Source: Lepidodermella squamata
Taxonomy: Eukaryota; Animalia; Gastrotricha
NCBI GenBank assembly: GCA_047495785.1
Contig: JBLDXI010000024.1
Span: forward strand, 4,092,001-4,156,000
Reading direction: 5' to 3'
Length of the DNA stretch: 64,000 bases
Positions 1 to 64,000 of the stretch are shown one piece after another (within the stretch, counting starts at the first letter, position 1; each line of letters begins with the position of its first letter). Below the pieces are notes generated by a model that had not been told where the DNA came from, ran no database searches, and was given only the letters and a program-made list of their open reading frames with translations. The position numbers were made by a program, and so were the translations under genes.

Positions 1-1099
1 AGAGGTAGTCTCGCTGTCTGGGGCCTTCTTCATCAACTTCACAATCGACTGCTTGGCTGAATCAGCTGTTAAGTACAACGCTACTCGCTCCGTTCCTTCA
101 TTTGGTATGATAAACAACGCTGAGGACTACTGGCGGCCACCGCTTACTTTCATGACCAGCCGTGATGACCTCGGACTCACCCAAACTGTGCACCCTATGT
201 ATCTGGTGTATCCATTCCAGGGTATTCTAGTTTACTCTCTGGCTGGAATTTTCACGCTGCGATGCCCTATGGTATTTGAAACGTAAGTTTACGGCTGAAG
301 TATCAGGTTATGACGCCGCTATATTGATAGAGGATGATACTTGATATTTAACTGAATTCATTGCCTAAGAATGAGGAGAAGCCCAACAGTTGCCTGAAAG
401 CTCAGCATTAAATAGTCCACAAATTTTACTATTGTTGATGCATTCTTTCCTAAAAGGTTCCCATTCGACGTTCAAACATGCAAAGTCAAATTCGCACTGT
501 GGCTACCCAGCAGCGTAGTCTCTCTTAAAACACACGGACTGACTTTTATATCTGGCCGAGAGCATTTTTTGAGTGTAAATTCTGGTTGGAAGCTTTTGAA
601 TGCTTCTAGCGAATCTTACATCGAGTCTAAGCCGCCATTAAGCCGCTATACGCTTCTCACGACATTCACCATTAAGCGTCGCCCAGACTACTTTATTCTA
701 AACATAATCCTACCGTGCTACTTTTTGACTGCAGCCGAGCTGGTAACATTTTTCATGCCGATGGAGGATTCAGGGCGAGCAAGTTATGCAGTGACTATTC
801 TTCTGAGCTTCACCGTCATTCAAGCTCAGGTTCAGTCCAACATTCCTAGGACTCCGGAGAACATTCTAATAAACGATGTAATTCAAGCCGAATCGATCTC
901 AGCCCTGTTGGTGACAATTTACGCTGGCTTGACGTGCGCGTGGTACAACTCGTGCAGTGAAACGGCAGAAAAAGTGAGAACTGTTTTCCGCTGGAAAATT
1001 CGAATTTGCCGTCTGGTGGATTTAATCGCGGGTTTAACTCTGTCTGTAATTTTAATTTTTGTCAATGTGATAGCCGGGTCGCTAATTTATGCAGGATAA
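1..1099 (+). CDS. Cys-loop ligand-gated ion channel subunit (nAChR-like, non-alpha), 5'-truncated by the window; exons <1-282 and 457-1099
   Basis: Removing the GT-AG intron 283-456 restores the Cys-loop C-PMVFETFPFDVQT-C (13 residues between the Cys). It is followed by pre-M1 IKRRPDYFILNIILPC and four hydrophobic segments. Confidence 0.9.
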
Positions 1100-1731
1100 T
1101 ATTGAAAAATGATTGCTGTCCTGGTGATTGGATGCTTTTTATGAAAATTATTTTTCATTCTTGAACGAAATGAGCGAATAATAAATATTTAAGGTTTGAT
1201 ACCTCGAACTGAGACAAAGTTGAGGCCAGCTATATCGAAAAGGATTCAAGTTGAAGTAGCACCTCGGCGCGGCATCGATTTGACAATGGCAAACACTACA
1301 CGGCGCTAAAGAGGGTTCTCGTCTTGGGATGCGGCATAAGTATGTCACCGCGAATCAGCTTTCGATATCAGCCTAGTACCACCGCTCACCGATAATCACT
1401 ATCGAAACTTCATCAAATATTAAAGCAGTGCCATCTCCAAGCTCAATTTCTGCTGATAATTGGCTGCCATTGTTTAACAACACATTTTTTGTATAATGAA
1501 GATGATTTGAGGCTTGCTATGTGCTTGATAATTTACGCGAATTCGATGCACACAGCCATTACGATTTATACTTCGAAAACTTTAAACTTCTATACTTTAC
1601 CGTAAATACCGAATTAGTTTACAGTTCCGTCTAATTATAAATAAACGTCTCAGCGATTAAACCTAATATTCTGGACTCGCAGTATTATTATATTCTCAAG
1701 CCCTGGGGAACAGATGAAAGAAGTACTCATA

Positions 1732-1899
1732 CAGGGTGGCCAAAAAAGTTCCCAGGCGAATTCTATGCGCATCATTTTGATGAGAAGTTTCAAGAAGTTG
1801 AGTAGTTCCATTGGCAAAAGTAAGCTTCAACTTCTTAAGACTCCACATTAAATTGATGCGCATCGAATTCGCCTTCTGCGGAATTTTTTGGCCACCCTG
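1732..1899. mobile_element. Tc1/mariner-type MITE (168 bp)
   Basis: TIRs CAGGGTGGCCAAAAAA...GGCGAATTC and GAATTCGCC...TTTTTTGGCCACCCTG, with TA on both sides. Confidence 0.85.
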
Positions 1900-2679
1900 T
1901 AATGTTACAACTTGGGATTCAGCTGAATGTGAGACCGTCAGCAAAAAGAGGCACAAAATTTCAAACAAAGGTTTTATATTGCGTGATTGAAAACGCATTG
2001 CCTTCGGAGCTCGGACTCGTATTAACTATTCATTACTTTTCTCGCGGACGGTTTCATATCATGCTATTACTCTACCTCGGAAATCCATTTTCGTTGGTAG
2101 TCCTATCACTCGGAAGTTATTAATTTCCGATTGGCGTCGCCGCCTGCGTCAACCTCATTGTCTAGTAGACTCGGAGCAATGTTAGATGATATAGATTACA
2201 TAATTCCGATACCTGCCTATGTGTACTCCAAGATCGTCAGATAATTCACCGAATAACATTTCGGAGAATATAGCATGAAAACATTGGAATAATGCTTTTC
2301 GCAGTTCAAAATCACATTAGAAGCTTAACGATTACGGGATTTTTACAGCTTTGGGTCATTTTGGGCATTGTTTGGTCTGGAATTAATACATATACGTAGG
2401 AACCCCTTGGACTTTGTATCGTTAAAACACGTGTGTTTAAACAGCAATATTTAAACAAGCACAACCATGTTGTTTACTTAATCATTTTTTCTAGGTCCGT
2501 ATCATAGAGCTAGCTATAAGACTTGATTATAGGTCGTTTAAAATTATGGCTTTAGGAGCTACGGTTATTTATTTACCGCTTCCTCAAGTCATCCTTTATT
2601 TTCAAATTTTCTCATTTTTTCAAGAAATCATTAACTCAATTAATTTGACTCCGTGACGTTGGCCGGAGGCTCTGAAACT

Positions 2680-3865
2680 ATGCTTCCATTATTCGTTGTT
2701 ATCATATTTAAGATGGCTACAATTTCTGCTGGGGATAGCAATTCGTCAACAGATGAAGATTTCACGCCACTGCTATTCAAAGACTGCAAGTTATTTCCCA
2801 GCGCCATATCGCCGAATTTAGCCAATCCTGGATATCCGGTTAATGTCGAGAGCTTACTTTCATTAGACACGCTAGTCGACATCAACGAAGTTGAGGAACT
2901 TGCCGAGTTAACAGGCGCTATTTTTCTTACTTTCCGTCTCGACTGCCTTGCGGAATCAGCCTTAAGGTTAAACAAAACCTATGCTATTCCAACTTCTGGT
3001 GTTATTATGAATATCAACGACTATTGGCGACCACCGATCACATTCATGAACAGTCGAAATGACTACGGACTTACTCAGAGTGTCTACGCAGCAGCTTCAA
3101 TATACCCGTTTCTTGGCATTGTCGCATATACATATGGCGGATATTTTACACCAAGATGTCTCATGAAGTTTGAATCGTGAGTTTTAGAGCCAATACGAGT
3201 ATACTAAACCTGAAGCTGTTTCTCTTTTTAGATTTCCATTCGATAGCCAAACCTGTGAAATCAGCCTAGGATTATGGCTAACTAAAAGTGCAGTCAATGT
3301 CACTAAGCACAGCTACAATTTTGTTAATGGTCCCGCCAGGTTCATATCGCCGAATTTAGGCTGGAGACTTGTGAATGCATCCAGTGAAATGAATTTTCGC
3401 TCGCTCTCTGGTGTCAGCTATTTTAGAATGACAACGACGTTCACGATTAAGCGCCGGCCTGATTACTATATTTTCAATCTCATTCTACCATGCTTCGTTC
3501 TGACTGCTGCCCAGTTCGTGACATTCTGCATGCCTCCTGATGCCCCGGAACGTGCGAGCTACGCTGTAACGATTCTACTGAGTTTCACGGTCATCCAATC
3601 CCAGATCCAGTCAAATATTCCAAAAACCCCAGTCAACATTTTGATGAACGACGTGATACAGGCGGAATCAATCTCAGCCCTTCTTGTTACCTTTTACGCA
3701 GGTATCACCTGTGCATTCTACCATTCTTCTCACAAAAGAGCCAAGCGCACATTTCAGATCTTCTCGAGAAAAATCCAACTGTGCCGCCTGATTGATTTGA
3801 TCTCGGCGTTAATTCTCTTAACCATTTTGATCATTATAAATACAACTGCTGCATTATTAATTTAA
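2680..3865 (+). CDS. Cys-loop ligand-gated ion channel subunit, tandem paralogue, about 376 aa; exons 2680-3176 and 3232-3865
   Basis: Signal-peptide-like N-terminus MLPLFVVIIFKMATISAG. The 55-bp intron 3177-3231 sits at the same position as in gene 1. Cys-loop CLMKFESFPFDSQTC; M1-M4 closely resemble gene 1. Confidence 0.9.
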
Positions 3866-4483
3866 GGACTAATTTCAACTTTGCAAACTACCGCTAAGGC
3901 TAAGTTATGCAGATTTATCTATTACGTGGGTCCAAAGACTGATATAGAGGCCTGTGTGTCATACTAGTCATCATGCTGATGGCGATGCTTTATAGGTGTG
4001 TGCTTTATTTCTGTATTGATGGTGTCTGTTTCGAAATAAAACATATGAATGTTGACGTGGCAGTGATTTAGGCCCTTTCCTTTTTGAGCATCAAAGGAAT
4101 GCTTCACCAGTTGATGGTTGCGCTAGCTCATTGCGTCTCTTGGTTGCGCAGCACTTATTTTCTTTGACAAACATTTGAAGAAGGTTTGGAATCAGAACCT
4201 TTATATCTAAATTGGTCCATTTCGCTCATCGATTCGTTAGAACTTGCTGAAATTGGATAACTTGAAGGATAACTTTGGATTATGATGAATGAGTCTATGA
4301 TACCGAATTCGAGCATATTAAACTAAAGAAAAAGAAAAATGTATCGCACCAGAGGTTGTTTTCATTGGCACTTCATGTCTATTCGAAGTTAGCCGCGGTG
4401 ATATCAGTTGACGGTAGCGAAGCACGAAGCAACATGGATCTTTACTGCCACTTGTTAAAGATTTGAATTGTTTCATTGAATTT

Positions 4484-4601
4484 CGCTTCTCTTCGAAGGA
4501 GAAGCCCAAGAAATCGCCCGAAGGCTCATTGAATGTTCCCACGCACGGAAATCTTTAGTAAAAGGCGAAAGATTTGTACGTTTTGCGCGGAAACCAGAGT
4601 A
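4484..4601 (-). ncRNA. U5: U5 spliceosomal snRNA (copy 1)
   Basis: Minus strand reads ACTCTGGTTTCC...AAATCTTTC-GCCTTTTAC-TAAAGATTTCCGTG, containing the invariant U5 loop I. A Sm-like site GATTTCTTGG and a 3' hairpin follow. Confidence 0.93.
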
Positions 4602-5040
4602 CTGACCATATATTACTTTCCTCACTGCTTTTTCAAGCAAACATATTCACTTTTATCCTTATCATTAGCCTATGCCCGTGTTCAAAAGAGGAAAAATGGT
4701 AAACCCCGCATGTGAATCTAGTGAGACTCGAACCCAGAATCTGCATGATGTCAAGAAATTTGAAGTGAATGCCACCATGCAGTCGGATAGAATAAAGCTA
4801 ATGTTTTCTGTTAAAAAAACAGATACCCAATACGGGAAATTTTTCACAATGTTTGCCTCCTATCAGACTGTTCAAAGCTGGCAATGTCTAATGATTAGAT
4901 CATCAGATCATGTCGCCAATCACCGAGGAAAAGTGAAAATGTTTCACATCTGGGACTCGAAAAGGATAAGAACGCAATTACAGGATGAAATCATTAATTT
5001 ATTGTCACAATTCTTCATGCAAAACTTCTTTTCAAAGGTG

Positions 5041-6300
5041 TTATCGAAGCAGCAATGCTGCGACTGTGATGAAAAACCCTGGAAAGACAACCGATGCACC
5101 ATTCGTTGTCGTTTTGAAAGTTGGCGATACTTGTGTCGTAGTCGTGGGAACCTCGACGTAATCAGCCTTGAACGCGTAAATGTAGCGATTATCAGTAAGG
5201 GCATAAATGATGCCGTCACTGAAAATCGTATCATAACCAAACGCCAAATCTTGACTCGCCATAATATTCCCGGTTTTCTTATCCAAAATCACAATCTGCG
5301 AAACAGTTCGAACAATCAATACGTCATCCAATACAATCGGGCGACCAAAGACTTCAGCATTGCTAGACACCGTGAAAGTGTCTACCATTTTGCCATTCGA
5401 AGCGTCGTAGACCAAAATTTGCTTGCCACAAGGCCGGTAGATTCGACTGCCACCAGTCGCAACCTCCATAGTACAGCTTGATACTGAAGTTGACGAAGAA
5501 GTCCACGCGATTTGCTTAGTATTGATGTCATACGCAGTCATTTCACGCTGAGATGATTGCACCAGCGCCAGATTATCGTTCACAATTGTGATGGGACCAG
5601 TTGAGTCGTACGGCATCTCCGCGGCCTGCCACAACCGCTCACCGGTGAAGCCATCGAACTGGACCAGAGAGCTGTTGACGGTGAAGCTGATGATCCGTTC
5701 GTCACTCGCGACTGTGAAAGACCTCGGGTACGCATCCTGAGCGGTTTGGAACTTGTCGACAGGTTCCCCGGTTAGCGACTTGACCGCGACCAATCCGCCC
5801 TTAACGTTGTCGTCGCAATACACCTGGCTGAGTTTGTTACTAGTGATACAGCCGGTGCCAATAGCGACTTTCTGTCTCCATAGCGTTTTCACATCGCCGA
5901 GAATTTCAAAAGCAAACATTTCCCCGGCAGTTTGGTCCAGGGCGTAGTAAGAGGCGTAAGCTTCGTCGAGCGCCAGGGGTCTCGTTATGGAAGTCGTGCC
6001 GTCTGCGAAAGCGAGAACCACCGAATTAACACCTCCTTTATCGTGTCGTTCCATTCTGCCGTTGCTGGAGATGAAGAGAATGTAGTCTTCATAGGCGTAC
6101 AGGCGGCTGTAGGAGTCGCATTCTTGAACTCGTTGGGTCCATTGTTGCGTGAGTTTGTTGACGTTGCCTAGGGTGTATTTCTTGTAGCCTGTATGCTGAT
6201 TGTCGCCACCGATGCCATTCCAATTGCCGTTTTTCGGCGAAGAGAGGCAGCCTGCAAAGGATGCGGCCAAGAGAATAGCTACTAATGTTGCACTTGCCAT
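5041..6300 (-). CDS. Intronless secreted or surface-anchored PQQ-like (BamB-type) beta-propeller protein, 419 aa
   Basis: Signal peptide; W-x-x-x-GGD-x-QHTG N-terminal motif; repeated blades (FDGFTGERLW, YDINTKQIAW, YDASNGKMV, LDKKTGNIM); Thr-rich stalk and hydrophobic C-terminus. Confidence 0.8.
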   Translation of the reverse strand: MASATLVAILLAASFAGCLSSPKNGNWNGIGGDNQHTGYKKYTLGNVNKLTQQWTQRVQECDSYSRLYAYEDYILFISSNGRMERHDKGGVNSVVLAFADGTTSITRPLALDEAYASYYALDQTAGEMFAFEILGDVKTLWRQKVAIGTGCITSNKLSQVYCDDNVKGGLVAVKSLTGEPVDKFQTAQDAYPRSFTVASDERIISFTVNSSLVQFDGFTGERLWQAAEMPYDSTGPITIVNDNLALVQSSQREMTAYDINTKQIAWTSSSTSVSSCTMEVATGGSRIYRPCGKQILVYDASNGKMVDTFTVSSNAEVFGRPIVLDDVLIVRTVSQIVILDKKTGNIMASQDLAFGYDTIFSDGIIYALTDNRYIYAFKADYVEVPTTTTQVSPTFKTTTNGASVVFPGFFITVAALLLR

Positions 6301-6825
6301 GGTGAATCGTGACGGAGAAGAAGGGAAAGGGACTCTTGAGACCAGAAAACACTTGTCTCTTCAAATTCCTACCATGGCTCGACGTAGGTGTAGCTGAATC
6401 AATGCCTGATTGTGCATAGAGTCCAACTTTTTGGACCTACAGGGTATTATAATATGTTGTTTGCTTATTCAACGCCTCGCCGTTTTTTTATCTTAACCGG
6501 GCATGTTGTAATTGCACTGAAACCTGGGCACGTGTGCATTTATAGAATTCGCGACGTTTTTACAGACTCGCTCTCAGGCTTATCACCTACCACCAACCTC
6601 CAACTGTTCACCCATCGAACGGCAAGAATACAGGACACGGGTGTCACAACGCCGACAAGCCTTATAGGGGAGTCCAAAATGCAAAACGAGGTTGAGTGAT
6701 TTGTGAAATCAAAATTCCTAACCTTTGACGCAATATCTTTCGGGGAATAGAAGAATTGGATGTAGGATTTTGCATGGTATATAAAGCCTATTGTGGTTGA
6801 AAATGGGAATTTGTTCATTGAATTT

Positions 6826-6944
6826 CGCTTCTCTTCGGAGGAGAAGCCCAAGAAATCGCCCGAAGGCTCATTGAATGTTCCCACGCACGGAAATCTTTAG
6901 TAAAAGGCGAAAGATTTGTACGTTTTGCGCGGAAACCAGAGTAT
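6826..6944 (-). ncRNA. U5: U5 spliceosomal snRNA (copy 2)
   Basis: Nearly identical to copy 1 (one substitution in the 3' hairpin loop); begins ATACTCTGGTTTC as in metazoan U5. Confidence 0.93.
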
Positions 6945-7073
6945 TAATATTTATTTTTTTATTCGCCGCATTTTTTGTTGAAATAATATATTCTCTGCGA
7001 TGTTATTAGCATATAGGCACAGAAATACTAGCAAGAAAAAAAAATATAAATAAAATAAATAAAATAAAAACTT

Positions 7074-7146
7074 TGACGCTGATGGGACTCGAACCCACAA
7101 TCTTCGGATCCGAAGTCCGACGCGATAGCCATTTCGCCACAGCGCC
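7074..7146 (-). tRNA. tRNA-Arg(TCG)
   Basis: Acceptor stem GGCGCTG/CAGCGTC, anticodon arm TCGGA-CT-TCG-GA-TCCGA, T-loop GGTTCGAGTCC, downstream T-run terminator. Confidence 0.92.
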
Positions 7147-7318
7147 CGTGTAAAACAGTAGGGTGTAAGGAGCTTATGTACACCTAAAATCGTATACCTT
7201 ATGTATACCCAAGCGAATGGCAGATGTGCACATTACGTTTAGCACTAGTGTGCCATATATCTAATATCAGAGCACGATTAGGTGTACATAAGCTCCTTAT
7301 ACCCTACTGTTTTACACG

Positions 7319-7365
7319 GGCGCTGTGGCGAAATGGCTATCGCGTCGGACTTAGGATCCGAAGAT
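7319..7365 (+). pseudogene. Truncated inverted tRNA-Arg(TCG) pseudogene (5' half only; anticodon changed to TAG)
   Basis: Copy of the 5' part of the 7074-7146 tRNA together with its upstream flank; no T-arm or B-box. Confidence 0.85.
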
Positions 7366-7847
7366 GACACACTAGTGCTAAACGTAATGTGCACATCTGC
7401 CATTCGTGGCTCTATCGCAGCTTTAATTATTTCAGACACAACACAAAGCAAATCATTTAAAATCCTGATTTTCGAATACTTTTACTCCCTCGCCGCCTGA
7501 AAATAACTAACATAGATTTAGCTAATTTGCTGGCAATTTCTCACCGTCATTTTTCATCTCGCTGGCGGATACATCAACAGAAAGCTTAAAACATTGGTGG
7601 AATTCAAGCACAATTATGAAGCCAACAGTATATTTATTGTTTGAGCCACACTACGCGGCGAACTCTCGAATTTCAGAGTTAGACAATCATGCAGTTCTCA
7701 TTTCCATCATCATGAATAACCGCTATCTGAACTAAATAGGCTGCATTCAAAATGAACAATTTGCTACAATATTTTGGTAATATACTGGAATGGGCATGAA
7801 TGCGCGCAATTAACAAAACGGGTGGTAGTCAGACTCATTTTCAGTTA

Positions 7848-7931
7848 GTCAGGATGGCCGAGCGGTCTAAGGCGCCAGACTCAAGATCTGGTCCTCGAAA
7901 GAGGGCGTGGGTTCGAACCCCACTTCTGACA
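7848..7931 (+). tRNA. tRNA-Leu(CAA), intronless
   Basis: GTCAGGATGGCCGAGCGGTCTAAGGCG, anticodon arm CCAGA-CT-CAA-GA-TCTGG, long variable arm, GGTTCGAACCC, downstream T-run. Confidence 0.95.
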
Positions 7932-8155
7932 TACCTTTTTCGCTCTTTTTATTTTTTTTATTTTCATTTTATTTTTGCATCACGCTAAAATAAAATGCTG
8001 ATGTTATTTCACTTCCGGCATATTTTTACTGCATTATTTGCTATGAATTTCGCACAAAACGAATTATAGCGCTATAAGTCGAGTACGAGCACACGTAATA
8101 TTTTTTGCATGAGGGTTGGGTTGGTAGTAATAATATCTAGGTTCTTAATCATAGC

Positions 8156-8228
8156 GGGGTTGTGGCGCAATGGACAACGCGTCTGACTACGGATCAGAAG
8201 ATTCCAGGTTCGACTCCTGGCAGCCTCG
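8156..8228 (+). tRNA. tRNA-Arg(ACG)
   Basis: Acceptor stem GGGGTTG/CAGCCTC, anticodon arm TCTGA-CT-ACG-GA-TCAGA, GGTTCGACTCC, downstream T-run. Confidence 0.95.
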
Positions 8229-8595
8229 AATATTTTTTCCGTTTCCATTTTTTTTATTTCATATTATGTATTTTTTATTTTGTACTCGCTTCTTGTCAAC
8301 CTATTGTGATATTGATCCCAGCGTTGATCCATGAGCGCAGGGAAATATTTTTAAGCTTCGCTGCGCGCGCGTAAAAAATTGCATTTTTTAATTTGCGAAT
8401 TGGAAACAGAAAATTATTGAAGCTCTTGAATTTCATCTGTTATCAACTATGTATTTCTGATTATTTTTCGATTTTTAAGTGGTCATTCCTTATTATACTG
8501 ATTTTGTTGTTGATCATGGGCCGTCCTTTGGTTATTGCGTAGAAAATTCACGTGAGTCTGCGTTTCCCAACTTTTCTACGTCATTTGGCAAAGCC

Positions 8596-8608
8596 GTTGC
8601 CTAGCAAC
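8596..8608. promoter_or_regulatory. RFX X-box (GTTGCCTAGCAAC) upstream of FAM221B
   Basis: Matches the palindromic X-box consensus of ciliary genes; about 570 bp upstream of the FAM221B ATG. Confidence 0.6.
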
Positions 8609-9175
8609 GCGCCGTACCTTGCGCGTCACAAGCTGTTCCACACGTGAATTGCGGCAATAGCGCAGTTTCATACACACAACTAGAAAGAATTTCCAATAAT
8701 AACTAGATGATGCATGTTTCCACAGTTGCGTTATATATTAGCATTTTCGTTATAATATGCCGTTAATAAAATATCGAGCGCGCATGCAAAAACGCAGCAC
8801 GACGCTTTGCATAGAGCGTGCGTGAACTTCTAGTGACCTCTATTTACCGCGCAATTCCAGCCTAGAAAAAATCCACCTGGAAGATCTTTCATTTTTCTTT
8901 GAATAACTGTTAATAATGTTGAATCTATACCTACCTCAAATTTCACCTAGACGTAGGCTAATAAATTCTTCCTATTAGCAAACCTTACCCCGATTCTGGG
9001 CTTTCTATAGGTGAAAACCCCACCGAGATACTCCGGAATAATTCCAAAAATTCGAGTAAAAAAGTGAGCACTCTTGTGAAAATAATTCCATTATAATAGT
9101 AATTAATTTTAATTTGATATTTGATATTCAAATTGTTCCTATTAATTTTCTAGCGATTTTTTTATTTTTTTTAAT

Positions 9176-10583
9176 ATGAGCAATCCTGCTAAGCGAGGTT
9201 CCGATGCCGGTCCATTAGCTCGGAAACAGTCCATGCCAATGGCCCCGGCTCAGCCGGCCTCAAATAACGGCGCCAAAAGTGCCGTAGCGCGGCGCATGCC
9301 GAACGCCCAGCAAATGGCTAAAATCAGCCGTGAGGTGAAGCAGATGATCGACGGATCAACAGTTCGCCCCATCGTCCCGGCGAAACAGTACGATGTCATA
9401 TCGATGGCGCGTGCAATGAACCGTGACCAGTTTGCCGCGCGCGTTCAGCAGATATTCGAACCCGAGCGAGATGCGGCTCTGTTGGCTATGCAGACTGGCA
9501 TCTATGTGTCGTGGCGGTGTCCGGATCAGAATCACGACTGCCAACGGGTTGGGCTGAATGGGCGGTGCTTTTGTGGTCACCTTCTCGGCGAACACAAAGA
9601 ATGGGATGGTCATGCATTGGTAAATTTCGAATTTCGATTTATTTTTAATTTAAATAAATTTTCAAATTTTTGGAATATTTGTGGAATTATTTTTCCTATT
9701 GTTTGTCATTGTTTTAATTTTTATGAATTTTCAGTCTGTTCCGTGTAATTTTTGCGAATGTCGCGCCTTCGCCTGGGTGCCGTCTCGCCCGGAAGAAGTC
9801 GGCGAGTTTTGGCTGCGCCGCCGGCCTGATTTCGACGAATCAGCCTATCGGGCGAAGTGCAAGTGCAAACACACGCATGAACAGCACAACCCAAACGGCG
9901 ATCACCGGTGCCAGGCGAAAGGCTGCGCGCGTTGCGCCCACTTCGACTCGGCCTTTCTTTGCGCAGCGTGCGACCGTCATTGGCAGGTAACAATATATAA
10001 ATTAAAACTTTTCTTTTCACTGTTTTTTTCACTCGTAGGGTAAAATAAGTGATCGAGATGAATACATTATTAGCCAATTAGCCAAAGGTTCAGATAGTTA
10101 ACATGGGGTGGGAAGGGAGATGTCCGAAATTAGGTCACAATTAGGCTCTATTGTCGTTAACCTAGAATCGATGGGAATTAATTTTAGGAAAATAAATTGT
10201 CTTGATCCAGGTAAAATAATAATGTCCGAAACTAGGTCAAATAACCTTTTTATATTTTTTTGAATTTTCAGGTCCACGTGACTTTTTTCGAAAATGAAAT
10301 TATGCGGAGACGCGAGAATCGGGCTGTTGGCGACGATTATCTGCCCTTTGCCGAGGCTCCGGGCCTGAAACGCATCGTTCTAGGCGGTGAAGATCGAGGT
10401 TTCGACACCCTCGATGAAGCACTGAATGACAAGTACGGGCCGCATTATCAGCAACAAATTGCTGGCCCAGGTCATCAACAGCGAGCTATTCGAGGTCCGA
10501 ATATTGCTGCTTTGGAAGCTCCTCCACCGCGGCATGTTCAACGCGGTAATAATTCGGACGCTTTTCCAGCGCCTCCTCGGTAG
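9176..10583 (+). CDS. FAM221B: FAM221B-like Cys/His-rich protein; exons 9176-9619, 9735-9986, 10272-10583
   Basis: Motifs AMQTGIYVSWRCP, RCFCGHLLGEH, PSRPEEVGEFW, CKCKHTHEQH, FLCAACDRHW and YLPFAE match FAM221B. Both GT-AG introns keep the frame. Confidence 0.88.
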
Positions 10584-11074
10584 TAGACAATTGACGTTCC
10601 AGTTGAATGAAACTTTTTCTAGTCCCGAAGACACCTTTTATCCTCCTTACCTTTCATATTACACCAACTCAACTTGCCATCATTTTTTCCGAGTAAATGT
10701 TCTTAATTATTCGAGGATGATTTATTCCGAAAATTCCGGCGAAAAATCATTCCGCTATTTCTGTGATAAATCTTGTTTTTACGCGGCGGACATCTTCGAA
10801 TACATAAATTTCGATTAACATACTTCCCTGATTGGCGTGTAAAAATAACAATAATTCTTATTTACTGATGGTCATTTTGCATTTTGGAAAAAAGTAGCAT
10901 TCGAATAAAATGGTGTGTGAGACTGTTATTAGCGTCATTTCCAGCCGAACATATGCCAATTGTAGGCGGCAATAACTGTCATCTTGCAGACGCCTTGGCA
11001 GGGTTTTTAAAGCTGGCAGCGGCGATATTTCTCAGTCTGTGAAATCGTAGAAATTAAATTTTTTCGGCGCAGAA

Positions 11075-11870
11075 ATGTCGAAATTTCTAATTTTCAGCTT
11101 TTTTGCCGTGTTATTGCTGGTAGCTACAGTCGTCTATGCTCAGCCTCCAGGTCGGGCCTCGCCCATGAGCCATCATCATTCGATTTCAAGCAAGTCCTTT
11201 TTATTGACCATTCATTCGACATTCTAATACCAAAATTGAACCTGAAACCTAAAATCAGTCTATTTTGATTTAATCCGTACTTTTGACCCACAATCGAATA
11301 CGTTGAATTTTGTTTTCCATCTTGTTAACTAGGGTGTCCCAAAAGTAACCGAAAATATATGGCAATACCCAAACAAATTGTAGGAAATGAGAGGCGATGT
11401 CCTTTCCCATGGCCAGAAAATGGGAATGAAAATCTCGAATTACCGATATTTTACCGAAAATCCCTAATCATGCTAATCCCTAATCCGTTACCATGCTACG
11501 ATAAATTCCGCAGTTTTTCGGTTTGAAAGCAGATTAAGGATTGAGAATGGGGGATGCTCGTTTAAGGTTGAACTCCGAAAAAATTCGATACTTTTTCATC
11601 GAAAAAATTTGGCAGGGTTATGGGAAAATGGAAAAAAAATTCAATTCCATGCTTCTGAATTATCCATTTTAATTTTTTGTTATAACCTGTGTTCCGTTTT
11701 GGAGCAAAATTTATATTTCTGGTGTTATTACAGAAAAATCGACCGAACTGAACAGCGAGGAGCTGCGAATGTCTGATTTGCTGAGCCTAAACAACGTCTA
11801 CGACCCATCACCAGCTGAGGAAGTCGCCGAACCCAGTGAATCCAAGCGTCTTTATCAACGAATGGGCTGA
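11075..11870 (+). CDS. Putative neuropeptide precursor ending KR-LYQRM-G-stop; exons 11075-11150 and 11734-11870
   Basis: Signal peptide MSKFLIFSFFAVLLLVATVVYA; phase-1 intron 11151-11733; acidic spacer; dibasic KR; amidation Gly immediately before TGA; AATAAA about 60 bp downstream. Missing from the ORF track. Confidence 0.75.
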
Positions 11871-12125
11871 AAGCTAAGCAAAATATAATATTATATTAAA
11901 ATAATATCCATCTTGGCTTGCTGATTTTTAAAATAAAAAGCACACCCTGCATGATACAAGAGATCGGCGAGTTTTTATTCCTTTACCATTCATCAAATAA
12001 ATATTAGATATCAGCGGTATTATAATCAAATTTAATTTAATCACAAAAAATTGAAAAAAATGTATCACGAAAGATCAGATCAGTCACCTTAAAATGTCAG
12101 AATTCAGAGCAAATTTTAGTATTTT

Positions 12126-14362
12126 TCAAGCCATAGGAAGGCTAACGGGGCGTTTAGTGTTGCTGCTATCTCGCAGTTTCGCCGACTTTTGCGTCAGATC
12201 GCCCTGGTCTCTGTTGTTCGAATTCGTATTTTCGCTAATCAAGCTCAACGCGCCGAATGAGACTGATTTTTTAGGCGGCTCATTGTTCACAACAATCGGC
12301 TGTTTCGGAGTCATAGAGGCCGTTAAAGCGCTTCGCAACAACGGTGGAACTGCGGTGGTGGTTGGTTTTCGCGGCTGGGCTACAATTGGAGACGGCGACT
12401 GGGTTTTGCTGGCGAAAATTTGGCGCTTTTCAACGGCGATCGGCTGCTTTTCAAGCTCTTTAACGCTCGGCTTTTCAATCAATGTTTTCTGGTTGAACGC
12501 TGCAATAAAAATTAAAAAATCTCGTAAATAATCGAAAAATGCGAATCTACAACTCATTTGCACCATTTTATAAAACGAAATAAATAATTTAAATACTTTT
12601 CAAATTCTGAAAATGTAGGAAAATACTCAATAAGTAATTCTGTGCTATCAGTTCGCAAGATGCTGCATTAGTAACCCGGGGCAAAGCCTTTACAAATTTC
12701 CTGCGCTCAAAGATCAACGCTCCGATTGCACATCGATCATGCAATTGGAAATTTGCAATTAAAATTAAACGAATTTTAAAAAAATAAAAAACCTAAAAAA
12801 ATATTCGAGGCTGCCAGGAGTCGAACCTGGAATCTTCTGATCCGTAGTCAGACGCGTTGTCCATTGCGCCACAACCCCGCTATGATTAAGAACTTTTTTA
12901 CAGGACCAAACCGGACTCGGGCAAAAAAAATACATGACCGTGTACTAAACCTATAGCGCTATTGAAGTCCATTACAAATAATGCATTCCTGGCACTAAAT
13001 TTAATTCCTTGCAATTGAGGCTCTTTCTTTCCTAATTGATACTAATGCTTAGGTTAAAGCCTCTCAAGCTGCTTGAAATGCTTCAAAGTTTAAAATGAGG
13101 AATTATAACGTCGCTGAGTTCAACGGACCATATTTTAGCGGACCAGTGTTTCGGACTAGGTTGGAGGTGTGCCATATGATTAGTCGATTTCCCCTGAAAA
13201 GTGCCATCCTATGACCAACTATGCACACCTGAGCTATTTAGCCTCACTCTAGCGGTTGCAAACATCCAAGTACTGCAACTTGATTAGGTCCGCTAAATTG
13301 GGTCCGGCGAGTTCAACAAAGCCAGGGTTTTTGGAACTCAGCGGACCGCTCTGTTTAAAGCATCCCCCTATTAAGATGGAATGCAAGTGTGGGTCACAAT
13401 TGGTCTCATTAGATGCGCCAAACCTTGCCGCACACTTCGATGGTATATACATGACTAGGATATAAGGGGTGATTAGTGTGGTCCGCCAAGAAATGGTCCG
13501 TTGAACTCAGCGATATTCATAAATTCGAATTTCTCAGAAAATTAATTTAACAAAATATCTGCAAAACTCACGTTTGTAGAGAACATTTCGGAAGGTGACT
13601 TTGGGCATCAAAGCCGTGACAAAATCAACAATGGTCGCATACTGGGCTTTATCGGCGTCGCTGTTCCACAAATGAACAACGTCTTCGTTTTCACGCACGC
13701 CAACGCTCAGTCCAACAAGTTTGTCACCTAAAATCGGAGAAAAAAATGATAGATATTTTCGATAAAATGAAACAAATAAATCCTGAAGTTGGAACGTACC
13801 TTTCAAAACACAATGATCCAACTCGCCAGTAACCAGCGATTCGAGAAGTACTCGCCAAACGTGTTCCTAAAGTTGAAAAAAGTTATGTCATGAGATATGA
13901 TTGAAAAATTAGCATTAGATAAAATTGCTGGCATTTTCAAATTTTCAAATTTCAACTTGATTAGAAGTGAATCTTTCAGATTTTCGGATTCCAATTTTCG
14001 TTATCAAAATGCGAAACTCGTAAAGTCAAAATAATCAAAAACGAAGAATTTTGAAACGAAGATGGACTCACCGTATCATAAGGATTGCAGCGAAAAGTCC
14101 AGGTTCCACCAGCGCTATTTTCCTCGTCTTCCCAAACCGGTCGTCTTTTGCCGAGCATAAAGTGATAACTGTAGCGCGTATTCAACTGACTGGCAGGCAG
14201 CATTTGTTCGCAAATCACTTGGAGGACTTGCATCGACGAAATGGAATAAATCTGCCGAAGACCGGCCGTAAATTGCGATGTTGACGCTCGTTTCACAGAA
14301 TGGTCCAGCCACAACGTCCACGGCTCATCGAAAATCATTGAATTTTCGTCAGAAGCAGCCAT
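12126..14362 (-). CDS. EIF4E3: Divergent class III cap-binding protein eIF4E3 with a long C-terminal extension; exons 14362-14072, 13866-13800, 13727-13572, 12499-12126
   Basis: Motifs WTLWLD, SYHFMLGKRRPVWEDEENSAGGTW, VWRVLL, VGLSVGVRENEDVVHLWN and VLYKP align with eIF4E3. All three GT-AG introns are phase-consistent. Confidence 0.85.
12806..12878 (-). tRNA. tRNA-Arg(ACG), identical to 8156-8228, inside the last eIF4E3 intron
   Basis: Exact reverse complement of the 8156 copy, including the flank GTTCTTAATCATAGC. Confidence 0.95.
13111..13513. mobile_element. MITE with about 35-bp TIRs in an eIF4E3 intron
   Basis: TCGCTGAGTTCAACGGACCAT...GCGGACCA at the left end and its reverse complement at the right; internal GGTCCGC/GCGGACC motifs. 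TSD not resolved. Confidence 0.75.
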
Positions 14363-14472
14363 CTTTTTCATCAACAAACAAACAAAACAACTAGAAATCA
14401 TCGGAGAAATAATCATGCAAAATTTTACATTAAAAAATCGTACAAAATAATACTGAAAAATAGAGCAATTCG

Positions 14473-15967
14473 TTATTTTTGGACCATTTTCATCAAAGCT
14501 CGAGTAGTAAAAGATTTCGGTCGCTCAAGCGGTAAATTCAACGCTCGGTCCCAGATTAAATTCGACAAAATTCCAATCGATCTGGAAACCGCGAAAATAA
14601 CCGGGTAGAATTCGCGTTCTTTCAAACCGAAATGCGCAAAAATTCCAGGCAATTGAGCCGTAACATTCGGCCAAGGATTGTCCCGCAATTCCGGACTCCC
14701 GTATTTGTTCAAAATCGGCGGAACAATGCAAAATAATCGAGCGGCTAACTTCAAATACGGATCATTTTCGATCAACCTATGCTTTACCGCAAAATCTCGG
14801 ATAGCCATGTATCTCGGGTCGGGTTGGTGTAAAAACGGGTGGCCGTAGCCCGGAATTGTTCCATTCATTTTTATATAATCTTCAACAAAGGTAGCTAAAA
14901 CATTCTCAGACGGGTCGAGGCCGAACTCAGATAAAACTTGATCAAACCAGGCGGAAACTTGCAAGCTTTTCGACCCATGCAAAGGTCCGGCGATTCCGGA
15001 AAACCCGGCTGATAAAGCTAGGAACGGGTCTGATAAAGCCGACCCGACTAGGCGAGAAGCATGAGCGCTGACATTACTAGCCTCATGATCGGCCATAATG
15101 GTCAGGTAAAGCCGCATAAAATCGTGGAAAATTTCACTTTGGAAACCCAGCATTTCAGCGAAATTTTTCGCCCAGTCTGAATCAGGGTCATTTTCAGGCA
15201 CGGGATCGCCGTCATGGTAGATATTCCGGTAAATTGTAGCAGCGATTCGGGGAAGTTTTGCTATAATGTTCAACGAATCTTCGAAAGCATACTCCCAGTG
15301 CTTTTCTTTGCCAACGCCACTGTGGTAAGCATTGGCAAAAGCTGATTCGTTACTCAGCGACGACATGCAAATGGCCAATTGAGTGATAGGGCTCAAATAA
15401 GTTGGCAGATCGCTGAGCAATTTAACAACGTCGTCTGGTAATCGCGATCGAAGAGCCAATTCTGAGGACAGTTCGTGAACTTGCTGTGTGTTAGGCAGGT
15501 CTTTTGATAGCAGTAGCCATAGCATGCCCTCTGGCATTGGTTCTGAGCCACCAGGAGCCCAGGGTAGAAACTGGCGAACTTCGACGACACTTCGGCCACG
15601 GAATTTCACGCCGATATTAGCGTCCATTATCGATGTATCCGAAACAATCCCTCGAAGGCCATGCATTCCATCGTAAATCTTTTTAAAACGAAAGGTTACT
15701 TCGCAGCAGAATGGTTATTCATGTTACCATGTCAATCGTTATATCTCCAATGTTTGTTTTGCCATGACGACTCAAGAACTGTGAGATGACTTTACGTTCT
15801 TCGGTGATGCGCTTTGCTAGTTCCCGGTTCAAGCTCTAATAGGGTGAAATGAGTAAGTTATCACTAAATTATGAAACTCTTACCGGATAAGCTGATTCCG
15901 TGAACAAAAGGTTACCACTTCGCAGCTTTGCGGAAAAATTGCGAAGTATACGATTGAAAAACGACAT
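14473..15967 (-). CDS. CS: Mitochondrial-type citrate synthase paralogue with catalytic Asp replaced by Thr; exons 15967-15884, 15835-15728, 15678-14473
   Basis: Arg-rich N-terminal presequence; motifs EPMPEGMLWLL, DHEASNVSAH, AGPLHG, PGYGH, DPRY, NPWPNV and LERPKS. Confidence 0.9.
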
Positions 15968-17857
15968 TGTGGACAGAATTAAAGCCTACATTCAATTAAC
16001 AATACAGTAACAGGAAGCCATTTTATTCCCTTAGTTGATTACAGCATCGATAAGAGTAAGAACTGTTGCTTTCTGATGTCATAGCTACTGAGATCATACA
16101 AATAAACTAAGTATGAAGGCTGACGAAATAAGACGAGGCGGTGAGATTAGGGAAACGCAGAGCAAACCATAGAATACAGGGATTCTTACATCAAAGTTTA
16201 CGAATGGGAAGAGGGAAGAGAAATTTGAAAAGTTTTCGTATGAGGACCTACGCCTTAAGTATGGTGAGAATGTAATGTTGTAGTAAAAACAAAGCTATGA
16301 ACATCGTTTGAAGTGTTGGCTGACGCCATAGATATAATTCAGTAGAGATCGCCCACTCGCGTGAAAAAGGGTGTACTCCATGGGCGCCAGATGGTCAGCT
16401 GATTCATCAGAGGCTTGGAGGCCAAGTAAACAAAATATTCGATTCGTTTTTTGTTTGTTCCGATCGAAGTTTAACAATTTTAAAAAAGTTTGTTGATGGT
16501 TCCAGATAGGTGACATTACAAGGAACATGCTGGTTATTTTTCCAAAATTTTGGAGCAATATGCACCACAGTCGTGCAAACAGTCAATCCACAATAAATAT
16601 TTCAAAATGTAGACGAAGTACTTTACATACCACAATTATGATGCTCTTGGTTACGCAACACAGAAGCCAGAACAGCTCAGGGAGATCAGGGCGAAGTTTG
16701 ATTTCGATTCCATTCCAAAACATTTTCAAAATTCCCGCGCTAATTCATCAAAACACACAAAACTAATTGAAATTTAACTTGAATATATTTCGGTCAGACA
16801 CAACATTTGTCAGTCAAGATCATATCTAGTTTTGACCACGTGACTGGCTGTCACCTGATTCATCCTGTTTTCGGGGGCCATTATTCTAGGCGGGGCCCCG
16901 ACTTCGTACGTCTCGCCTCTCGTTTCTGGTTGTCTCTGCTACTCAATACTCCATACTCCTCTCTCTAACCAAACACTAACACACGTGAGCTTGGTCTTTA
17001 GGGAACAGATTTCTATTAGCAAAATTTGTTAGCAAGCCTAATCTAATGGTCTTTTCACTTTCAGCTACTTGTCCTGTCACAAGTGCAGACGTGGTTGGCG
17101 CTTTTATCAATAGCAGTAAATCCGCATAATATTCGCAAGCGTTGATACAGAATATGAAGAGATGGCATTGCAGCATTCTTGACAAAAAAGGCGTCAGACG
17201 TCAGATTGACAACTTATGATTGTTTTAAACCTTAGACTTAACTAGCTTGCGTCTGGCTTCAAAGCCAGCAAGAAGATTCGGAAAGGAAGCTTCAATATTT
17301 AGAATTTCCAAAGAAAGAATCTGAGCAGTCAACAATACGTCAATCTGTTTATTTCTATTGCCGGACAGACCTGACAGGGGATGCTGGCTGTACTTATACC
17401 AGATGAAAGATGTTCAAGGCCGAACCGTATCTCGGTCAATTTTAAAACTATTGAAATTAGATTGGCCAAATGTTGGCTGTCATCGGCCAAATGCAGTTTG
17501 CTATAACACCGCGAGAACATTGTTGACATTCAAATATCTAACCTTACTCACTTGCATCACTGATGAAAAGCCAAAAACGTATGAGTTTATCACGATTAAT
17601 GGGCTCCATTTGTCTAAATAGCGGGTCTGAGGTTATCACTAATGTAAGCTTTCTTGCTCGGAAGGGCTACAGATGCAAGACGGAGCGAGTGATACAATGG
17701 GGACCTGACGCTCTAGGTCTGGTTTACTAACCACTTTCGACGCCCTGAACTATGAAACTAACGCCTTGTCTTGTCGCAATCGAATTAAGCAGTTGATTCT
17801 CAGTCTTTAATTAATTTCATGTTTCTTAGAATTTTAAAAGTCTAATTAAGCCTTGAA

Positions 17858-18046
17858 ATGATCAACTCAGTGATTTCGCAAAACTTGTTGGTGGCGATTT
17901 TGTTCGCCCTGATCGCCCTGGTTCAGCCGGTCAGCGCGTTCGACGCCGGCGACGCTATCGCCCTGGTCCTCGGCCTGATGCTCGGTTTCTTCGGCATCTT
18001 CGCCTGCATTGGCGTATACGCCAGGAAACGTGGCTCTCAAATCTAA
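17858..18046 (+). CDS. SMIM30: Small integral membrane protein 30-like microprotein (62 aa)
   Basis: DAGDAIALVLGLMLGFFGIFACIGVYARKR closely matches SMIM30 (EAGDAIALLLG...ACLGVYARKR). Confidence 0.85.
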   Translation: MINSVISQNLLVAILFALIALVQPVSAFDAGDAIALVLGLMLGFFGIFACIGVYARKRGSQI

Positions 18047-18315
18047 CCAACTCGCGATGTTTAGCTGTAAATCGATTAATTGTTGCTGTACGAAATTGTG
18101 TAGCGGTGCTGCTTCGACCAGACATGCATGAATTTGACTATTTTTATACTAGTCTTTCACAGAGACGATCCAAGATTGATTTTGCTTCTTCTTGCATTAT
18201 TATTATACCTACTTAATTCGCTTATTCGCTATATTTATGCTGATCATTCTCGCCAGATTAAAGGATTGATTTTAAGCTGACTCTGGTCGATAAATTGTGA
18301 GGAAAAAATAAAATG

Positions 18316-19730
18316 TCATGATTTATTTCCGTTCACTTCGTACATTTTTTTCGTGAAAGTCAACCAATAATCTGTGAAATTGAAGTCGAAATTTTCAGTC
18401 AGGACATTAGCTAGAGGTAGCAGTTGTTCGAAGCCTGTTTTCGTTATCGGGGCATCAGGCGGGCCGTGAGCATCGTGAGCTGAAAGCAGTTTTTCCTTTG
18501 TTGCATCGGGAGGGGCCCATTCAGCTCGAATCCATCGAAATTCCATAGGACTTTCACGAGATTTTCTCAGCGACAGCCGACAAGATCGAGTTTTAGGAGC
18601 AGCAGCTCGCCATAGGCCAATTTTAGCACTAATCAACCGCTAGATAATGAAAAATGAATTTACAAATATTTCAGAGGAATTTACACTGACCTGATCAAAA
18701 AACCATTTTCCATTCACCCCTCGGGACATGTTGACGGGTTTCGAACCGAATTCATCCTCAACAACTTTCCAAATTCGATCGACGATGTTAGACGCGTTTG
18801 AGTATCTCGGATAACCCATAACAGTCCGCCAAGTTGAAACTCTCATCCCAATCGTAGCCATCGGAAACATTCTAAGGAAAAATTCAAAAATTGAATAAAA
18901 AAAATTGAAAATAAAAGTTACCTGTACGCTTTTCCTCGGTGATTTATTACATAACAGCACCACGCATCAGTGATTCTAATATCAGCCGTGGATGGCAGGG
19001 CGTAAATATCCTCATTAATCGGCAAAATATCGACATCGCTAGTCACCAGATACGTATCAGGTTCGTTTTTGAAGGGCTCGATATCAGCCGCGAAAATTCT
19101 CGCGAGTTGAGCCAGTCCAGATTTGAGCTCGCTACTCGTCTCTAGAAACACAATTTCCGCACCATGGGCCGATAAAATTTGCCGAACTAGGCTCAAGGGT
19201 GATGATTCATCGAACCAAGGCTGCTTCTCGCCAGTTATCATCACACATGATTCGAAGCCGATTCTCTTCCAAGCTAAGAAAAAATTCAAGAATTTTCTAA
19301 CTTCTTTATCGATTTTTGAATTACCTAACATTGTGACTGGCAAGTAGAATGCGTAGGAATTTTGCCATTGGCTGGTTAAATCTTCCAAATCGAGAAAATC
19401 TGGCGTGCTGGCCGAAAAAACGGCCACTTTTCGCGTCGGTTTCGGCCTGTCTTCGTTGCAATTGAACAATTTTTCATCCCAAGGTTTCGGCTTATAAATC
19501 GGGATTGTTGTAGTCGGAATCGCTTCTGTAGCCTCAACAGTATGAAGTCGAGCGAAAAAGCTGTTTTCTGTTGTAGTTTCCACGATTTTAAAAACCGAGT
19601 TAGTTTCAGCTCTTCCCGAGCCCCAAGTTGAGATAAAGAGATAAGTTCCGATTGAAGCGCATACGAAAATGCCGAAATAGAAAGCTGGAAAAATTAATCG
19701 ATGGTTTTTCAGGAAAAGTCCAGCCAACAT
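18316..19730 (-). CDS. Type II membrane glycosyltransferase-like protein (DxD motif); exons 19730-19325, 19273-18922, 18871-18691, 18639-18316
   Basis: N-terminal signal anchor, Thr-rich stem, YLVTSDVDILP DxD motif, WFFDQ and a C-terminal DAH. Introns are phase-consistent. Confidence 0.65.
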
Positions 19731-19942
19731 TGCATGTTGTAATCGTCACTTATGAATATCGCCGCACAGTTTCTTTCAACAATTTCATGGCATTGAGCCT
19801 CATTTTCAATAACTGCTGAATAAGGTCTCGCATTTGATTCATTTTTATTCAGAATGAAACACGCGGGCTACAAAATGTTAAGAAAAGAATAACATGAAAA
19901 GAATACGATAAGAGAATCAAAGAATTGAGGTAAAAATGTTCC

Positions 19943-21680
19943 TCATTTTTTGCGGACAATGAGCGCAAATTTACGCGTTCCGCATCTGAATCTGAAAATT
20001 TTGAAATTTTCAAAAAAAAAATTAATCAAAAATCAAGGACGCTTATACCTGATGTGGTCGCGAATGGTGTTGGGTGGCTTGTTAACTTCCGACAGTTGGC
20101 AGTCTTCGACTTCAAAATTTTTCCAATCGCTGATCACAATTACTGACCCTGGCAAAATAATTCATAAAATTTTTCATTAATTTAAAAAAAATATAAAAAA
20201 TAAAACAGTTTTTAATTAATTTCATGAATAATTTTAGGAATTTAAAAAATATTCAAATTAGTATTTGATCAATTTTTCTCACCTTTGCCATCAATATTTT
20301 CGGGTCGATAGGAACTGATTTCCATCAGCAATTCGCCGTATTCATTCGCCTGCCTGAGCCAATCCGGCGATCCGCAAATCTCAACCGCAAATTTCGCATC
20401 CTCAAACGATCGAACCCGCGGCAAAGTTCGAAATCTGTCCGGCTGAGCTCGCAACACGCAAATATTCAGCGTTGGGTACAATTCGTCATTCATTCGCAAA
20501 GCGTCTTGAAAATACGACTCAGCTTTGTGGCCATTTTTCTCCTTGTACGTCGCATATCCCAGCCCAACAACATCAACAACGACCAACTCAGGTATCAAGC
20601 CGTATTTCGCGCCGATATTAGACCTCAACGCGTTGTAGACGAACAAATCTTGATTCGTGAAATTTATCGGTTCCCCAGTTTTGTCCAGTCCATGAAAATC
20701 GGTTGAAAACGTCAAAATCGATCGATTTTCGAATTTTGGCGAGTTCAGCAAATCGCTGTAATTTTTCGCCAGAGCCTCAACATATTGGCAATATCCGATC
20801 GGGTCATTCATCCGAGGAATCGATTTACCAATCGATCTTGAAATCGAATAATGGAGCAGGACGCAATTCCCAGATTTTATCGATTCGATTTCGCGGAAAC
20901 ATTCGTTGAAAAATGCGGCGGCTTTCGATTTTAAATAACCGGGTTTCGTCGCGACTTTCCAGCTAGCATCGCCGATTCCTAGGCTCAAATCACCGCCTTC
21001 GTAACCGCAGTTTAAAAATATCAATATCGAAATTGGCCATTGATTTTCTGGGTGGAAAAATCGATCGCGAGTCAATTTCGCCCCCTCGCGAAGAATTAGC
21101 ATCGATTTCAAACTGGCCTCGATTGGACCCTCGAAAACAACATCCAAGTTAGGGAAGAAATTTTTCGTAAAATCGAACATTAATTCGCTCCGAAAAGAAT
21201 CCGTGAATAAATTCGACCAATTTTCGTCCTGAGAAAAATCGATTTTTTTCGCATCGATTTCCATCAAATTCGATTTCGGGTTATTTCCGATGATTTCTTG
21301 AAGAAATAACGATTCTTCGAGTGGATAGGCGAGTTTGTGACCCACGGTTTCGCCCATCGGCGCGTGGTCGAGAGTGGCGTCGACAAAGTATTCGAAATTC
21401 GGGCTGCATCCTTTTCCGGGCTTGTCGGCTTTGTTTGCCATATTATTATTGTAGAATGATTCATTCCAAATTTCATCCGTATTTTTGTTCAAAAATTCAA
21501 GAATTCGCCGCTTACTATCGTTTTGATTACCACTAGCATTGTGAATAACAAAAAAGGAAAATTACTAAAAATCGCGTTTCAATGAAAAAGATATTAAAAT
21601 TTATTGGCTAATTTTGAATTTTCGAAATGGAAATGAGCTAACGAAATGAACAGAAGAAACTTACTTTTTGGAGCTGTCAT
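19943..21680 (-). CDS. Tandem family copy 1: 2OG-Fe(II) oxygenase-like fold without metal ligands (start exon uncertain)
   Basis: Main exon about 20284-21535 with WPISILIFLNCGYEGGDL and FFNECFREIESIKSG. Short downstream exons near 20050-20147 and 19943-19991 are homologous to those of copies 3 and 4. Confidence 0.65.
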
Positions 21681-23180
21681 TTGCACGCAATTTCGAGCAT
21701 TTCAAATTATCCTGTAAAACATCGCAAAATCAAGAAAAAAATCGATAATTTGTTATCGAATCGGCCAACCTCGGCCGCGATGTGAGGTCGTGAGTGTCGC
21801 TTCATAATACGATATCAGCCAAATTTAGGTAAGAGAAAAACACCAAGAATACCAAGGTGGAAGTTCTCTAATTCAATAGCCGCGAATTTGAACTTTTAAT
21901 GACCACGTTTCTCTCATCAACGCACCGTGCCGCTCTGAGGTCGTTGCGCCCCGCGGTGTTCGCGCACTAATACGCAACTCGCTGTGGCACCTTAATTGCG
22001 AGGAAATGGCAGGTTATGGCGTGATTTTGATAACCCGCAATTATTAAGGCACATTGAGTCATCGCGACGGTGGGACCGATGCCTCTTAATTAACCTGCAT
22101 CCCGAGCAACAAACTCATTGAAATTCGATAATAGACATTGAGAAACAGAGATTTCAGGTAAAAAAATGAAAATTTGAATTTGTTTACGATCGCAAAACCT
22201 GAGCATAAATCTAGCACTCTTTCTTCCTTACCTTGGTTTCATTCGCACCAGGTGCGGAGATATTAGAAAAGTAAAAAATAAAATTTGAAAAATACTAAAA
22301 TGACCCAACTCGACATAGGAAACCGTCGTAGTGCGACATTTCAGCCAACGACAACTGAGCAAAAACTCAGCCAAAATTTAAATTTAAATTTTGAATATAT
22401 GAAAACGGCATTTCAGCCAAAACTCAGCCAAAATTAATTAATGTCATAAAAATGGGCAATTAATTGCGTAATATCAAATGGTTCGAGAGGGCGCCTATGG
22501 GAAAGATCGCTCAGCGGACTTGACCGAAAAATACTGGCAAAGTTAGAATACTTAATCACCGACCTCTGCCTCGTCCCCGGCCACGACCTCGTTGTGTCCT
22601 TGTCCTCGGCCTCGGTCTGCCTGAACCGCGCCATCCTCAACACCTCTGACATCCAACGTTGTTGGGTCTTTCAAGTGTTGCATTTGGCTGGGTCTGATCC
22701 AGGCACCTTTTTGCTGGCTTTCAAATGAATCTAACCTCATCGTGCCCCAAAATATAGAAGCCGCGCTATATTTAGGCAACAGTGGTCGCAAAATTTCGGA
22801 AATTTACATTTCTTGACATTTGCCGGAACGGTACATTTCAAAATTATGAATACAATTTTGAACAATAAAAGTTTTTTCGCAATTATTTTATTGCGGTATT
22901 TGTGATCTCTGATCATACGGATGAGTCATCAACATTGCACCAACGATTATACCATAATATGATACAAAAATATAAATAACCCATCTTGTCCAGCAATTTT
23001 CTCAAAAGACTACGCCGCCGTTTATTAATTTGGCCCATTCAAAGGTAACGCGATCAATAGCAAACACCAAAAAACGCACGCACTCACCGAATAACTGAAA
23101 GAATGTCCGACTTATTTAGTTTATCACTCACTCACCCTGCGTTCATTTGACCCCGCTTTTTTTATTACAAAAAACACGAC

Positions 23181-24026
23181 ATGAATTCCGCGAATTTGCT
23201 CCTGCTGCTGATATTATCCTTTCAACCACCCGTTTCCGGCCAGTTGTTCAATCTGCCCACCTCATGGTCCGCCTTTGCTAGCTGGTCTGTAAACACAGCC
23301 ACGGGCAACTCGCCAGCCGCCTCCGTGCCTAGTGTCAGCATCAACCTGCCCAGCGTCTCAGTCCCTGGCGTCGGCTCAATCAACATCCCAGGCGTGTCGA
23401 TACCCAGCGTATCCGTGCCGTCACTCAGCGGCTCGTGGAGTTGGATAAACGGCGCGTGGTCCTGGATTGCCTCATCATCATCGCCTAGCGTCTCAGCCGC
23501 CTCGTCCTGGCTATGGTACGGCTCCTCCTGGATCCAGGCCACGTGGTCAGGCGCGGCCTGGCAGGTGTGGATGGGCACCTCATGGGCGCAATGGGCCGGC
23601 ACCTCCTGGGCGCAATGGGTCAATAACTCTTGGGCGCAATGGACCGGAACCTCCTGGGCAATCTGGGTGGGGACGTCGTGGTCCTACTGGAACGGTTACG
23701 CCTATGTCACAGCCTCGACTACCCCCTCAACTACCTGGTCACCCAGTTCGATTGTTCTGAGGCCGAATCAGCCGAGCGTGTCCGGGGGTAACCCATCACC
23801 ATCGCCGTCGCCCTCGCCCTCGCCATCACCTTCGAACCCGTCTTCGTGGACCCCGGTTGTAGTTGGGACACCCTGGTCGTCCCCATCGCCCTCGCCGAGT
23901 TCTTCCTCGAATAACGGCGGCTCGTCATCAGGCTCGGGTGATTCATCGTCGAGGTCGAAATCAGCTGAATTAGCCGTTTGTAAATGGACTATTATAACTT
24001 TACTAGCTGGCTTTACGCTATGTTAA
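23181..24026 (+). CDS. Intronless secreted, probably GPI-anchored Trp/Ser/Pro-rich repeat protein (281 aa)
   Basis: Signal peptide; (S/P)VS repeats; 8-aa W-x-G-x-S-W repeats; (SP)n stalk; hydrophobic C-terminus; AATAAA about 20 bp after the stop. Confidence 0.8.
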   Translation: MNSANLLLLLILSFQPPVSGQLFNLPTSWSAFASWSVNTATGNSPAASVPSVSINLPSVSVPGVGSINIPGVSIPSVSVPSLSGSWSWINGAWSWIASSSSPSVSAASSWLWYGSSWIQATWSGAAWQVWMGTSWAQWAGTSWAQWVNNSWAQWTGTSWAIWVGTSWSYWNGYAYVTASTTPSTTWSPSSIVLRPNQPSVSGGNPSPSPSPSPSPSPSNPSSWTPVVVGTPWSSPSPSPSSSSNNGGSSSGSGDSSSRSKSAELAVCKWTIITLLAGFTLC

Positions 24027-25010
24027 TTTGTCATTTTTCAAGTTCGACTAATAAAATCGATAGGATTTCCGATTGAATTTTTTCATTAAATTTTCGAATT
24101 TTTGGTCTGCGCATCAAAATAGAGAAAAATGACATCTTGTCCTAGAATTTGCGCAACTATGTATTTTTTAATTTGGTAATTATTTGTAAGAAATTTAAAT
24201 AATTTTTTCAACTGAAACATACCGAGAGATAGGTCTTTCTTTTAACCGCGATTCAATCGAAGATTTAATAGAAAATTTACCGGAGAAAACCCGGAAACCC
24301 CCGATGGTAACTGGTTCCTGGTTCGGTATTTTTCGGAATGTTACCCTGAAGGACCAAATTTCTCCGGGCTCTTTACATCCCATGAACCATGAACGAGTGG
24401 CATTCTTGACATTCTTGACTTGATTACTATTCTCGTAATTTTTTGAATTTTTCTAAACATTTTCGGGCCATAAGATGACTTTGTCTCTCATTTTAAAGTT
24501 CCTGAACCCTTTTTCCGTATGTATTTTCTTAGCCTGCGTTGCATTCGACCTTAATTACAGCCCAGACTTAGATTTACAAAAATTTTTTATTTTAAATTAT
24601 GTACCCATTACCTTATTTGAACTGAAATAATTATGTCAAATGTATTTCTAGCTCGGCGTGATCAAGACGAAAATGATTTCTTATTTCGAATTTTATTAGG
24701 AAAAAAGCAAAAGATTGAAATAAAATTGAGTAGAAAGAGGCAGTTTAAAGGATAAATACCACATCAGATCCATGAGAGTTCGAAATTTCGATTCATCATC
24801 GAAACGATACTAGCATAGCTCCTTTCCTGAAAGCCAGCATGAATCTGAAATAACGTGAAATTCGTGAAAAGCGAGAAAATCAAATGAAAACTTTACTCGA
24901 TGTAGCCGGGTCGTTCTTTGGCTGTACGGGTATCCGTGATGAAGCAATCACGAATTTCAATATCGCGCCAATCGCTGACAACAACAGCCGGTCATCCTTG
25001 AAAAAAAAAA

Positions 25011-25664
25011 GTTACAGACGAAACTCAAACTTTGTACCCGACAAAAACTACAAAAATGCCATTTTTCAGATGACCAAGAAGATCGGTCAGGCCAACAGGG
25101 CAATCACGCAGCTCCTAAGACTGAGACCTTACTTATCGACACGCCAGCTCGAAAATGCTTACAAGACCTACGTTCTACCATACCTCGAATTCGCTATGGT
25201 ACCATATACATTCGCGGCGTCGGCTAGCACCTTGGAGAAACTCGATGCAGTTCAAAACAGATTTGTTAAGATGACGGAAGCCAAATTGACACCGCTGGGC
25301 CATCGCAGATTCGTCGGGGTCATGACGTATCTCTACAAAACTATGGTAGCAGGTCGGGGGACGAAACAAGTCCGCTCGAAATTTATAAAAATTCCGAAGC
25401 CGAATACAAGAACGAGGGCAGCGAGCGAGAAACACCACCATCAACTACAGCTCGCAAAATCGTCGAAGAACAGGGTCGACACGGCACCCTTTCGAAGGAT
25501 GCAAGAGATCGTCAATCAATGGAACGACCTACCACGCGATACCTTTCCTGACACCGTCAACATCACAATATTTAAAGAAAAGATGAACGTCCTAGGGCGT
25601 CGGCTATAAGCCTACTAATGATAACTGTGTGCGCCTGAATTTTTTCGTAAATAAAAAAAAAAAA
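25011..25664 (+). mobile_element. 5'-truncated non-LTR retrotransposon (CR1/L2-like ORF2 C-terminus)
   Basis: AYKTYVLPYLEFA, LEKLDAVQNRF, LGHRR...YLYK and VNQWNDLP are typical post-RT motifs. Short 3' UTR with AATAAA and poly(A); an A-tract is also present at the 5' junction. Confidence 0.85.
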
Positions 25665-27760
25665 GATAATTTTGTAACATATTAAAAAGCAGCATAACGG
25701 GGCCTAACTAGGGCCCAGCTACTTTTGATGCGATGCAAAGCTTCCGATGAACATTGCCAAAAATGTTCGCAGAATTTTTCCTCGTTGCACGTGACACCCT
25801 TGTAACTTTTAACCACAAGGCTGTTTTGAATGAAGCCAGATTTCAATGTTTTTGCCATCGTGCTCTGACTGTAGAAAAACGGTCTGAAACGAATTGATCC
25901 AAGAAATTCCGATGTTTCGCGAGACACAAGTCTCCGCAAATTGATAGCCTACCTCCTCAGCCAATCAGGCAGAGATTCAATTTTTTAAATAATATTATTT
26001 TCCTGTTTTAACTAAGTTTGTCAAGGTATCTCGCAAGAAGAGCTTTCGATCAAAACTTCATCTGGAGGAACACGCCCGTGGCAATCTTACTCCGAAGTAC
26101 CCAACTTTTTGCGAGAAGTCAGTGAGTTCATGAGGCAATTCGTGAACATTTTCGACACTCTCGAAGCAGAAATTGCTCGACGTAAGGCGGTCCTGCGGAT
26201 AACGCGATCGCCCGCTGTTGTGAACTTCAGCCCACGCGAAAAACCCATCGTTTCCGGTTAGAAACGGACAATTTTGAAGTAAGCATTGACAACCAGCCAT
26301 GTACGTTCGCGGCTTCCATGGTTACTCTCGAAAAACTGGACGCCATACAGGTTAGATTCTGCAAAATCACTTGAGCCACGCTGCAACGTCGTTTTGTAGG
26401 AGTGATGACCTACTTGTACAAAATCATCGTTGCTGGACGTGGAACAGCTCAGGTTCGATCGAAATTCAAGCGAATTTTCAAACGGCGCACTCCTGCGCGA
26501 GAATGCACTGCCAAGCACTATCATCTAATCAGCCTAGCGTAACCTTAGGTTTAGCTAGAAATGCAGGACCCAACCTCGTTTGACTCTGAGCCGATACCTA
26601 AGAAATCGGAATCGAAGGCGAAATCTAACAACTCGAAGAAAAAATCAACGTCGTCTAAACGGAATTGAAGCCGTTCCAAAGTTTGAAGCCTCGCATGCAA
26701 ATAAATCTGCGTCTCAGCCGAAGAGTAGAAGGCAGACAAAAAAACCAAAACGGCGGCAAGTGCCAAGCAAAGCCAAAAAATTACCGGTAAAGAAATCGCT
26801 ACTGAACAATCGCAACTCGTGAGTATTGTTTTTTCTGTCATAAATCCCTGCTTCTTCTCAGTGCACGGTTTGCTCACTTTGGCTGTGTGAAGACATTTGA
26901 AAAGGGGTAGGTACGTGTCACGTTCGCAAATACCCTTTCGAAATGTAACGATTAGCGTAGTTGAATGTTTATCTCTGAAAATTTTTGATTAAGCAAAATT
27001 CACCTGCTTTTGGCGATTTTTGAAAATTAGCGAATAATTTATCACAATCATTTGCGTGGAATGGTGTGTACGAACGATATTCCGCTACAAGTGGATCGAA
27101 ACCGAATTCCAAGCGCAATGTTGCCACGCCAAGCACATCCAGCAACCAAAAGTCGAACCCAGTGAAGCGAATGCAATTCGGCTTGGTCGAGGTCGAGGCT
27201 GACACGTCCAAGCAAAACGAGGCGGCGCCGATAAAACTACCCGGCCGGCCTCTACAAAACTTTGACGCAAAGTAATTGGCAGATCAGGGCTGCAAAAAGT
27301 GTAAAACCTTCCCATATCCTATAGATTTTTAACAAAAATCTTCCCCATCATAACAGAGCAATCGATTGATCATTTATCGATTATCGATAATCGATGTAAG
27401 CCACATACATGATTTTAATCATACAATGGATGGAAGATTCGAATTTAGCGCAAAATCCTGCGTTCAGTTTTTGAAAAAATGAAAAATACTCAATTCAATA
27501 ACCTCTATTGCACCAATTGACTTCCAGAAGTAATTACCGGTAATTGAGGGTAATTAAATTTTATTACTATTTTGTAAACTATTTTGTAAGTGGGGCAAAC
27601 AATATATCAAACTAAGCACTCGCCCAACCAATTCGCCCAACTTTAATTTAAAATTAAAATTAATGCTCAAAGCTCAAAGGCATGCACGCGTGCGCTCAAG
27701 CATCAGGTGTAACATGCTGCACGCACCTTCAGAAATTAGGGGGCCAAGATTTTATGTAAT

Positions 27761-27835
27761 TGGAGCGACCCAAGTTTAAAACTAGCTCTATGGAGCGACC
27801 CAAGTTTAAAACTAGCTCTATGGAGCGACCCAAGT
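27761..27835. repeat. Perfect 30-bp tandem repeat, 2.5 copies
   Basis: Unit TGGAGCGACCCAAGTTTAAAACTAGCTCTA. Confidence 0.95.
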
Positions 27836-28460
27836 CTTACATTTCTATCCACATTTTTATTATTTGAATCTAAATTTTACTTCAACAATGTTCTACTCAC
27901 TTTTTCCACTTTGACATGAAATATAAGCCGGGTATAAGCAACACGTGTAATAAAAAGAAAGCGGCGAAAAAGTCGTCATGTTGCGCAACTTGCGAAGATA
28001 CTAATTTGATGCTAGTCGATGCCACGCTACGATGCGAAGAGCCTCCAGTCGCTGCCGACGTGCGAGTTATTGTAACTCGCGATTGCCGTCTCGAAAACGC
28101 GGTCGGCCTGCGATGCGCCTCAAGGTCCCAGACCTTGTAAAAGCGAAATGTAATTTTATTACACCTACTTATTATATTGTTGGTATGATCCACCTTAATA
28201 CATCTAGCACCTCCGCCACGTAAAAAAGTGACCGCAAGCGAGGAAGTAGGGGTAAAGCGGAAACGCGGCAGGCCTGCTAAAGTGTACAGCACAACAGCAC
28301 CTAAGACGCGCGGTCAACAGGCGTTGAGTAAACAACCCGCTGAGAGCAAATCCACTCCCCTTGAGGCACCCTCGTCACCCTCGCCATCCTCAACACCTTC
28401 GCCACACCTCGTCTACTCTTCGCGTTCCGGCTTACCGCCACTCGTGCCCCCGGAAATAAT

Positions 28461-28592
28461 TACCGAAATACTAACCCGGGCTTATACACAAATGATACCT
28501 CGAAAAATTGGGAAAAGAGGCTTCTATTCAAGACTAGGCTTCTATTTGAGATATGCCAGGCTTCTAAACGAGTGGGGGCTTATATTTCGGTA
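28461..28592. mobile_element. Small MITE nested in the MULE remnant
   Basis: Ends TACCGAAATA and TATTTCGGTA; internal GGCTT(A/C)TA motif repeated five times. Confidence 0.4.
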
Positions 28593-29504
28593 ACTATCTC
28601 CCGCATCACCCCGGGTTAAGAAGCGAAAATCAAGCCTTAAAACCACATCAACGAAAGTGCGGCCGCGGGTTTTGAAATCTAGGAAAGGTGTGACCGCGGT
28701 GATTGTGCCGTCTTCTTACATCGCCTAATGTCCCAAACATAATTAGCTCCAACACCCTACATGATCACTATAAACAGGCTATCGAGGCAAATAAAATAAG
28801 AACCGATAACTTGGTCGAGTCTAGGCATCATCGCATCAATGACAAATTAACGGCGCCGCATCGGAAGTCTGACCTCACGATAAACGATAAACAAGGTTGC
28901 TTCGGTCGAAACCAGGCTAGAACAGCAAGCCGCCGATCAAACGCTTAGCCGTGCAAACCCAAAACTCGACAAGAAAAATGCCGCAATAACATTTGTTACA
29001 GCCCAATATTTGAGCTCAATTAAAATTGCTTTACAACAAAAATTAGCTGCACTTTTAATCATTCTTAGTCATCAGGTGAGTAAAATAAGAATGATATACA
29101 GTTGAATTCTTGGATAATATCGGCAGCCATCGTTGTGAACTGATTTAAATAAAAATTGTTGCCTAGAATCTGTAATATTCGGGCGCGCGTGCGTATATTT
29201 AAGCATTAATTTTAATTTTAAATAAAAGTTGGGCGAATTGGTTGAGCGAGTGCGCGGTTGGGCGAAAATGTTGGGCGAGTGGGAATTTGAGCGGATTAAG
29301 TTGGGCGAACGGGAATCACCCCAACTTCAGCCTAAGAAATAGGCAACCCAGGTTACAAATACCTTAAGCACTCTTCAGGAATAAACGTAACGATGGGAAA
29401 TATGCAGGATAAATTAAGAATTTGGATGATGAGAAATTTAGTAATGTAAACAAGTTGGAAACGCTTTGCTAGGAAATCGCTTGCAAAATGAGAGCAAATT
29501 TCAA

Positions 29505-31146
29505 TTAAAATAAATAATGGTAAATACCTGTCGATTCGTCTTCTTTATGTGGATAGTCGATTTCAGTCAAAATTTCGCCCTCAAATTTTCTATCGATCCA
29601 ATTCGATTTTTCAGCCCGGGCTTGTTCCTCCTCCGACCTTACCCGAGGCAAAACTCGAAATCTCGCCGGATCCTGACGGCGAATCGTTATTTTAACCGAA
29701 GTGTCTTTATCCGGGACAAAAATCGCGTCCAAAAAGCAGGACATTGCCGAATAGGGCGGGCTGGATTTCAGCTTCGCGAATCCAGTCACAAAAATCTCAG
29801 CCACGAAAACGTCGGCCTTCTTATTCCAGTTCTTATGAAAGTTTGACATCGAATGGCGTTGTACGCAAATAAATCCAAGCCAAGCAAATCAATCGGCTTT
29901 AAATTTTCAACAGGGTAGCTGTGATGAAATAAAACCAGCGAAGATTTATCAACATAACGCGGCGTTCTCAATAAATCCGAGAAAGTTTCATTCAAATTCG
30001 ACGCGATTGTGGCGTAGGTTTCCGAAAATTTCAAAAAAAATTCAGGAATTTCCGCGTTCTCACCGGCGACTGAGTAATGCAACGCGAAGCACGTTCTTTC
30101 AGTTATCGGCAGAGTTTCTATGAATAAGTCGTTGTAAAACGCAACAATATTCGACTTGAAATGGCCAGGTTTTGAATTTAATTCCAGTAAACGTGTCTAT
30201 CTCGCAGCGCAATTTCACCGCCTTTGTAGTTCGAATCGAGGAAAATGAGAATCGAAATTGGCCATTGATTTTTCGACTTTGCTTCGACCCTTGATATCAG
30301 GTCATCTCGAGTGAAACCTCTGCCTTTCGGTATTAAAATCAAATTTTCCAGGGTTAGTGTAGCCATGGATGATGGATTAGCAAGTTTATCGACCCCGTCA
30401 TTAATGAGATTTTTCAACAGCGAAAATACCAGTTCGCTATCTAGGGAATGGCTGAACAATTTCGGCCATAAATTATCCGTTGAGAAGTCGAGTTGACTCC
30501 GGCAGAATGTCAAAATTATTGCGCTTTTGGCGACTTGTTTGAGTATTGCACATTCATCGAGTGGATAAGCAATGAAATGCCCTTCAATTTTCCACCTGTG
30601 AAAAAACAATTAGGTAAATAAAATGAACCAGTTTCGGACAAATCAGGCGAAAAACGTTTTGAAATCTCTAAAATCTTAAATGACCCAGTTTCGTGTAGTA
30701 TTTTTCACTTTGATTTAATTAAAAAAATTGAAATTTGATTCAAAATTTAAAAAATGTCAGGGTAGCAACTTGAAATCAAATTAAAATTTTCTAATTTTTT
30801 AAAAGCAGATAAATTGTTCCGCTGGAATTTTCACCCACCTTGGCAAGTAGTCGAGAATTTTTTCGCTGAAAAATTGAACTGCAGGACTAAAATCGTCATC
30901 TTCCTCATCGCAGTAAGATCCGTCTTCGTTGAAGAAATTGTGAATCAACGCAGCCAACTCGCGATGCGTTCTCGCACTGAAAATTTAAACATAAAACATG
31001 AAATAACTATTTCAAAATCTGTTATACTCCAATTCTGATTCGGCGTCGCTAGATGAATCCTACCGAGGGCAAAACAGAAAGTTAGAGCAGATCATCACTC
31101 AATAAAAACTCACTGAGATCTGCCTCTTTCTTTTCTCACTTGCCAT
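29505..31146 (-). pseudogene. Tandem family copy 2, frameshifted
   Basis: Homologous to copies 1, 3 and 4. A frameshift near 30181 (TGG AAT TAA instead of W-K-x-x-S-K-P-G) gives an immediate stop, and a second frameshift lies near 29848. The 3' exons were not recognised. Confidence 0.75.
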
Positions 31147-31596
31147 TTTTCGAAATTAAGAACCCTAAAACGGCCAAGTACATCTGATTAGTTGTAAGCT
31201 CAACAGTTTTTCAAACAAAATTGGTCAAAATTAAGAATAGGCAATGGGAATCAGGAGAATTATTTGCTATTTTCTACCGTGTTCTGTGGGTAGAATTTTT
31301 GCGAAATTGCACTAAAGTAGCAGGATAGGGAAATTCACGAGAAACCGAGTACTGAATACTGAGAAATGAGGTGTAACTCTATGATGTGGGCCACATGTTC
31401 TGCTGTTTCATACGAGGTAACGGGAAGAGCAAACAAATTATCGGACCATTATTTCAAGTTTTTACTTCGAGATATGAGATAAAAGTCTTCATTATAAAAT
31501 ATTAGAAAAAAATGAATTATTAATTAGAAAAATGAGAAGAATGTTTGAGCACACAGTTAGCATTTCATAAAATTGAATCCAAGTTTTCACATCAGT

Positions 31597-33560
31597 TCAT
31601 CTGTATGATTTTCGAACCAGCAGAGCGGCTTTTCGGAAGCCAAGCATGAATCTGAGTCGAAAAACAGAAAAATAACGCATATTTTTGCAATTTTTGCGCA
31701 CTTTTACTCGATGAATCCCGGTTTTCCTTCGGCCGGTCGCGTGTCGCTTGCATAGCAGTTTTGAACAGTTAGATCTTGCCAGACACCGGAGACGACAGCC
31801 GGACCTTCCACGAAAAATCAAGGTCAAAAAATTATTCCGATTTTTTTCTGCGAAAAATTGATTAATCAAATTTTTACGAATCTCAAAAAATCATCATAAA
31901 CTACGCCTATTTTATTTGGAAAAATTTGCGCCTCTATTAATCGATGAAACCGAAACAAGAAATTCGAATTAAAATTTATTTAATCAAATTTCTCTAAAAA
32001 TTTACTTCCAAAATTAATAAAAATCGAGTTTCATGAAAATTTAGAAAAATATAAATTTCACAGTCGAAACCTATGAAATTCAATATTTTTGTGGAACTTC
32101 TGACCAGTCTGGCAAAATAGTACCTCGCGATAAGTGCTCTTTGAACGGGAATTCGAGCTCGACCAAAATCTCGCCATCATTTTGATAATTGGCCCAATTA
32201 GCATGCAATTTGTTCTCGTAAACTTGGGTTCCACTGCGAACACGCGGCAACTTTCGCATCCTCTCCAAATTATCCCGACGAATCGTAACCTTCATATTCA
32301 TCCCCTTTTTCGGCGCAAAAATCGCCTTGTGGAAAATGCCGAAAGGACTAGGCGGATCGCCCGCCAATTCAGCCCGCTCAAAGCCGGTGACAAACACATC
32401 GACAAGCGCAATTTCAGCCTTCAAATGCCGCTCGACGCCAAAATTCGACCGAATCGCGTTGTAGCTGAACAGGTGGTAGTTATGCACGTCGATCGGCTGC
32501 AAATTCATAACCGGATATTTTTCAAAAAACGTTTGCAACGCAACTTTGCAGTGGAAACGCGGCAGATCAAGCAATTCGGAAAATCGATTACACAGATTTT
32601 TCGCTATTCTGGCATAACCAAACGGTTTAGGCTTCTCTAACTTAGCTCCGATTTTGCCGTAGACTGAGTAGAGTAAGACGACGCAACTGCCTTCGGTAAC
32701 TGGTTCGATTTCTTTGAAACACTCGTCGAAAAATGAGAAAATTTTCGATTTCAGATGACATGGTTTTGAAGGGATTTTCCACGAAATCGGCCCGATTTCC
32801 AACGACACAGCCCCTCCCTCGTAGTTGGAATCGAGAAAAGCCAGAAAGGTGACTGGCCAGCGATTTGAATCACCATTGTCCGGAATTAGGTCATTTTTCG
32901 TCAATTTTTGACCCTTCGGAATTACGATCAACTCTTTTAGATTTGCTTGAACCGGCACAGGTCCTAAAACAAGATGTTTCTCCACCCCATATTCCTCTAG
33001 CAAGTTCCGCATCAGCGAATCGACAAGTTCCGATTGCTTCGCATCGCTTAACAATTTTTGCCACAGTTCATCCTCAGAAAAATCTAGCTGTTTTGCGTTG
33101 ACCCTCAATATTTGCTGAGTTTCGAAAAATGATTCAGCTATCGGATAGCTCAAATAGCGGCCGTCGATTTTGAGCCTGGGTAAGCAGTCTAAGTTTGTAT
33201 CGGCGAAATATTCAATTTCAGGGCCGTGGTCATCAATTCGCTCATCCTCGCCACAGTTTTCATCTTCGTAGTCCGGCTCCCGCGCGGCTTCTTCTTCCGA
33301 ATTCATGCACTCGCCTTCTTCTTCGAAAAAATAACCGAGAATTTCTCTTAGCCGCATTTCGTTCTCCTCGCTGATTAATTGCAAAATTCAGAATGAAATT
33401 AATGAGTTTATTTCACATTTCTTACTCATTTCTGGCCTTTTTCTTGGATTTTCCAGCCTGTAAAACCAAGCAAAAAAATATGAAAAATATTTTATCTAAA
33501 TTGACATACTGAAACGGTTTCATTGCAATTTTCACGCTTCTTCTTGTTATTGCTTGCCAT
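31597..33560 (-). CDS. Tandem family copy 3 (two short basic 5' exons, main exon about 33371-32124, then 31805-31709 and 31651-31597)
   Basis: Start MASNNKKKR; WPVTFLAFLDSNYEGGAV; FFDECFKEIEPVTEGSCVVLLY; last exon EFMLGFRKAALLVRKSYR. Confidence 0.8.
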
Positions 33561-34690
33561 TTTACTGCACTCTTCAAATTATAAATTTGATTCGAAAAAA
33601 TCCTACAGGAAGATTAAACAAAAATTAAAGGCGCGTAAATTGAATTGAATTAAATTAAAAATTAATTGTGGAAAATGGATGCCGCGCAAGGGCGAAACGG
33701 GGTAGAGAAAGCTAATCTTTTCATTTCACATTTCAAAGACGCAACAAACGTAATACGTATCACGAGGAGACTAGTCTGCTCTAGTCCGTCTTGCCTCGCC
33801 GAGTGACGGCAGTAATTCAAGTCCAGCCAAAACTCGCGGCCCTGCTCACGTTTATAAAACTACAAAGCAGTATCAAGGTGTCACCTGGGAAAAGGTCCGC
33901 CCTCAGGAGAAGGAAGATTTCCCTTCGTACCGAGAACGCGAAGGAGCGAGCTTCTTGGTGTTTGGGTTTCTCCGATGTCACTGAAACTTCGTATGACATG
34001 AACCTCTTCCTTCTGAAGCATCATTTGAATAACATTAAATGTGATTTGATAACTTGATCCTTATGTGATTACAGTATTTCATGCGATAGATTCTCGACTC
34101 ATTTTGGATAGATTTTCGCCTTTTGTATCTTCCAAATTTTTTCTTGCGAATATCGCACTTCAGTGCCTTACTTTGTCGTGCTTCGTGAATTGCCTTTCTG
34201 CCTGTTGCCAATGATAACATAGGTATGATATAAATAATGAAATGCACACCTGTATCCGAACATGACTGTTTCTGAGTTTGCCTCGATTTAAGACGGTGTT
34301 ATGTCTCTCGGGCGCGAGAAGAAATGCGAGAAAGCAAAAGAACGGTGCAGTTAGAACGGGTTGCCCGACAAAGTCACAACCAGTTGATTACCTGAATTTC
34401 GTCGCGAAGTCGTGTGGCCAAATGTTCCCCGAGGGCAAGAAAACGCTGGATAGCTTCAATAAACTGGTTACAAAGTCGGGCGGTGACGTTGGACGGGCAC
34501 TGGAAGACATGTTTCTCGGCCTTGGACACGTCACCGTCCCCTTTCCATCTTCGGACATGGCGCCCAAGGAGTGCGTAGCGGTCGTTGCATTCTCCGTTTC
34601 TATGGGTGACATTTTATGCTGGTCGCCTAGTCGCGGGAGGAACGGCTATGCGACTTACACTGCATATCCCGTACATTCGAGCTCCAAGAA

Positions 34691-35293
34691 ATGTGCGAAC
34701 CCCAACGATCTACTCGAGGCGATAACAGCTTTCGCTATACAAGAATCATTTCTATGCCCAATTTGATGCTGGAACCCAATATCAGTGACGCGTTCGCGAA
34801 AAATTCTAGAATCATGCTAGTCGAGGACATAGCGAAAGAAATTATTATGGCTTTCGAATCACCTAAAAATGACGTGATTTTTGGATATTTTATACTCGAC
34901 CTGCCTCTCCATGCCAGCGTTGAATTCCTTCGACGAATTATTCCCGAAAAGCGCGTCATCATCACCGACCTTCCGGGCTTCAAAACTAAAGCCGCATTTG
35001 TTTGTTGCGATTCACTGGCCGACCGCAATGTGGCCATTGCCTCTCTGTCATCTGAAGTTAAAGGATGTCGTATCATTCCGTATTGCGAAGATGCGGGTAT
35101 TTTTCGCGATTTCTCAGACGGCCTGAAAAATGGGCGTTATAAGCGTCTTGTTTACGGTGGAGCGGGTTCGAAGGATATCAGTGATGGCAGCTGCAATGAA
35201 ACCGACGATGAAGAAGATTATCGCCTAATTTTTCGGGTGCCTTTATTTTTCGCTTCTGTTCAACAACAATATAGGAATCGATTGATAATCTAG
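34691..35293 (+). CDS. ORF with a degenerate RRM-like domain; overlaps the upstream orphan ORF 34278-34766 in another frame
   Basis: YFILDLP (RNP2-like), SVEFLRRII, KTKAAFVCC (RNP1-like), DSLADRNVAIASL and EVKGCRI occur with RRM spacing. Confidence 0.4.
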   Translation: MCEPQRSTRGDNSFRYTRIISMPNLMLEPNISDAFAKNSRIMLVEDIAKEIIMAFESPKNDVIFGYFILDLPLHASVEFLRRIIPEKRVIITDLPGFKTKAAFVCCDSLADRNVAIASLSSEVKGCRIIPYCEDAGIFRDFSDGLKNGRYKRLVYGGAGSKDISDGSCNETDDEEDYRLIFRVPLFFASVQQQYRNRLII

Positions 35294-35792
35294 CCTCGTA
35301 CGCAGCGCCCTTACATGATGCTTTGACAGCTTATGTTATTTTCGCGTGCCTTCGAGGACAAATGGCCGTTGATTCGTTGAGCAGCAATTGGTTCCGAATC
35401 AATCTGCTCAATTATTTCAGCGTTCGTTTCGACCTAGCCACCTACGCCTACCTTCCTTTCTCACATTTATGGCAAGGCATTTGTACGTTGGAAGTACAGA
35501 AGAGCGACGTTACAATACACACGACTGCGTAGCAATGTTCCACTTTGCGACTGGGTTAACACTAACAAATCATGAATTCTCTGAATCTTTAAAAAATTGC
35601 GAAATTCGTGTTCCTCTTCCTGTTTTTTGTCGCTAAATAAATACGGCCGGCACTCAGTTGTGTACGGCTAACATTTTTCAATATATTATGCTCGCATTAA
35701 TAATGAATCCAATACGTGACAGTACATTTCCATTTGCGTCTCACTCGTTTTTTATCCGGCGTCGACCTGTATGCACAAGCTACGGCATCCAG

Positions 35793-35800
35793 TATAAAAG
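35793..35800 (+). promoter_or_regulatory. TATA box of the FMO gene
   Basis: TATAAAAG about 55 bp upstream of the ATG at 35852. Confidence 0.55.
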
Positions 35801-35851
35801 GAGACCCAGGCGATAAAAAGAAGCCGTTTTATCATCGCCAATTCTTTTAAA

Positions 35852-37159
35852 ATGGTCCGATTAGCTGTTGTAGGAGCAGGACCTTCAGGTCTAGTCACTG
35901 TCCACACGATCAAACGTCGATTGCCCGCAAACTACGAGGTGGTCGGCTTCGAACGCGGCAGTGAAATCGGCGGCGAGTGGCTATGGACCGACAAAGCTGG
36001 CGTCTACGAAGACGGCACGCCGAAAAGAAGTTCAATTTACAAAGGCCTGCGGCTGAACACGCCGAAGCCGCTGAACGAGATTCACATGCTGGACTACCCT
36101 GTCCCGGATGACATGCCTGATTTCCCATCAGCCGCGGACTTTCTCAAATTCCTGCAGGGGTTCGATCGAACTTTTAATATAGGTAGTCACTTTCGATTTC
36201 AAACAATGGTTACTAACATTCGGCGTGAATCGCCTGGTAGTACCAGGCTGGTACTGACTATCAAAGACCTGGCGACAATGAGTGCCACAGAAGAAACTTT
36301 CGACTACGTATTCCTCTGCGTTGGCCAGAACCCTCAGCCTTACATTGTGCCTGAGATGGATGTTTCTAAATTCTCTGGAACTGTCATGCATTACCACGAT
36401 CTCTACGACCCAGAAAAAATGACAGGGAAGCGGGTTCTTGTTGTAGGAACTTCTTTCGGCGGGTTGGACATGGTTTTAATGCTAAGAGATTTCGCCAAGA
36501 AAATAGTTGTGTCCTACCACTCCGGGATACCTTTCTGGCACAACGAAGCAGTTGAAACTGTGGCCGAGTTCCGCCAAAATCTTGTTAGAGCTGAGGGGAA
36601 TACGGCTTATTTCGAAGATGGAACTTCCAGTGAGGTTGATGTCATTATTTTTGCAACCGGCTATCGGCAGGTCCATCCTTTATCCCAAGACGTGGCTGTT
36701 AAAATCGACAACTCGCAGCTGGTCTACCCGTTCTATAAGCACCTCGTTCACCCCGACTGCCCTTCGATATTTTTCATGGGCAAGGTGTATGAGAGCATTT
36801 TTCATCTTTTGAGACCACAAGCTGAGTTCTGTTGTGCTGTAATTGAAGGGTCTTTCAAACTACCGTCAACGGAGGAGATGAAACAGGACATTGAAGAATC
36901 GAAGGCGAAATGGTGCCCTCAAATGGAGTTGATGTGGGATATTTCGGAGTTTTACCCGATTTTCTTACAGGAGATGGAAATCGGCAGGTTTTTGACTGAG
37001 AAGGCCAAATGCGAGCCGATTCCAGACTATGTGCCTCGGGTGCTATTTGCATCGCTGAAATCTATCAGGAATGACGTGCTGCGGTATCGGGAGTACAAGC
37101 TAGCTCCGGATTGGAAAACTGCGACCGAATCCACTTCAATCATGATCCCACCAAAGTGA
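35852..37159 (+). CDS. Intronless flavin-containing monooxygenase (FMO family), 435 aa
   Basis: FAD motif GAGPSG; FERGSEIGGEW; SSIYKGLRLNTPK; FMO fingerprint variant FSGTVMHYHDLY; DVIIFATGY; AATAAA downstream. Confidence 0.92.
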   Translation: MVRLAVVGAGPSGLVTVHTIKRRLPANYEVVGFERGSEIGGEWLWTDKAGVYEDGTPKRSSIYKGLRLNTPKPLNEIHMLDYPVPDDMPDFPSAADFLKFLQGFDRTFNIGSHFRFQTMVTNIRRESPGSTRLVLTIKDLATMSATEETFDYVFLCVGQNPQPYIVPEMDVSKFSGTVMHYHDLYDPEKMTGKRVLVVGTSFGGLDMVLMLRDFAKKIVVSYHSGIPFWHNEAVETVAEFRQNLVRAEGNTAYFEDGTSSEVDVIIFATGYRQVHPLSQDVAVKIDNSQLVYPFYKHLVHPDCPSIFFMGKVYESIFHLLRPQAEFCCAVIEGSFKLPSTEEMKQDIEESKAKWCPQMELMWDISEFYPIFLQEMEIGRFLTEKAKCEPIPDYVPRVLFASLKSIRNDVLRYREYKLAPDWKTATESTSIMIPPK

Positions 37160-37675
37160 AAGTATCAATCGTTCAACTACAATCAGAATTGTATTGGCGC
37201 TATTTCTACACGCTTTGTGATTTCTCAATTAATAAAAGTTGAATGATCAAATTCCTTGTCAATAAACGCCTCTGGCCTATAATCAATCCAGCATTTTTCT
37301 GAACATTCCCCGCGGAAACCAAATTACTGGGCCGAAAAATTACCTCGCTTTAAAAGCCACGAGTGCAGAGTCTGCAGACCTTCCCGGAAGCAAATTTGAA
37401 ATTTCCCGCTTTCTCTATTGGGAAGCTTCAAAATTTCCCGGAAATTACTGAAACCCCCAAAATTCCAGGCAACAAGATCCAGGTAGAATTATACACCCCT
37501 GATGAAAGCATTAATATTGAGAATTGGGAAGACGCCGCTGTATTAGCTCAGAATAGAATTGCCCTCAATTCAATGGTACCATTTGAGGATATTTCCAATG
37601 TTTTCATTCTTCAAAACTTTATTGGCAAGACAGCTTCAAACTTATTTACACTAAAACTTGTCATATTAATTCACC

Positions 37676-40600
37676 TCAAACTTTTTTTACGAGCAAGGCG
37701 GCTTTTCGAAAGCCCAGCGCGAATCTGAGGTGAAAATGAAGTACTATAAACGTCATACTTGTTTAGCCAAAAGGCAAATAATACTTACTCGATAAAACCC
37801 GGCTTTCCCTCGGCTGGTCGCGTGTCGCTAGCGTAGATGTTTTGAATTGTCAGACTTTGCCAGACACTGGCTACAACAGCCGAACCTAACAGTAATAAAG
37901 AAAATGATATCAATCTAATTTTTTCATATAATCGAAATGAATTAATAAAGAATGTCACTCTCAAACGAATTTAAGGAAGGCAACTTCGGTTTTGAGGATA
38001 CGATCCTTGTTAAAGTAAACGTCGGATCTCTGCGCACAGCTATTACTGACCATTTGGAGTGAGTCTTCCAAATAACTGCATCTTTCTATCGCTATTGATT
38101 ATTTTCAGGCGTGCTACCGACGACCGACGAAGGACTATCATACTGGAAAAATAATCGAAAATCGACCGAAAACAGGGCTATTTCAATACCATTTTATTCT
38201 CTCTTTTTTCTTCACGTGAAAGCAGCTTCAGACTTCAAGCACTGAGAATCTTCGTACCTATAAAGTACGTAAGTTGTTGCCGTGGCCAAACAAGACGACG
38301 ACGATTCAATTTTCTTTAGGTGGACATTGTCGACTATGGAAATCGAAATCCCGCAAAAACTCGAACGAATATTGAGAGTTCTGAGTTGGTCTAAACATGC
38401 TACCCCTCAACGAACAATCGCCATTGAAGTAACCTATTGGGAACCATAGATAAGAATCTTGCAGGTAATATCTTGCTGATAAGCTGCAGCTTGAAAGCTC
38501 TTGGTATCGCGCCAGTTCCGAGAGTTGAAAGAAGACGGGATAATTGGCGATGTTGTGACATCACTGGTAACCAAGCTGAAAACAGTGCTATTCTGCACAA
38601 CGGAGTGTGAAAGGGGATTTTCCTCCATGAATCTGATTTAGGACGAGAAGCGGTCTCTTTCTTAGCTAGAACAGTTGAAGGTAGGATACAACGAAAGCCT
38701 GATACCCTTCGCGTAATTTTAAACTACTGTTTTAGGACTCTCCAATGCCTTCTGTTCCATGCCGGTTTCATTATTGCACCTGCTAGCGATTTTGTTCTGG
38801 CCTATAAGGACGACATAATTGCTTTCGGCGCTGTCGAGAATGAGTCTACCGTCGTCATGACGATTTCTGTGAAAAACGAGATACATAAAATCGAGGGGAC
38901 AGTTGGGTTTCTCAGGGACGCGTTTCAAACTGATGGAGCTCGTTTCTGTCATGTAAGTCATAGGACTTATGTGTTATTGTAAATTTCGGTTATTTTTCAA
39001 ATATGATTCTACAGGTGAATATTGACCCAACCCGCAGTCGATTAGCCGTCGAGTCATGGATGACTCGATTCCTGCGATGCGGCAACAGAGAAAGCGGGTT
39101 GCTCCAGCTCATCTCTGATGTCGAGGAAGTAGGCATTTCACGTGCCGTCGCTGAGGTCTCGGAAAGCCGTGGCCTTCATCTAACAGCAGCTTTGATATTC
39201 TCTCGGCTAGACTGTCCCTTTGATGCGCTTCGCAATTTCTACCGGTGTCGCGATGTTATTGATCTTTCCAGCCTCGTAATAACTGTTATTTTCTAACTTA
39301 ATTTTTCTAATGGGAATATTATAGATTCCGGAGTATATTGGATGTGAAGCTGTGAGTGAACTCGCCAGAGTCGACCCGGAATTCAAGCAAATCGCAAACC
39401 CGTTACGGAGAACCTTCACCAGTTGTCTCGACAGATCTCACGAAATGGCTTCTAAACACGACCACGACTACATCGTCCGGATTAACGACGAAGAAATTAA
39501 TTCGGAAATAAAGCACGCCCGAAACAAAACGAAAGATGTGACGAAGACAGGCGGCGAGACACTGGACGAAACAACTTTGTTGCAATACGACACCATCCTA
39601 ACGACAACTGGTGCTGACATGACAAGAACAGAGAAATGCGAGAACGCTGCCAACAACGCAACCTTGCCCGACAAAATTGACGCCAACGTCGCCAACGCCT
39701 CAAATACCGTCGTTATCGAACGCTCGCAAAGGTTCCTACAAAAAAACCGGTCCCAAATACCTGGAATTGATCTTTCCTCATCTCTTCATCTAGGTCAAGG
39801 AGGATTGTCCGAGAAGCGCAGCTGGCACTACACTCAGCGCGAACTCTTCATTCATTACCTCAACTTATCTCACGGCGACTTTGCGAGAGATCTACACTTC
39901 CGTTTCCTCGCTTTTGACCTACTGCGCTTAGAGCAAGAACGTCACGGCTTCTCTGGCATACAGCTGATCGAGTACCTGTGAGACGTCAGCCGCCAGTTCC
40001 GCACAGAAACAGTTAATGACGCAGACGACAATCCGCCCAAATAGGGGTGAAATCGTGGTGAAATGAATCGATGAAAAGCAGCCCAACAAGTCAGTACAAT
40101 TCGATTTCACCCCTTTGTTCGGCAAAACTTTCCGCTCCTGAGTCCGGCGTTTGCACTGCAGAACAACGCCGGACTGGACGAGCTCAAATTTCGTGGGCTC
40201 ACAAGTCTCTAGCTCAACCGTCGTGCTTATTCGCTCAACAGACAAATTGACAAATTTGGCTGACATGTTTTTGGGCGGAATAGTCGCGACGCAAAAGTCG
40301 CGACCGGAATTGTCGCCACGTCAAAATATGATTTAAAAATATGCAATTTACAATTTCTAACGCCGTAGTGCATTAACCTTATTACTTAACACTATCGATG
40401 AATCTGACTTGCGAAAATAAGTTTTTTTTCTTTTTTTTCAGCCTTTAAGCAAATTTACCCTACATCTAATAATAAAAAAACTGCGAGAAAATTTACCGTT
40501 CGATAGATGCTCTTTGAAGGGAAATTCGAGTTCAACCAAAATTTCGCCTTGATTTTCGAAATTGACCCAGTTCGCTTCTCCTTTCCTAGCTTGCGACTCC

Positions 40601-41931
40601 GTGCGAACCCGCGGTAGCTTCCGCATCCTGCCCAAACTATCGCGGCGAATCGTGATCTTCATATTCGTATCATCATCCGGTAGAAAAATCGCCCGATGAA
40701 AAACACTGAAAGGACTTATCGAAGTTGTTCCATCAAGCGACTCCACAAAACCCGTGACGAACACATCGACGAGCTCGATTTCAGCCTTCAAATGACGCTC
40801 TACGCCGAAATTCGACCGAATCGCATTAAAACTGAAAATGTCGAAATTTTGCACGTCGATCGGCTGCAAATTCATAACCGGGTAAATTCTGAAAAACATC
40901 TGCAAAGCTGATTTGTAGTGATAGCGAGACAATTGAAGCAATTCCGAGAATCGATTAGTCACATTTTTTGCTATTCTCGCATAACCCAACGGATTAGGCG
41001 AATGCAACTCAGTGCCGATTTTTCCATAGACCGAGTAATGTAGGACAATGCATGTGCCTTCGGTAACTGGTTCGATTTCTTTGAAACAATCGTCGAAAAA
41101 CGAGAAAACTTTTGATTTCAAATGACCAGGTTTTGAGGGGATTTTCCACGAAATCGGCCCGATTTCCAACGAAACAGCCCCTCCCTCGTAGTTAGAATCG
41201 AGGAAAGCCAGAAAGGTGACTGGCCAGCGATTTGAATCACCATTGTCCGGAATTAGGTCATTTTTCGTGATTTTCTGATCTTTCGGAATTACAATCAGTT
41301 CTTTTAGATAAGCTTGAATAGGGACAGATCCTTCAACGAGATATTGTCTTACTCCTGATTCATCTAGCAAGTTCCGCATCAGCGAATCGATAAGTTCAGA
41401 TTGCCTCGAATCACTGAATAATGTCGGCCATAATTCATCATCAGAAAAATCAAGCTGTCTCGCGCCGATTTTCAACAGTTGCTGATTTTGCTGAACTTCG
41501 AAAAATGTTTCAGCTATCGGATAGCTAAGATGACGGCCGTTGATTTTGAGCCTGGGTAAGTAGTCCACGTCTGTGTCGGCGAAATATTCGATTCCAGGAT
41601 GGTGGTCATCTATTCGCTCATCATCGTCACAGTTTTCGATGTCGTAATCCTGCTCTCGCGCGGCTCGTTCTTCCGAAGTTTCACATTCGCCTTCTTCTTC
41701 GAAAAACAGGTCGAGAATCTCTCTCAATCGCCGCTCCTCCGTCTCTCTGAAATGTTAGATATATTCAACTTGAATAAATGAAAACACTTGATTTTATTAC
41801 TCGTCCACTTTCTTCGATTTTCCGCGCTGAAATCGACAGTTGAAAATTTTTTAAATTAACGAGGGTGAAATAACGCATACAGTAGCCGGTTTTCCGGATG
41901 AAATTCCACGCTTCTTCGTTTTACTAGCCAT
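37676..41931 (-). CDS. Tandem family copy 4, with a 2.6-kb TE-expanded intron (37886-40496)
   Basis: Start MASKTKKR; main exon closely similar to copy 3; distal exons 37885-37789 and about 37724-37676 (EFALGFRKAALLVKKV) match the last exons of copy 3. Confidence 0.8.
37930..40400 (+). mobile_element. Degenerate Helitron-like fragment (DUF6570 / N-terminal Rep region) in an intron of family copy 4
   Basis: Frameshifted motifs FSNGNII, LTKWLL..HDHDY, IFPHLF..GQGG and HYLNLSHGDFARDLHFRFLAFD. Boundaries are approximate. Confidence 0.6.
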
Positions 41932-42077
41932 GTTTTACTACTATCTAAACGTTCAGAAAAGCCTGAGAAAAATGAATTAATTCAAATTATCACCAACTTT
42001 TGCGATGTCAAATCATTTTATTCAATCGAAGTAAATTATATTGATAAATAACGGGCACAAAATGTAGAAAATTTCAA

Positions 42078-45000
42078 TTAATGCAAAAAATGAGCAATAA
42101 CAATTCCGTCCGCCATCACCGGCATGACATTTCGCCGTTTACCGGCCTGATTTTCCGCAGAATTTCGATTGGCAACAATTTTCGACAGCATAGTCCACGG
42201 TTCATCCAGATCTTCGTAATAACCACTATCCATTTCATTCAGCTCAACAAATGACGCCGAGTTTTCGCCAGAAATTTGAACTAAAGCCTTCAAAATAACA
42301 TTTCTCGAATTTTTCTCCATCAATTTCGGCAGGAGTAAAATTTCAGCAAAATCCGCACAAATCCACGAAATAACCGGCTTGTTTCTATTCAAAATCGCCA
42401 TGGCTAATTTCGAATGCTGGCATGGCGAATTGTCCGAACAATGGCAATCACTCGAGGTGAAATTTTCGCAAATCGGATCAAATAATTTGTGGGCTAAATG
42501 GTGATTTTCGCCACTTTTCGAACCGGAAACGAAACGATAGAGCCAAGAAATTGTGACCAAACTAGCGAAAAATGATTTCGACTCGAAATTACGCGAAATT
42601 TCAGCCAATAAAGAATTCACGAGATTTTCATTCGAAGCTAACGAAAGCGCGAAATTTCTCAGATTTTTCTCTCCAGTCGACCAATAAATTATCAAAATTG
42701 CGTTGAGAAAATTCAGAAAAGCCAACCACAACTCCGGATCTTGACCTTGAACCAAATTAACGAGCCGACTTAAATACGAAGCCAACGACAGTCGATCCTG
42801 GTCGATTAGAACCCGGGCAGATTGAGGCGATTCACAAATACAACTCGTCGCCAGGCCGAGAAAAGCCGTGCTGGGCCGATAACTCGCCGAAATCAGCGCA
42901 GAATTCGCCAATTTTTCAAAACACGATTTTAAGGTGGAATTTTTCAAATTTTCAATCGCCTGATTCAACTCGGAATTTTCGTTATTTTTCAGCGATAATA
43001 ACGAATCTGTCAATCTAAGCCATTTTTCATTAGAATCGCCCGTTAAATCCAACGAAGTTTGAACTAAAATGACCGAAATTGCATCCGATAAATTCTTTGC
43101 TTGTTTATACAACCGAATGAAAGCGGTGAAGAAAGTCGATTTAGCCCAGTTTTGGACATTGAATTCGATCGGACAAGCCATTATCAGCTCGAATAAGCAT
43201 GAAGTCAGGTAATAATCACCCTGGCCAGTTCGAATGAAAGCCCAGGCCGTGAATTCAGGCTGAATTAGGTAAAATAACGGGATTAATCGGCTTGTCAAGG
43301 CGTTGTCCAGAATTCGAACAAGTTCGCTGTTGAAAGCTACGTCCGGTTCTAGTAAAGCTAGCTCGAAGATAAAACTAGTGACTAGATGCAGCAATAAATC
43401 GTCTTCGATGCATTTCGACGCGAATTCTCGGAAAGATTCGGATAAAAATCTTCGAAATTCATTTCGAAAATCTGAAAGCAATTTCCGACCCGATTCAACG
43501 CCATTACAAGCCAAAATTAGCAGATAAATCGGCAATTGAGATTGATAAGCAGCGGGATTTTCGAAAACTTGAAGTAGCGATGCATTCGCTTTAACGAGAT
43601 TCTGCTCGAGAAATGGCGTTAATTGCTGTGAAATTGGTAGTTGGAACTTAATCCCGAGCAACTCGCCATGTTTTTGCCATTTTTCAACCCGTTTCCACGC
43701 AGAGTCTGAAATAACGTCATGAATCAGGGTGTTTAAAGACGCAATCCATTCTAAATCCGATGATTGGTTCGCCAGAGATTTGAAAACTAGGCAGTGTATA
43801 AGCAGTTGAGACGACTTTGCGTGGATTTGGTCGAAAAGTGAGCTGGTTAACGTAGTTAGAGGGCATTTTTCGATGCAGTTTGCGATAGCGGCGATTCCTG
43901 GCCGTAGTTGAAGCCATTGAGATTGATCGAGTGGTTTAGAAGTGAGAATTTGCGAGAGAATGTTGCACGTATTGTTGACGATGGTTTTGAGAAATTCAAA
44001 CAGCAAAGCCGCAAATCGAACTAAAAAATTGAAAAATTCGTTAAAAATTTGACAATTAAATCAAAAATTCTGAAATCACAAAAGTTTTTTGAAATGCAGA
44101 TTACTTTCCTTAGTCTAAATTGTGCGATCGAATGACAAAAAATCGGAAAACATTTAGTTGCCAGTTGCTTGAAATCTGGAATGAGGGTCGATCGTAAAAT
44201 CACAGGCGGCTTTGAATTTAGAATTTCTCAGTGAAAATCATAATGTACATTTTTTCCGGGACTAGACTCGCCAAATTGCTCAACTCCAACAAATTTCTCA
44301 TTTTTCAACATCTATTTAATAATCTATTTTAATTTTCATACATCATCTCTGCAGGATGAACCTGTTATTTTCATGCCCTGAGACGCATGAGAACCCTACA
44401 ACCTACAACCGAGTTGGTTTCTGGAGTAATCTTCGGCGATTAACGGAACTGAAAACTTCGATTCATAGCTCTAATGTTCGTCTGTATTAATGGCCTTGAG
44501 ATACGCAATTTCGACCCAACTCAGTTCGCGCGATCGTGGTTGCAGAAGGGTCGTCGCAGTGCCCGAGATCCGGCTCCGTTACAAGCTCCAATTGACTCGC
44601 CGGTCGAGAAAATCAGGTCAAGTATTTTTATACCAAAATAATTGATAGGATTGAGGCATTGCGAGATCATCGTGGAGTTCCGATTGGGAAAGTTTCGTAG
44701 AGAATAGTTATCACAAGGGTTCACTGGTGGATGGAATGTGCAAAGCTTCTTGCCTCTGGCGCTTTAGGTTAATTTCGGCGCTTCAACTGCGTGAAGACGT
44801 AGTCCAATTCTTCAGGGTTAACAACGGAAGAGTGAAAGACTTCCTGCGGGGATTCTTCACCGACGAAATGAGCGGCGACTCGACTTTTGAAGTCTCAGAC
44901 GACGACTACGACGGGGTTAGTTGCAATTTCTCTGCAAGCAACCCTGACCTTGTTAAACCCGAACCCTGACCCGAAACTTGCTAAAATTGTCACGTTTTTC

Positions 45001-48000
45001 TGCTCAATCGTCAACTTGGCCCTACCTGGCTCGTTCGTAATCGCGCGCCAACATCGAGCGCGAACAGGCAGCGGCCTCCAACAGCGTTCTGGCGGAGATC
45101 AGCGTCGTAAGCTCAGGTAACGCAGATGAAATTTACGTCGCCGCAACGCTGTTTCAGGCCTTTTATAAGCGTTTCAAAGCGACCATGAAATAAGGCCCTA
45201 CCTGTGGTAGGACAAGTAGGCTACACGCCATAACCAACAACATCAATGCAATTTGTCTTTCAGAGCTGAAGGCCGAAAATGAACGGTCGAGAAAGACTCT
45301 CAATGGCCTTACTGCCCGGCTGGCAGCTGCCCTCCGCAGCCTCAAAGACCGACAACCAGCAGCCGCTGTTGGGTAGCAGTCCGACAACAGCCCGCTGCAC
45401 AAGGATCCTCTCAGAGCCGGGGCCAAACGCGTCAAAGCCGCCAACATAGCCAAGACCACAAAGACCCGCAAGATTTCAATCGCAAACGGTCGGGTCGGCC
45501 TTGCTATTGATGCAAGGAGCGACATCCCGAACGTGACGAGGAATGCAAATATGTGATTCCGTGCCCATAATGTGGCATCGCGCCAACCACATCGTGCCGT
45601 CCTGCAGAATCTTGAAAGCCGACATTCGTGAAAATAGGGTTCGCGCAGGTTTTGAGATTCCGAAACCCACAAACCCTGACCATGACTACGACCAGCATGT
45701 TCGACCGTTAGCTCCACCGGGTGGATTTCAGCAGTCAATGGATTGGCTTCGCCGATACGACCCCGCCTCATGTGATTTCGAGACTGGGCTCATGGCTACT
45801 CTGAACAAACTGGGCCAGTTCATCCGTATTATCAGGTATTACAGCTAAGCACTCATTAAATGGACTAATAACACCGATGCGATTATTCTTCGAGCCCAAG
45901 ATTTGGAACGTGCATGGCCTCGACATTCATACCAACAACTTGGTCGAGTCGTGGCATCACAAAATAAATTGCAAACTGACCGGGCCCAATTCAAAATTTA
46001 GGAAAATTAGCCGAGCTTATGATCGATGAGGTTGCATCAATTGACTCCAAGTTGTTGCAACAGGCCGGCGGGCAGAAATTGGGAAATATGCAATATTTGG
46101 AATTTCCTTTCAATGATGCAGTACATTGGTTCCTCAGTCAGCCCCTTCGACTCAACCACCGGGTATTCTATTCCCGCAACCACCGGCACAGCCAGCTATT
46201 TCCACCCAGCAACCATCGGCAACCTCGGTTGATGAGAATCGCGTTGAATTTTTCAGCAGCGACGTGAGCCCGCAAAATGTCACTGGTCGACTTTCTCAAA
46301 GCCATCGAGTCATGGATGAAGACCACTCTGTAGCTATCAGCCCTCCGCCGTCTGCACCTTCGACGCCTGAAACCTACGTTTTCCACCCAGATGGCCGCAA
46401 GTGGCAGGAAGCTGTGGTGAAAAAGATGGAAATCGATCGACGCTGTGTTCGATGCTTTTGAATACATGCAGCCCAGGCAGCATCCTCGTCATTGGCGCCT
46501 GTCTATTCTATGCGGTGGCTTTCTTCATCGTCGGTGTCGACCCTCTTCTCGACAAGACATTCGGAACATTTGTAAGTCATAAATTTTTCATTTGCGCAGC
46601 GGTCTTAATTCTTCTGTCCTTTAGTTGCGAAAATAAATCTGCGGCGTGATTGAGCGCGATGGGTCCCCTCTACTACCAGGCGAGTACGGTGGCGATGGCC
46701 GGCGTTACGTCAAGGATACTCGCATGCGCCTCATGAGTACGTGGGATGGCGACGTGGAGCTGCAGGCAATTTGCGATTACCTGAACGTCGCTATCTTTGT
46801 TTACGGCAACGAGAGCGGGCCGATCTTCCGCGCTGGCCGCGACGCTCCTGCCGACTTTCAAGCTGACCAGTGGGCGAGGAAGCGGCTGGCTCCTTCAACG
46901 CAACCGGACTGGCTTGATGGCGTCTCCCCAGATTGTGGTGATGGTCGGGCCATCTATGTATCTCCGCCTAACGAGCCAGTTGTTTCCATGGAAGAAGATT
47001 GACCGGCGGTCCAACAATGCATTATTGCTTAAGGCGGGAAGGACGATTTCGGAATTTCGACTTTGCTAATTCACAGTTCCATCAATTTAACGAATTTTTC
47101 CATCAAAATTGGCAAAATGCTACTTTCGGATGATGCCTACAAGAATCCGAATGTCAAATTTAGTTATCTCTTACCCTCTTGGAATACGACCAATTTTAAA
47201 ATTGTAAACCGATGCACGCGCCTATATTATTAAGACGTTTTACCCGTAAACGGACTTGAATTTTACCCGTAAATAGAGATTAAGCGTAAATTGCCTGTGA
47301 GTGAACATTTCAGGGGATCGATTGGGTTGGATGGAAGAAAAATTAATTATACGCCTCCGTGTAAAAATTTGCCAAATAGGTTGATGTTTTTTACCTTGAA
47401 CGCTTGTATTTGAGCTATCGATAGCGAGGCCAGCCTTCAGTCCGAGCCAATCCATCGCCAAAACAACAGATTGCCCGAAATCGCCACTCGCCGCTATCAA
47501 CGCAGGTTTCGTCGCTAAATCCGAGCTGCCCAATAGAGTTTTCAGCAACGCCTCGACTGGTTCGTAGATCAGAGGCAAAGGGGCGAAATGGAGAAGCTGA
47601 GCTGCGCATTGAATGGCTAAATAGGCGTCGGAATCTGGTAGAATTCTCAGCGAATCGACGATAGCTGTTAGCAGACGTTCGGCCGCAACTGGGCTGTCTG
47701 GCATTCCAGTCGGATTTTTCGTCAATGCCAACAACAACTGGTAGGATGGCTTCAACAAATGCCTAAAATCAGGAGAAAAATTAATCAAATTTTAGATTCA
47801 AAATTTCAAATTTCCTCCATAAATTACAAAAACCAACATAAGTTTTGGGTGGTAGAATTAAAAATCGACAGAAAATGTAGTCCATGATATTTCCGCTTTT
47901 AATTAAAGCAAAATTTGCAAGGCTCACAATTTGTTCACTGTCTCATTTGATGATAATCACGGAATCTGAGAAATTGTTCGATTGTGCTAAAAAAAATCCG

Positions 48001-51000
48001 AAAAATATAATCCAATTTTTGACAAAATTCTATAAAACTGCACCTGGCTGGAATATAGGAGATAGGCGAAGCTGATGAGGTTTCTGAATTCATTCTGTCG
48101 TACCTTGTCATGCTACTTCAAGTTCACGTTTGGACGCATTGCCAGAGCTGTTTCAAGCCGAGCAGAACTCAAATATTTGCGGATATGTGTTCCCCAAAAA
48201 CATCGTCTCGGCCCACTTTTTGCAGTCAGCCTAATTTTCTATCAACAAGAGCTGCGATAAACCGCGAAATCGAACTTTGGAAGAAGATGGAACTCTGCGA
48301 AGAAGACGACTATCCTCTACAAATTTGGGCATCTCTTGAGGGGAAATCTCCGAAACGCAGCAAACGCAGCAAAAACCGTTGTAATCGATCAACGCGCAGA
48401 AGAGACGAAATATAGCAGGGAGGGAAGGAGCTGCATGATGACAGAATTGTTTTGTAATGACGCCTAATAAAAGTATACCATGCGTTTTCGTCATTTTCGA
48501 TTAAATTGACCTAATCCAATGAGATTTCAAAGGTCTCCCAGTTGTACTCGAGCGATATCCTTGGCAAATATATCGGCATCAGCTTGGTAGGAAAAATATG
48601 GTATCGAAAAATGTGATTGAAAATTTTACAAATTATCGTTTTGTAGTCCAACTCTGTCTCTAGAATGACGATTTGCGATTGCTGGCCGACACGAGCTTAT
48701 AGTTGCAAATTTTCGTCGAGTGCTCTGACTGTGCGGCCCCAGAGCATGATTTCAAAAATTTCAAAATTGGACTCGAAAGATGGTCCTCAATTAGCTCTTT
48801 TAATTGAGGATAAGCACTACTTTTACGGAAATTTCTTCTAAACGATCGGCTTCAAAAAATCTCGAACGTTAAATCTTCAAAAGATCGATTCGAAGTCGAA
48901 TCTTCCGATTTTTCAAGGCGTGGCCCTCAACTCAACCTCGGAACCTTTAATGAAAAGCAGATGAAATCCAACTACGGAGAAGCCACTATTTTAGCTCTAT
49001 CCAACTTAGCCCGGGTCGATGGAACAATTTAAACACCAACATCTCACCTCAGATCCTTCATTCAAATTCGGCCCTGCCTAATCGATACTCTTCGCACTCT
49101 ATCGCCTTCAGTGCGATGAACTTGACGGACATCAAGGGTCGAAATCCTTCAAGATCTGTTGTTTATTTACATCAACGGAGCTCTTCGACATCGATTCCTA
49201 CGCAACATTGCGGCGACAACATGGGCACTCATCTGCCAAGCTCAGCCAAGCCCTTGAAGGACGAAAGAAAGAAAAAACTCTGAATAAGAGTTAATGAAAG
49301 CTGAGTTGTTTTCCTATCGATTATAATGAGGCTTTTTAACTGGATCTCACTGTCCAAAAAGTATAATGCCATATTTGCATATCCGGAACCAGTAGTGATA
49401 TTTAACCTGCCCCTCCAACCTCCGCTGATCTCTCGCACCTTCCATGACGAGCGAGCCATCTCCGCTGCCGGAGAAATTTGTATATACTTGTAATTAATTA
49501 AAAAAAAGGAAGGAGTTTCCTTGCCGTTCAGCCGTTATAAAGCCCTCTCCGACTACCGCCGGCGACGAATTGCCTCTGACGCCAAATACAATCAGTCCAA
49601 ATACCTTACTCGGCCGTTATCGAAAAGCCGTGGTGGAAAGTTAGAAATTAAAAGAAAAACGTGACCAAACAATCATCAAAATGTGGAAGACGAGGTCGAG
49701 AAAAGGGGCGACACCTTCACGAATGCTTCATTCACCATAGCCTTCTCCCGAAATTGTTCGTTATAAATTGAAAGGGGGCATTTTTACGGCATTTGATTGA
49801 TATAAATTCCAGGAAGAAAGGCGAGAAGACGGGTTTGTTAACTACCGCTGTTGCTATGGTCGATCGAAAGGGTTGAAGGCTATCAACGTACATGCTTGAT
49901 ATTAAATAATTTTCCAGTACAAGAGTTCAATAAATTATTTAGTCTAACAAAAACCTGATCCTTTCAACCACTCCGCCCGGTTGCGAAACATTATTATTGA
50001 ATTTTTTGACGGAAGCGACAGTAATATTTGCGAATTATTTGAATTATTATAAATTGGCCTGTTTTTGTGAATCCGAGTCTTAATTAGCGCAGTGTCTTGT
50101 ACATGCGTGTGTGTTTGCGTGGAGTTTAAGTTAAATTAATTGTTGGGCGAATTGGTTGGGCGAAATTGGGGAATAAATTGAGCGTGTGCGCAATTGAGTG
50201 AACTAAGTTGGGCGATCGGGAACACCCCAGATATTGGTAAGTATAAAAATCCAGAATAAATTGGGTTTTCGTTTTTTCGTTTTCATAAAATGTGATAACT
50301 CAGACTCTGCGTTAAAAAAAAGTGAAAATGAAGCAATTGAAAATCAAAATTTAGGTAATTTTAATTCAATTTATTGTTGAATAAATTATTTTAATTTTTA
50401 ATTTTTTTGTTTCAATTTTTTGTTTCATTTTCAATTTATTTAATGAGTTTTGCTGAACCTCAAAACCCTTAATGAAAAGCAGATGAAATCCAACTTAAGC
50501 TCTATCCACAGCAGACTGAGAATATCTCGATTTTGTTCGAAAATATCTAATTAATTTAAGGCTGACTGGATCGACTGAAAAGATCCATAAAATGTTTTGG
50601 TCAATTTCGGTTAAAAATTAAAAAAATTGTAAATTAAAACCTCAACTTACTTGAAATTCAACTTCAGAAACAACGGCAGCGCCTCAGTCGCCAGGTACTT
50701 GAACGTCGTAATGTGGCTATTCAGGCCGAAAAATTTCTCCGCCAATGCCGGACTCGAGCAAAATCCGTTGATGCACCTCAAAACAGCCGCAGCTACCAAA
50801 TCATCGCTCGGCAATCGCAACCGCTCGATCAACTCATCGACGACTTCAAAACTCAACAAAACCGAATTATCGCTCGATTTTTCCAGGGAGTTTACAATAA
50901 TTTCAACCAACTCGATGCAGGTGATTAAAATCAACCGCCAATTCGCTGTTTCAACCGACGAATTTAGACTCGATTTCGAGGCGGATAGACGCATTAATCT

Positions 51001-51693
51001 CGCGAGGATGAAGGAAAAACCTTGAAAATTAACGAAAATTCCGTTGTTAAACTGCTTTTTCAGTAGGGCAGTCAGCCATTTAATCGATTCACCAGATTCT
51101 TGCTCATTCATTATAATTTCAGCTAGAATTTCTGCCGATTTTTGAGCGATGAAATAATCGAGATCTAGCAGCGGCGTATTCGTGAATGACTCAGCAAGAA
51201 TTCGAGCTGATAAGCAGCGTAACCCAGGGTCGGGTTGTTCGAGTAATTTCGCCAGGATAAACGCTGAGCTTTGCTGCAATTGCCAATTATCAACAAAATC
51301 CAACGACAGCCGAACGGGTAGTAACAGCCGTAAAATCGTTGAAATCGCCAGCAGACACGAATTTTCAGCACATTGAATCAGCATGTTTAAAACAATTGAG
51401 GCGACGTGAATTGCTAATTGATCCCGACCTGGGTCTGGAATTTGACTCGATTTTAAATACCGGCGTTCTAAAACGTGTTCGTAAGCTTCGATGGCGGCAT
51501 CGACTAGCAGTGGCTGGTTGAAATTTGCGGACAGAATGTCGGCGACTGAATGGATGATTCGCATTTGGCATTGTTCGATGGCTTGTTGGTAGACGCCTTC
51601 GGTTAAATTAGCATTCGGTCGGGTATTAGCGACGATTACCAGCTCGTCAAGCAACGATCTCAGGTTATTAAGCACAACCTGCACTTCACTCAT
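42078..51693 (-). CDS. Large ARM/HEAT-repeat protein of about 1118 aa, possibly MEI1-like; exons 51693-50651, 47762-47395, 44020-42078
   Basis: Three Leu-rich exons join in phase through GT-AG introns. Segments PLIYEPVEALLKTLL and ILNRNKPVISWICADFAEILL resemble remembered MEI1 stretches. The gene model is solid; the identity is tentative. Confidence 0.65.
44256..47100 (+). mobile_element. Degenerate MULE with transposase remnants and an OTU cysteine-protease domain (intronic)
   Basis: CDFETGLMA (about 45770) and HTNNLVESWHHKIN (about 45930) are MULE motifs. GACLFYAVA (about 46495) and TWDGDVELQAICDYLNVAIFVY (about 46740) are OTU motifs. Confidence 0.7.
48050..50228 (+). mobile_element. MULE-like remnant with a right TIR of the same family as 29202-29322
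   Basis: GTTGGGCGA repeats ending GGGAACACCCC at 50142-50228; CYFKF near 48110 resembles the MULE CxFH motif. Left limit uncertain. Confidence 0.5.
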
Positions 51694-52440
51694 TCGTCAA
51701 TAAAAACCTATAAAAAAATTGAAGAATGCGTGATTTAAAAGTGAAAATTCCACCTTAAAAATTCTCCGTTTTGCCTTTTATGAAAACACCGTAATACAGC
51801 TTGAGATTTTAATCCATGAAAAATGCAGAGATTTCTTAAAATAGAGGCAAATCTAATTAAAGTAGCTGCCTAGCCAAATTCGATAAGAAAAGCGATGAAC
51901 ACTACAAACTGTTATGTGGTTATTTGCACGTGCTTTTTTCCCCAAAAGCACACACGACACACACTGCATCGTTCATTAGTGATAAGCAGAAAAGCAACGT
52001 GCTGAAGTAAAAAAACCAGCATGAATGAAAACACTACTACGCGATTACGGTAGCACATGGGCGTAGGCCAAATAACCTCGCGCAGTTTTTGCCCTCGGAC
52101 ATGCGGTGTGACCTAGAAGGCTAGTAATAAAACACCGAAGGAGCATTATTGCTCTTGGCTTGACCTACATTCGACTAACATTTCGTCGTTCATAGCGATA
52201 TTATTATTGCGATCTACCTTCCGTTCATCAAATTGCACGTTGTCGCCATTTGTTTGTTTAAAATCCGAGAAAATTGAAGAAAAAGTAAATACTTTGAAAG
52301 AGGGAGTTTGATTTATTTATACATGTAGCTCAAAAATAAGTTTAGATTATTACGCAACAATGTTTTCCTCGCCATCAGTCGATGGAAAAAAGCCGAAAAG
52401 AGCCAACTAAGTTGCTTTTGCTGTTTAAGTAACTTGTAAA

Positions 52441-53098
52441 TTAATTTGTTATAAGTTGAGAGTTGTTGATCAGCGTCTGAATGACTATATGCGGAAGAAT
52501 GAGAGCACGTTGCTCAAGTTGAGTTGTGAGTTGATCCAAAGTAGTCCGTTCTGAAATCGGCGCCGCCCCGATGCATATGCCAATAAGTTGGCGGCCATAT
52601 GCCTTGAAGCATGGACCGCCAGAATCACCGGGGAGGGAGCCTGCCGTGCCGTAAATGTTTCCACAGGAATCATAGACGTCACTGGCAATGACGCCATCGG
52701 CAATGCTTAATGTGCCAGGAATTTCGGTAGACAACCCGATTTGAAAATATTTCAACCCTGAACAGTCAACATATTAGACATCAGGGTCGATGAAATCAAT
52801 GAAACGAACCAGTGTAATACGAACAGTAATTTGGGAAATCAACTGGCGTTCTCGTTTTGAGCAATACAATATCTTCTTTGTCGAATATGCGCCATACATT
52901 GGTATCCACGACGTTTCCAGTAAAAGCATTCTTGAGCTGAACATTCTCACCCTCAACCCATGAACTATGTCGAATTGTTGCGATGACGCCTTTGGCAACG
53001 GCTGTGTGACAATAGGCACTACCTGTAAGAGGCAGGTAAATGAAGTTACTTGCATAATCACAAGCGCCAATATACAGGTTTTCGTTGTTGATTGACAT
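52441..53098 (-). CDS. Trypsin-fold (Trypsin_2-like) serine protease without a signal peptide; exons 53098-52810 and 52757-52441
   Basis: Putative triad ATIRH, EDIVLL and PGDSGGP; 52-bp phase-1 intron. Confidence 0.7.
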
Positions 53099-53199
53099 GG
53101 TAAAATTGCAGATCTGAGACATAGGCAAAAAAATTTACATACTTGATAGGCAAAAATAAAATGCGGGAAGAAATCATCATCCTGGCGACTTGAGAAGCT

Positions 53200-53487
53200 T
53201 CTAGAAAATTGGTTTATACCATGTTGGGAAATTTCTCTATCCTAGATATAAAATTTGTCCAGTAACTTTTTTATTTTATTTTATTTTTTTATTTTTATGA
53301 TCTTGCGACTTGGGCTTTAAATTCTTTCGCCGCGTTTTGCTTCAGAGATAATTCCGAAGTATTATCAGCAAACAATAAATTTTCGAGCCTAAAAATGTCG
53401 GAAAATCAAAATAAAATAGTTACCGGACACATTTTACATCGTTGGATAGAGACAATTCTCAACATGGTATGAACCAATTTTCTTAGA
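53200..53487. repeat. Imperfect inverted repeat with arms of about 45 bp (53200-53242 and 53444-53487)
   Basis: CTAGAAAATTGGTTTATACCATGTTGGGAAATTTCTCTATCC versus the reverse complement of GGATAGAGACAATTCTCAACATGGTATGAACCAATTTTCTTAG. Confidence 0.75.
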
Positions 53488-54998
53488 ATTTTCAATAAAT
53501 TTCTGAAAAAGCCAACCGCTGCAGAAAAATGGCAAATTTCCAGCCGACAATCTGAAATGCTAGAAAATCAATCATGCGAGCCTCCAAAATGTATCTGGGC
53601 TCATTCGATGGACCGCGAAATCTAGTATTAATCTGCCGAAACTAAAAAAATTTGAAAAATGAGTATTGAAATGTCGATTTTTAAAAATAATTAAATTTAT
53701 ATTGGGCGTTGAGTGATCAAAAAAATTGGTCGCGTGCCGCGCTTCTTGCAATAAAAGCTCGAATAAATTCACTATATGGGAAGATCTGTTACAGTGTTGT
53801 CTATGCCCACACTAGTACGCTGTGCAGACGGTAAGAAATCTACTTGCAGCCATGATATTTGTACCATGGGAGTCACTCTGGGAAGGTCATCTTTTTTATT
53901 TTCAATTCAATTCCATTGCAAGACATTGCAAGGAATCTATATAATTTGTCAGTGTCCAGGATTTATTGCTCACTCAGATCTCATCCGGCAAGATCGGCTT
54001 GGCTTATAAGGCACGTCATTGTTATCGCTGTTGCCAACAAAAATTACCGCTTTACCATGGTCGGAAATTGGTCATAATCGAATTCTTGTTATAATTTCTC
54101 TTGATTATAAATCTTGTGGCATTTTTTAAAAATTCACGCCCCAATTTTCAGGCGGTTTATTCAGACTGAGGCGTTGCGACTGATTTGGAAAAATAATATT
54201 TTCTCTATTATAGACGAGGCTCGGAAAATTGTAGCACACCTGTGACCATTTGTAGCACAGTGTGTGCGCGCGTAGCACACCTGCGCAATTTGTAGCACAA
54301 AGTAAATATTGTAGCTCAGCTGCGCAAATTGTAGCACAATTAAAATTAAATTTGTAGCACAAGCGATATTTCACCGAATTTGATTCCGAATGCCGATTTC
54401 GATTCACAATAACTTCCAACTCGAAGCAAGACCCCCAAAACACCATCATTTGTATATCTTACCGTTGAATGGGGTTGAACGGTGGGGTTTTTATCAGCCA
54501 TGAACGGTGAACGATGGCTGATGAAAATTGGGCAGCCACTGGGTGTTTTGCTACATCGGCAATGCCGATAATACGGAGATGATTCACGGGCAACTGGGTT
54601 CCCGCAACCGCAACTGGGCCAATGAAGCGGAACATGCGTTGCTACTGCGATTTTGAAGCAGAACCAACGCTTGCCGCGCGGCTCAACCAACGCGGTTCAA
54701 CACGTTCAACCACCGACACTTTTCCACCTCCATTAGCTAGCTATCATTCAGGGATCATCAGCGATTGGCTCCCACTCGATTCGATTAGCTGAGTACAAGC
54801 ATTGCGTATTGCCAATGATTGCAGCCACACCTGATGAATAGAATTCGGACCTCTCGCGCTTTACAAGAACGACCGCACCAAGGCCACGGTTATAAAGCGC
54901 ACATCCAGTGTAATATGAGGATAATCCCCCTTAATCTCACCTAGGCGTGCAAACGGTAGCGATTTTGTGTGGCGCTGTGCACGAATGGGACGCTAGTA

Positions 54999-57900
54999 CA
55001 GGGTGTTCTTTTTAAAACCGAACATCCGCCGCGCGCGTTGGAAAATCGCGTGCTACCGCAAATTTTTATGCACAAAATTAAATATCCTTTTAAAAATATT
55101 TTTATTTTATTATATTAATAATTTTTTTTAAATAAAAATTTTGTTGCTACGGAAAAGCGTGCTGCGCGATGCCGCGCGTTTTCGCGTTGTAGCCGCTCCG
55201 CGCACCGCAAGTTCCCCGGCGCGCAACTTCATCCCCGTAATTCCGCATTTTATCACCGGTGACGACACCTTTGTTAGTGTTTTTCTGATAGCATTTCAAG
55301 CATTTAATAAGGCAGCCGGCGTCATTTTTTCTAAATATGGCTCAATTAGACGTATGCGCTAAGCCTAAACAAGCCATTTTTATGCCGTTTTTCGCAGATC
55401 TTAAGCGTTTAACCCCGGAAACTTTCACATAAGTGCGGTTATACCTTGCGGAAACAGTGTTTCTAAGTACAGTAATGTATTCTCTACAAGATTACCACAG
55501 CCGTTTTTGTAGGATGATGGTTATTTTTAGCACGTCTGCCCTAACAGCCAGCCGGTCTTTCAGAGCATAGATCTCATTATCACCATCTTCAAGGAGGTCT
55601 ATGCTTTCAAATCACCCGTCAAAAACACTGTCTCTCATTGTTTTCTTGTAAAGCAGAGTAAATACTACTTAGTTACCGTTACTTTTTGGAGGGTCACCGC
55701 GGTTTTTCACTTGCTGCTGCTATGGATGCATTCTGTCGATAAATGGAGTTTTTCGGGATATTCGGAACATTTACAATGTTAGCAAACAATTCAGCGGTCA
55801 AATGGGAGCTCAAATGAGTGAATTCACTAGGAGGCATAAATACTTTGACAATGAAACAAGAAAAAGTCGGTGTTGCCATACTAACTCGTGAGCAGGAGGG
55901 ACTTCCTTCTGCCATACCTGCTGTGTTAGATCTCATGCTCTGGCAAGATGAACGATCTTCAAGATGGTCCATGTCATGAATTTTGCTTAATTAGCATTGT
56001 TACTCATTGTTTTCTGGTAGAATAGAGTGTAAATTTCTTAGTTACCATGTCTTTTTGGGGGGTCACCGTGGTTTTTCTCGTTTTACGGCTTAGGATGCAT
56101 TTAGACGTTAAAATGGAGTTATTCGGGTTTATCGGAACATTTATTGATGCTGGGAAATAATCAACGGTCAGATATGGGTAAAATTGGGTGATTTTGCTTG
56201 GAGACTATATCAATATGACGACAAAGCAGGAAAAAGCTAGTGTTGCTGCCGTAATTCGAGCGCAGGATCGACTTTCGTCTGCCCTACACACTCTGGTTAG
56301 ACGTCATCATTGAGTCAGATCAGCAACCTTAAGGATAGCCCATTTTATGAAATAATCTGGTAAGAACAATCTTTCTCATGGTTTTATTGTAGAATAAACT
56401 GTATATTTCTTTGTTACCATTACTTTTAGGTTGGACAACGCGGTTTTCCGCTTTAAGTGGCTTGGCATGCCTTTTTCGGGTTTTTTCGGGTTTTTCGGGA
56501 TATTTTTGGTCGTAGCAAATAATTTAGCGGTTAAATTTTGGCCAACATAAGTGAACTTGCTAAGAGAAGATGTCAGTTTGACAATAAAGCAGAAAAATGC
56601 TGGCGTTGCCGCCCTAACTCGAGCGCTGGGTCGGCTTTCTGATACCATACCATCCTTGTTAGAGGACGTTTCAACGCGTTGTAGCCGCAATCCTTCGTGA
56701 TTTATGGGGCCATATGACGTCGATGCATGAATTTTAGGCATTGTGTGAATATATAGCTTTAATCGTGTTAAAATTCTGCAAAAGACTTGACCCGTTGACA
56801 CATTTCAGCCGCTGCTACTGGTTTTCAGCGGCCGCATTTAGGGCTAAGGTTTGAAATCGTTTGTTTTCGCTTATTCTTCTATTTCTCCGGGAAATTCAGC
56901 GGGTGGGGCGCGTTATATTATTGTGATTTATTGCGCTTGAAGTTACATCAATCAAATAGTTTACCACTAAAATATTACAAGAAACGTAAAATCTATGCGA
57001 GAATGCTGGACTGTTCTTACAGGACGCGTAGAATCAGAGATCAAAGGGATGCATATAAAAGACAAAGACTGGCGTGGTGTTAAACTTGCTTTGTTACCGC
57101 AGTCTCACAAACAGTTACACCCGCCCGCAACTGCGGTTACCGCAGGGAAATGGATGACAGGACACGGGCATCACCACGGAATATTCCCGCCGCTGCCCTG
57201 CGCCGCCGCAAACGAGTGATCAATGTCTGAATAAGATCTCGGTTGTCAGCCCAAGCGTTGTCTCAGTCATCGGCTGTTTTCAAATCTCCGGCGGATCCAG
57301 TGATACCAATGAATTTTTCGCCGAAAATGATGCTAAATTCTCACTCTTAACGACTTACGCCGCGCGCCGGATGCTGCCAATGATGTTAAAGTTTACATGA
57401 CGTTTTGTTAAACACTCAACTTGATCTGAATGGTGCAAATAAACGGCTGTTCATAGCCTAGCGATGTTGATTTTCCATGCTATGGATGTTAAGGATGCAT
57501 TTATGAGTAAAAGAGATGCTAAGCGCTCTCTTTACTTGAAAGCAATCTTGCTATAAGGAATTCCTTACTAAGGATGTCCTTACTAAGCAAGACATCCTTA
57601 GCAAGATGGCTTCCAAGTAAGGACGCGGTGTCACTGGTATGCTTGGTAGGAATGGCTTACTCAACAATCCTTACTCAGACTTCGCCGCTTCAGACTTAGC
57701 GATCTAAGGATCTGATCTCAGATGGACCTGTGCACCTTAAAAGACGCGGCGTAGAGTGAAGAGTGAGTGTCCATAGTTATGACTATTAGGATGACAGTCC
57801 TTACTAAGCACTGACTTGTAAACCACTATCCTTAGTAAGGAACATGACTGATGTTACGAACAGCAGCAAACGAAATGAACTGAGCGGCTAAATCATCGTA

Positions 57901-58756
57901 ATCTAAAATACCTTGTATTTTTTCTTTTTGATATTATGAACATGTTCTACGAGACAGCTTTGATGATAACGGTGGTAACGCCTTTGAGATCTGCTTTAAT
58001 TAGTCTATAGAAGTTAGCTACGGCCTCACTGCGGACGACGAAGTATCACACAAGGATGAGAGAACATCAAGGATAAAGAAGGAAGGCAACGTGTCTTCCG
58101 CATCAGCAACATCTATGCCAGTAAATTCGACATGTTTCCCCCCAGCTTTCCGTTTATTTACATGATACCACTGCCCTTTTCATCGTGAAACAGCTAGTTG
58201 CATTGCATTTCGCCCAGAAAAGGGTGCGTTTCTCTGATCCGCGGACTGAAACTTGAGCGACAAGTTTTCAAGGCCGCTTGTTATATCATTAGACTCCTCA
58301 AGACAGCAGAAAACCACGTTGCACCGCCGTCTTCTTGATTCCAGCGGTGGATTTCAACGGCAAGGAAGCGCAATTTAAGGCTCTTTTCACCGATTTTGGG
58401 TATACCACATTGCGAAAACTGAGACCGAATAAGAAAAAACGGCGCGGCTAAAACATTTAGCTCGCTTAACTGACTTGAATGATGCGCGGCAAGGAGCCGC
58501 GCGCTTGCCGGTTACCTTAGGAACCAGGCGCGAAAACCCTGATTTCAGGCGTTTTAACCGCTAAAATTTAAAAACCGACGCGTCGACGTGGCAACGCGCG
58601 CTAAAATTCAAGGGCATCGTGCAATTGAAAATAAAATTAAAAAGTTATATTAAAAGTGATAAAAAATTATTTTAGTAAAATTATTTTTGTAAAATAGCCG
58701 GCAAATTTATTTTTCGCGACTACGGCAGGATGTTCGGTTTTAAAAAGAACACCCTG
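54999..58756. mobile_element. Non-autonomous Tc1/mariner-type element (3.76 kb) nested in the MULE
   Basis: Perfect 29-bp TIR CAGGGTGTTCTTTTTAAAACCGAACATCC with TA TSDs; no transposase ORF. Confidence 0.9.
55300..56760. repeat. Diverged tandem repeat of about 370 bp, 3-4 units, inside the Tc1 element
   Basis: Anchor TTACC.T.ACTTTTGG.GGGTCACCG.GGTTTTTC recurs at about 55673, 56042 and 56414. Confidence 0.7.
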
Positions 58757-59799
58757 TACAGCGATATCGGCTGCGCGCCTTGTGACTAAGCCGCGCGCAG
58801 GAGTGCTGAGTGAGAGCGGATGGAGAGCGGACATGCACACTGCGTGTTAGCTGCGGCTGTTACCTACAACTAGCGGTATGGGGCGTTTTTGTGTTACACA
58901 CTTCCCGTCTTTTCAAAAAATTGCACTGTTGACAATTCATCTAATTGCATTGTCGATAATAACAAAGCGCAAGGGCCGAGGCGAAGCCAGGGTTTTCTGG
59001 ACAGGCGTGCGCAATTTTGCCAAAAATCACATAAACGTGGGCGAATTTGTGATGATAAAAAGGCCTTGGTCCGTCAGCCGTATGATTCTGCTTAATGTGA
59101 TGAATTTGAAAGAAACATGCGATTAAATTCAACTCAGAGCTGGAGGCTGAAACCGTGCCACAAAACGCCGATAACGTCGCCCCGGCAGATCCAATCGTCG
59201 AAAAGCTTGGAGCCGGTATGGCTATGAGCTGCAATTGCAGCGGCGACCGTAGGCAGACGTCGCTCGGCACCAATCATAGCAGTTGTAATCGCAAGAATTC
59301 ATAAATAACTGATTTTTTGTTGAATTTGAGTAAAATTAAGGTGTGCTACAAAATGCGAAAACTGTGCTACAATTTGGATTTAATTTGTGCTACACTTGCG
59401 CAGCTGTGCTACAAATGGTCATATCTGTGCTGCGCTTTATAAATTCCTCATTATAGACCCAATTTCGATTTTGGCGTCAACAACTCCAGACCCAATCAAC
59501 AACATTAATTACCGTAGCCCATTCACTAATAATTGCCGATCCTCAATAGTTGCCCAGGGTTGAGAGGTCAAGTCGGTTCGCGAAAACATCAAAAATAATT
59601 CACGAAAATTATTTATCCAAATCTTATCCAAATTTCAAGGTTGATAATTTAGTCTCGGGCTGCTATAGGAAAAAATATGGTAATTAAATTGGAACTGTTT
59701 CCAAATCAAACAAAACAGTTCAGTCCCTGACTAGCTGGTATATCTGTTTCATGAGACGTACTATAATCTGTTTGTTTGCCAAACTAGCCCATTTGCTGG

Positions 59800-61150
59800 A
59801 GTTTTTTCGCATAATTTTCAAGCTGATTCTCAGAATACGCAGTAGGTGAGAGATATACACTATATAGCTGTAACATTTTGGACCTTGTACTACTCCTTAT
59901 CTCATGCTGAACCAAACTCAACTAAACACAAACGCAGAATAATTTTCAGGTAAAAATGAGTAAGAAATAAATATTGTGCGCTCACCGCCCAATTTTCTTG
60001 GAAATCTCATCACAATTAATGTATAATCAAGCAACGCGGCGAGTTCTATTACATATTTTTCCTCAAACAGCATGTTACGAAAAAGGGAATTTCCATGTTT
60101 TTAGCTCAGTCACAAACTGATTCAATATTCAGTTAGTATCGATAAAGCGCAGCTAGGACCCAGTTGACTTTCGAGGTGACTTTGGTAGACGGAGAAAGAG
60201 TATCAATATTGGAGTCTGAACCTAAAATTCTCAGAATAGGCGCAGTATATTGTATACGCCTGGAACATTATATATTTTATGACACAATATACGGTTCCTT
60301 ATCTCACGCTCAACCCGTACTGCTTTATAATAATTATTTTTAGGTAAAAACGACTAATAAATATATATCTAGCGCTTTACCGCCCACCCTTTCTTTGAAA
60401 TCCACAGAACAAGATGTATAATCGGGCAACGTGTGATTCCAATGTCGAGCTGGTCAACTGAGCGATCATAATTAGGAATTTACTCTTATAGCAGAGGCTC
60501 ATCAGCTTGCTTTCTTCTCGGAGACAAATAAATTGTGATTATAAAACGAATCGATAAAATCAATTAATTCAATTGCAACTGTAAATTGCAACAAAATCAT
60601 TGGTGCACTGTGCACTTAGGACCCAGTCCAGGTCATGTCTCGTAAACCAGAGCCCGGCTTATCAACAAGACCTAGGTTTGCAACCGTTTGCCCTATGTTA
60701 GCCGAATCTGCTCATTGGCTGACATTTTTCGCCTAATTTGTTTACAGATTCTCGGAATAGGTGGAATATAGCTGTGACAAATTATGGCAACATACTGTTC
60801 CTCATGCTGAACCCGTTAGAGACGCATAATAATTTGCGGGTAAAAATGAATTGCGCCCATCTTTTCTCGGAAATCTCAGCTATCGTAATATGGAAGCTAC
60901 TGTTTTAGGAAAAGCTCATCAGCATGTGCTCATCTTGGATTGCTCATCTAATTTTTGGTTGCAAAATGAATCAACAATCAATCATATATATGGCTGTAAC
61001 ATTTTACAACCTGATACCCTTCGTTATCTCGTGCTTAACCCGTGACAAGCGCACAATAATTTTCAGGTAAAATGACTAATGAATATAATATATTCAGTGC
61101 TCAGCCGCCCACTCTTTCTTGGAAATCCTCATAAACAATTTATGTAAGGC
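59800..61150 (+). repeat. Four diverged copies of a roughly 200-bp promoter module plus a decayed copy of ABCB exon 1
   Basis: TATAGCTGTAACATTT...TTATCTCATGCTGAACC...ATAATTTTCAGGTAAAAATGA...CCGCCCA...TTTCTTGGAAATC recurs at about 59860, 60260, 60765 and 60990. The segment 60120-60225 resembles 61251-61345. Confidence 0.75.
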
Positions 61151-61237
61151 GGAAAGTTCGCATGTATATAAGCTCCCTTGACGGCATGTAACGGCTTCAG
61201 TTTCACGAATAAATATTATTTTTATACTCGCAACTAC

Positions 61238-64000
61238 ATGGCGACATCGGAAAATGATTCAATCACTATCGATATGGCAGCTAAGCCAGTCGAGGTGACA
61301 ACAATTGACGGAGAAAAAGTAACGATATCGGAGTCTAAGCCTGAGTTTGTCGATGCACCAAAATCAAACCGAGTCGTCGGTGTTTTTGAAGTGGTAAGAA
61401 GTCATTTCATACTTGACTTTCCTTCAGATTAACAATTCTTCCTGCGCCAATTTTTTAATTAAAGCATATTTTTATTTGTTTCAGTTTCGTTTTGCAACTG
61501 GATTTGACATACTGCTGATGATCGTTGGAGCCTTAGCTGCGATAGCACATGGTGCGATTATACCGAGTACTACATTGGTAATTCAGTTTTTTAGGAATTA
61601 CATTTGTACACATCTTCTTCCTTTATACAGATTTATGGCCCGATTGTACAAAGCCTAGCAGTGCCATTAGGGTGCCAATTCCACGAGCCGTCCATTCGGA
61701 CTGCTACAGCGGGAGCTGGTTACGCCTCGACGTTGGATGATTTAACCGAAGAAATAATATTTTTTGTGATTGCGGGTTGCGCATCGCTGGCATTTGCTTT
61801 CATTCAAAAAACATCCTGGTCAATAGCCGCCGAAAACCAGACTACAGTAATTCGCCGGAAATTTTTCTGCTCCCTGATGCGACAGGATGTTGGCTGGTAC
61901 GATACGAAATCAACAGGTATTATAACATCGAAGTTCAACGAAGACATCAACAACATCCGGATTGGCATCGGCGATAAAACTGCGATGGCTTTCCAGTACC
62001 TCGGAAGTCTAATCGCTGGCTTGATTGTCGGAATGATCACCGGCTGGGAGCTAGCCCTTGTCCTTTTGACATTGTGCCCTTTTGTCGGCATTCTTTCTTT
62101 CTTAACGATCAATGTAGTTACGGACTATGCGCAGAAGGAAACAGCAGCGTATTCAAAGGCTGGCGCTATTGCCCATGAGGTTCTCAATGCAGTCAGAACA
62201 GTGACGGCGTTCGGCGGGCAAAACGACGAAGTTTCTTTCTACGCGTCAAATCTGGACGAGGCTCGAAAGGTTGGGACTAAAAAGGGCGCCTTGACCGGAG
62301 CATTGGTAGGGTTTACTTTTCTAATCAATTTCTCTTTACATGCCGTGGGGCTCATGTATGGCATCTACCTGACTGGGCAGCGAGACTCCGATTACTCACT
62401 CGCCAAAGTTTTAACGACGCTGTTCGCTATTTTCCTGGGCACATCACAAATTGGAATGTCTGGTCTTTGCTTTCAGTTGTTCAATGGCGCAAGGGTAGCG
62501 GCTTACCACGTTTTCGAAATAATAGATCGAGTCCCGGAAATTGATGCCTATTCGAAAGAAGGCGTCAAACCAACGCCTAATAAATTTCGTGGCAACATCG
62601 ATTTGCGGAACGTTGAATTCACATACCCGTCTCGACCGACGGAGAAAGTCCTGAAAGGCATTAATTTGTCCATTCAACCTGGCCAAACAGTAGCTTTAGT
62701 TGGAGCTAGCGGCTGCGGGAAGTCAACAATTGTAAATTTGATCCAACGCTTCTACGACGCGAATCACGGCACCGTTTATATCGATGGCATTGACATTCGC
62801 AGCTACAACATCTATGCATTGAGGTCTTACATTGGCGTTGTAGGCCAAGAACCGGTTCTCTTCTCTGGAACGATTGCTGAAAATATCAAACTAGGCTGCT
62901 CCGATGTCACGAGTGAAGATATTGAAAACGCAGCTAGGCAGGCCAATGCTCATGAGTTCATAATAGAACTGCCTAAAGGATACGATACTCCTATAATCAA
63001 GGGCCAATTGTCAGGTGGCCAAAAGCAGCGAATTGCTATCGCTCGAGCTTTGATCAGGAATCCGAGGATTTTGCTTCTTGACGAGGCAACATCTGCCTTG
63101 GATACGAAATCGGAACAGATCGTTCAGGAAGCTTTGGACAAAGCCAGCCGTGGTCGTACGACTATTGTTGTAGCTCATCGGCTGTCAACGATTGTTAACG
63201 CGGACAAGATCGTGGTTTTCGAGCAGGGGGAAGTCGCAGAAATAGGGACGCATGATGAACTTGTGGCGAAGGGCGGAGTGTATGTTGCCCTCTTCAGTGC
63301 GCAATCAGACAAAAATATTGCTGTAGACAAGGTTCGATGATTTTCCTTGTGATTGAATCAATTTAAAACATTATTGTTAGGAATTTCAGAATGGAACTGC
63401 CGCCTCGGAGGTTGAACGGAGCATTCAAATCAACCCCGAACTAGAAGGCGACCGAAGGCCCATCAAAACTCCTGATAACAAGGCTTCATTTTCTACGATC
63501 CAACTTTGCAAACTGGCTGCCCCTGAATGGCACCTGTATACCATCGGCATTTTTGCATCAGTATTAGCTGGCGGCATTTGGCCGGTTTTCTCGGTTGCAT
63601 TCACCCAAGTCATCGAAGCCTTCAGCTTTTGCAACCCTAATGCACTTCTGGGACAAGGGCTATCTTATGCCGCTGTCATTTTTAGCATTGGTTGCGGATA
63701 CCTCCTGTTACAGAGCGTTCTTTGGACAACACTTTCGATGGCGTCGGAGCGTTTAGTCCAACGGATCAGAGTTATGACCCTCAAGGCAATGTTAGATCAA
63801 GAAATCGGCTACTTTGACCTAGCTGGCAATTCAGTTGGAGCTTTGACTTCGAGATTATCGACAAAAGCATCTGCTGTGAAGGTATATTGCCGGAAAATTC
63901 ATTCAATAGTTTTATTAAATTAATTATACTTTAGGATGGAATCGGTCCACAATTAGGCTCCATGATTCAGGCGATTGTATCGATTTTATTTTCAATCGGC
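61238..64000 (+). CDS. ABCB1: ABCB1/P-glycoprotein-type full ABC transporter, 3'-truncated by the window; exons 61238-61393, 61485-61577, 61631-63330, 63381-63881, 63935->64000
   Basis: TMD1; Walker A GASGCGKST; signature LSGGQKQRIAIARAL; Walker B ILLLDEATSALD; TMD2 begins PEW and LDQEIGYFD...NSVGALTSRL. TATATAA near 61166. Confidence 0.93.

Follow-up and report, generated by a model that had tools for sequence, protein, structure and literature searches.

Among the three classes of eIF4E in animals, eIF4E3 (class III) is the least understood, and it is still debated if this class promotes translation or restrains it. In human eIF4E, Trp-73 is the residue that touches eIF4G and 4E-BP, and in other animal eIF4E3s the dorsal surface holds the YxxxxL-hydrophobic motif of eIF4G. 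A gene of this type in the gastrotrich Lepidodermella squamata encodes a protein in which this tryptophan is gone and a long C-terminal tail has been added, which raises the question of what such a protein does at the mRNA cap. The gene lies in a window of 64,000 nucleotides, the whole stretch of DNA that was analysed, and all positions given below refer to it. The only close relative is found on the metagenome contigs L001 and L002. These two contigs are 97.7% identical, and therefore "conserved" here means conserved in two lineages.

Structure of the gene

The gene and its parts are as follows.

14362-12126, minus strand: class III eIF4E gene, four exons, 295 codons, every intron GT..AG
14072..14362, minus strand: exon 1, 97 codons, phase 0, from the start codon to ...NPYDT
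13800..13866, minus strand: exon 2, 67 nt, ending in phase 1, EHVWRVLLESLVTGELDHCVLK
13572..13727, minus strand: exon 3, 156 nt, phase 1 to phase 1, DKLVGLSVGVRENEDVVHLWNSD...VLYK
12500..13571, minus strand: intron 3, 1072 nt (54 nt in the equivalent intron of the relative)
12805-12879, minus strand: tRNA-Arg(ACG) gene inside intron 3, adding to the intron length
13111-13513: element of about 400 bp inside intron 3 with 35-nt terminal inverted repeats, also adding to the intron length
12126..12499, minus strand: exon 4, split Pro codon followed by a 123-residue tail rich in S, P, K and T, stop codon at 12126-12128

Every junction of the four-exon model is of the GT..AG type and in frame. The donor of exon 1 reads ACG/GTGAGT, exon 2 is bounded by tttAG/GAACAC (acceptor) and AAAG/GTACGT (donor), and the donor of exon 3 reads AAAC/GTGAGT. 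The acceptor of exon 4, ttattgcAG/CG, keeps the frame and brings the summed coding length to 888 nt. The GC content of the exons is 0.46-0.50, compared to 0.26-0.28 in the short introns and the 3' flank. An AATAAA signal is located at 11979, about 150 nt downstream of the gene. On the upstream side, the gene starts 110 nt past the stop of a citrate synthase gene on the same strand, with candidate acceptor sites between the two.

The original prediction described a low-complexity C-terminal exon of roughly 120 residues, and this exon is present at 12499-12126. Introns 2 and 3 have the same position and phase in contig L001, exon 3 and exon B of the relative are equal in length and in both phases, and a homologue of exon 4 is found in L001 after an intron of equal position and phase. 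At 0.50, the GC content of exon 4 is also exon-like (3' flank: 0.26), and in the tail comparison its start, PFNQKTLIEK, resembles the usual class III C-terminus, such as AFQTHQAFEG of Capitella. By these three comparisons, it is well supported that the tail exon belongs to the gene. An unspliced read-through of exon 3, ending in ...YKREFCRYFVKLIF-stop, was rejected as the predominant product, given that the relative has an intron of equal position and phase and that the composition of exon 4 is that of coding sequence; it may exist as a minor isoform. A scan of intron 3 outside positions 12805-12879 yielded no short alternative terminal exon encoding the usual HxxHxAFEG end. A search for sequencing runs that contain this stretch returned two, neither of them recorded as RNA.

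Assignment to class III

When the Pfam search was made exon by exon, exon 1 matched IF4E (PF01652) at profile positions 3-82 with E=2.4e-16 and 60.3 bits (cut-off 28.7). Exon 3 matched profile positions 108-143 with E=0.003; being only 51 residues long, it stays below the cut-off when taken alone. For both exons the best solved match is mouse eIF4E3 (4b6u). Exon 1 matches it with E=7e-19, compared to 1.7e-7 for class I, and exon 3 covers mouse residues 142-192 end to end with E=3.4e-8. The nearest named proteins are the eIF4E type 3 proteins of Physella, Capitella, a spider, Argonauta and Porites. Class II (4EHP) was rejected as an identity, since the 4EHP match to exon 1 is far weaker (E about 1e-4) and exon 3 is likewise matched best by mouse eIF4E3.

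A word search with exon 1 returned protein P0001 as its sole match. A metagenome scan found generic eIF4Es only, at no more than 35% identity, and a profile search allowing a 295-residue product gave canonical eIF4E3s only among its best 120 matches. In the tree, the Lepidodermella protein pairs with P0001 (SH-aLRT 97), and the pair is nested in the clade of class III proteins (SH-aLRT 94); the support is modest, since the tree was built on 87 columns only. The stem branch leading to this pair is long (0.49).

PWTLW aligns with PWTFW of mouse eIF4E3, so Trp is present at position 43, as is characteristic of class III. Joshi et al. (2005) define the class additionally by Cys or Tyr in place of Trp-56. 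This position holds Phe in Lepidodermella and Tyr in the relative; thus the protein departs from the letter of the definition (Cys or Tyr) and agrees with its sense (not Trp). The fold, the Trp at 43 and the absence of Trp at 56 are common to the Lepidodermella protein, mouse 4b6u and the mollusc and annelid proteins. Also common to them are the VR.xEDVVxxWN block and a core ending in ...YK followed by Pro. Judged by these comparisons, the gene is of the eIF4E3 type, as its first description had proposed, and is probably the eIF4E3 gene of its lineage, intact and spliced from four exons.

It can also be seen that the gene is under purifying selection. Between the Lepidodermella gene and that of the relative, pS is 0.81 (saturated) and pN is 0.25-0.30, and dN is far below dS.

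Cap pocket

Three codons on the two faces of the protein are the following.

14270..14272, minus strand: codon TTT, Phe-31, equivalent of Trp-56 (Cys-52 of mouse eIF4E3)
14132-14134, minus strand: Trp of PVWED, equivalent of Trp-102
14219..14221, minus strand: codon CAA, Gln-48, equivalent of Trp-73 in the alignment to 4b6u

The residues of the cap pocket and the core are distributed over the first three exons. Exon 1 contains PWTLW (Trp-43 and Trp-46), the Phe at the Trp-56 position, dorsal helix 1 (SMQVLQVICEQML), PVWED (Trp-102 and Glu-103) and GGTW (Trp-113, with its Gly-Gly). Exon 2 contains the Trp-130 equivalent and dorsal helix 2, and exon 3, where the eIF4E core terminates, contains the equivalents of Arg-157 and Trp-166. 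All of these are kept apart from the helices, and the cap contacts PVWED, HLW, GVR and Phe-31 align with their counterparts; the PVWED motif had rightly been read as intact. Only two pocket residues are specific to the lineage: the Gln that precedes the Trp-166 equivalent by two residues is replaced by His, and the Arg of HLMR by Leu.

In the alignment to 4b6u, SQF stands over AEC, and the residue where vertebrates have Cys is indeed Phe, as predicted. The suggestion that an aromatic cap residue had thereby been gained proved to be mistaken. Among the 132 family matches, this column contains Tyr 80 times, Trp 34 times, Cys 10 times and Phe 6 times. The Cys is confined to 10 vertebrate-type rows, and the Phe rows include some inside the class III clade. 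Non-vertebrate class III proteins are defined by Tyr at this position (Joshi et al. 2005). Because Tyr is both the commonest residue of the column and the defining one, the Phe represents a conservative variant of the ancestral state. Tyr or Phe is the normal condition of invertebrate class III proteins, and Cys is a vertebrate oddity.

Dorsal surface

The opposite, dorsal face has changed. In the alignment to 4b6u, SMQVLQVI lies over TVQIFWSV and places Gln at the Trp-73 position, so that the (S/T)VxxFW motif is reduced to SMQVLQ. Trp occupies this column in 127 of the 132 family matches, and another 116 class III proteins have it without exception. The relative, at 60% identity, has Thr here, and the loss is thus common to both species. 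The reported loss of the residue that binds eIF4G and 4E-BP is in this way borne out by the family alignment. According to Joshi (2005), Trp-73 is kept in all non-protist members of classes I-III except one Drosophila paralogue. The motif is common to the classes and does not define class III, but in function it is the hallmark of eIF4G binding.

Moreover, Trp-73 is not the only residue affected. The Phe next to it is replaced by Leu, and the NNIP turn is gone, so that the whole (S/T)VxxFWxVYNNIP helix of class III is replaced. The same is true of WKELLLAxIGEQ in helix 2, where the Glu-132 and Leu-135 positions (exon 2) hold Val and Glu. The Pro-38/Leu-39 equivalents are altered as well. In a comparison against 30 class III proteins, 37 columns were conserved at a level of at least 85%. 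Thirteen of them are altered in both species, and the two dorsal helices account for 11 of these (Fisher p=9e-5; 1.4e-3 with helix 2 shifted by one residue). Therefore, the remodelling is selective: both dorsal helices are rewritten and the cap pocket is intact. The dorsal helices are alike in the Lepidodermella protein and the relative (SSM..L..V/I C.Q; WR.L), which indicates that the new surface is itself conserved. On this comparison, the dorsal surface is taken to have been rewritten in the common ancestor of Lepidodermella squamata and its one known relative.

C-terminal tail

In place of the [PA][HF]xxHxAFEG C-terminus of class III, the Lepidodermella protein has a degenerate version followed by an extension of about 110 residues. 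The 123 residues of the tail include no Tyr, Trp, Cys or His, and by its composition the tail is probably disordered. The extension contains the motif that had been singled out as KKSVSF, a possible dock for protein phosphatase 1 (PP1).

12255..12269, minus strand: KSVSF, model residues 249-253, with PPK before and GALS-LI after

KSVSF is the sole match of the tail to the loose RVxF pattern [RK]-x(0,1)-[VI]-{P}-[FW]. The tail of the relative has 22 residues and ends in ...NSSRVSF-stop, but is otherwise unrelated. A [KR]x0-1VSF motif is thus common to the two proteins, and none of the 102 canonical eIF4E3 tails examined (0/102) has a match to the pattern. Because the motif occurs in the tails of both species and is absent from these 102, docking of PP1 by the tail is possible. 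The region resembles those of RVxF-type PP1 interactors in its low complexity, in the Ser at the x position and in the basic residues upstream; it differs in having neither SILK nor MyPhoNE, the auxiliary PP1 motifs, and PP1 binding is here predicted from the motif. The same residues also fit a site for a basophilic kinase or for 14-3-3.

It is quite possible, at somewhat less than even confidence, that the dorsal remodelling is real but that the VSF motif does not dock PP1. With basic residues upstream of its Ser, it would then be a target of phosphorylation or of 14-3-3-type binding, or it would have arisen by chance in a disordered tail that evolves fast. A motif so short and loose is weak on its own, as 8.3% and 5.5% of the shuffled tails match the pattern. 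Chance would produce a match in both tails jointly in about 0.5% of cases. The R-V-S-F-stop of the relative would also suit binding of its C-terminus by 14-3-3 (mode III) or by a PDZ domain (class II), the absence of SILK and MyPhoNE points in the same direction, and a word search with the tail found no relatives. Against this, the motif recurs in two tails that otherwise share almost nothing, and canonical tails lack it. Additionally, both copies take the RV[S]F form and are preceded by basic residues, like known PP1 docks, and in Lepidodermella a Leu-Ile follows four residues past the motif, where some PP1 regulators carry a hydrophobic pair.

Comparison with eIF4E proteins that lack Trp-73 or eIF4G binding

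The best functional analogy is provided by Drosophila eIF4E-6 (eIF4E-1d of Joshi et al. 2005), likewise an animal eIF4E paralogue without the Trp-73 equivalent. It is reported to bind the cap but neither eIF4G nor 4E-BP and to fail in rescuing yeast, and a role as repressor is suspected (PMC13733232). However, eIF4E-6 belongs to class I, where it arose as a paralogue in a recent expansion specific to Drosophila, and its C-terminus is altered. It is not an orthologue of eIF4E3, and an RVxF tail has not been reported for it.

A second comparison is offered by 4EHP (eIF4E2, class II), which binds caps but not eIF4G and, by its occupation of the cap, represses translation. Unlike the Lepidodermella protein, 4EHP retains the Trp-73 equivalent, and its dorsal face binds GIGYF and 4E-T. 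At position 43 it has Tyr or Phe, whereas the Lepidodermella protein has Trp.

Loss of Trp-73 is also seen in acanthocephalans. The proteins of Pomphorhynchus laevis (KAI0979179.1) and Neoechinorhynchus agilis (KAL7670070.1) are class III-like, with Tyr-56 and with Asn in place of Trp-73. They are 30-36% identical to the Lepidodermella protein and have no RVxF-type tail, and the Pomphorhynchus protein, unlike that of Lepidodermella, retains NNIP. In a tree made without the helix columns, the acanthocephalan protein P0036 is nearest to a rotifer protein, and the Lepidodermella protein is nearest to mollusc and annelid proteins; a single clade of acanthocephalan and Lepidodermella proteins is not rejected (p-AU 0.6). 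The separate neighbours in the tree suggest that the losses in acanthocephalans and in this lineage were probably independent.

Possible function

From a cap pocket that is kept and a Trp-73 that is lost along with its neighbours, it can be proposed that the protein probably binds caps without starting translation, and a cap-binding non-initiator is the most likely description of it. mRNA caps would still be bound, and the canonical recruitment of eIF4G and capture of 4E-BP would be lost. The protein would then act as a competitor or repressor that occupies the cap, or it would serve as the platform of a partner specific to the lineage, an outcome akin to that of eIF4E-6 and also, in outcome, to that of 4EHP. 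As the least secure step, the [KR]x0-1VSF motif of the disordered tail may dock PP1 at the cap-bound complex. As a whole, this explanation, an eIF4E3 with cap binding kept, the canonical eIF4G/4E-BP contact lost, a role as repressor or platform and a possible PP1 dock, is favored at slightly better than even confidence.

It is unlikely that the protein is still a working initiation factor whose dorsal face has co-evolved with the eIF4G, or an eIF4G-like scaffold, of its lineage through other contacts. Strong purifying selection, an intact cap pocket and a new surface that is conserved in both species speak for such a factor, and mouse eIF4E3 does bind eIF4G (Joshi 2005). On the other side, a non-aromatic replacement of Trp-73 abolishes the binding of eIF4G and 4E-BP in the eIF4Es tested (Joshi 2005). 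The sole animal precedent, eIF4E-6, has no eIF4G binding, and the changes extend to the equivalents of Glu-132, Leu-135 and Pro-38/Leu-39. Unlike mouse eIF4E3, the Lepidodermella protein is therefore predicted not to bind eIF4G.

A more specific proposal is that of a cap-tethered phosphatase adaptor, which has given up eIF4G binding and whose tail brings PP1 to the 5' cap. This is an improbable reading. If true, the PP1 would dephosphorylate 4E-BP-like proteins near the cap, other eIF4Es or mRNP repressors, and cap recognition would be linked directly to phosphatase signalling. To our knowledge, no member of the eIF4E family has so far been described with such a direct link, and no description of a member carrying its own PP1 dock was found in the literature searched.

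The preferred reading of a cap-binding non-initiator gives the gene a wider meaning within the scope of one small invertebrate lineage. It would be a natural separation-of-function variant, with the cap pocket under selection and the eIF4G-binding face rewritten, and it provides a concrete construct with which to study the action of eIF4E3 when the eIF4G contact is missing. Together with the probably independent loss in acanthocephalans, it suggests that class III proteins can be retained solely to occupy caps or to engage new partners. Should the tail really dock PP1, a new route of the phosphatase to the mRNA cap would, speculatively, be added.

It is very doubtful that the protein is instead a cap-binder adapted to spliced-leader trans-spliced mRNAs and their trimethylguanosine caps. 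The 110-nt distance from the citrate synthase stop and the candidate acceptor sites in it would suit this proposal. However, the pocket residues are those of an ordinary class III protein except for the Gln to His and Arg to Leu (HLMR) changes, and the changes cluster on the dorsal face opposite the pocket.

Finally, a decaying or functionless eIF4E3 duplicate under relaxed constraint is hardly credible despite the long stem branch (0.49) and the many otherwise invariant residues lost, and a pseudogene was rejected by the selection (pN against pS) and the pattern of conservation: pN is 0.25-0.30 against a saturated pS, the frame is open through four exons here and three in the relative, the fold and cap residues are all kept with losses limited to one surface, and the intron positions are conserved, as is the synteny with a convergent LYQRMG peptide gene.

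Identity and structure of the gene

The eIF4E3-type gene of the window consists of four exons with GT..AG at every junction, which sum to 888 nt (295 codons plus stop).

Exons of the window eIF4E3 gene
14362-14072, minus strand: exon 1, 97 codons
13866-13800, minus strand: exon 2, 67 nt
13727-13572, minus strand: exon 3, 156 nt
12499-12126, minus strand: exon 4, 374 nt, stop included

In the similarity searches the exons were queried singly. The Pfam IF4E profile recognizes exon 1 (E=2.4e-16), and its C-terminal part aligns with exon 3. Among solved structures, exon 1 is by a wide margin closest to mouse eIF4E3 (4b6u; 7e-19), followed by class I (1.7e-7) and class II (~1e-4) proteins; exon 3 aligns with 4b6u end to end up to ...FYK (3.4e-8). 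When 1.84 billion representatives were scanned in full with HMMER, one close relative emerged, the protein P0001 (60% identity), and after it the eIF4E type 3 of Physella, Capitella, spiders, Argonauta and Porites (38-47%). P0001 is carried by two metagenome contigs, L001 and L002, which are 97.7% identical and therefore represent one further species. In a tree of the exon 1 region, the window protein and P0001 are paired (SH-aLRT 97), with a long shared stem (0.49), and the pair is nested in the class III clade (SH-aLRT 94). The apparent spiralian eIF4E3 affinity fits a gastrotrich source.

The relative's gene has three exons (6001-6349, 6396-6551 and 6606-6676; 191 codons). At 156 nt, its middle exon equals window exon 3 in length, and the two introns flanking it match window introns 2 and 3 precisely in both position and phase. 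The counterpart of intron 3, which interrupts the same codon in identical phase, is just 54 nt long.

Exon 4 probably belongs to the eIF4E3 gene. The reading frame continues into exon 4 when the exon 3 donor (after ...TAC AAA C) is joined to the acceptor ttattgcAG, and an AATAAA is found about 150 nt past the stop. The GC content is 0.50 in exon 4 and 0.46-0.48 in exons 1-3, against 0.26-0.28 in the short introns and 3' flank. Examination of intron 3 gave no candidate for an alternative terminal exon. When the tails are compared, exon 4 starts with (P)FNQKTLIEK and the relative's last exon with (A)FKDKNPMF, and both recall the usual class III end, such as AFQTHQAFEG of Capitella. Intron 3 of the window gene is long (1072 nt) because a tRNA gene and an inverted-repeat element lie inside it. 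The repeat end of this element has no further copy elsewhere in the window. The open frame opposite exon 4 is most simply regarded as a shadow of the coding exon, not a gene.

Other features at intron 3 and exon 4
12805-12879, minus strand: tRNA-Arg(ACG) gene within intron 3, same strand as eIF4E3
13111-13513: MITE-like element of about 400 bp in intron 3, with 35-nt terminal inverted repeats, 91% complementary
12094-12531, plus strand: 145-codon open frame opposite exon 4

Remodelling of the dorsal face

The original prediction was that the Trp needed for eIF4G binding is lost while the Trp-102 motif is intact, and both parts are borne out by alignment with mouse eIF4E3: SMQVLQVI stands over TVQIFWSV, placing Gln at the Trp-73 equivalent, and RRPVWEDEEN stands over RRPLWEEESN. 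The change is of a whole surface, not of a single residue. In an alignment of the exon pieces of both species with 30 full-length class III proteins, 37 columns reached 85% conservation or more among the class III proteins. Thirteen of them are changed in both species, 11 of these within the two dorsal helices (Fisher p=9e-5; 1.4e-3 with helix 2 offset by one residue). Helix 1, T..FW.VYNNIP in class III, reads S..LQ.ICEQML in the window and S..LT.VCAQIS in the relative; helix 2, WKELLLAxIGEQ in class III, reads WRVLLESLVTGE and WRTLFSGMVSGS, respectively. The Pro-38 and Leu-39 equivalents likewise differ. The cap-side and fold residues are all kept, namely the equivalents of Trp-43, Trp-46, aromatic-56, Trp-102, Glu-103, Gly-Gly-Trp-113, Trp-130, Arg-157 and Trp-166. 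Divergence between the two species is saturated at synonymous sites (pS 0.81) and far lower at nonsynonymous ones (pN 0.25-0.30); therefore, purifying selection has acted on the gene ever since the remodelling. At the level of sequence, these comparisons show that selection has maintained this class III eIF4E, that its cap pocket is intact and that its canonical partner face is rewritten.

At position 56 the predicted Phe is present (SQF over AEC in the mouse eIF4E3 alignment). Across the family matches this column contains Tyr 80 times, Trp 34 (class I-like), Cys 10 (vertebrate type) and Phe 6, and the relative has Tyr. Tyr at this position defines non-vertebrate class III (Joshi et al. 2005, PMC1260017). 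According to both the counts and that study, Tyr is the usual non-vertebrate state, so the aromatic residue was not gained, contrary to the proposal; as judged from the alignment, Phe represents a conservative change from the ancestral state.

Distribution of the Trp-73 loss

Trp occupies position 73 in 127 of 132 matches covering the region, and in 116/116 additional class III proteins found by profile search. The five exceptions are the window protein (Gln), P0001 (Thr), two acanthocephalan proteins with Asn (P0036, Pomphorhynchus laevis KAI0979179.1; P0102, Neoechinorhynchus agilis KAL7670070.1) and a class I-like metagenome protein (Arg). Trp-73 is kept in all non-protist class I-III members except one Drosophila paralogue, and its replacement by a non-aromatic residue abolishes binding of eIF4G and 4E-BP (Joshi et al. 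2005, PMC1260017). No paper describing the acanthocephalan class III loss was found.

A single clade of the window pair and the acanthocephalans is not rejected by the AU test (p 0.94 with the helix columns, 0.60 without). The losses in the two groups are nevertheless likely to be independent events, because the neighbours differ once the helix columns are removed (a rotifer protein for P0036, mollusc and annelid proteins for the window pair) and rotifer eIF4E3s retain Trp-73.

The C-terminal tail

The low-complexity C-terminal exon with KKSVSF was also correctly anticipated: the exon 4 tail (123 residues, rich in Ser, Pro, Lys and Thr) reads PPKKSVSF, its sole loose RVxF match, in which KSVSF satisfies [RK]-x(0,1)-[VI]-{P}-[FW]. 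The relative's tail has only 22 residues and terminates in ...NSSRVSF-stop. Shuffled tails match at rates of 8.3% (window) and 5.5% (relative), giving a joint chance of about 0.5%, a post hoc figure. The loose motif occurs in 0/102 canonical class III tails, and in an earlier set of 81 tails there were only four, all chance-like. SILK and MyPhoNE motifs are absent, and no paper was found that describes a PP1 dock within any eIF4E family member. It is unlikely that the tail motif docks PP1. A basophilic-kinase or 14-3-3-type site is likewise compatible with these residues, and the terminal position in the relative would also suit a C-terminal ligand.

Possible function

The window protein would bind caps, but not eIF4G or 4E-BPs canonically; it may thus act as a competitor of the initiating eIF4E or work with a lineage-specific partner. 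The closest functional analogy is Drosophila eIF4E-6, which binds the cap but neither eIF4G nor 4E-BP, fails to rescue yeast and is a suspected repressor (PMC13733232). Mouse eIF4E3 binds eIF4G, and its sequestration of eIF4G has been proposed. In contrast, the window variant is predicted to be unable to sequester eIF4G, so that repression, if any, would come from the cap side. No paper was found on eIF4E in gastrotrichs or acanthocephalans. For translation specialists, the interest lies in a natural, putative separation-of-function eIF4E3, recognized from sequence in two closely allied species.

Neighbouring genes

In both genomes a small convergent gene ending ...KRLYQRMG is found downstream of eIF4E3, at the same relative position and orientation; this peptide-precursor candidate is thus conserved between the two species. 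On the upstream side, a citrate synthase gene encoded on the same strand has its stop only 110 nt before the start codon of eIF4E3. The gap contains no AATAAA and two acceptor-like sites, tttttcag and tttctag, an operon-like arrangement. In the relative, a long open frame lies downstream of eIF4E3.

Neighbours of eIF4E3 in the two genomes
Window 11769-11870, plus strand: small convergent gene
L001 6818-6997, minus strand: small convergent gene
Window 14363-15666, minus strand: citrate synthase gene, 397-codon open frame (Pfam Citrate_synt E=1.4e-70)
L001 8239-11529, plus strand: 1096-codon open frame, very Ser/Thr-rich and mucin-like, with an internal unknown-base run

Follow-up and report, generated by a model that had tools for sequence, protein, structure and literature searches.

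Among the 2-oxoglutarate (2OG) oxygenases, pseudoenzymes are a familiar feature of the JmjC branch, where the catalytically inactive proteins JARID2 and S. pombe Epe1 act on chromatin and have demonstrated nuclear roles; cases in the prolyl-hydroxylase-like branch have been little documented. An unnamed PF13640 subfamily (among its members the resident canonical paralogues L007-L012, P0001, P0002, Boletus coccyginus HD554DRAFT_2016574, Gonium pectorale GPECTOR_78g69), for which sequence searches detected no solved structure and the sources consulted name no function, is homologous over 263 columns to the genes described here. These are four genes in a 64,000-nucleotide stretch of the Lepidodermella squamata genome (the window), best explained as a whole, with a probability of roughly 80 %, as a divergent, catalytically dead branch of the resident and expanded PF13640-bearing family of prolyl-hydroxylase-like 2OG-Fe(II) oxygenases; the identity part of that explanation we hold to be very probable.

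The four paralogues lie on the minus strand at 19.9-21.6, 29.5-31.1, 32.1-33.6 and 40.4-41.9 kb, where the first-pass annotation had placed them, and carry the core motif it quoted. The genome-wide copy count that it proposed, made by searching all 121 Mb of the assembly in six frames, gives these four as the only copies of the clade. What it called a tandem array is indeed a cluster of four copies, but a loose one, with an FMO-like gene and other ORFs between them. Copies 1, 3 and 4 are intact, with open frames of 407-434 codons, and copy 2 is broken. The exon models below were read from DNA only, with joins checked by script for frame continuity; all searches and folds were run on the large exons rather than on joined spliced models.

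20049-20148 and 19943-19991, minus strand: copy 1, two putative 3' exons encoding a basic tail; GT/AG borders, frame consistent, no internal stop
20269..21561, minus strand: copy 1, large open frame; first in-frame ATG at 21441, GT donor at 20282
29505-31146, minus strand: copy 2, whole span
29505..30596, minus strand: copy 2, body in three reading frames; frame changes near 30180 and near 29850
30597..30838, minus strand: copy 2, ~240-bp insert or additional intron, absent from the other copies; read from sequence
30839..31146, minus strand: copy 2, region of the 5' exons
from 30976, minus strand: copy 2, third exon
31028-31059, minus strand: copy 2, micro-exon 2, acidic
31114-31146, minus strand: copy 2, micro-exon 1, begins MASEKRKR
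32080..33370, minus strand: copy 3, large exon with its open frame of 434 aa; protein used for the structure model
33426..33457, minus strand: copy 3, micro-exon 2 (AGKSKKKARN, 32 nt); AG acceptor, GTAAGA donor, joins 33370
33510..33560, minus strand: copy 3, micro-exon 1 (begins MASNNKKKR, 51 nt); GTATGT donor, in-frame join
40438..41746, minus strand: copy 4, large exon with its open frame, encoding an acidic N-region, the DSBH core and a C-terminal domain
40496, minus strand: copy 4, possible GT donor
41801..41826, minus strand: copy 4, micro-exon 2 (RGKSKKVD, 26 nt); AG acceptor, GTAATA donor, in frame to 41746
41881..41931, minus strand: copy 4, micro-exon 1 (begins MASKTKKR, 51 nt); ATG start, GTATGC donor, in-frame join

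The micro-exons of copies 2-4, with their KRKR, KKKR and KTKKR strings, have clean GT-AG borders and join in frame, as had been claimed, and lead into an acidic stretch. Of the 3' layout described earlier as shared by copies 1, 3 and 4, the donor recurs in all four copies, a GT standing at the homologous site where the large exon ends, and the predicted three-exon 3' model of copy 1 terminates exactly at 19943. No model of the 5' exons of copy 1 was possible with canonical splice sites, and the position of the copy 4 3' exon could not be fixed. Copies 3 and 4 are 72-74 % identical; copy 1 is 34-36 % identical to either, the conserved part being concentrated in the core, and is the copy nearest the canonical family (E 7.6e-15 to the family HMM). 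Pieces of copy 2 are 41-46 % identical to copy 3.

Of the four gene copies claimed, three are intact, copy 2 having two frameshifts and the ~240-bp insert. Its frames abut, leaving no room for introns, the first junction (near 30180) adjoins an in-frame TAA, and the insert is bordered by near-identical 12-15-nt strings. Copy 2 is probably a decaying pseudogene, indel errors being an unlikely source of its frame changes if the genome is a HiFi assembly, and its breakage supports the birth-and-death evolution that had been proposed for the family.

The intact copies present a different picture. Between copies 3 and 4 dN/dS is 0.27 (bootstrap 95 % interval 0.20-0.37), and in the core, with dN 0.022 and dS 0.23, it falls to ~0.1. 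No ratio is given for copy 1 versus copies 3 and 4 because dS is saturated, and the frames of all three stay open despite that saturation of synonymous sites. These values indicate that the three intact copies are kept under purifying selection, strongest in the core, which lends support to the pseudoenzyme status assigned by the first-pass annotation. One might instead regard all four copies as functionless decaying relics, the intact frames of copies 1, 3 and 4 being chance survivals, given that copy 2 is broken and that the parent family includes further members without ligands in the same genome. Against this, frames of 407-434 codons persist across a comparison saturated at synonymous sites, the bootstrap interval around the dN/dS of 0.27 ends at 0.37, and the 34 % protein identity of copy 1 to copies 3 and 4 is concentrated in the core; we consider decay of the whole cluster very improbable.

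Standard searches do not recognise these proteins. With the copies as queries Pfam returned no match even at E <= 10, hence below the PF13640 gathering score, and searches of PDB sequences and of a word index returned nothing; a word search based on mixed alignment A3 was saturated and gave only two proteins. The full-library profile search gave just 10 matches at E <= 1e-3, seven of which carry PF13640 above its cut-off; two of the matched proteins, P0001 and P0002, align to positions 44-333 of the query. When hhalign compared the three copies with 23 PF13640-bearing relatives, the probability was 98.8 % (E 6.9e-17), and the 263 aligned columns cover the N-flank, core and C-flank, so that homology extends beyond the DSBH.

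An AlphaFold2 model of copy 3 built on a 33-row alignment reached mean pLDDT 73.5 and pTM 0.74, with 85-97 in the core; a run on an alignment of only the three paralogues (pLDDT 39) was useless. The top Foldseek matches listed for the model are 2OG oxygenases (3dkq, PiuC, PHD2, vCPH, P4H) at probability 0.98-1.0, and VIA-align superposes 140-166 residues at Z 8.0-9.6, within model residues 55-245. In the ESM Atlas, PF13640 clusters make up 28 of the 30 nearest clusters, the neighbours being mostly fungal; those of the C-terminal domain (residues 246-434) are all unnamed and fungal. The model and profile evidence indicates that the cluster proteins have the prolyl-hydroxylase-like 2OG-Fe(II) oxygenase (DSBH) fold, retaining from the family an architecture of N-terminal helix, acidic linker, DSBH core and C-terminal domain. 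The P4Hc / 2OG-FeII_Oxy_3 assignment proposed from the motif is thereby upheld (seven of 10 profile matches bearing PF13640, hhalign 98.8 %, Foldseek 1.0, VIA Z 8-9.6).

In the relatives, HRD(T), CxHEV and GxR are preserved with very few exceptions. In the window copies the His of HxD is replaced throughout (N in copies 3 and 4, D in copy 1), as are the distal His (K in copies 3 and 4, R in copy 1, I in copy 2) and, in an ungapped alignment block, the 2OG-binding Arg, which is Cys in all four; these substitutions are those first described. The reported absence of HxD holds for its His, but an aligned Asp remains in copies 3 and 4, after a 3-residue insert, with F or a gap in copy 1. The alignment is ungapped and robust at the distal His and the Arg, and gapped around HxD. 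Seven of the 32 positions conserved at >=85 % among the relatives are kept in all three intact copies, and all seven lie in the DSBH core. The APFGxGxxT..D..VR..WQI block is deleted, and LKGxD replaced, in copies 1, 3 and 4. Comparison of these three copies reveals no invariant His anywhere in the protein, and hence no conserved alternative triad; of the two outcomes that could have overturned the original proposal, a model of another fold and an alternative triad, neither was found, the model matching 2OG oxygenases. These replacements, as seen in the alignments, indicate loss of the Fe/2OG ligands in the cluster proteins. The substitute residues themselves (K/R where the distal His stood, Cys in place of the Arg) are common to these copies, and the loss was probably a single event, before copy 1 split from copies 3 and 4.

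Selection that peaks in the core, and non-random, conserved residues lining the pocket (K/R at the site of the distal His, Cys at that of the Arg, C222, E225, E227), might also be expected of copies that are still enzymes, in which the DSBH pocket supports a non-canonical chemistry and, for instance, the invariant cysteines C222 and C234 (copy 3) and conserved acidic residues form a new metal or cofactor site. The protein nevertheless lacks any invariant His, and C222 is conserved in the canonical family too and is therefore not a new ligand. AspH, described as unusual, uses a two-histidine iron site, and we know of no 2OG oxygenase that works without both histidines. Continued enzymatic activity is accordingly very improbable in our judgement, and a catalytically dead branch is the reading we carry forward.

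The same genome holds at least 7 canonical paralogue loci with intact HRDT, CxHEV and GYR motifs. These gastrotrich paralogues have a common intron near HMM position 185, which the window copies, continuous there, lack. A second ligand-less set (L017-L022; C3 2.716-2.791 Mb, C55 788.6 kb, C34 317.9 kb) has also lost HxD, distal-His and/or Arg residues, with heterogeneous replacements and with the mid-domain intron kept in most. Its members group together (97/84) next to the canonical L007, L008 and L012, apart from the window clade, a placement that indicates an independent origin. The description of the cluster as an expanded, lineage-specific family has to be qualified: it is a very divergent branch of a larger resident PF13640 family, in which some paralogues remain catalytically intact and another branch is also dead, rather than an isolated family. 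The resident canonical paralogues and the second, independent ligand-less set are what is new here.

A phylogeny had been suggested as a check on bacterial, fungal or viral origin. In our tree a very long stem leads to the window clade (2.9-3.4 changes per column), and its nearest row, P0009, is joined to it only at 89/82. The clade attaches on the gastrotrich-type side, and a branch supported at 90-92 / 94-96 divides it from the one with the rows named as fungal, algal and bacterial. Because it attaches with gastrotrich-type sequences, duplication and divergence is the likelier origin, over gene transfer. Horizontal acquisition from a fungus, bacterium or virus, in place of descent from the animal's own oxygenases, would fit the mostly fungal ESM Atlas neighbours, the occurrence of the parent family in a basidiomycete, a green alga, a planctomycete MAG and two IMG/VR contigs, the absence from the window copies of the resident paralogues' intron, and a tree that does not settle the attachment point. 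The copies nevertheless possess micro-exons of spliceosomal type and share a 3' donor, have the N-terminal LR..L...F helix and domain order of the resident paralogues, and are split from the named non-animal rows in the tree; searches of 1.8 billion cluster representatives turned up no close relative, and those of metagenome contigs no relative of the clade. Transfer is very unlikely in our view, and we return to duplication from within the resident family.

What the proteins do is a more tentative part of the best explanation, namely that they may be nuclear, non-catalytic binders, a suggestion drawn from residue patterns. In both copy 3 and copy 4, K/R make up 9 of the first 27 residues and fall into two clusters, copy 2 has KRKR, and a classical NLS pattern, as a pattern only, is present near the N-terminus of copies 2-4. 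No SAP match was found in Pfam at E <= 1, either in the upstream exons of L010 and L011 or in the N-termini of copies 3 and 4, and the longer relatives contain no accessory domains except for one sub-threshold Macro match in P0010. If Fe(II) and 2OG are no longer bound by the cluster proteins, these would act without catalysis, most likely as binding proteins, by way of a remodelled pocket together with a lysine-rich loop specific to the clade (SWK...KPG.LKSK). The basic N-terminal micro-exons would probably deliver them to the nucleus, where they might bind, compete for or regulate targets of the catalytic paralogues. Such competition is proposed by analogy, as the parent family has no known substrate, and loss of the APFGxG...VR and LKGxD blocks argues against simple competition for substrate. 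A more specific version, in which a metal-free nuclear reader or antagonist recognises, through its remodelled DSBH pocket, the substrate or hydroxylated product of the catalytic paralogues, we think rather doubtful; if true, it would mean a writer/reader or writer/inhibitor pair that arose repeatedly in one animal lineage.

Compared with known systems, the window copies are most directly set against the unnamed PF13640 subfamily, with which they have domain order and N-terminal helix alike. The subfamily keeps HRD(T), CxHEV and GxR, whereas in the window clade both His and the Arg are replaced and the HxD Asp is found in copies 3 and 4 only; the clade also lacks the APFGxGxxT..D..VR block, LKGxD and the gastrotrich mid-domain intron. 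The second set, L017-L022, has the same parent family and has likewise lost its ligands, from a separate origin. Solved prolyl-hydroxylase-like structures (the PKHD-type 3dkq, PiuC 9qn4, PHD2/EGLN1, PBCV-1 vCPH 5c5t and Pseudomonas P4H 4j25) match the fold over residues 55-245 (VIA Z 8.8-9.6, 149-163 residues) at 10-16 % identity; unlike them, the window copies are without metal and 2OG ligands and add a ~190-residue C-terminal domain without named relatives.

One genome thus offers a natural series of intact enzymes and two independently dead branches, one of them invisible to standard domain searches, and the locus is a test case both for the repurposing of a DSBH pocket after loss of its cofactor ligands and for how far annotation pipelines can track such proteins. 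It also draws attention to the parent family, widespread oxygenases with possible nuclear features. As an instance of enzyme turned pseudoenzyme the case is clean but not unprecedented. JARID2 and Epe1 are likewise DSBH proteins under selection without iron or 2OG ligands, nuclear, and acting by binding rather than catalysis; they differ in belonging to the JmjC rather than the P4H/PHD-like branch, without sequence relation to the window clade, for which a nuclear role is predicted.

Four minus-strand paralogues (c1 to c4) lie at about 19.9-41.9 kb of the window, as the first-pass annotation had described; both their open frames and a six-frame search across the full assembly bear this out, and the search finds four members of this clade in the genome, all of them in the window. 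The assembly that holds them comprises 121.2 Mb in 151 contigs; the published HiFi assembly of Lepidodermella squamata is 122 Mb in 157 contigs (PMC11660948). The window has a GC content of about 42 % and genes with short GT-AG introns. The four copies are made up as follows:

40438-41746, minus: c4, large exon
41801-41826 and 41881-41931, minus: c4, micro-exons, in-frame joins, canonical borders
32080-33370, minus: c3, large exon
33426-33457 and 33510-33560, minus: c3, micro-exons, in-frame joins, canonical borders
29505-31146, minus: c2, three abutting frames
20269-21561, minus: c1, open frame
reaching 19943, minus: c1, two putative 3' exons, stop-free model

Protein identity is 72-74 % between c3 and c4, 34-36 % between c1 and c3/c4, and 41-46 % between the pieces of c2 and c3. 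The large exon ends in a GT donor at the equivalent place in all four copies, and the three-exon 3' model of c1 meets no stop until its end at 19943. The basic micro-exons reported for copies 2-4 are borne out in the DNA by in-frame joins and canonical borders; as modelled they encode MAS, then basic clusters (KRKR in c2; 9 K/R among the first 27 residues in c3 and likewise in c4), then an acidic stretch. Exon joins were checked for frame by script, while searches and folds were run on unjoined copies. Because other ORFs, including an FMO-like gene, lie between the copies, the array is loose, and the earlier description of a four-copy tandem family holds for the number but not for strict tandem arrangement. 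The FMO-like gene is an intronless 435-aa ORF between c3 and c4 (35852-37159, plus; Pfam E 1e-43). Where the GC content of the region peaks (0.48) there is a 281-aa ORF rich in Ser, Trp and Pro (23181-24026, plus), which begins with a hydrophobic segment and repeats GTSWAQW-like units, and a 642-aa frame lies open directly upstream of c4 (42078-44006, minus); neither has a Pfam match.

Sequence searches with the window copies gave no PDB sequence match, zero matches in a word-indexed protein search, and none in Pfam with the threshold relaxed to E <= 10. The three intact copies (c1, c3, c4) were combined into a profile which, scored against 1.84 billion cluster representatives, retrieved only ten proteins at E <= 1e-3 (best 1.5e-7). 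Seven of these exceed the curated cut-off for PF13640 (2OG-FeII_Oxy_3); the two best of the ten span query positions 44-333, well past the oxygenase core. A word search with P0002, a relative from the protein library, yielded 24 relatives, including proteins of Boletus coccyginus, Gonium pectorale and a Pirellulaceae MAG, and profile-profile comparison of the three copies with 23 relatives gave a probability of 98.8 % (E 6.9e-17, 263 columns). AlphaFold2, supplied with an alignment of the window copies and the relatives' rows, returned a model of pTM 0.74 whose pLDDT averages 73.5 and rises to about 85-97 across residues 60-250. The top Foldseek matches listed against the PDB are 2OG oxygenases at probability 0.98-1.0 (PKHD-type hydroxylase 3dkq, PiuC, PHD2, PBCV-1 vCPH, bacterial P4H, Tpa1), VIA-align superposed 140-166 residues (Z 8.0-9.6, model residues 55-245), and 28 of the 30 nearest ESM Atlas clusters are PF13640 clusters. 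Since these lines agree, the proposed 2OG-oxygenase double-stranded beta-helix (DSBH) is confirmed.

The relatives almost invariantly carry the HRD(T), DCxHEV and GxR motifs, and in the window clade these are replaced. The block holding the distal iron-binding His and the 2OG-binding Arg aligns without gaps, reading CF(K/R)EIE...G.C in c1, c3 and c4 and LFIET...RTC in c2, so that the distal His is K in c3 and c4, R in c1 and I in c2, while Cys stands in place of the Arg in every copy. At the first His of HxD, c3/c4 have N and c1 has D; c3/c4 alone have an Asp aligned with the HxD Asp, and there it follows an insert of three residues. The cofactor-residue losses read from the DNA alone are thus borne out by alignment with the relatives. 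An alternative His/Asp/His triad was also sought at the sequence level: no His is invariant among c1, c3 and c4 over the whole protein, which excludes a conserved alternative His-based site. Of 32 positions conserved at >=85 % in the relatives, the three intact copies all keep 7, every one inside the DSBH core; the relatives' APFGxGxxT..D..VR block, N-terminal of the core, is deleted, and their C-terminal LKGxD motif is replaced. The K/R and Cys replacements at the dead site are common to c1 and c3/c4, which suggests that ligand loss was one old event, after which the new residues came under constraint. The HxD motif also deviates in some non-gastrotrich relatives, among them the metagenome proteins P0025 (N for H) and P0007, and cofactor-site loss may therefore recur in the parent family outside this genome.

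Between c3 and c4, dN is 0.183 and dS 0.668, a dN/dS of 0.27 (bootstrap 95 % interval 0.20-0.37); in the 60 core codons dN is 0.022 and dS 0.23. Synonymous sites are saturated between c1 and c3/c4, despite which all three copies retain open frames and a conserved core. The intact copies c1, c3 and c4 are thus, as judged from their codons, maintained genes and not relics. The pseudoenzyme reading is accordingly supported: the iron-binding histidines and the 2OG-binding arginine have been replaced in a DSBH fold that selection has kept in three copies. Within the core, dS dips to 0.23 (c3 32680-32860 vs c4 41020-41200, minus) against 0.44-1.0 in most other stretches, and gene conversion or codon-level constraint could account for it. 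The coding body of c2 is read in three abutting frames with no intron space between them, the first junction carrying a TAA, and c2 alone has an additional stretch of about 240 bp, either insert or intron (30597-30838, minus); provided that the assembly is the HiFi one, c2 is on these grounds most likely a pseudogene. This stretch interrupts the conserved LPR|LKI.G segment and is bordered by near-identical 12-15-nt strings, a possible sign of target-site duplication or of a recent intron gain.

The window cluster is not isolated: it is a branch of a larger family in the same genome, where the relatives' profile finds 24 matches (down to E 1.7e-106) on contigs C33, C7, C6, C46, C55, C3, C34 and C17. 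The expanded lineage-specific family first proposed is therefore better read as one very divergent branch of this resident family. At least seven loci (L007-L012, L014; C33, C7, C6, C46, C55), several arranged as tandem pairs, have HRDT, CxHEV and GYR intact and are apparently active paralogues, to judge by these motifs. An intron near HMM position 185 interrupts these loci but not the window copies, and both sets share an N-terminal LR..L...F helix. Upstream exons of some are basic (AKK repeats), SUMO-interaction-like (IVIPDDD) or SAP-like, the last with zero Pfam matches to SAP; a check of the relatives found no accessory domains apart from one sub-threshold Macro match. Six further loci (L017-L022; C3:2.716-2.791 Mb, C55:788.6 kb and C34:317.9 kb, four clustered on C3) lack HxD, the distal His, the Arg or a combination of these, with the pattern of loss varying, and are, like the window clade, ligand-less members of this oxygenase family, the two groups being independent. 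Two IMG/VR contigs of 44 and 34 kb (UViG_3300009870_001193, UViG_3300015615_000499) encode parent-family relatives with 30-34 % identity to P0002.

Maximum-likelihood trees drew on unjoined exon pieces alone and covered 102 columns from the domain's first half. The window copies group together (100/99), with a stem 2.9-3.4 changes per column long, attached on the side of the tree with gastrotrich-type sequences and separated (support 90-92 / 94-96) from the branch with named fungal, algal and bacterial rows; the attachment is not pinned to one node, and long-branch artefacts are possible. Among the six remaining dead copies, five make up a clade of their own (97/84) beside L007, L008 and L012; the sixth, L019, belongs to the same group, its position within it not settled by the tree. 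Neither the protein library nor the metagenome contigs hold relatives of the window clade. With regard to the bacterial, fungal or viral origin raised earlier, the trees place the clade on the gastrotrich-type side but leave its exact attachment unfixed; acquisition by transfer from outside the animal lineage is the less likely course, and on balance the clade appears to stem from a duplication inside that lineage, with fast divergence once catalysis was lost.

The window clade is a strongly diverged branch of the resident 2OG-oxygenase family that lacks the ligands and is retained by selection; its function is a prediction only. The window-clade proteins would bind neither Fe(II) nor 2OG and act non-catalytically. 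A loop between DSBH strands carries clade-specific invariant lysines (SWK...KPG.LKSK), and these, together with the conserved substitutions in the pocket, are the best candidates for binding surfaces; the basic micro-exons are candidate nuclear import signals. As the genome also encodes catalytic paralogues built on the same architecture, the most economical guess is that the window-clade proteins bind or regulate the target of those paralogues, or compete for it. The modelled fold is common to the solved 2OG oxygenases (3dkq, PiuC, PHD2, vCPH, P4H), and the proposed role follows the analogy of inactive JmjC proteins.
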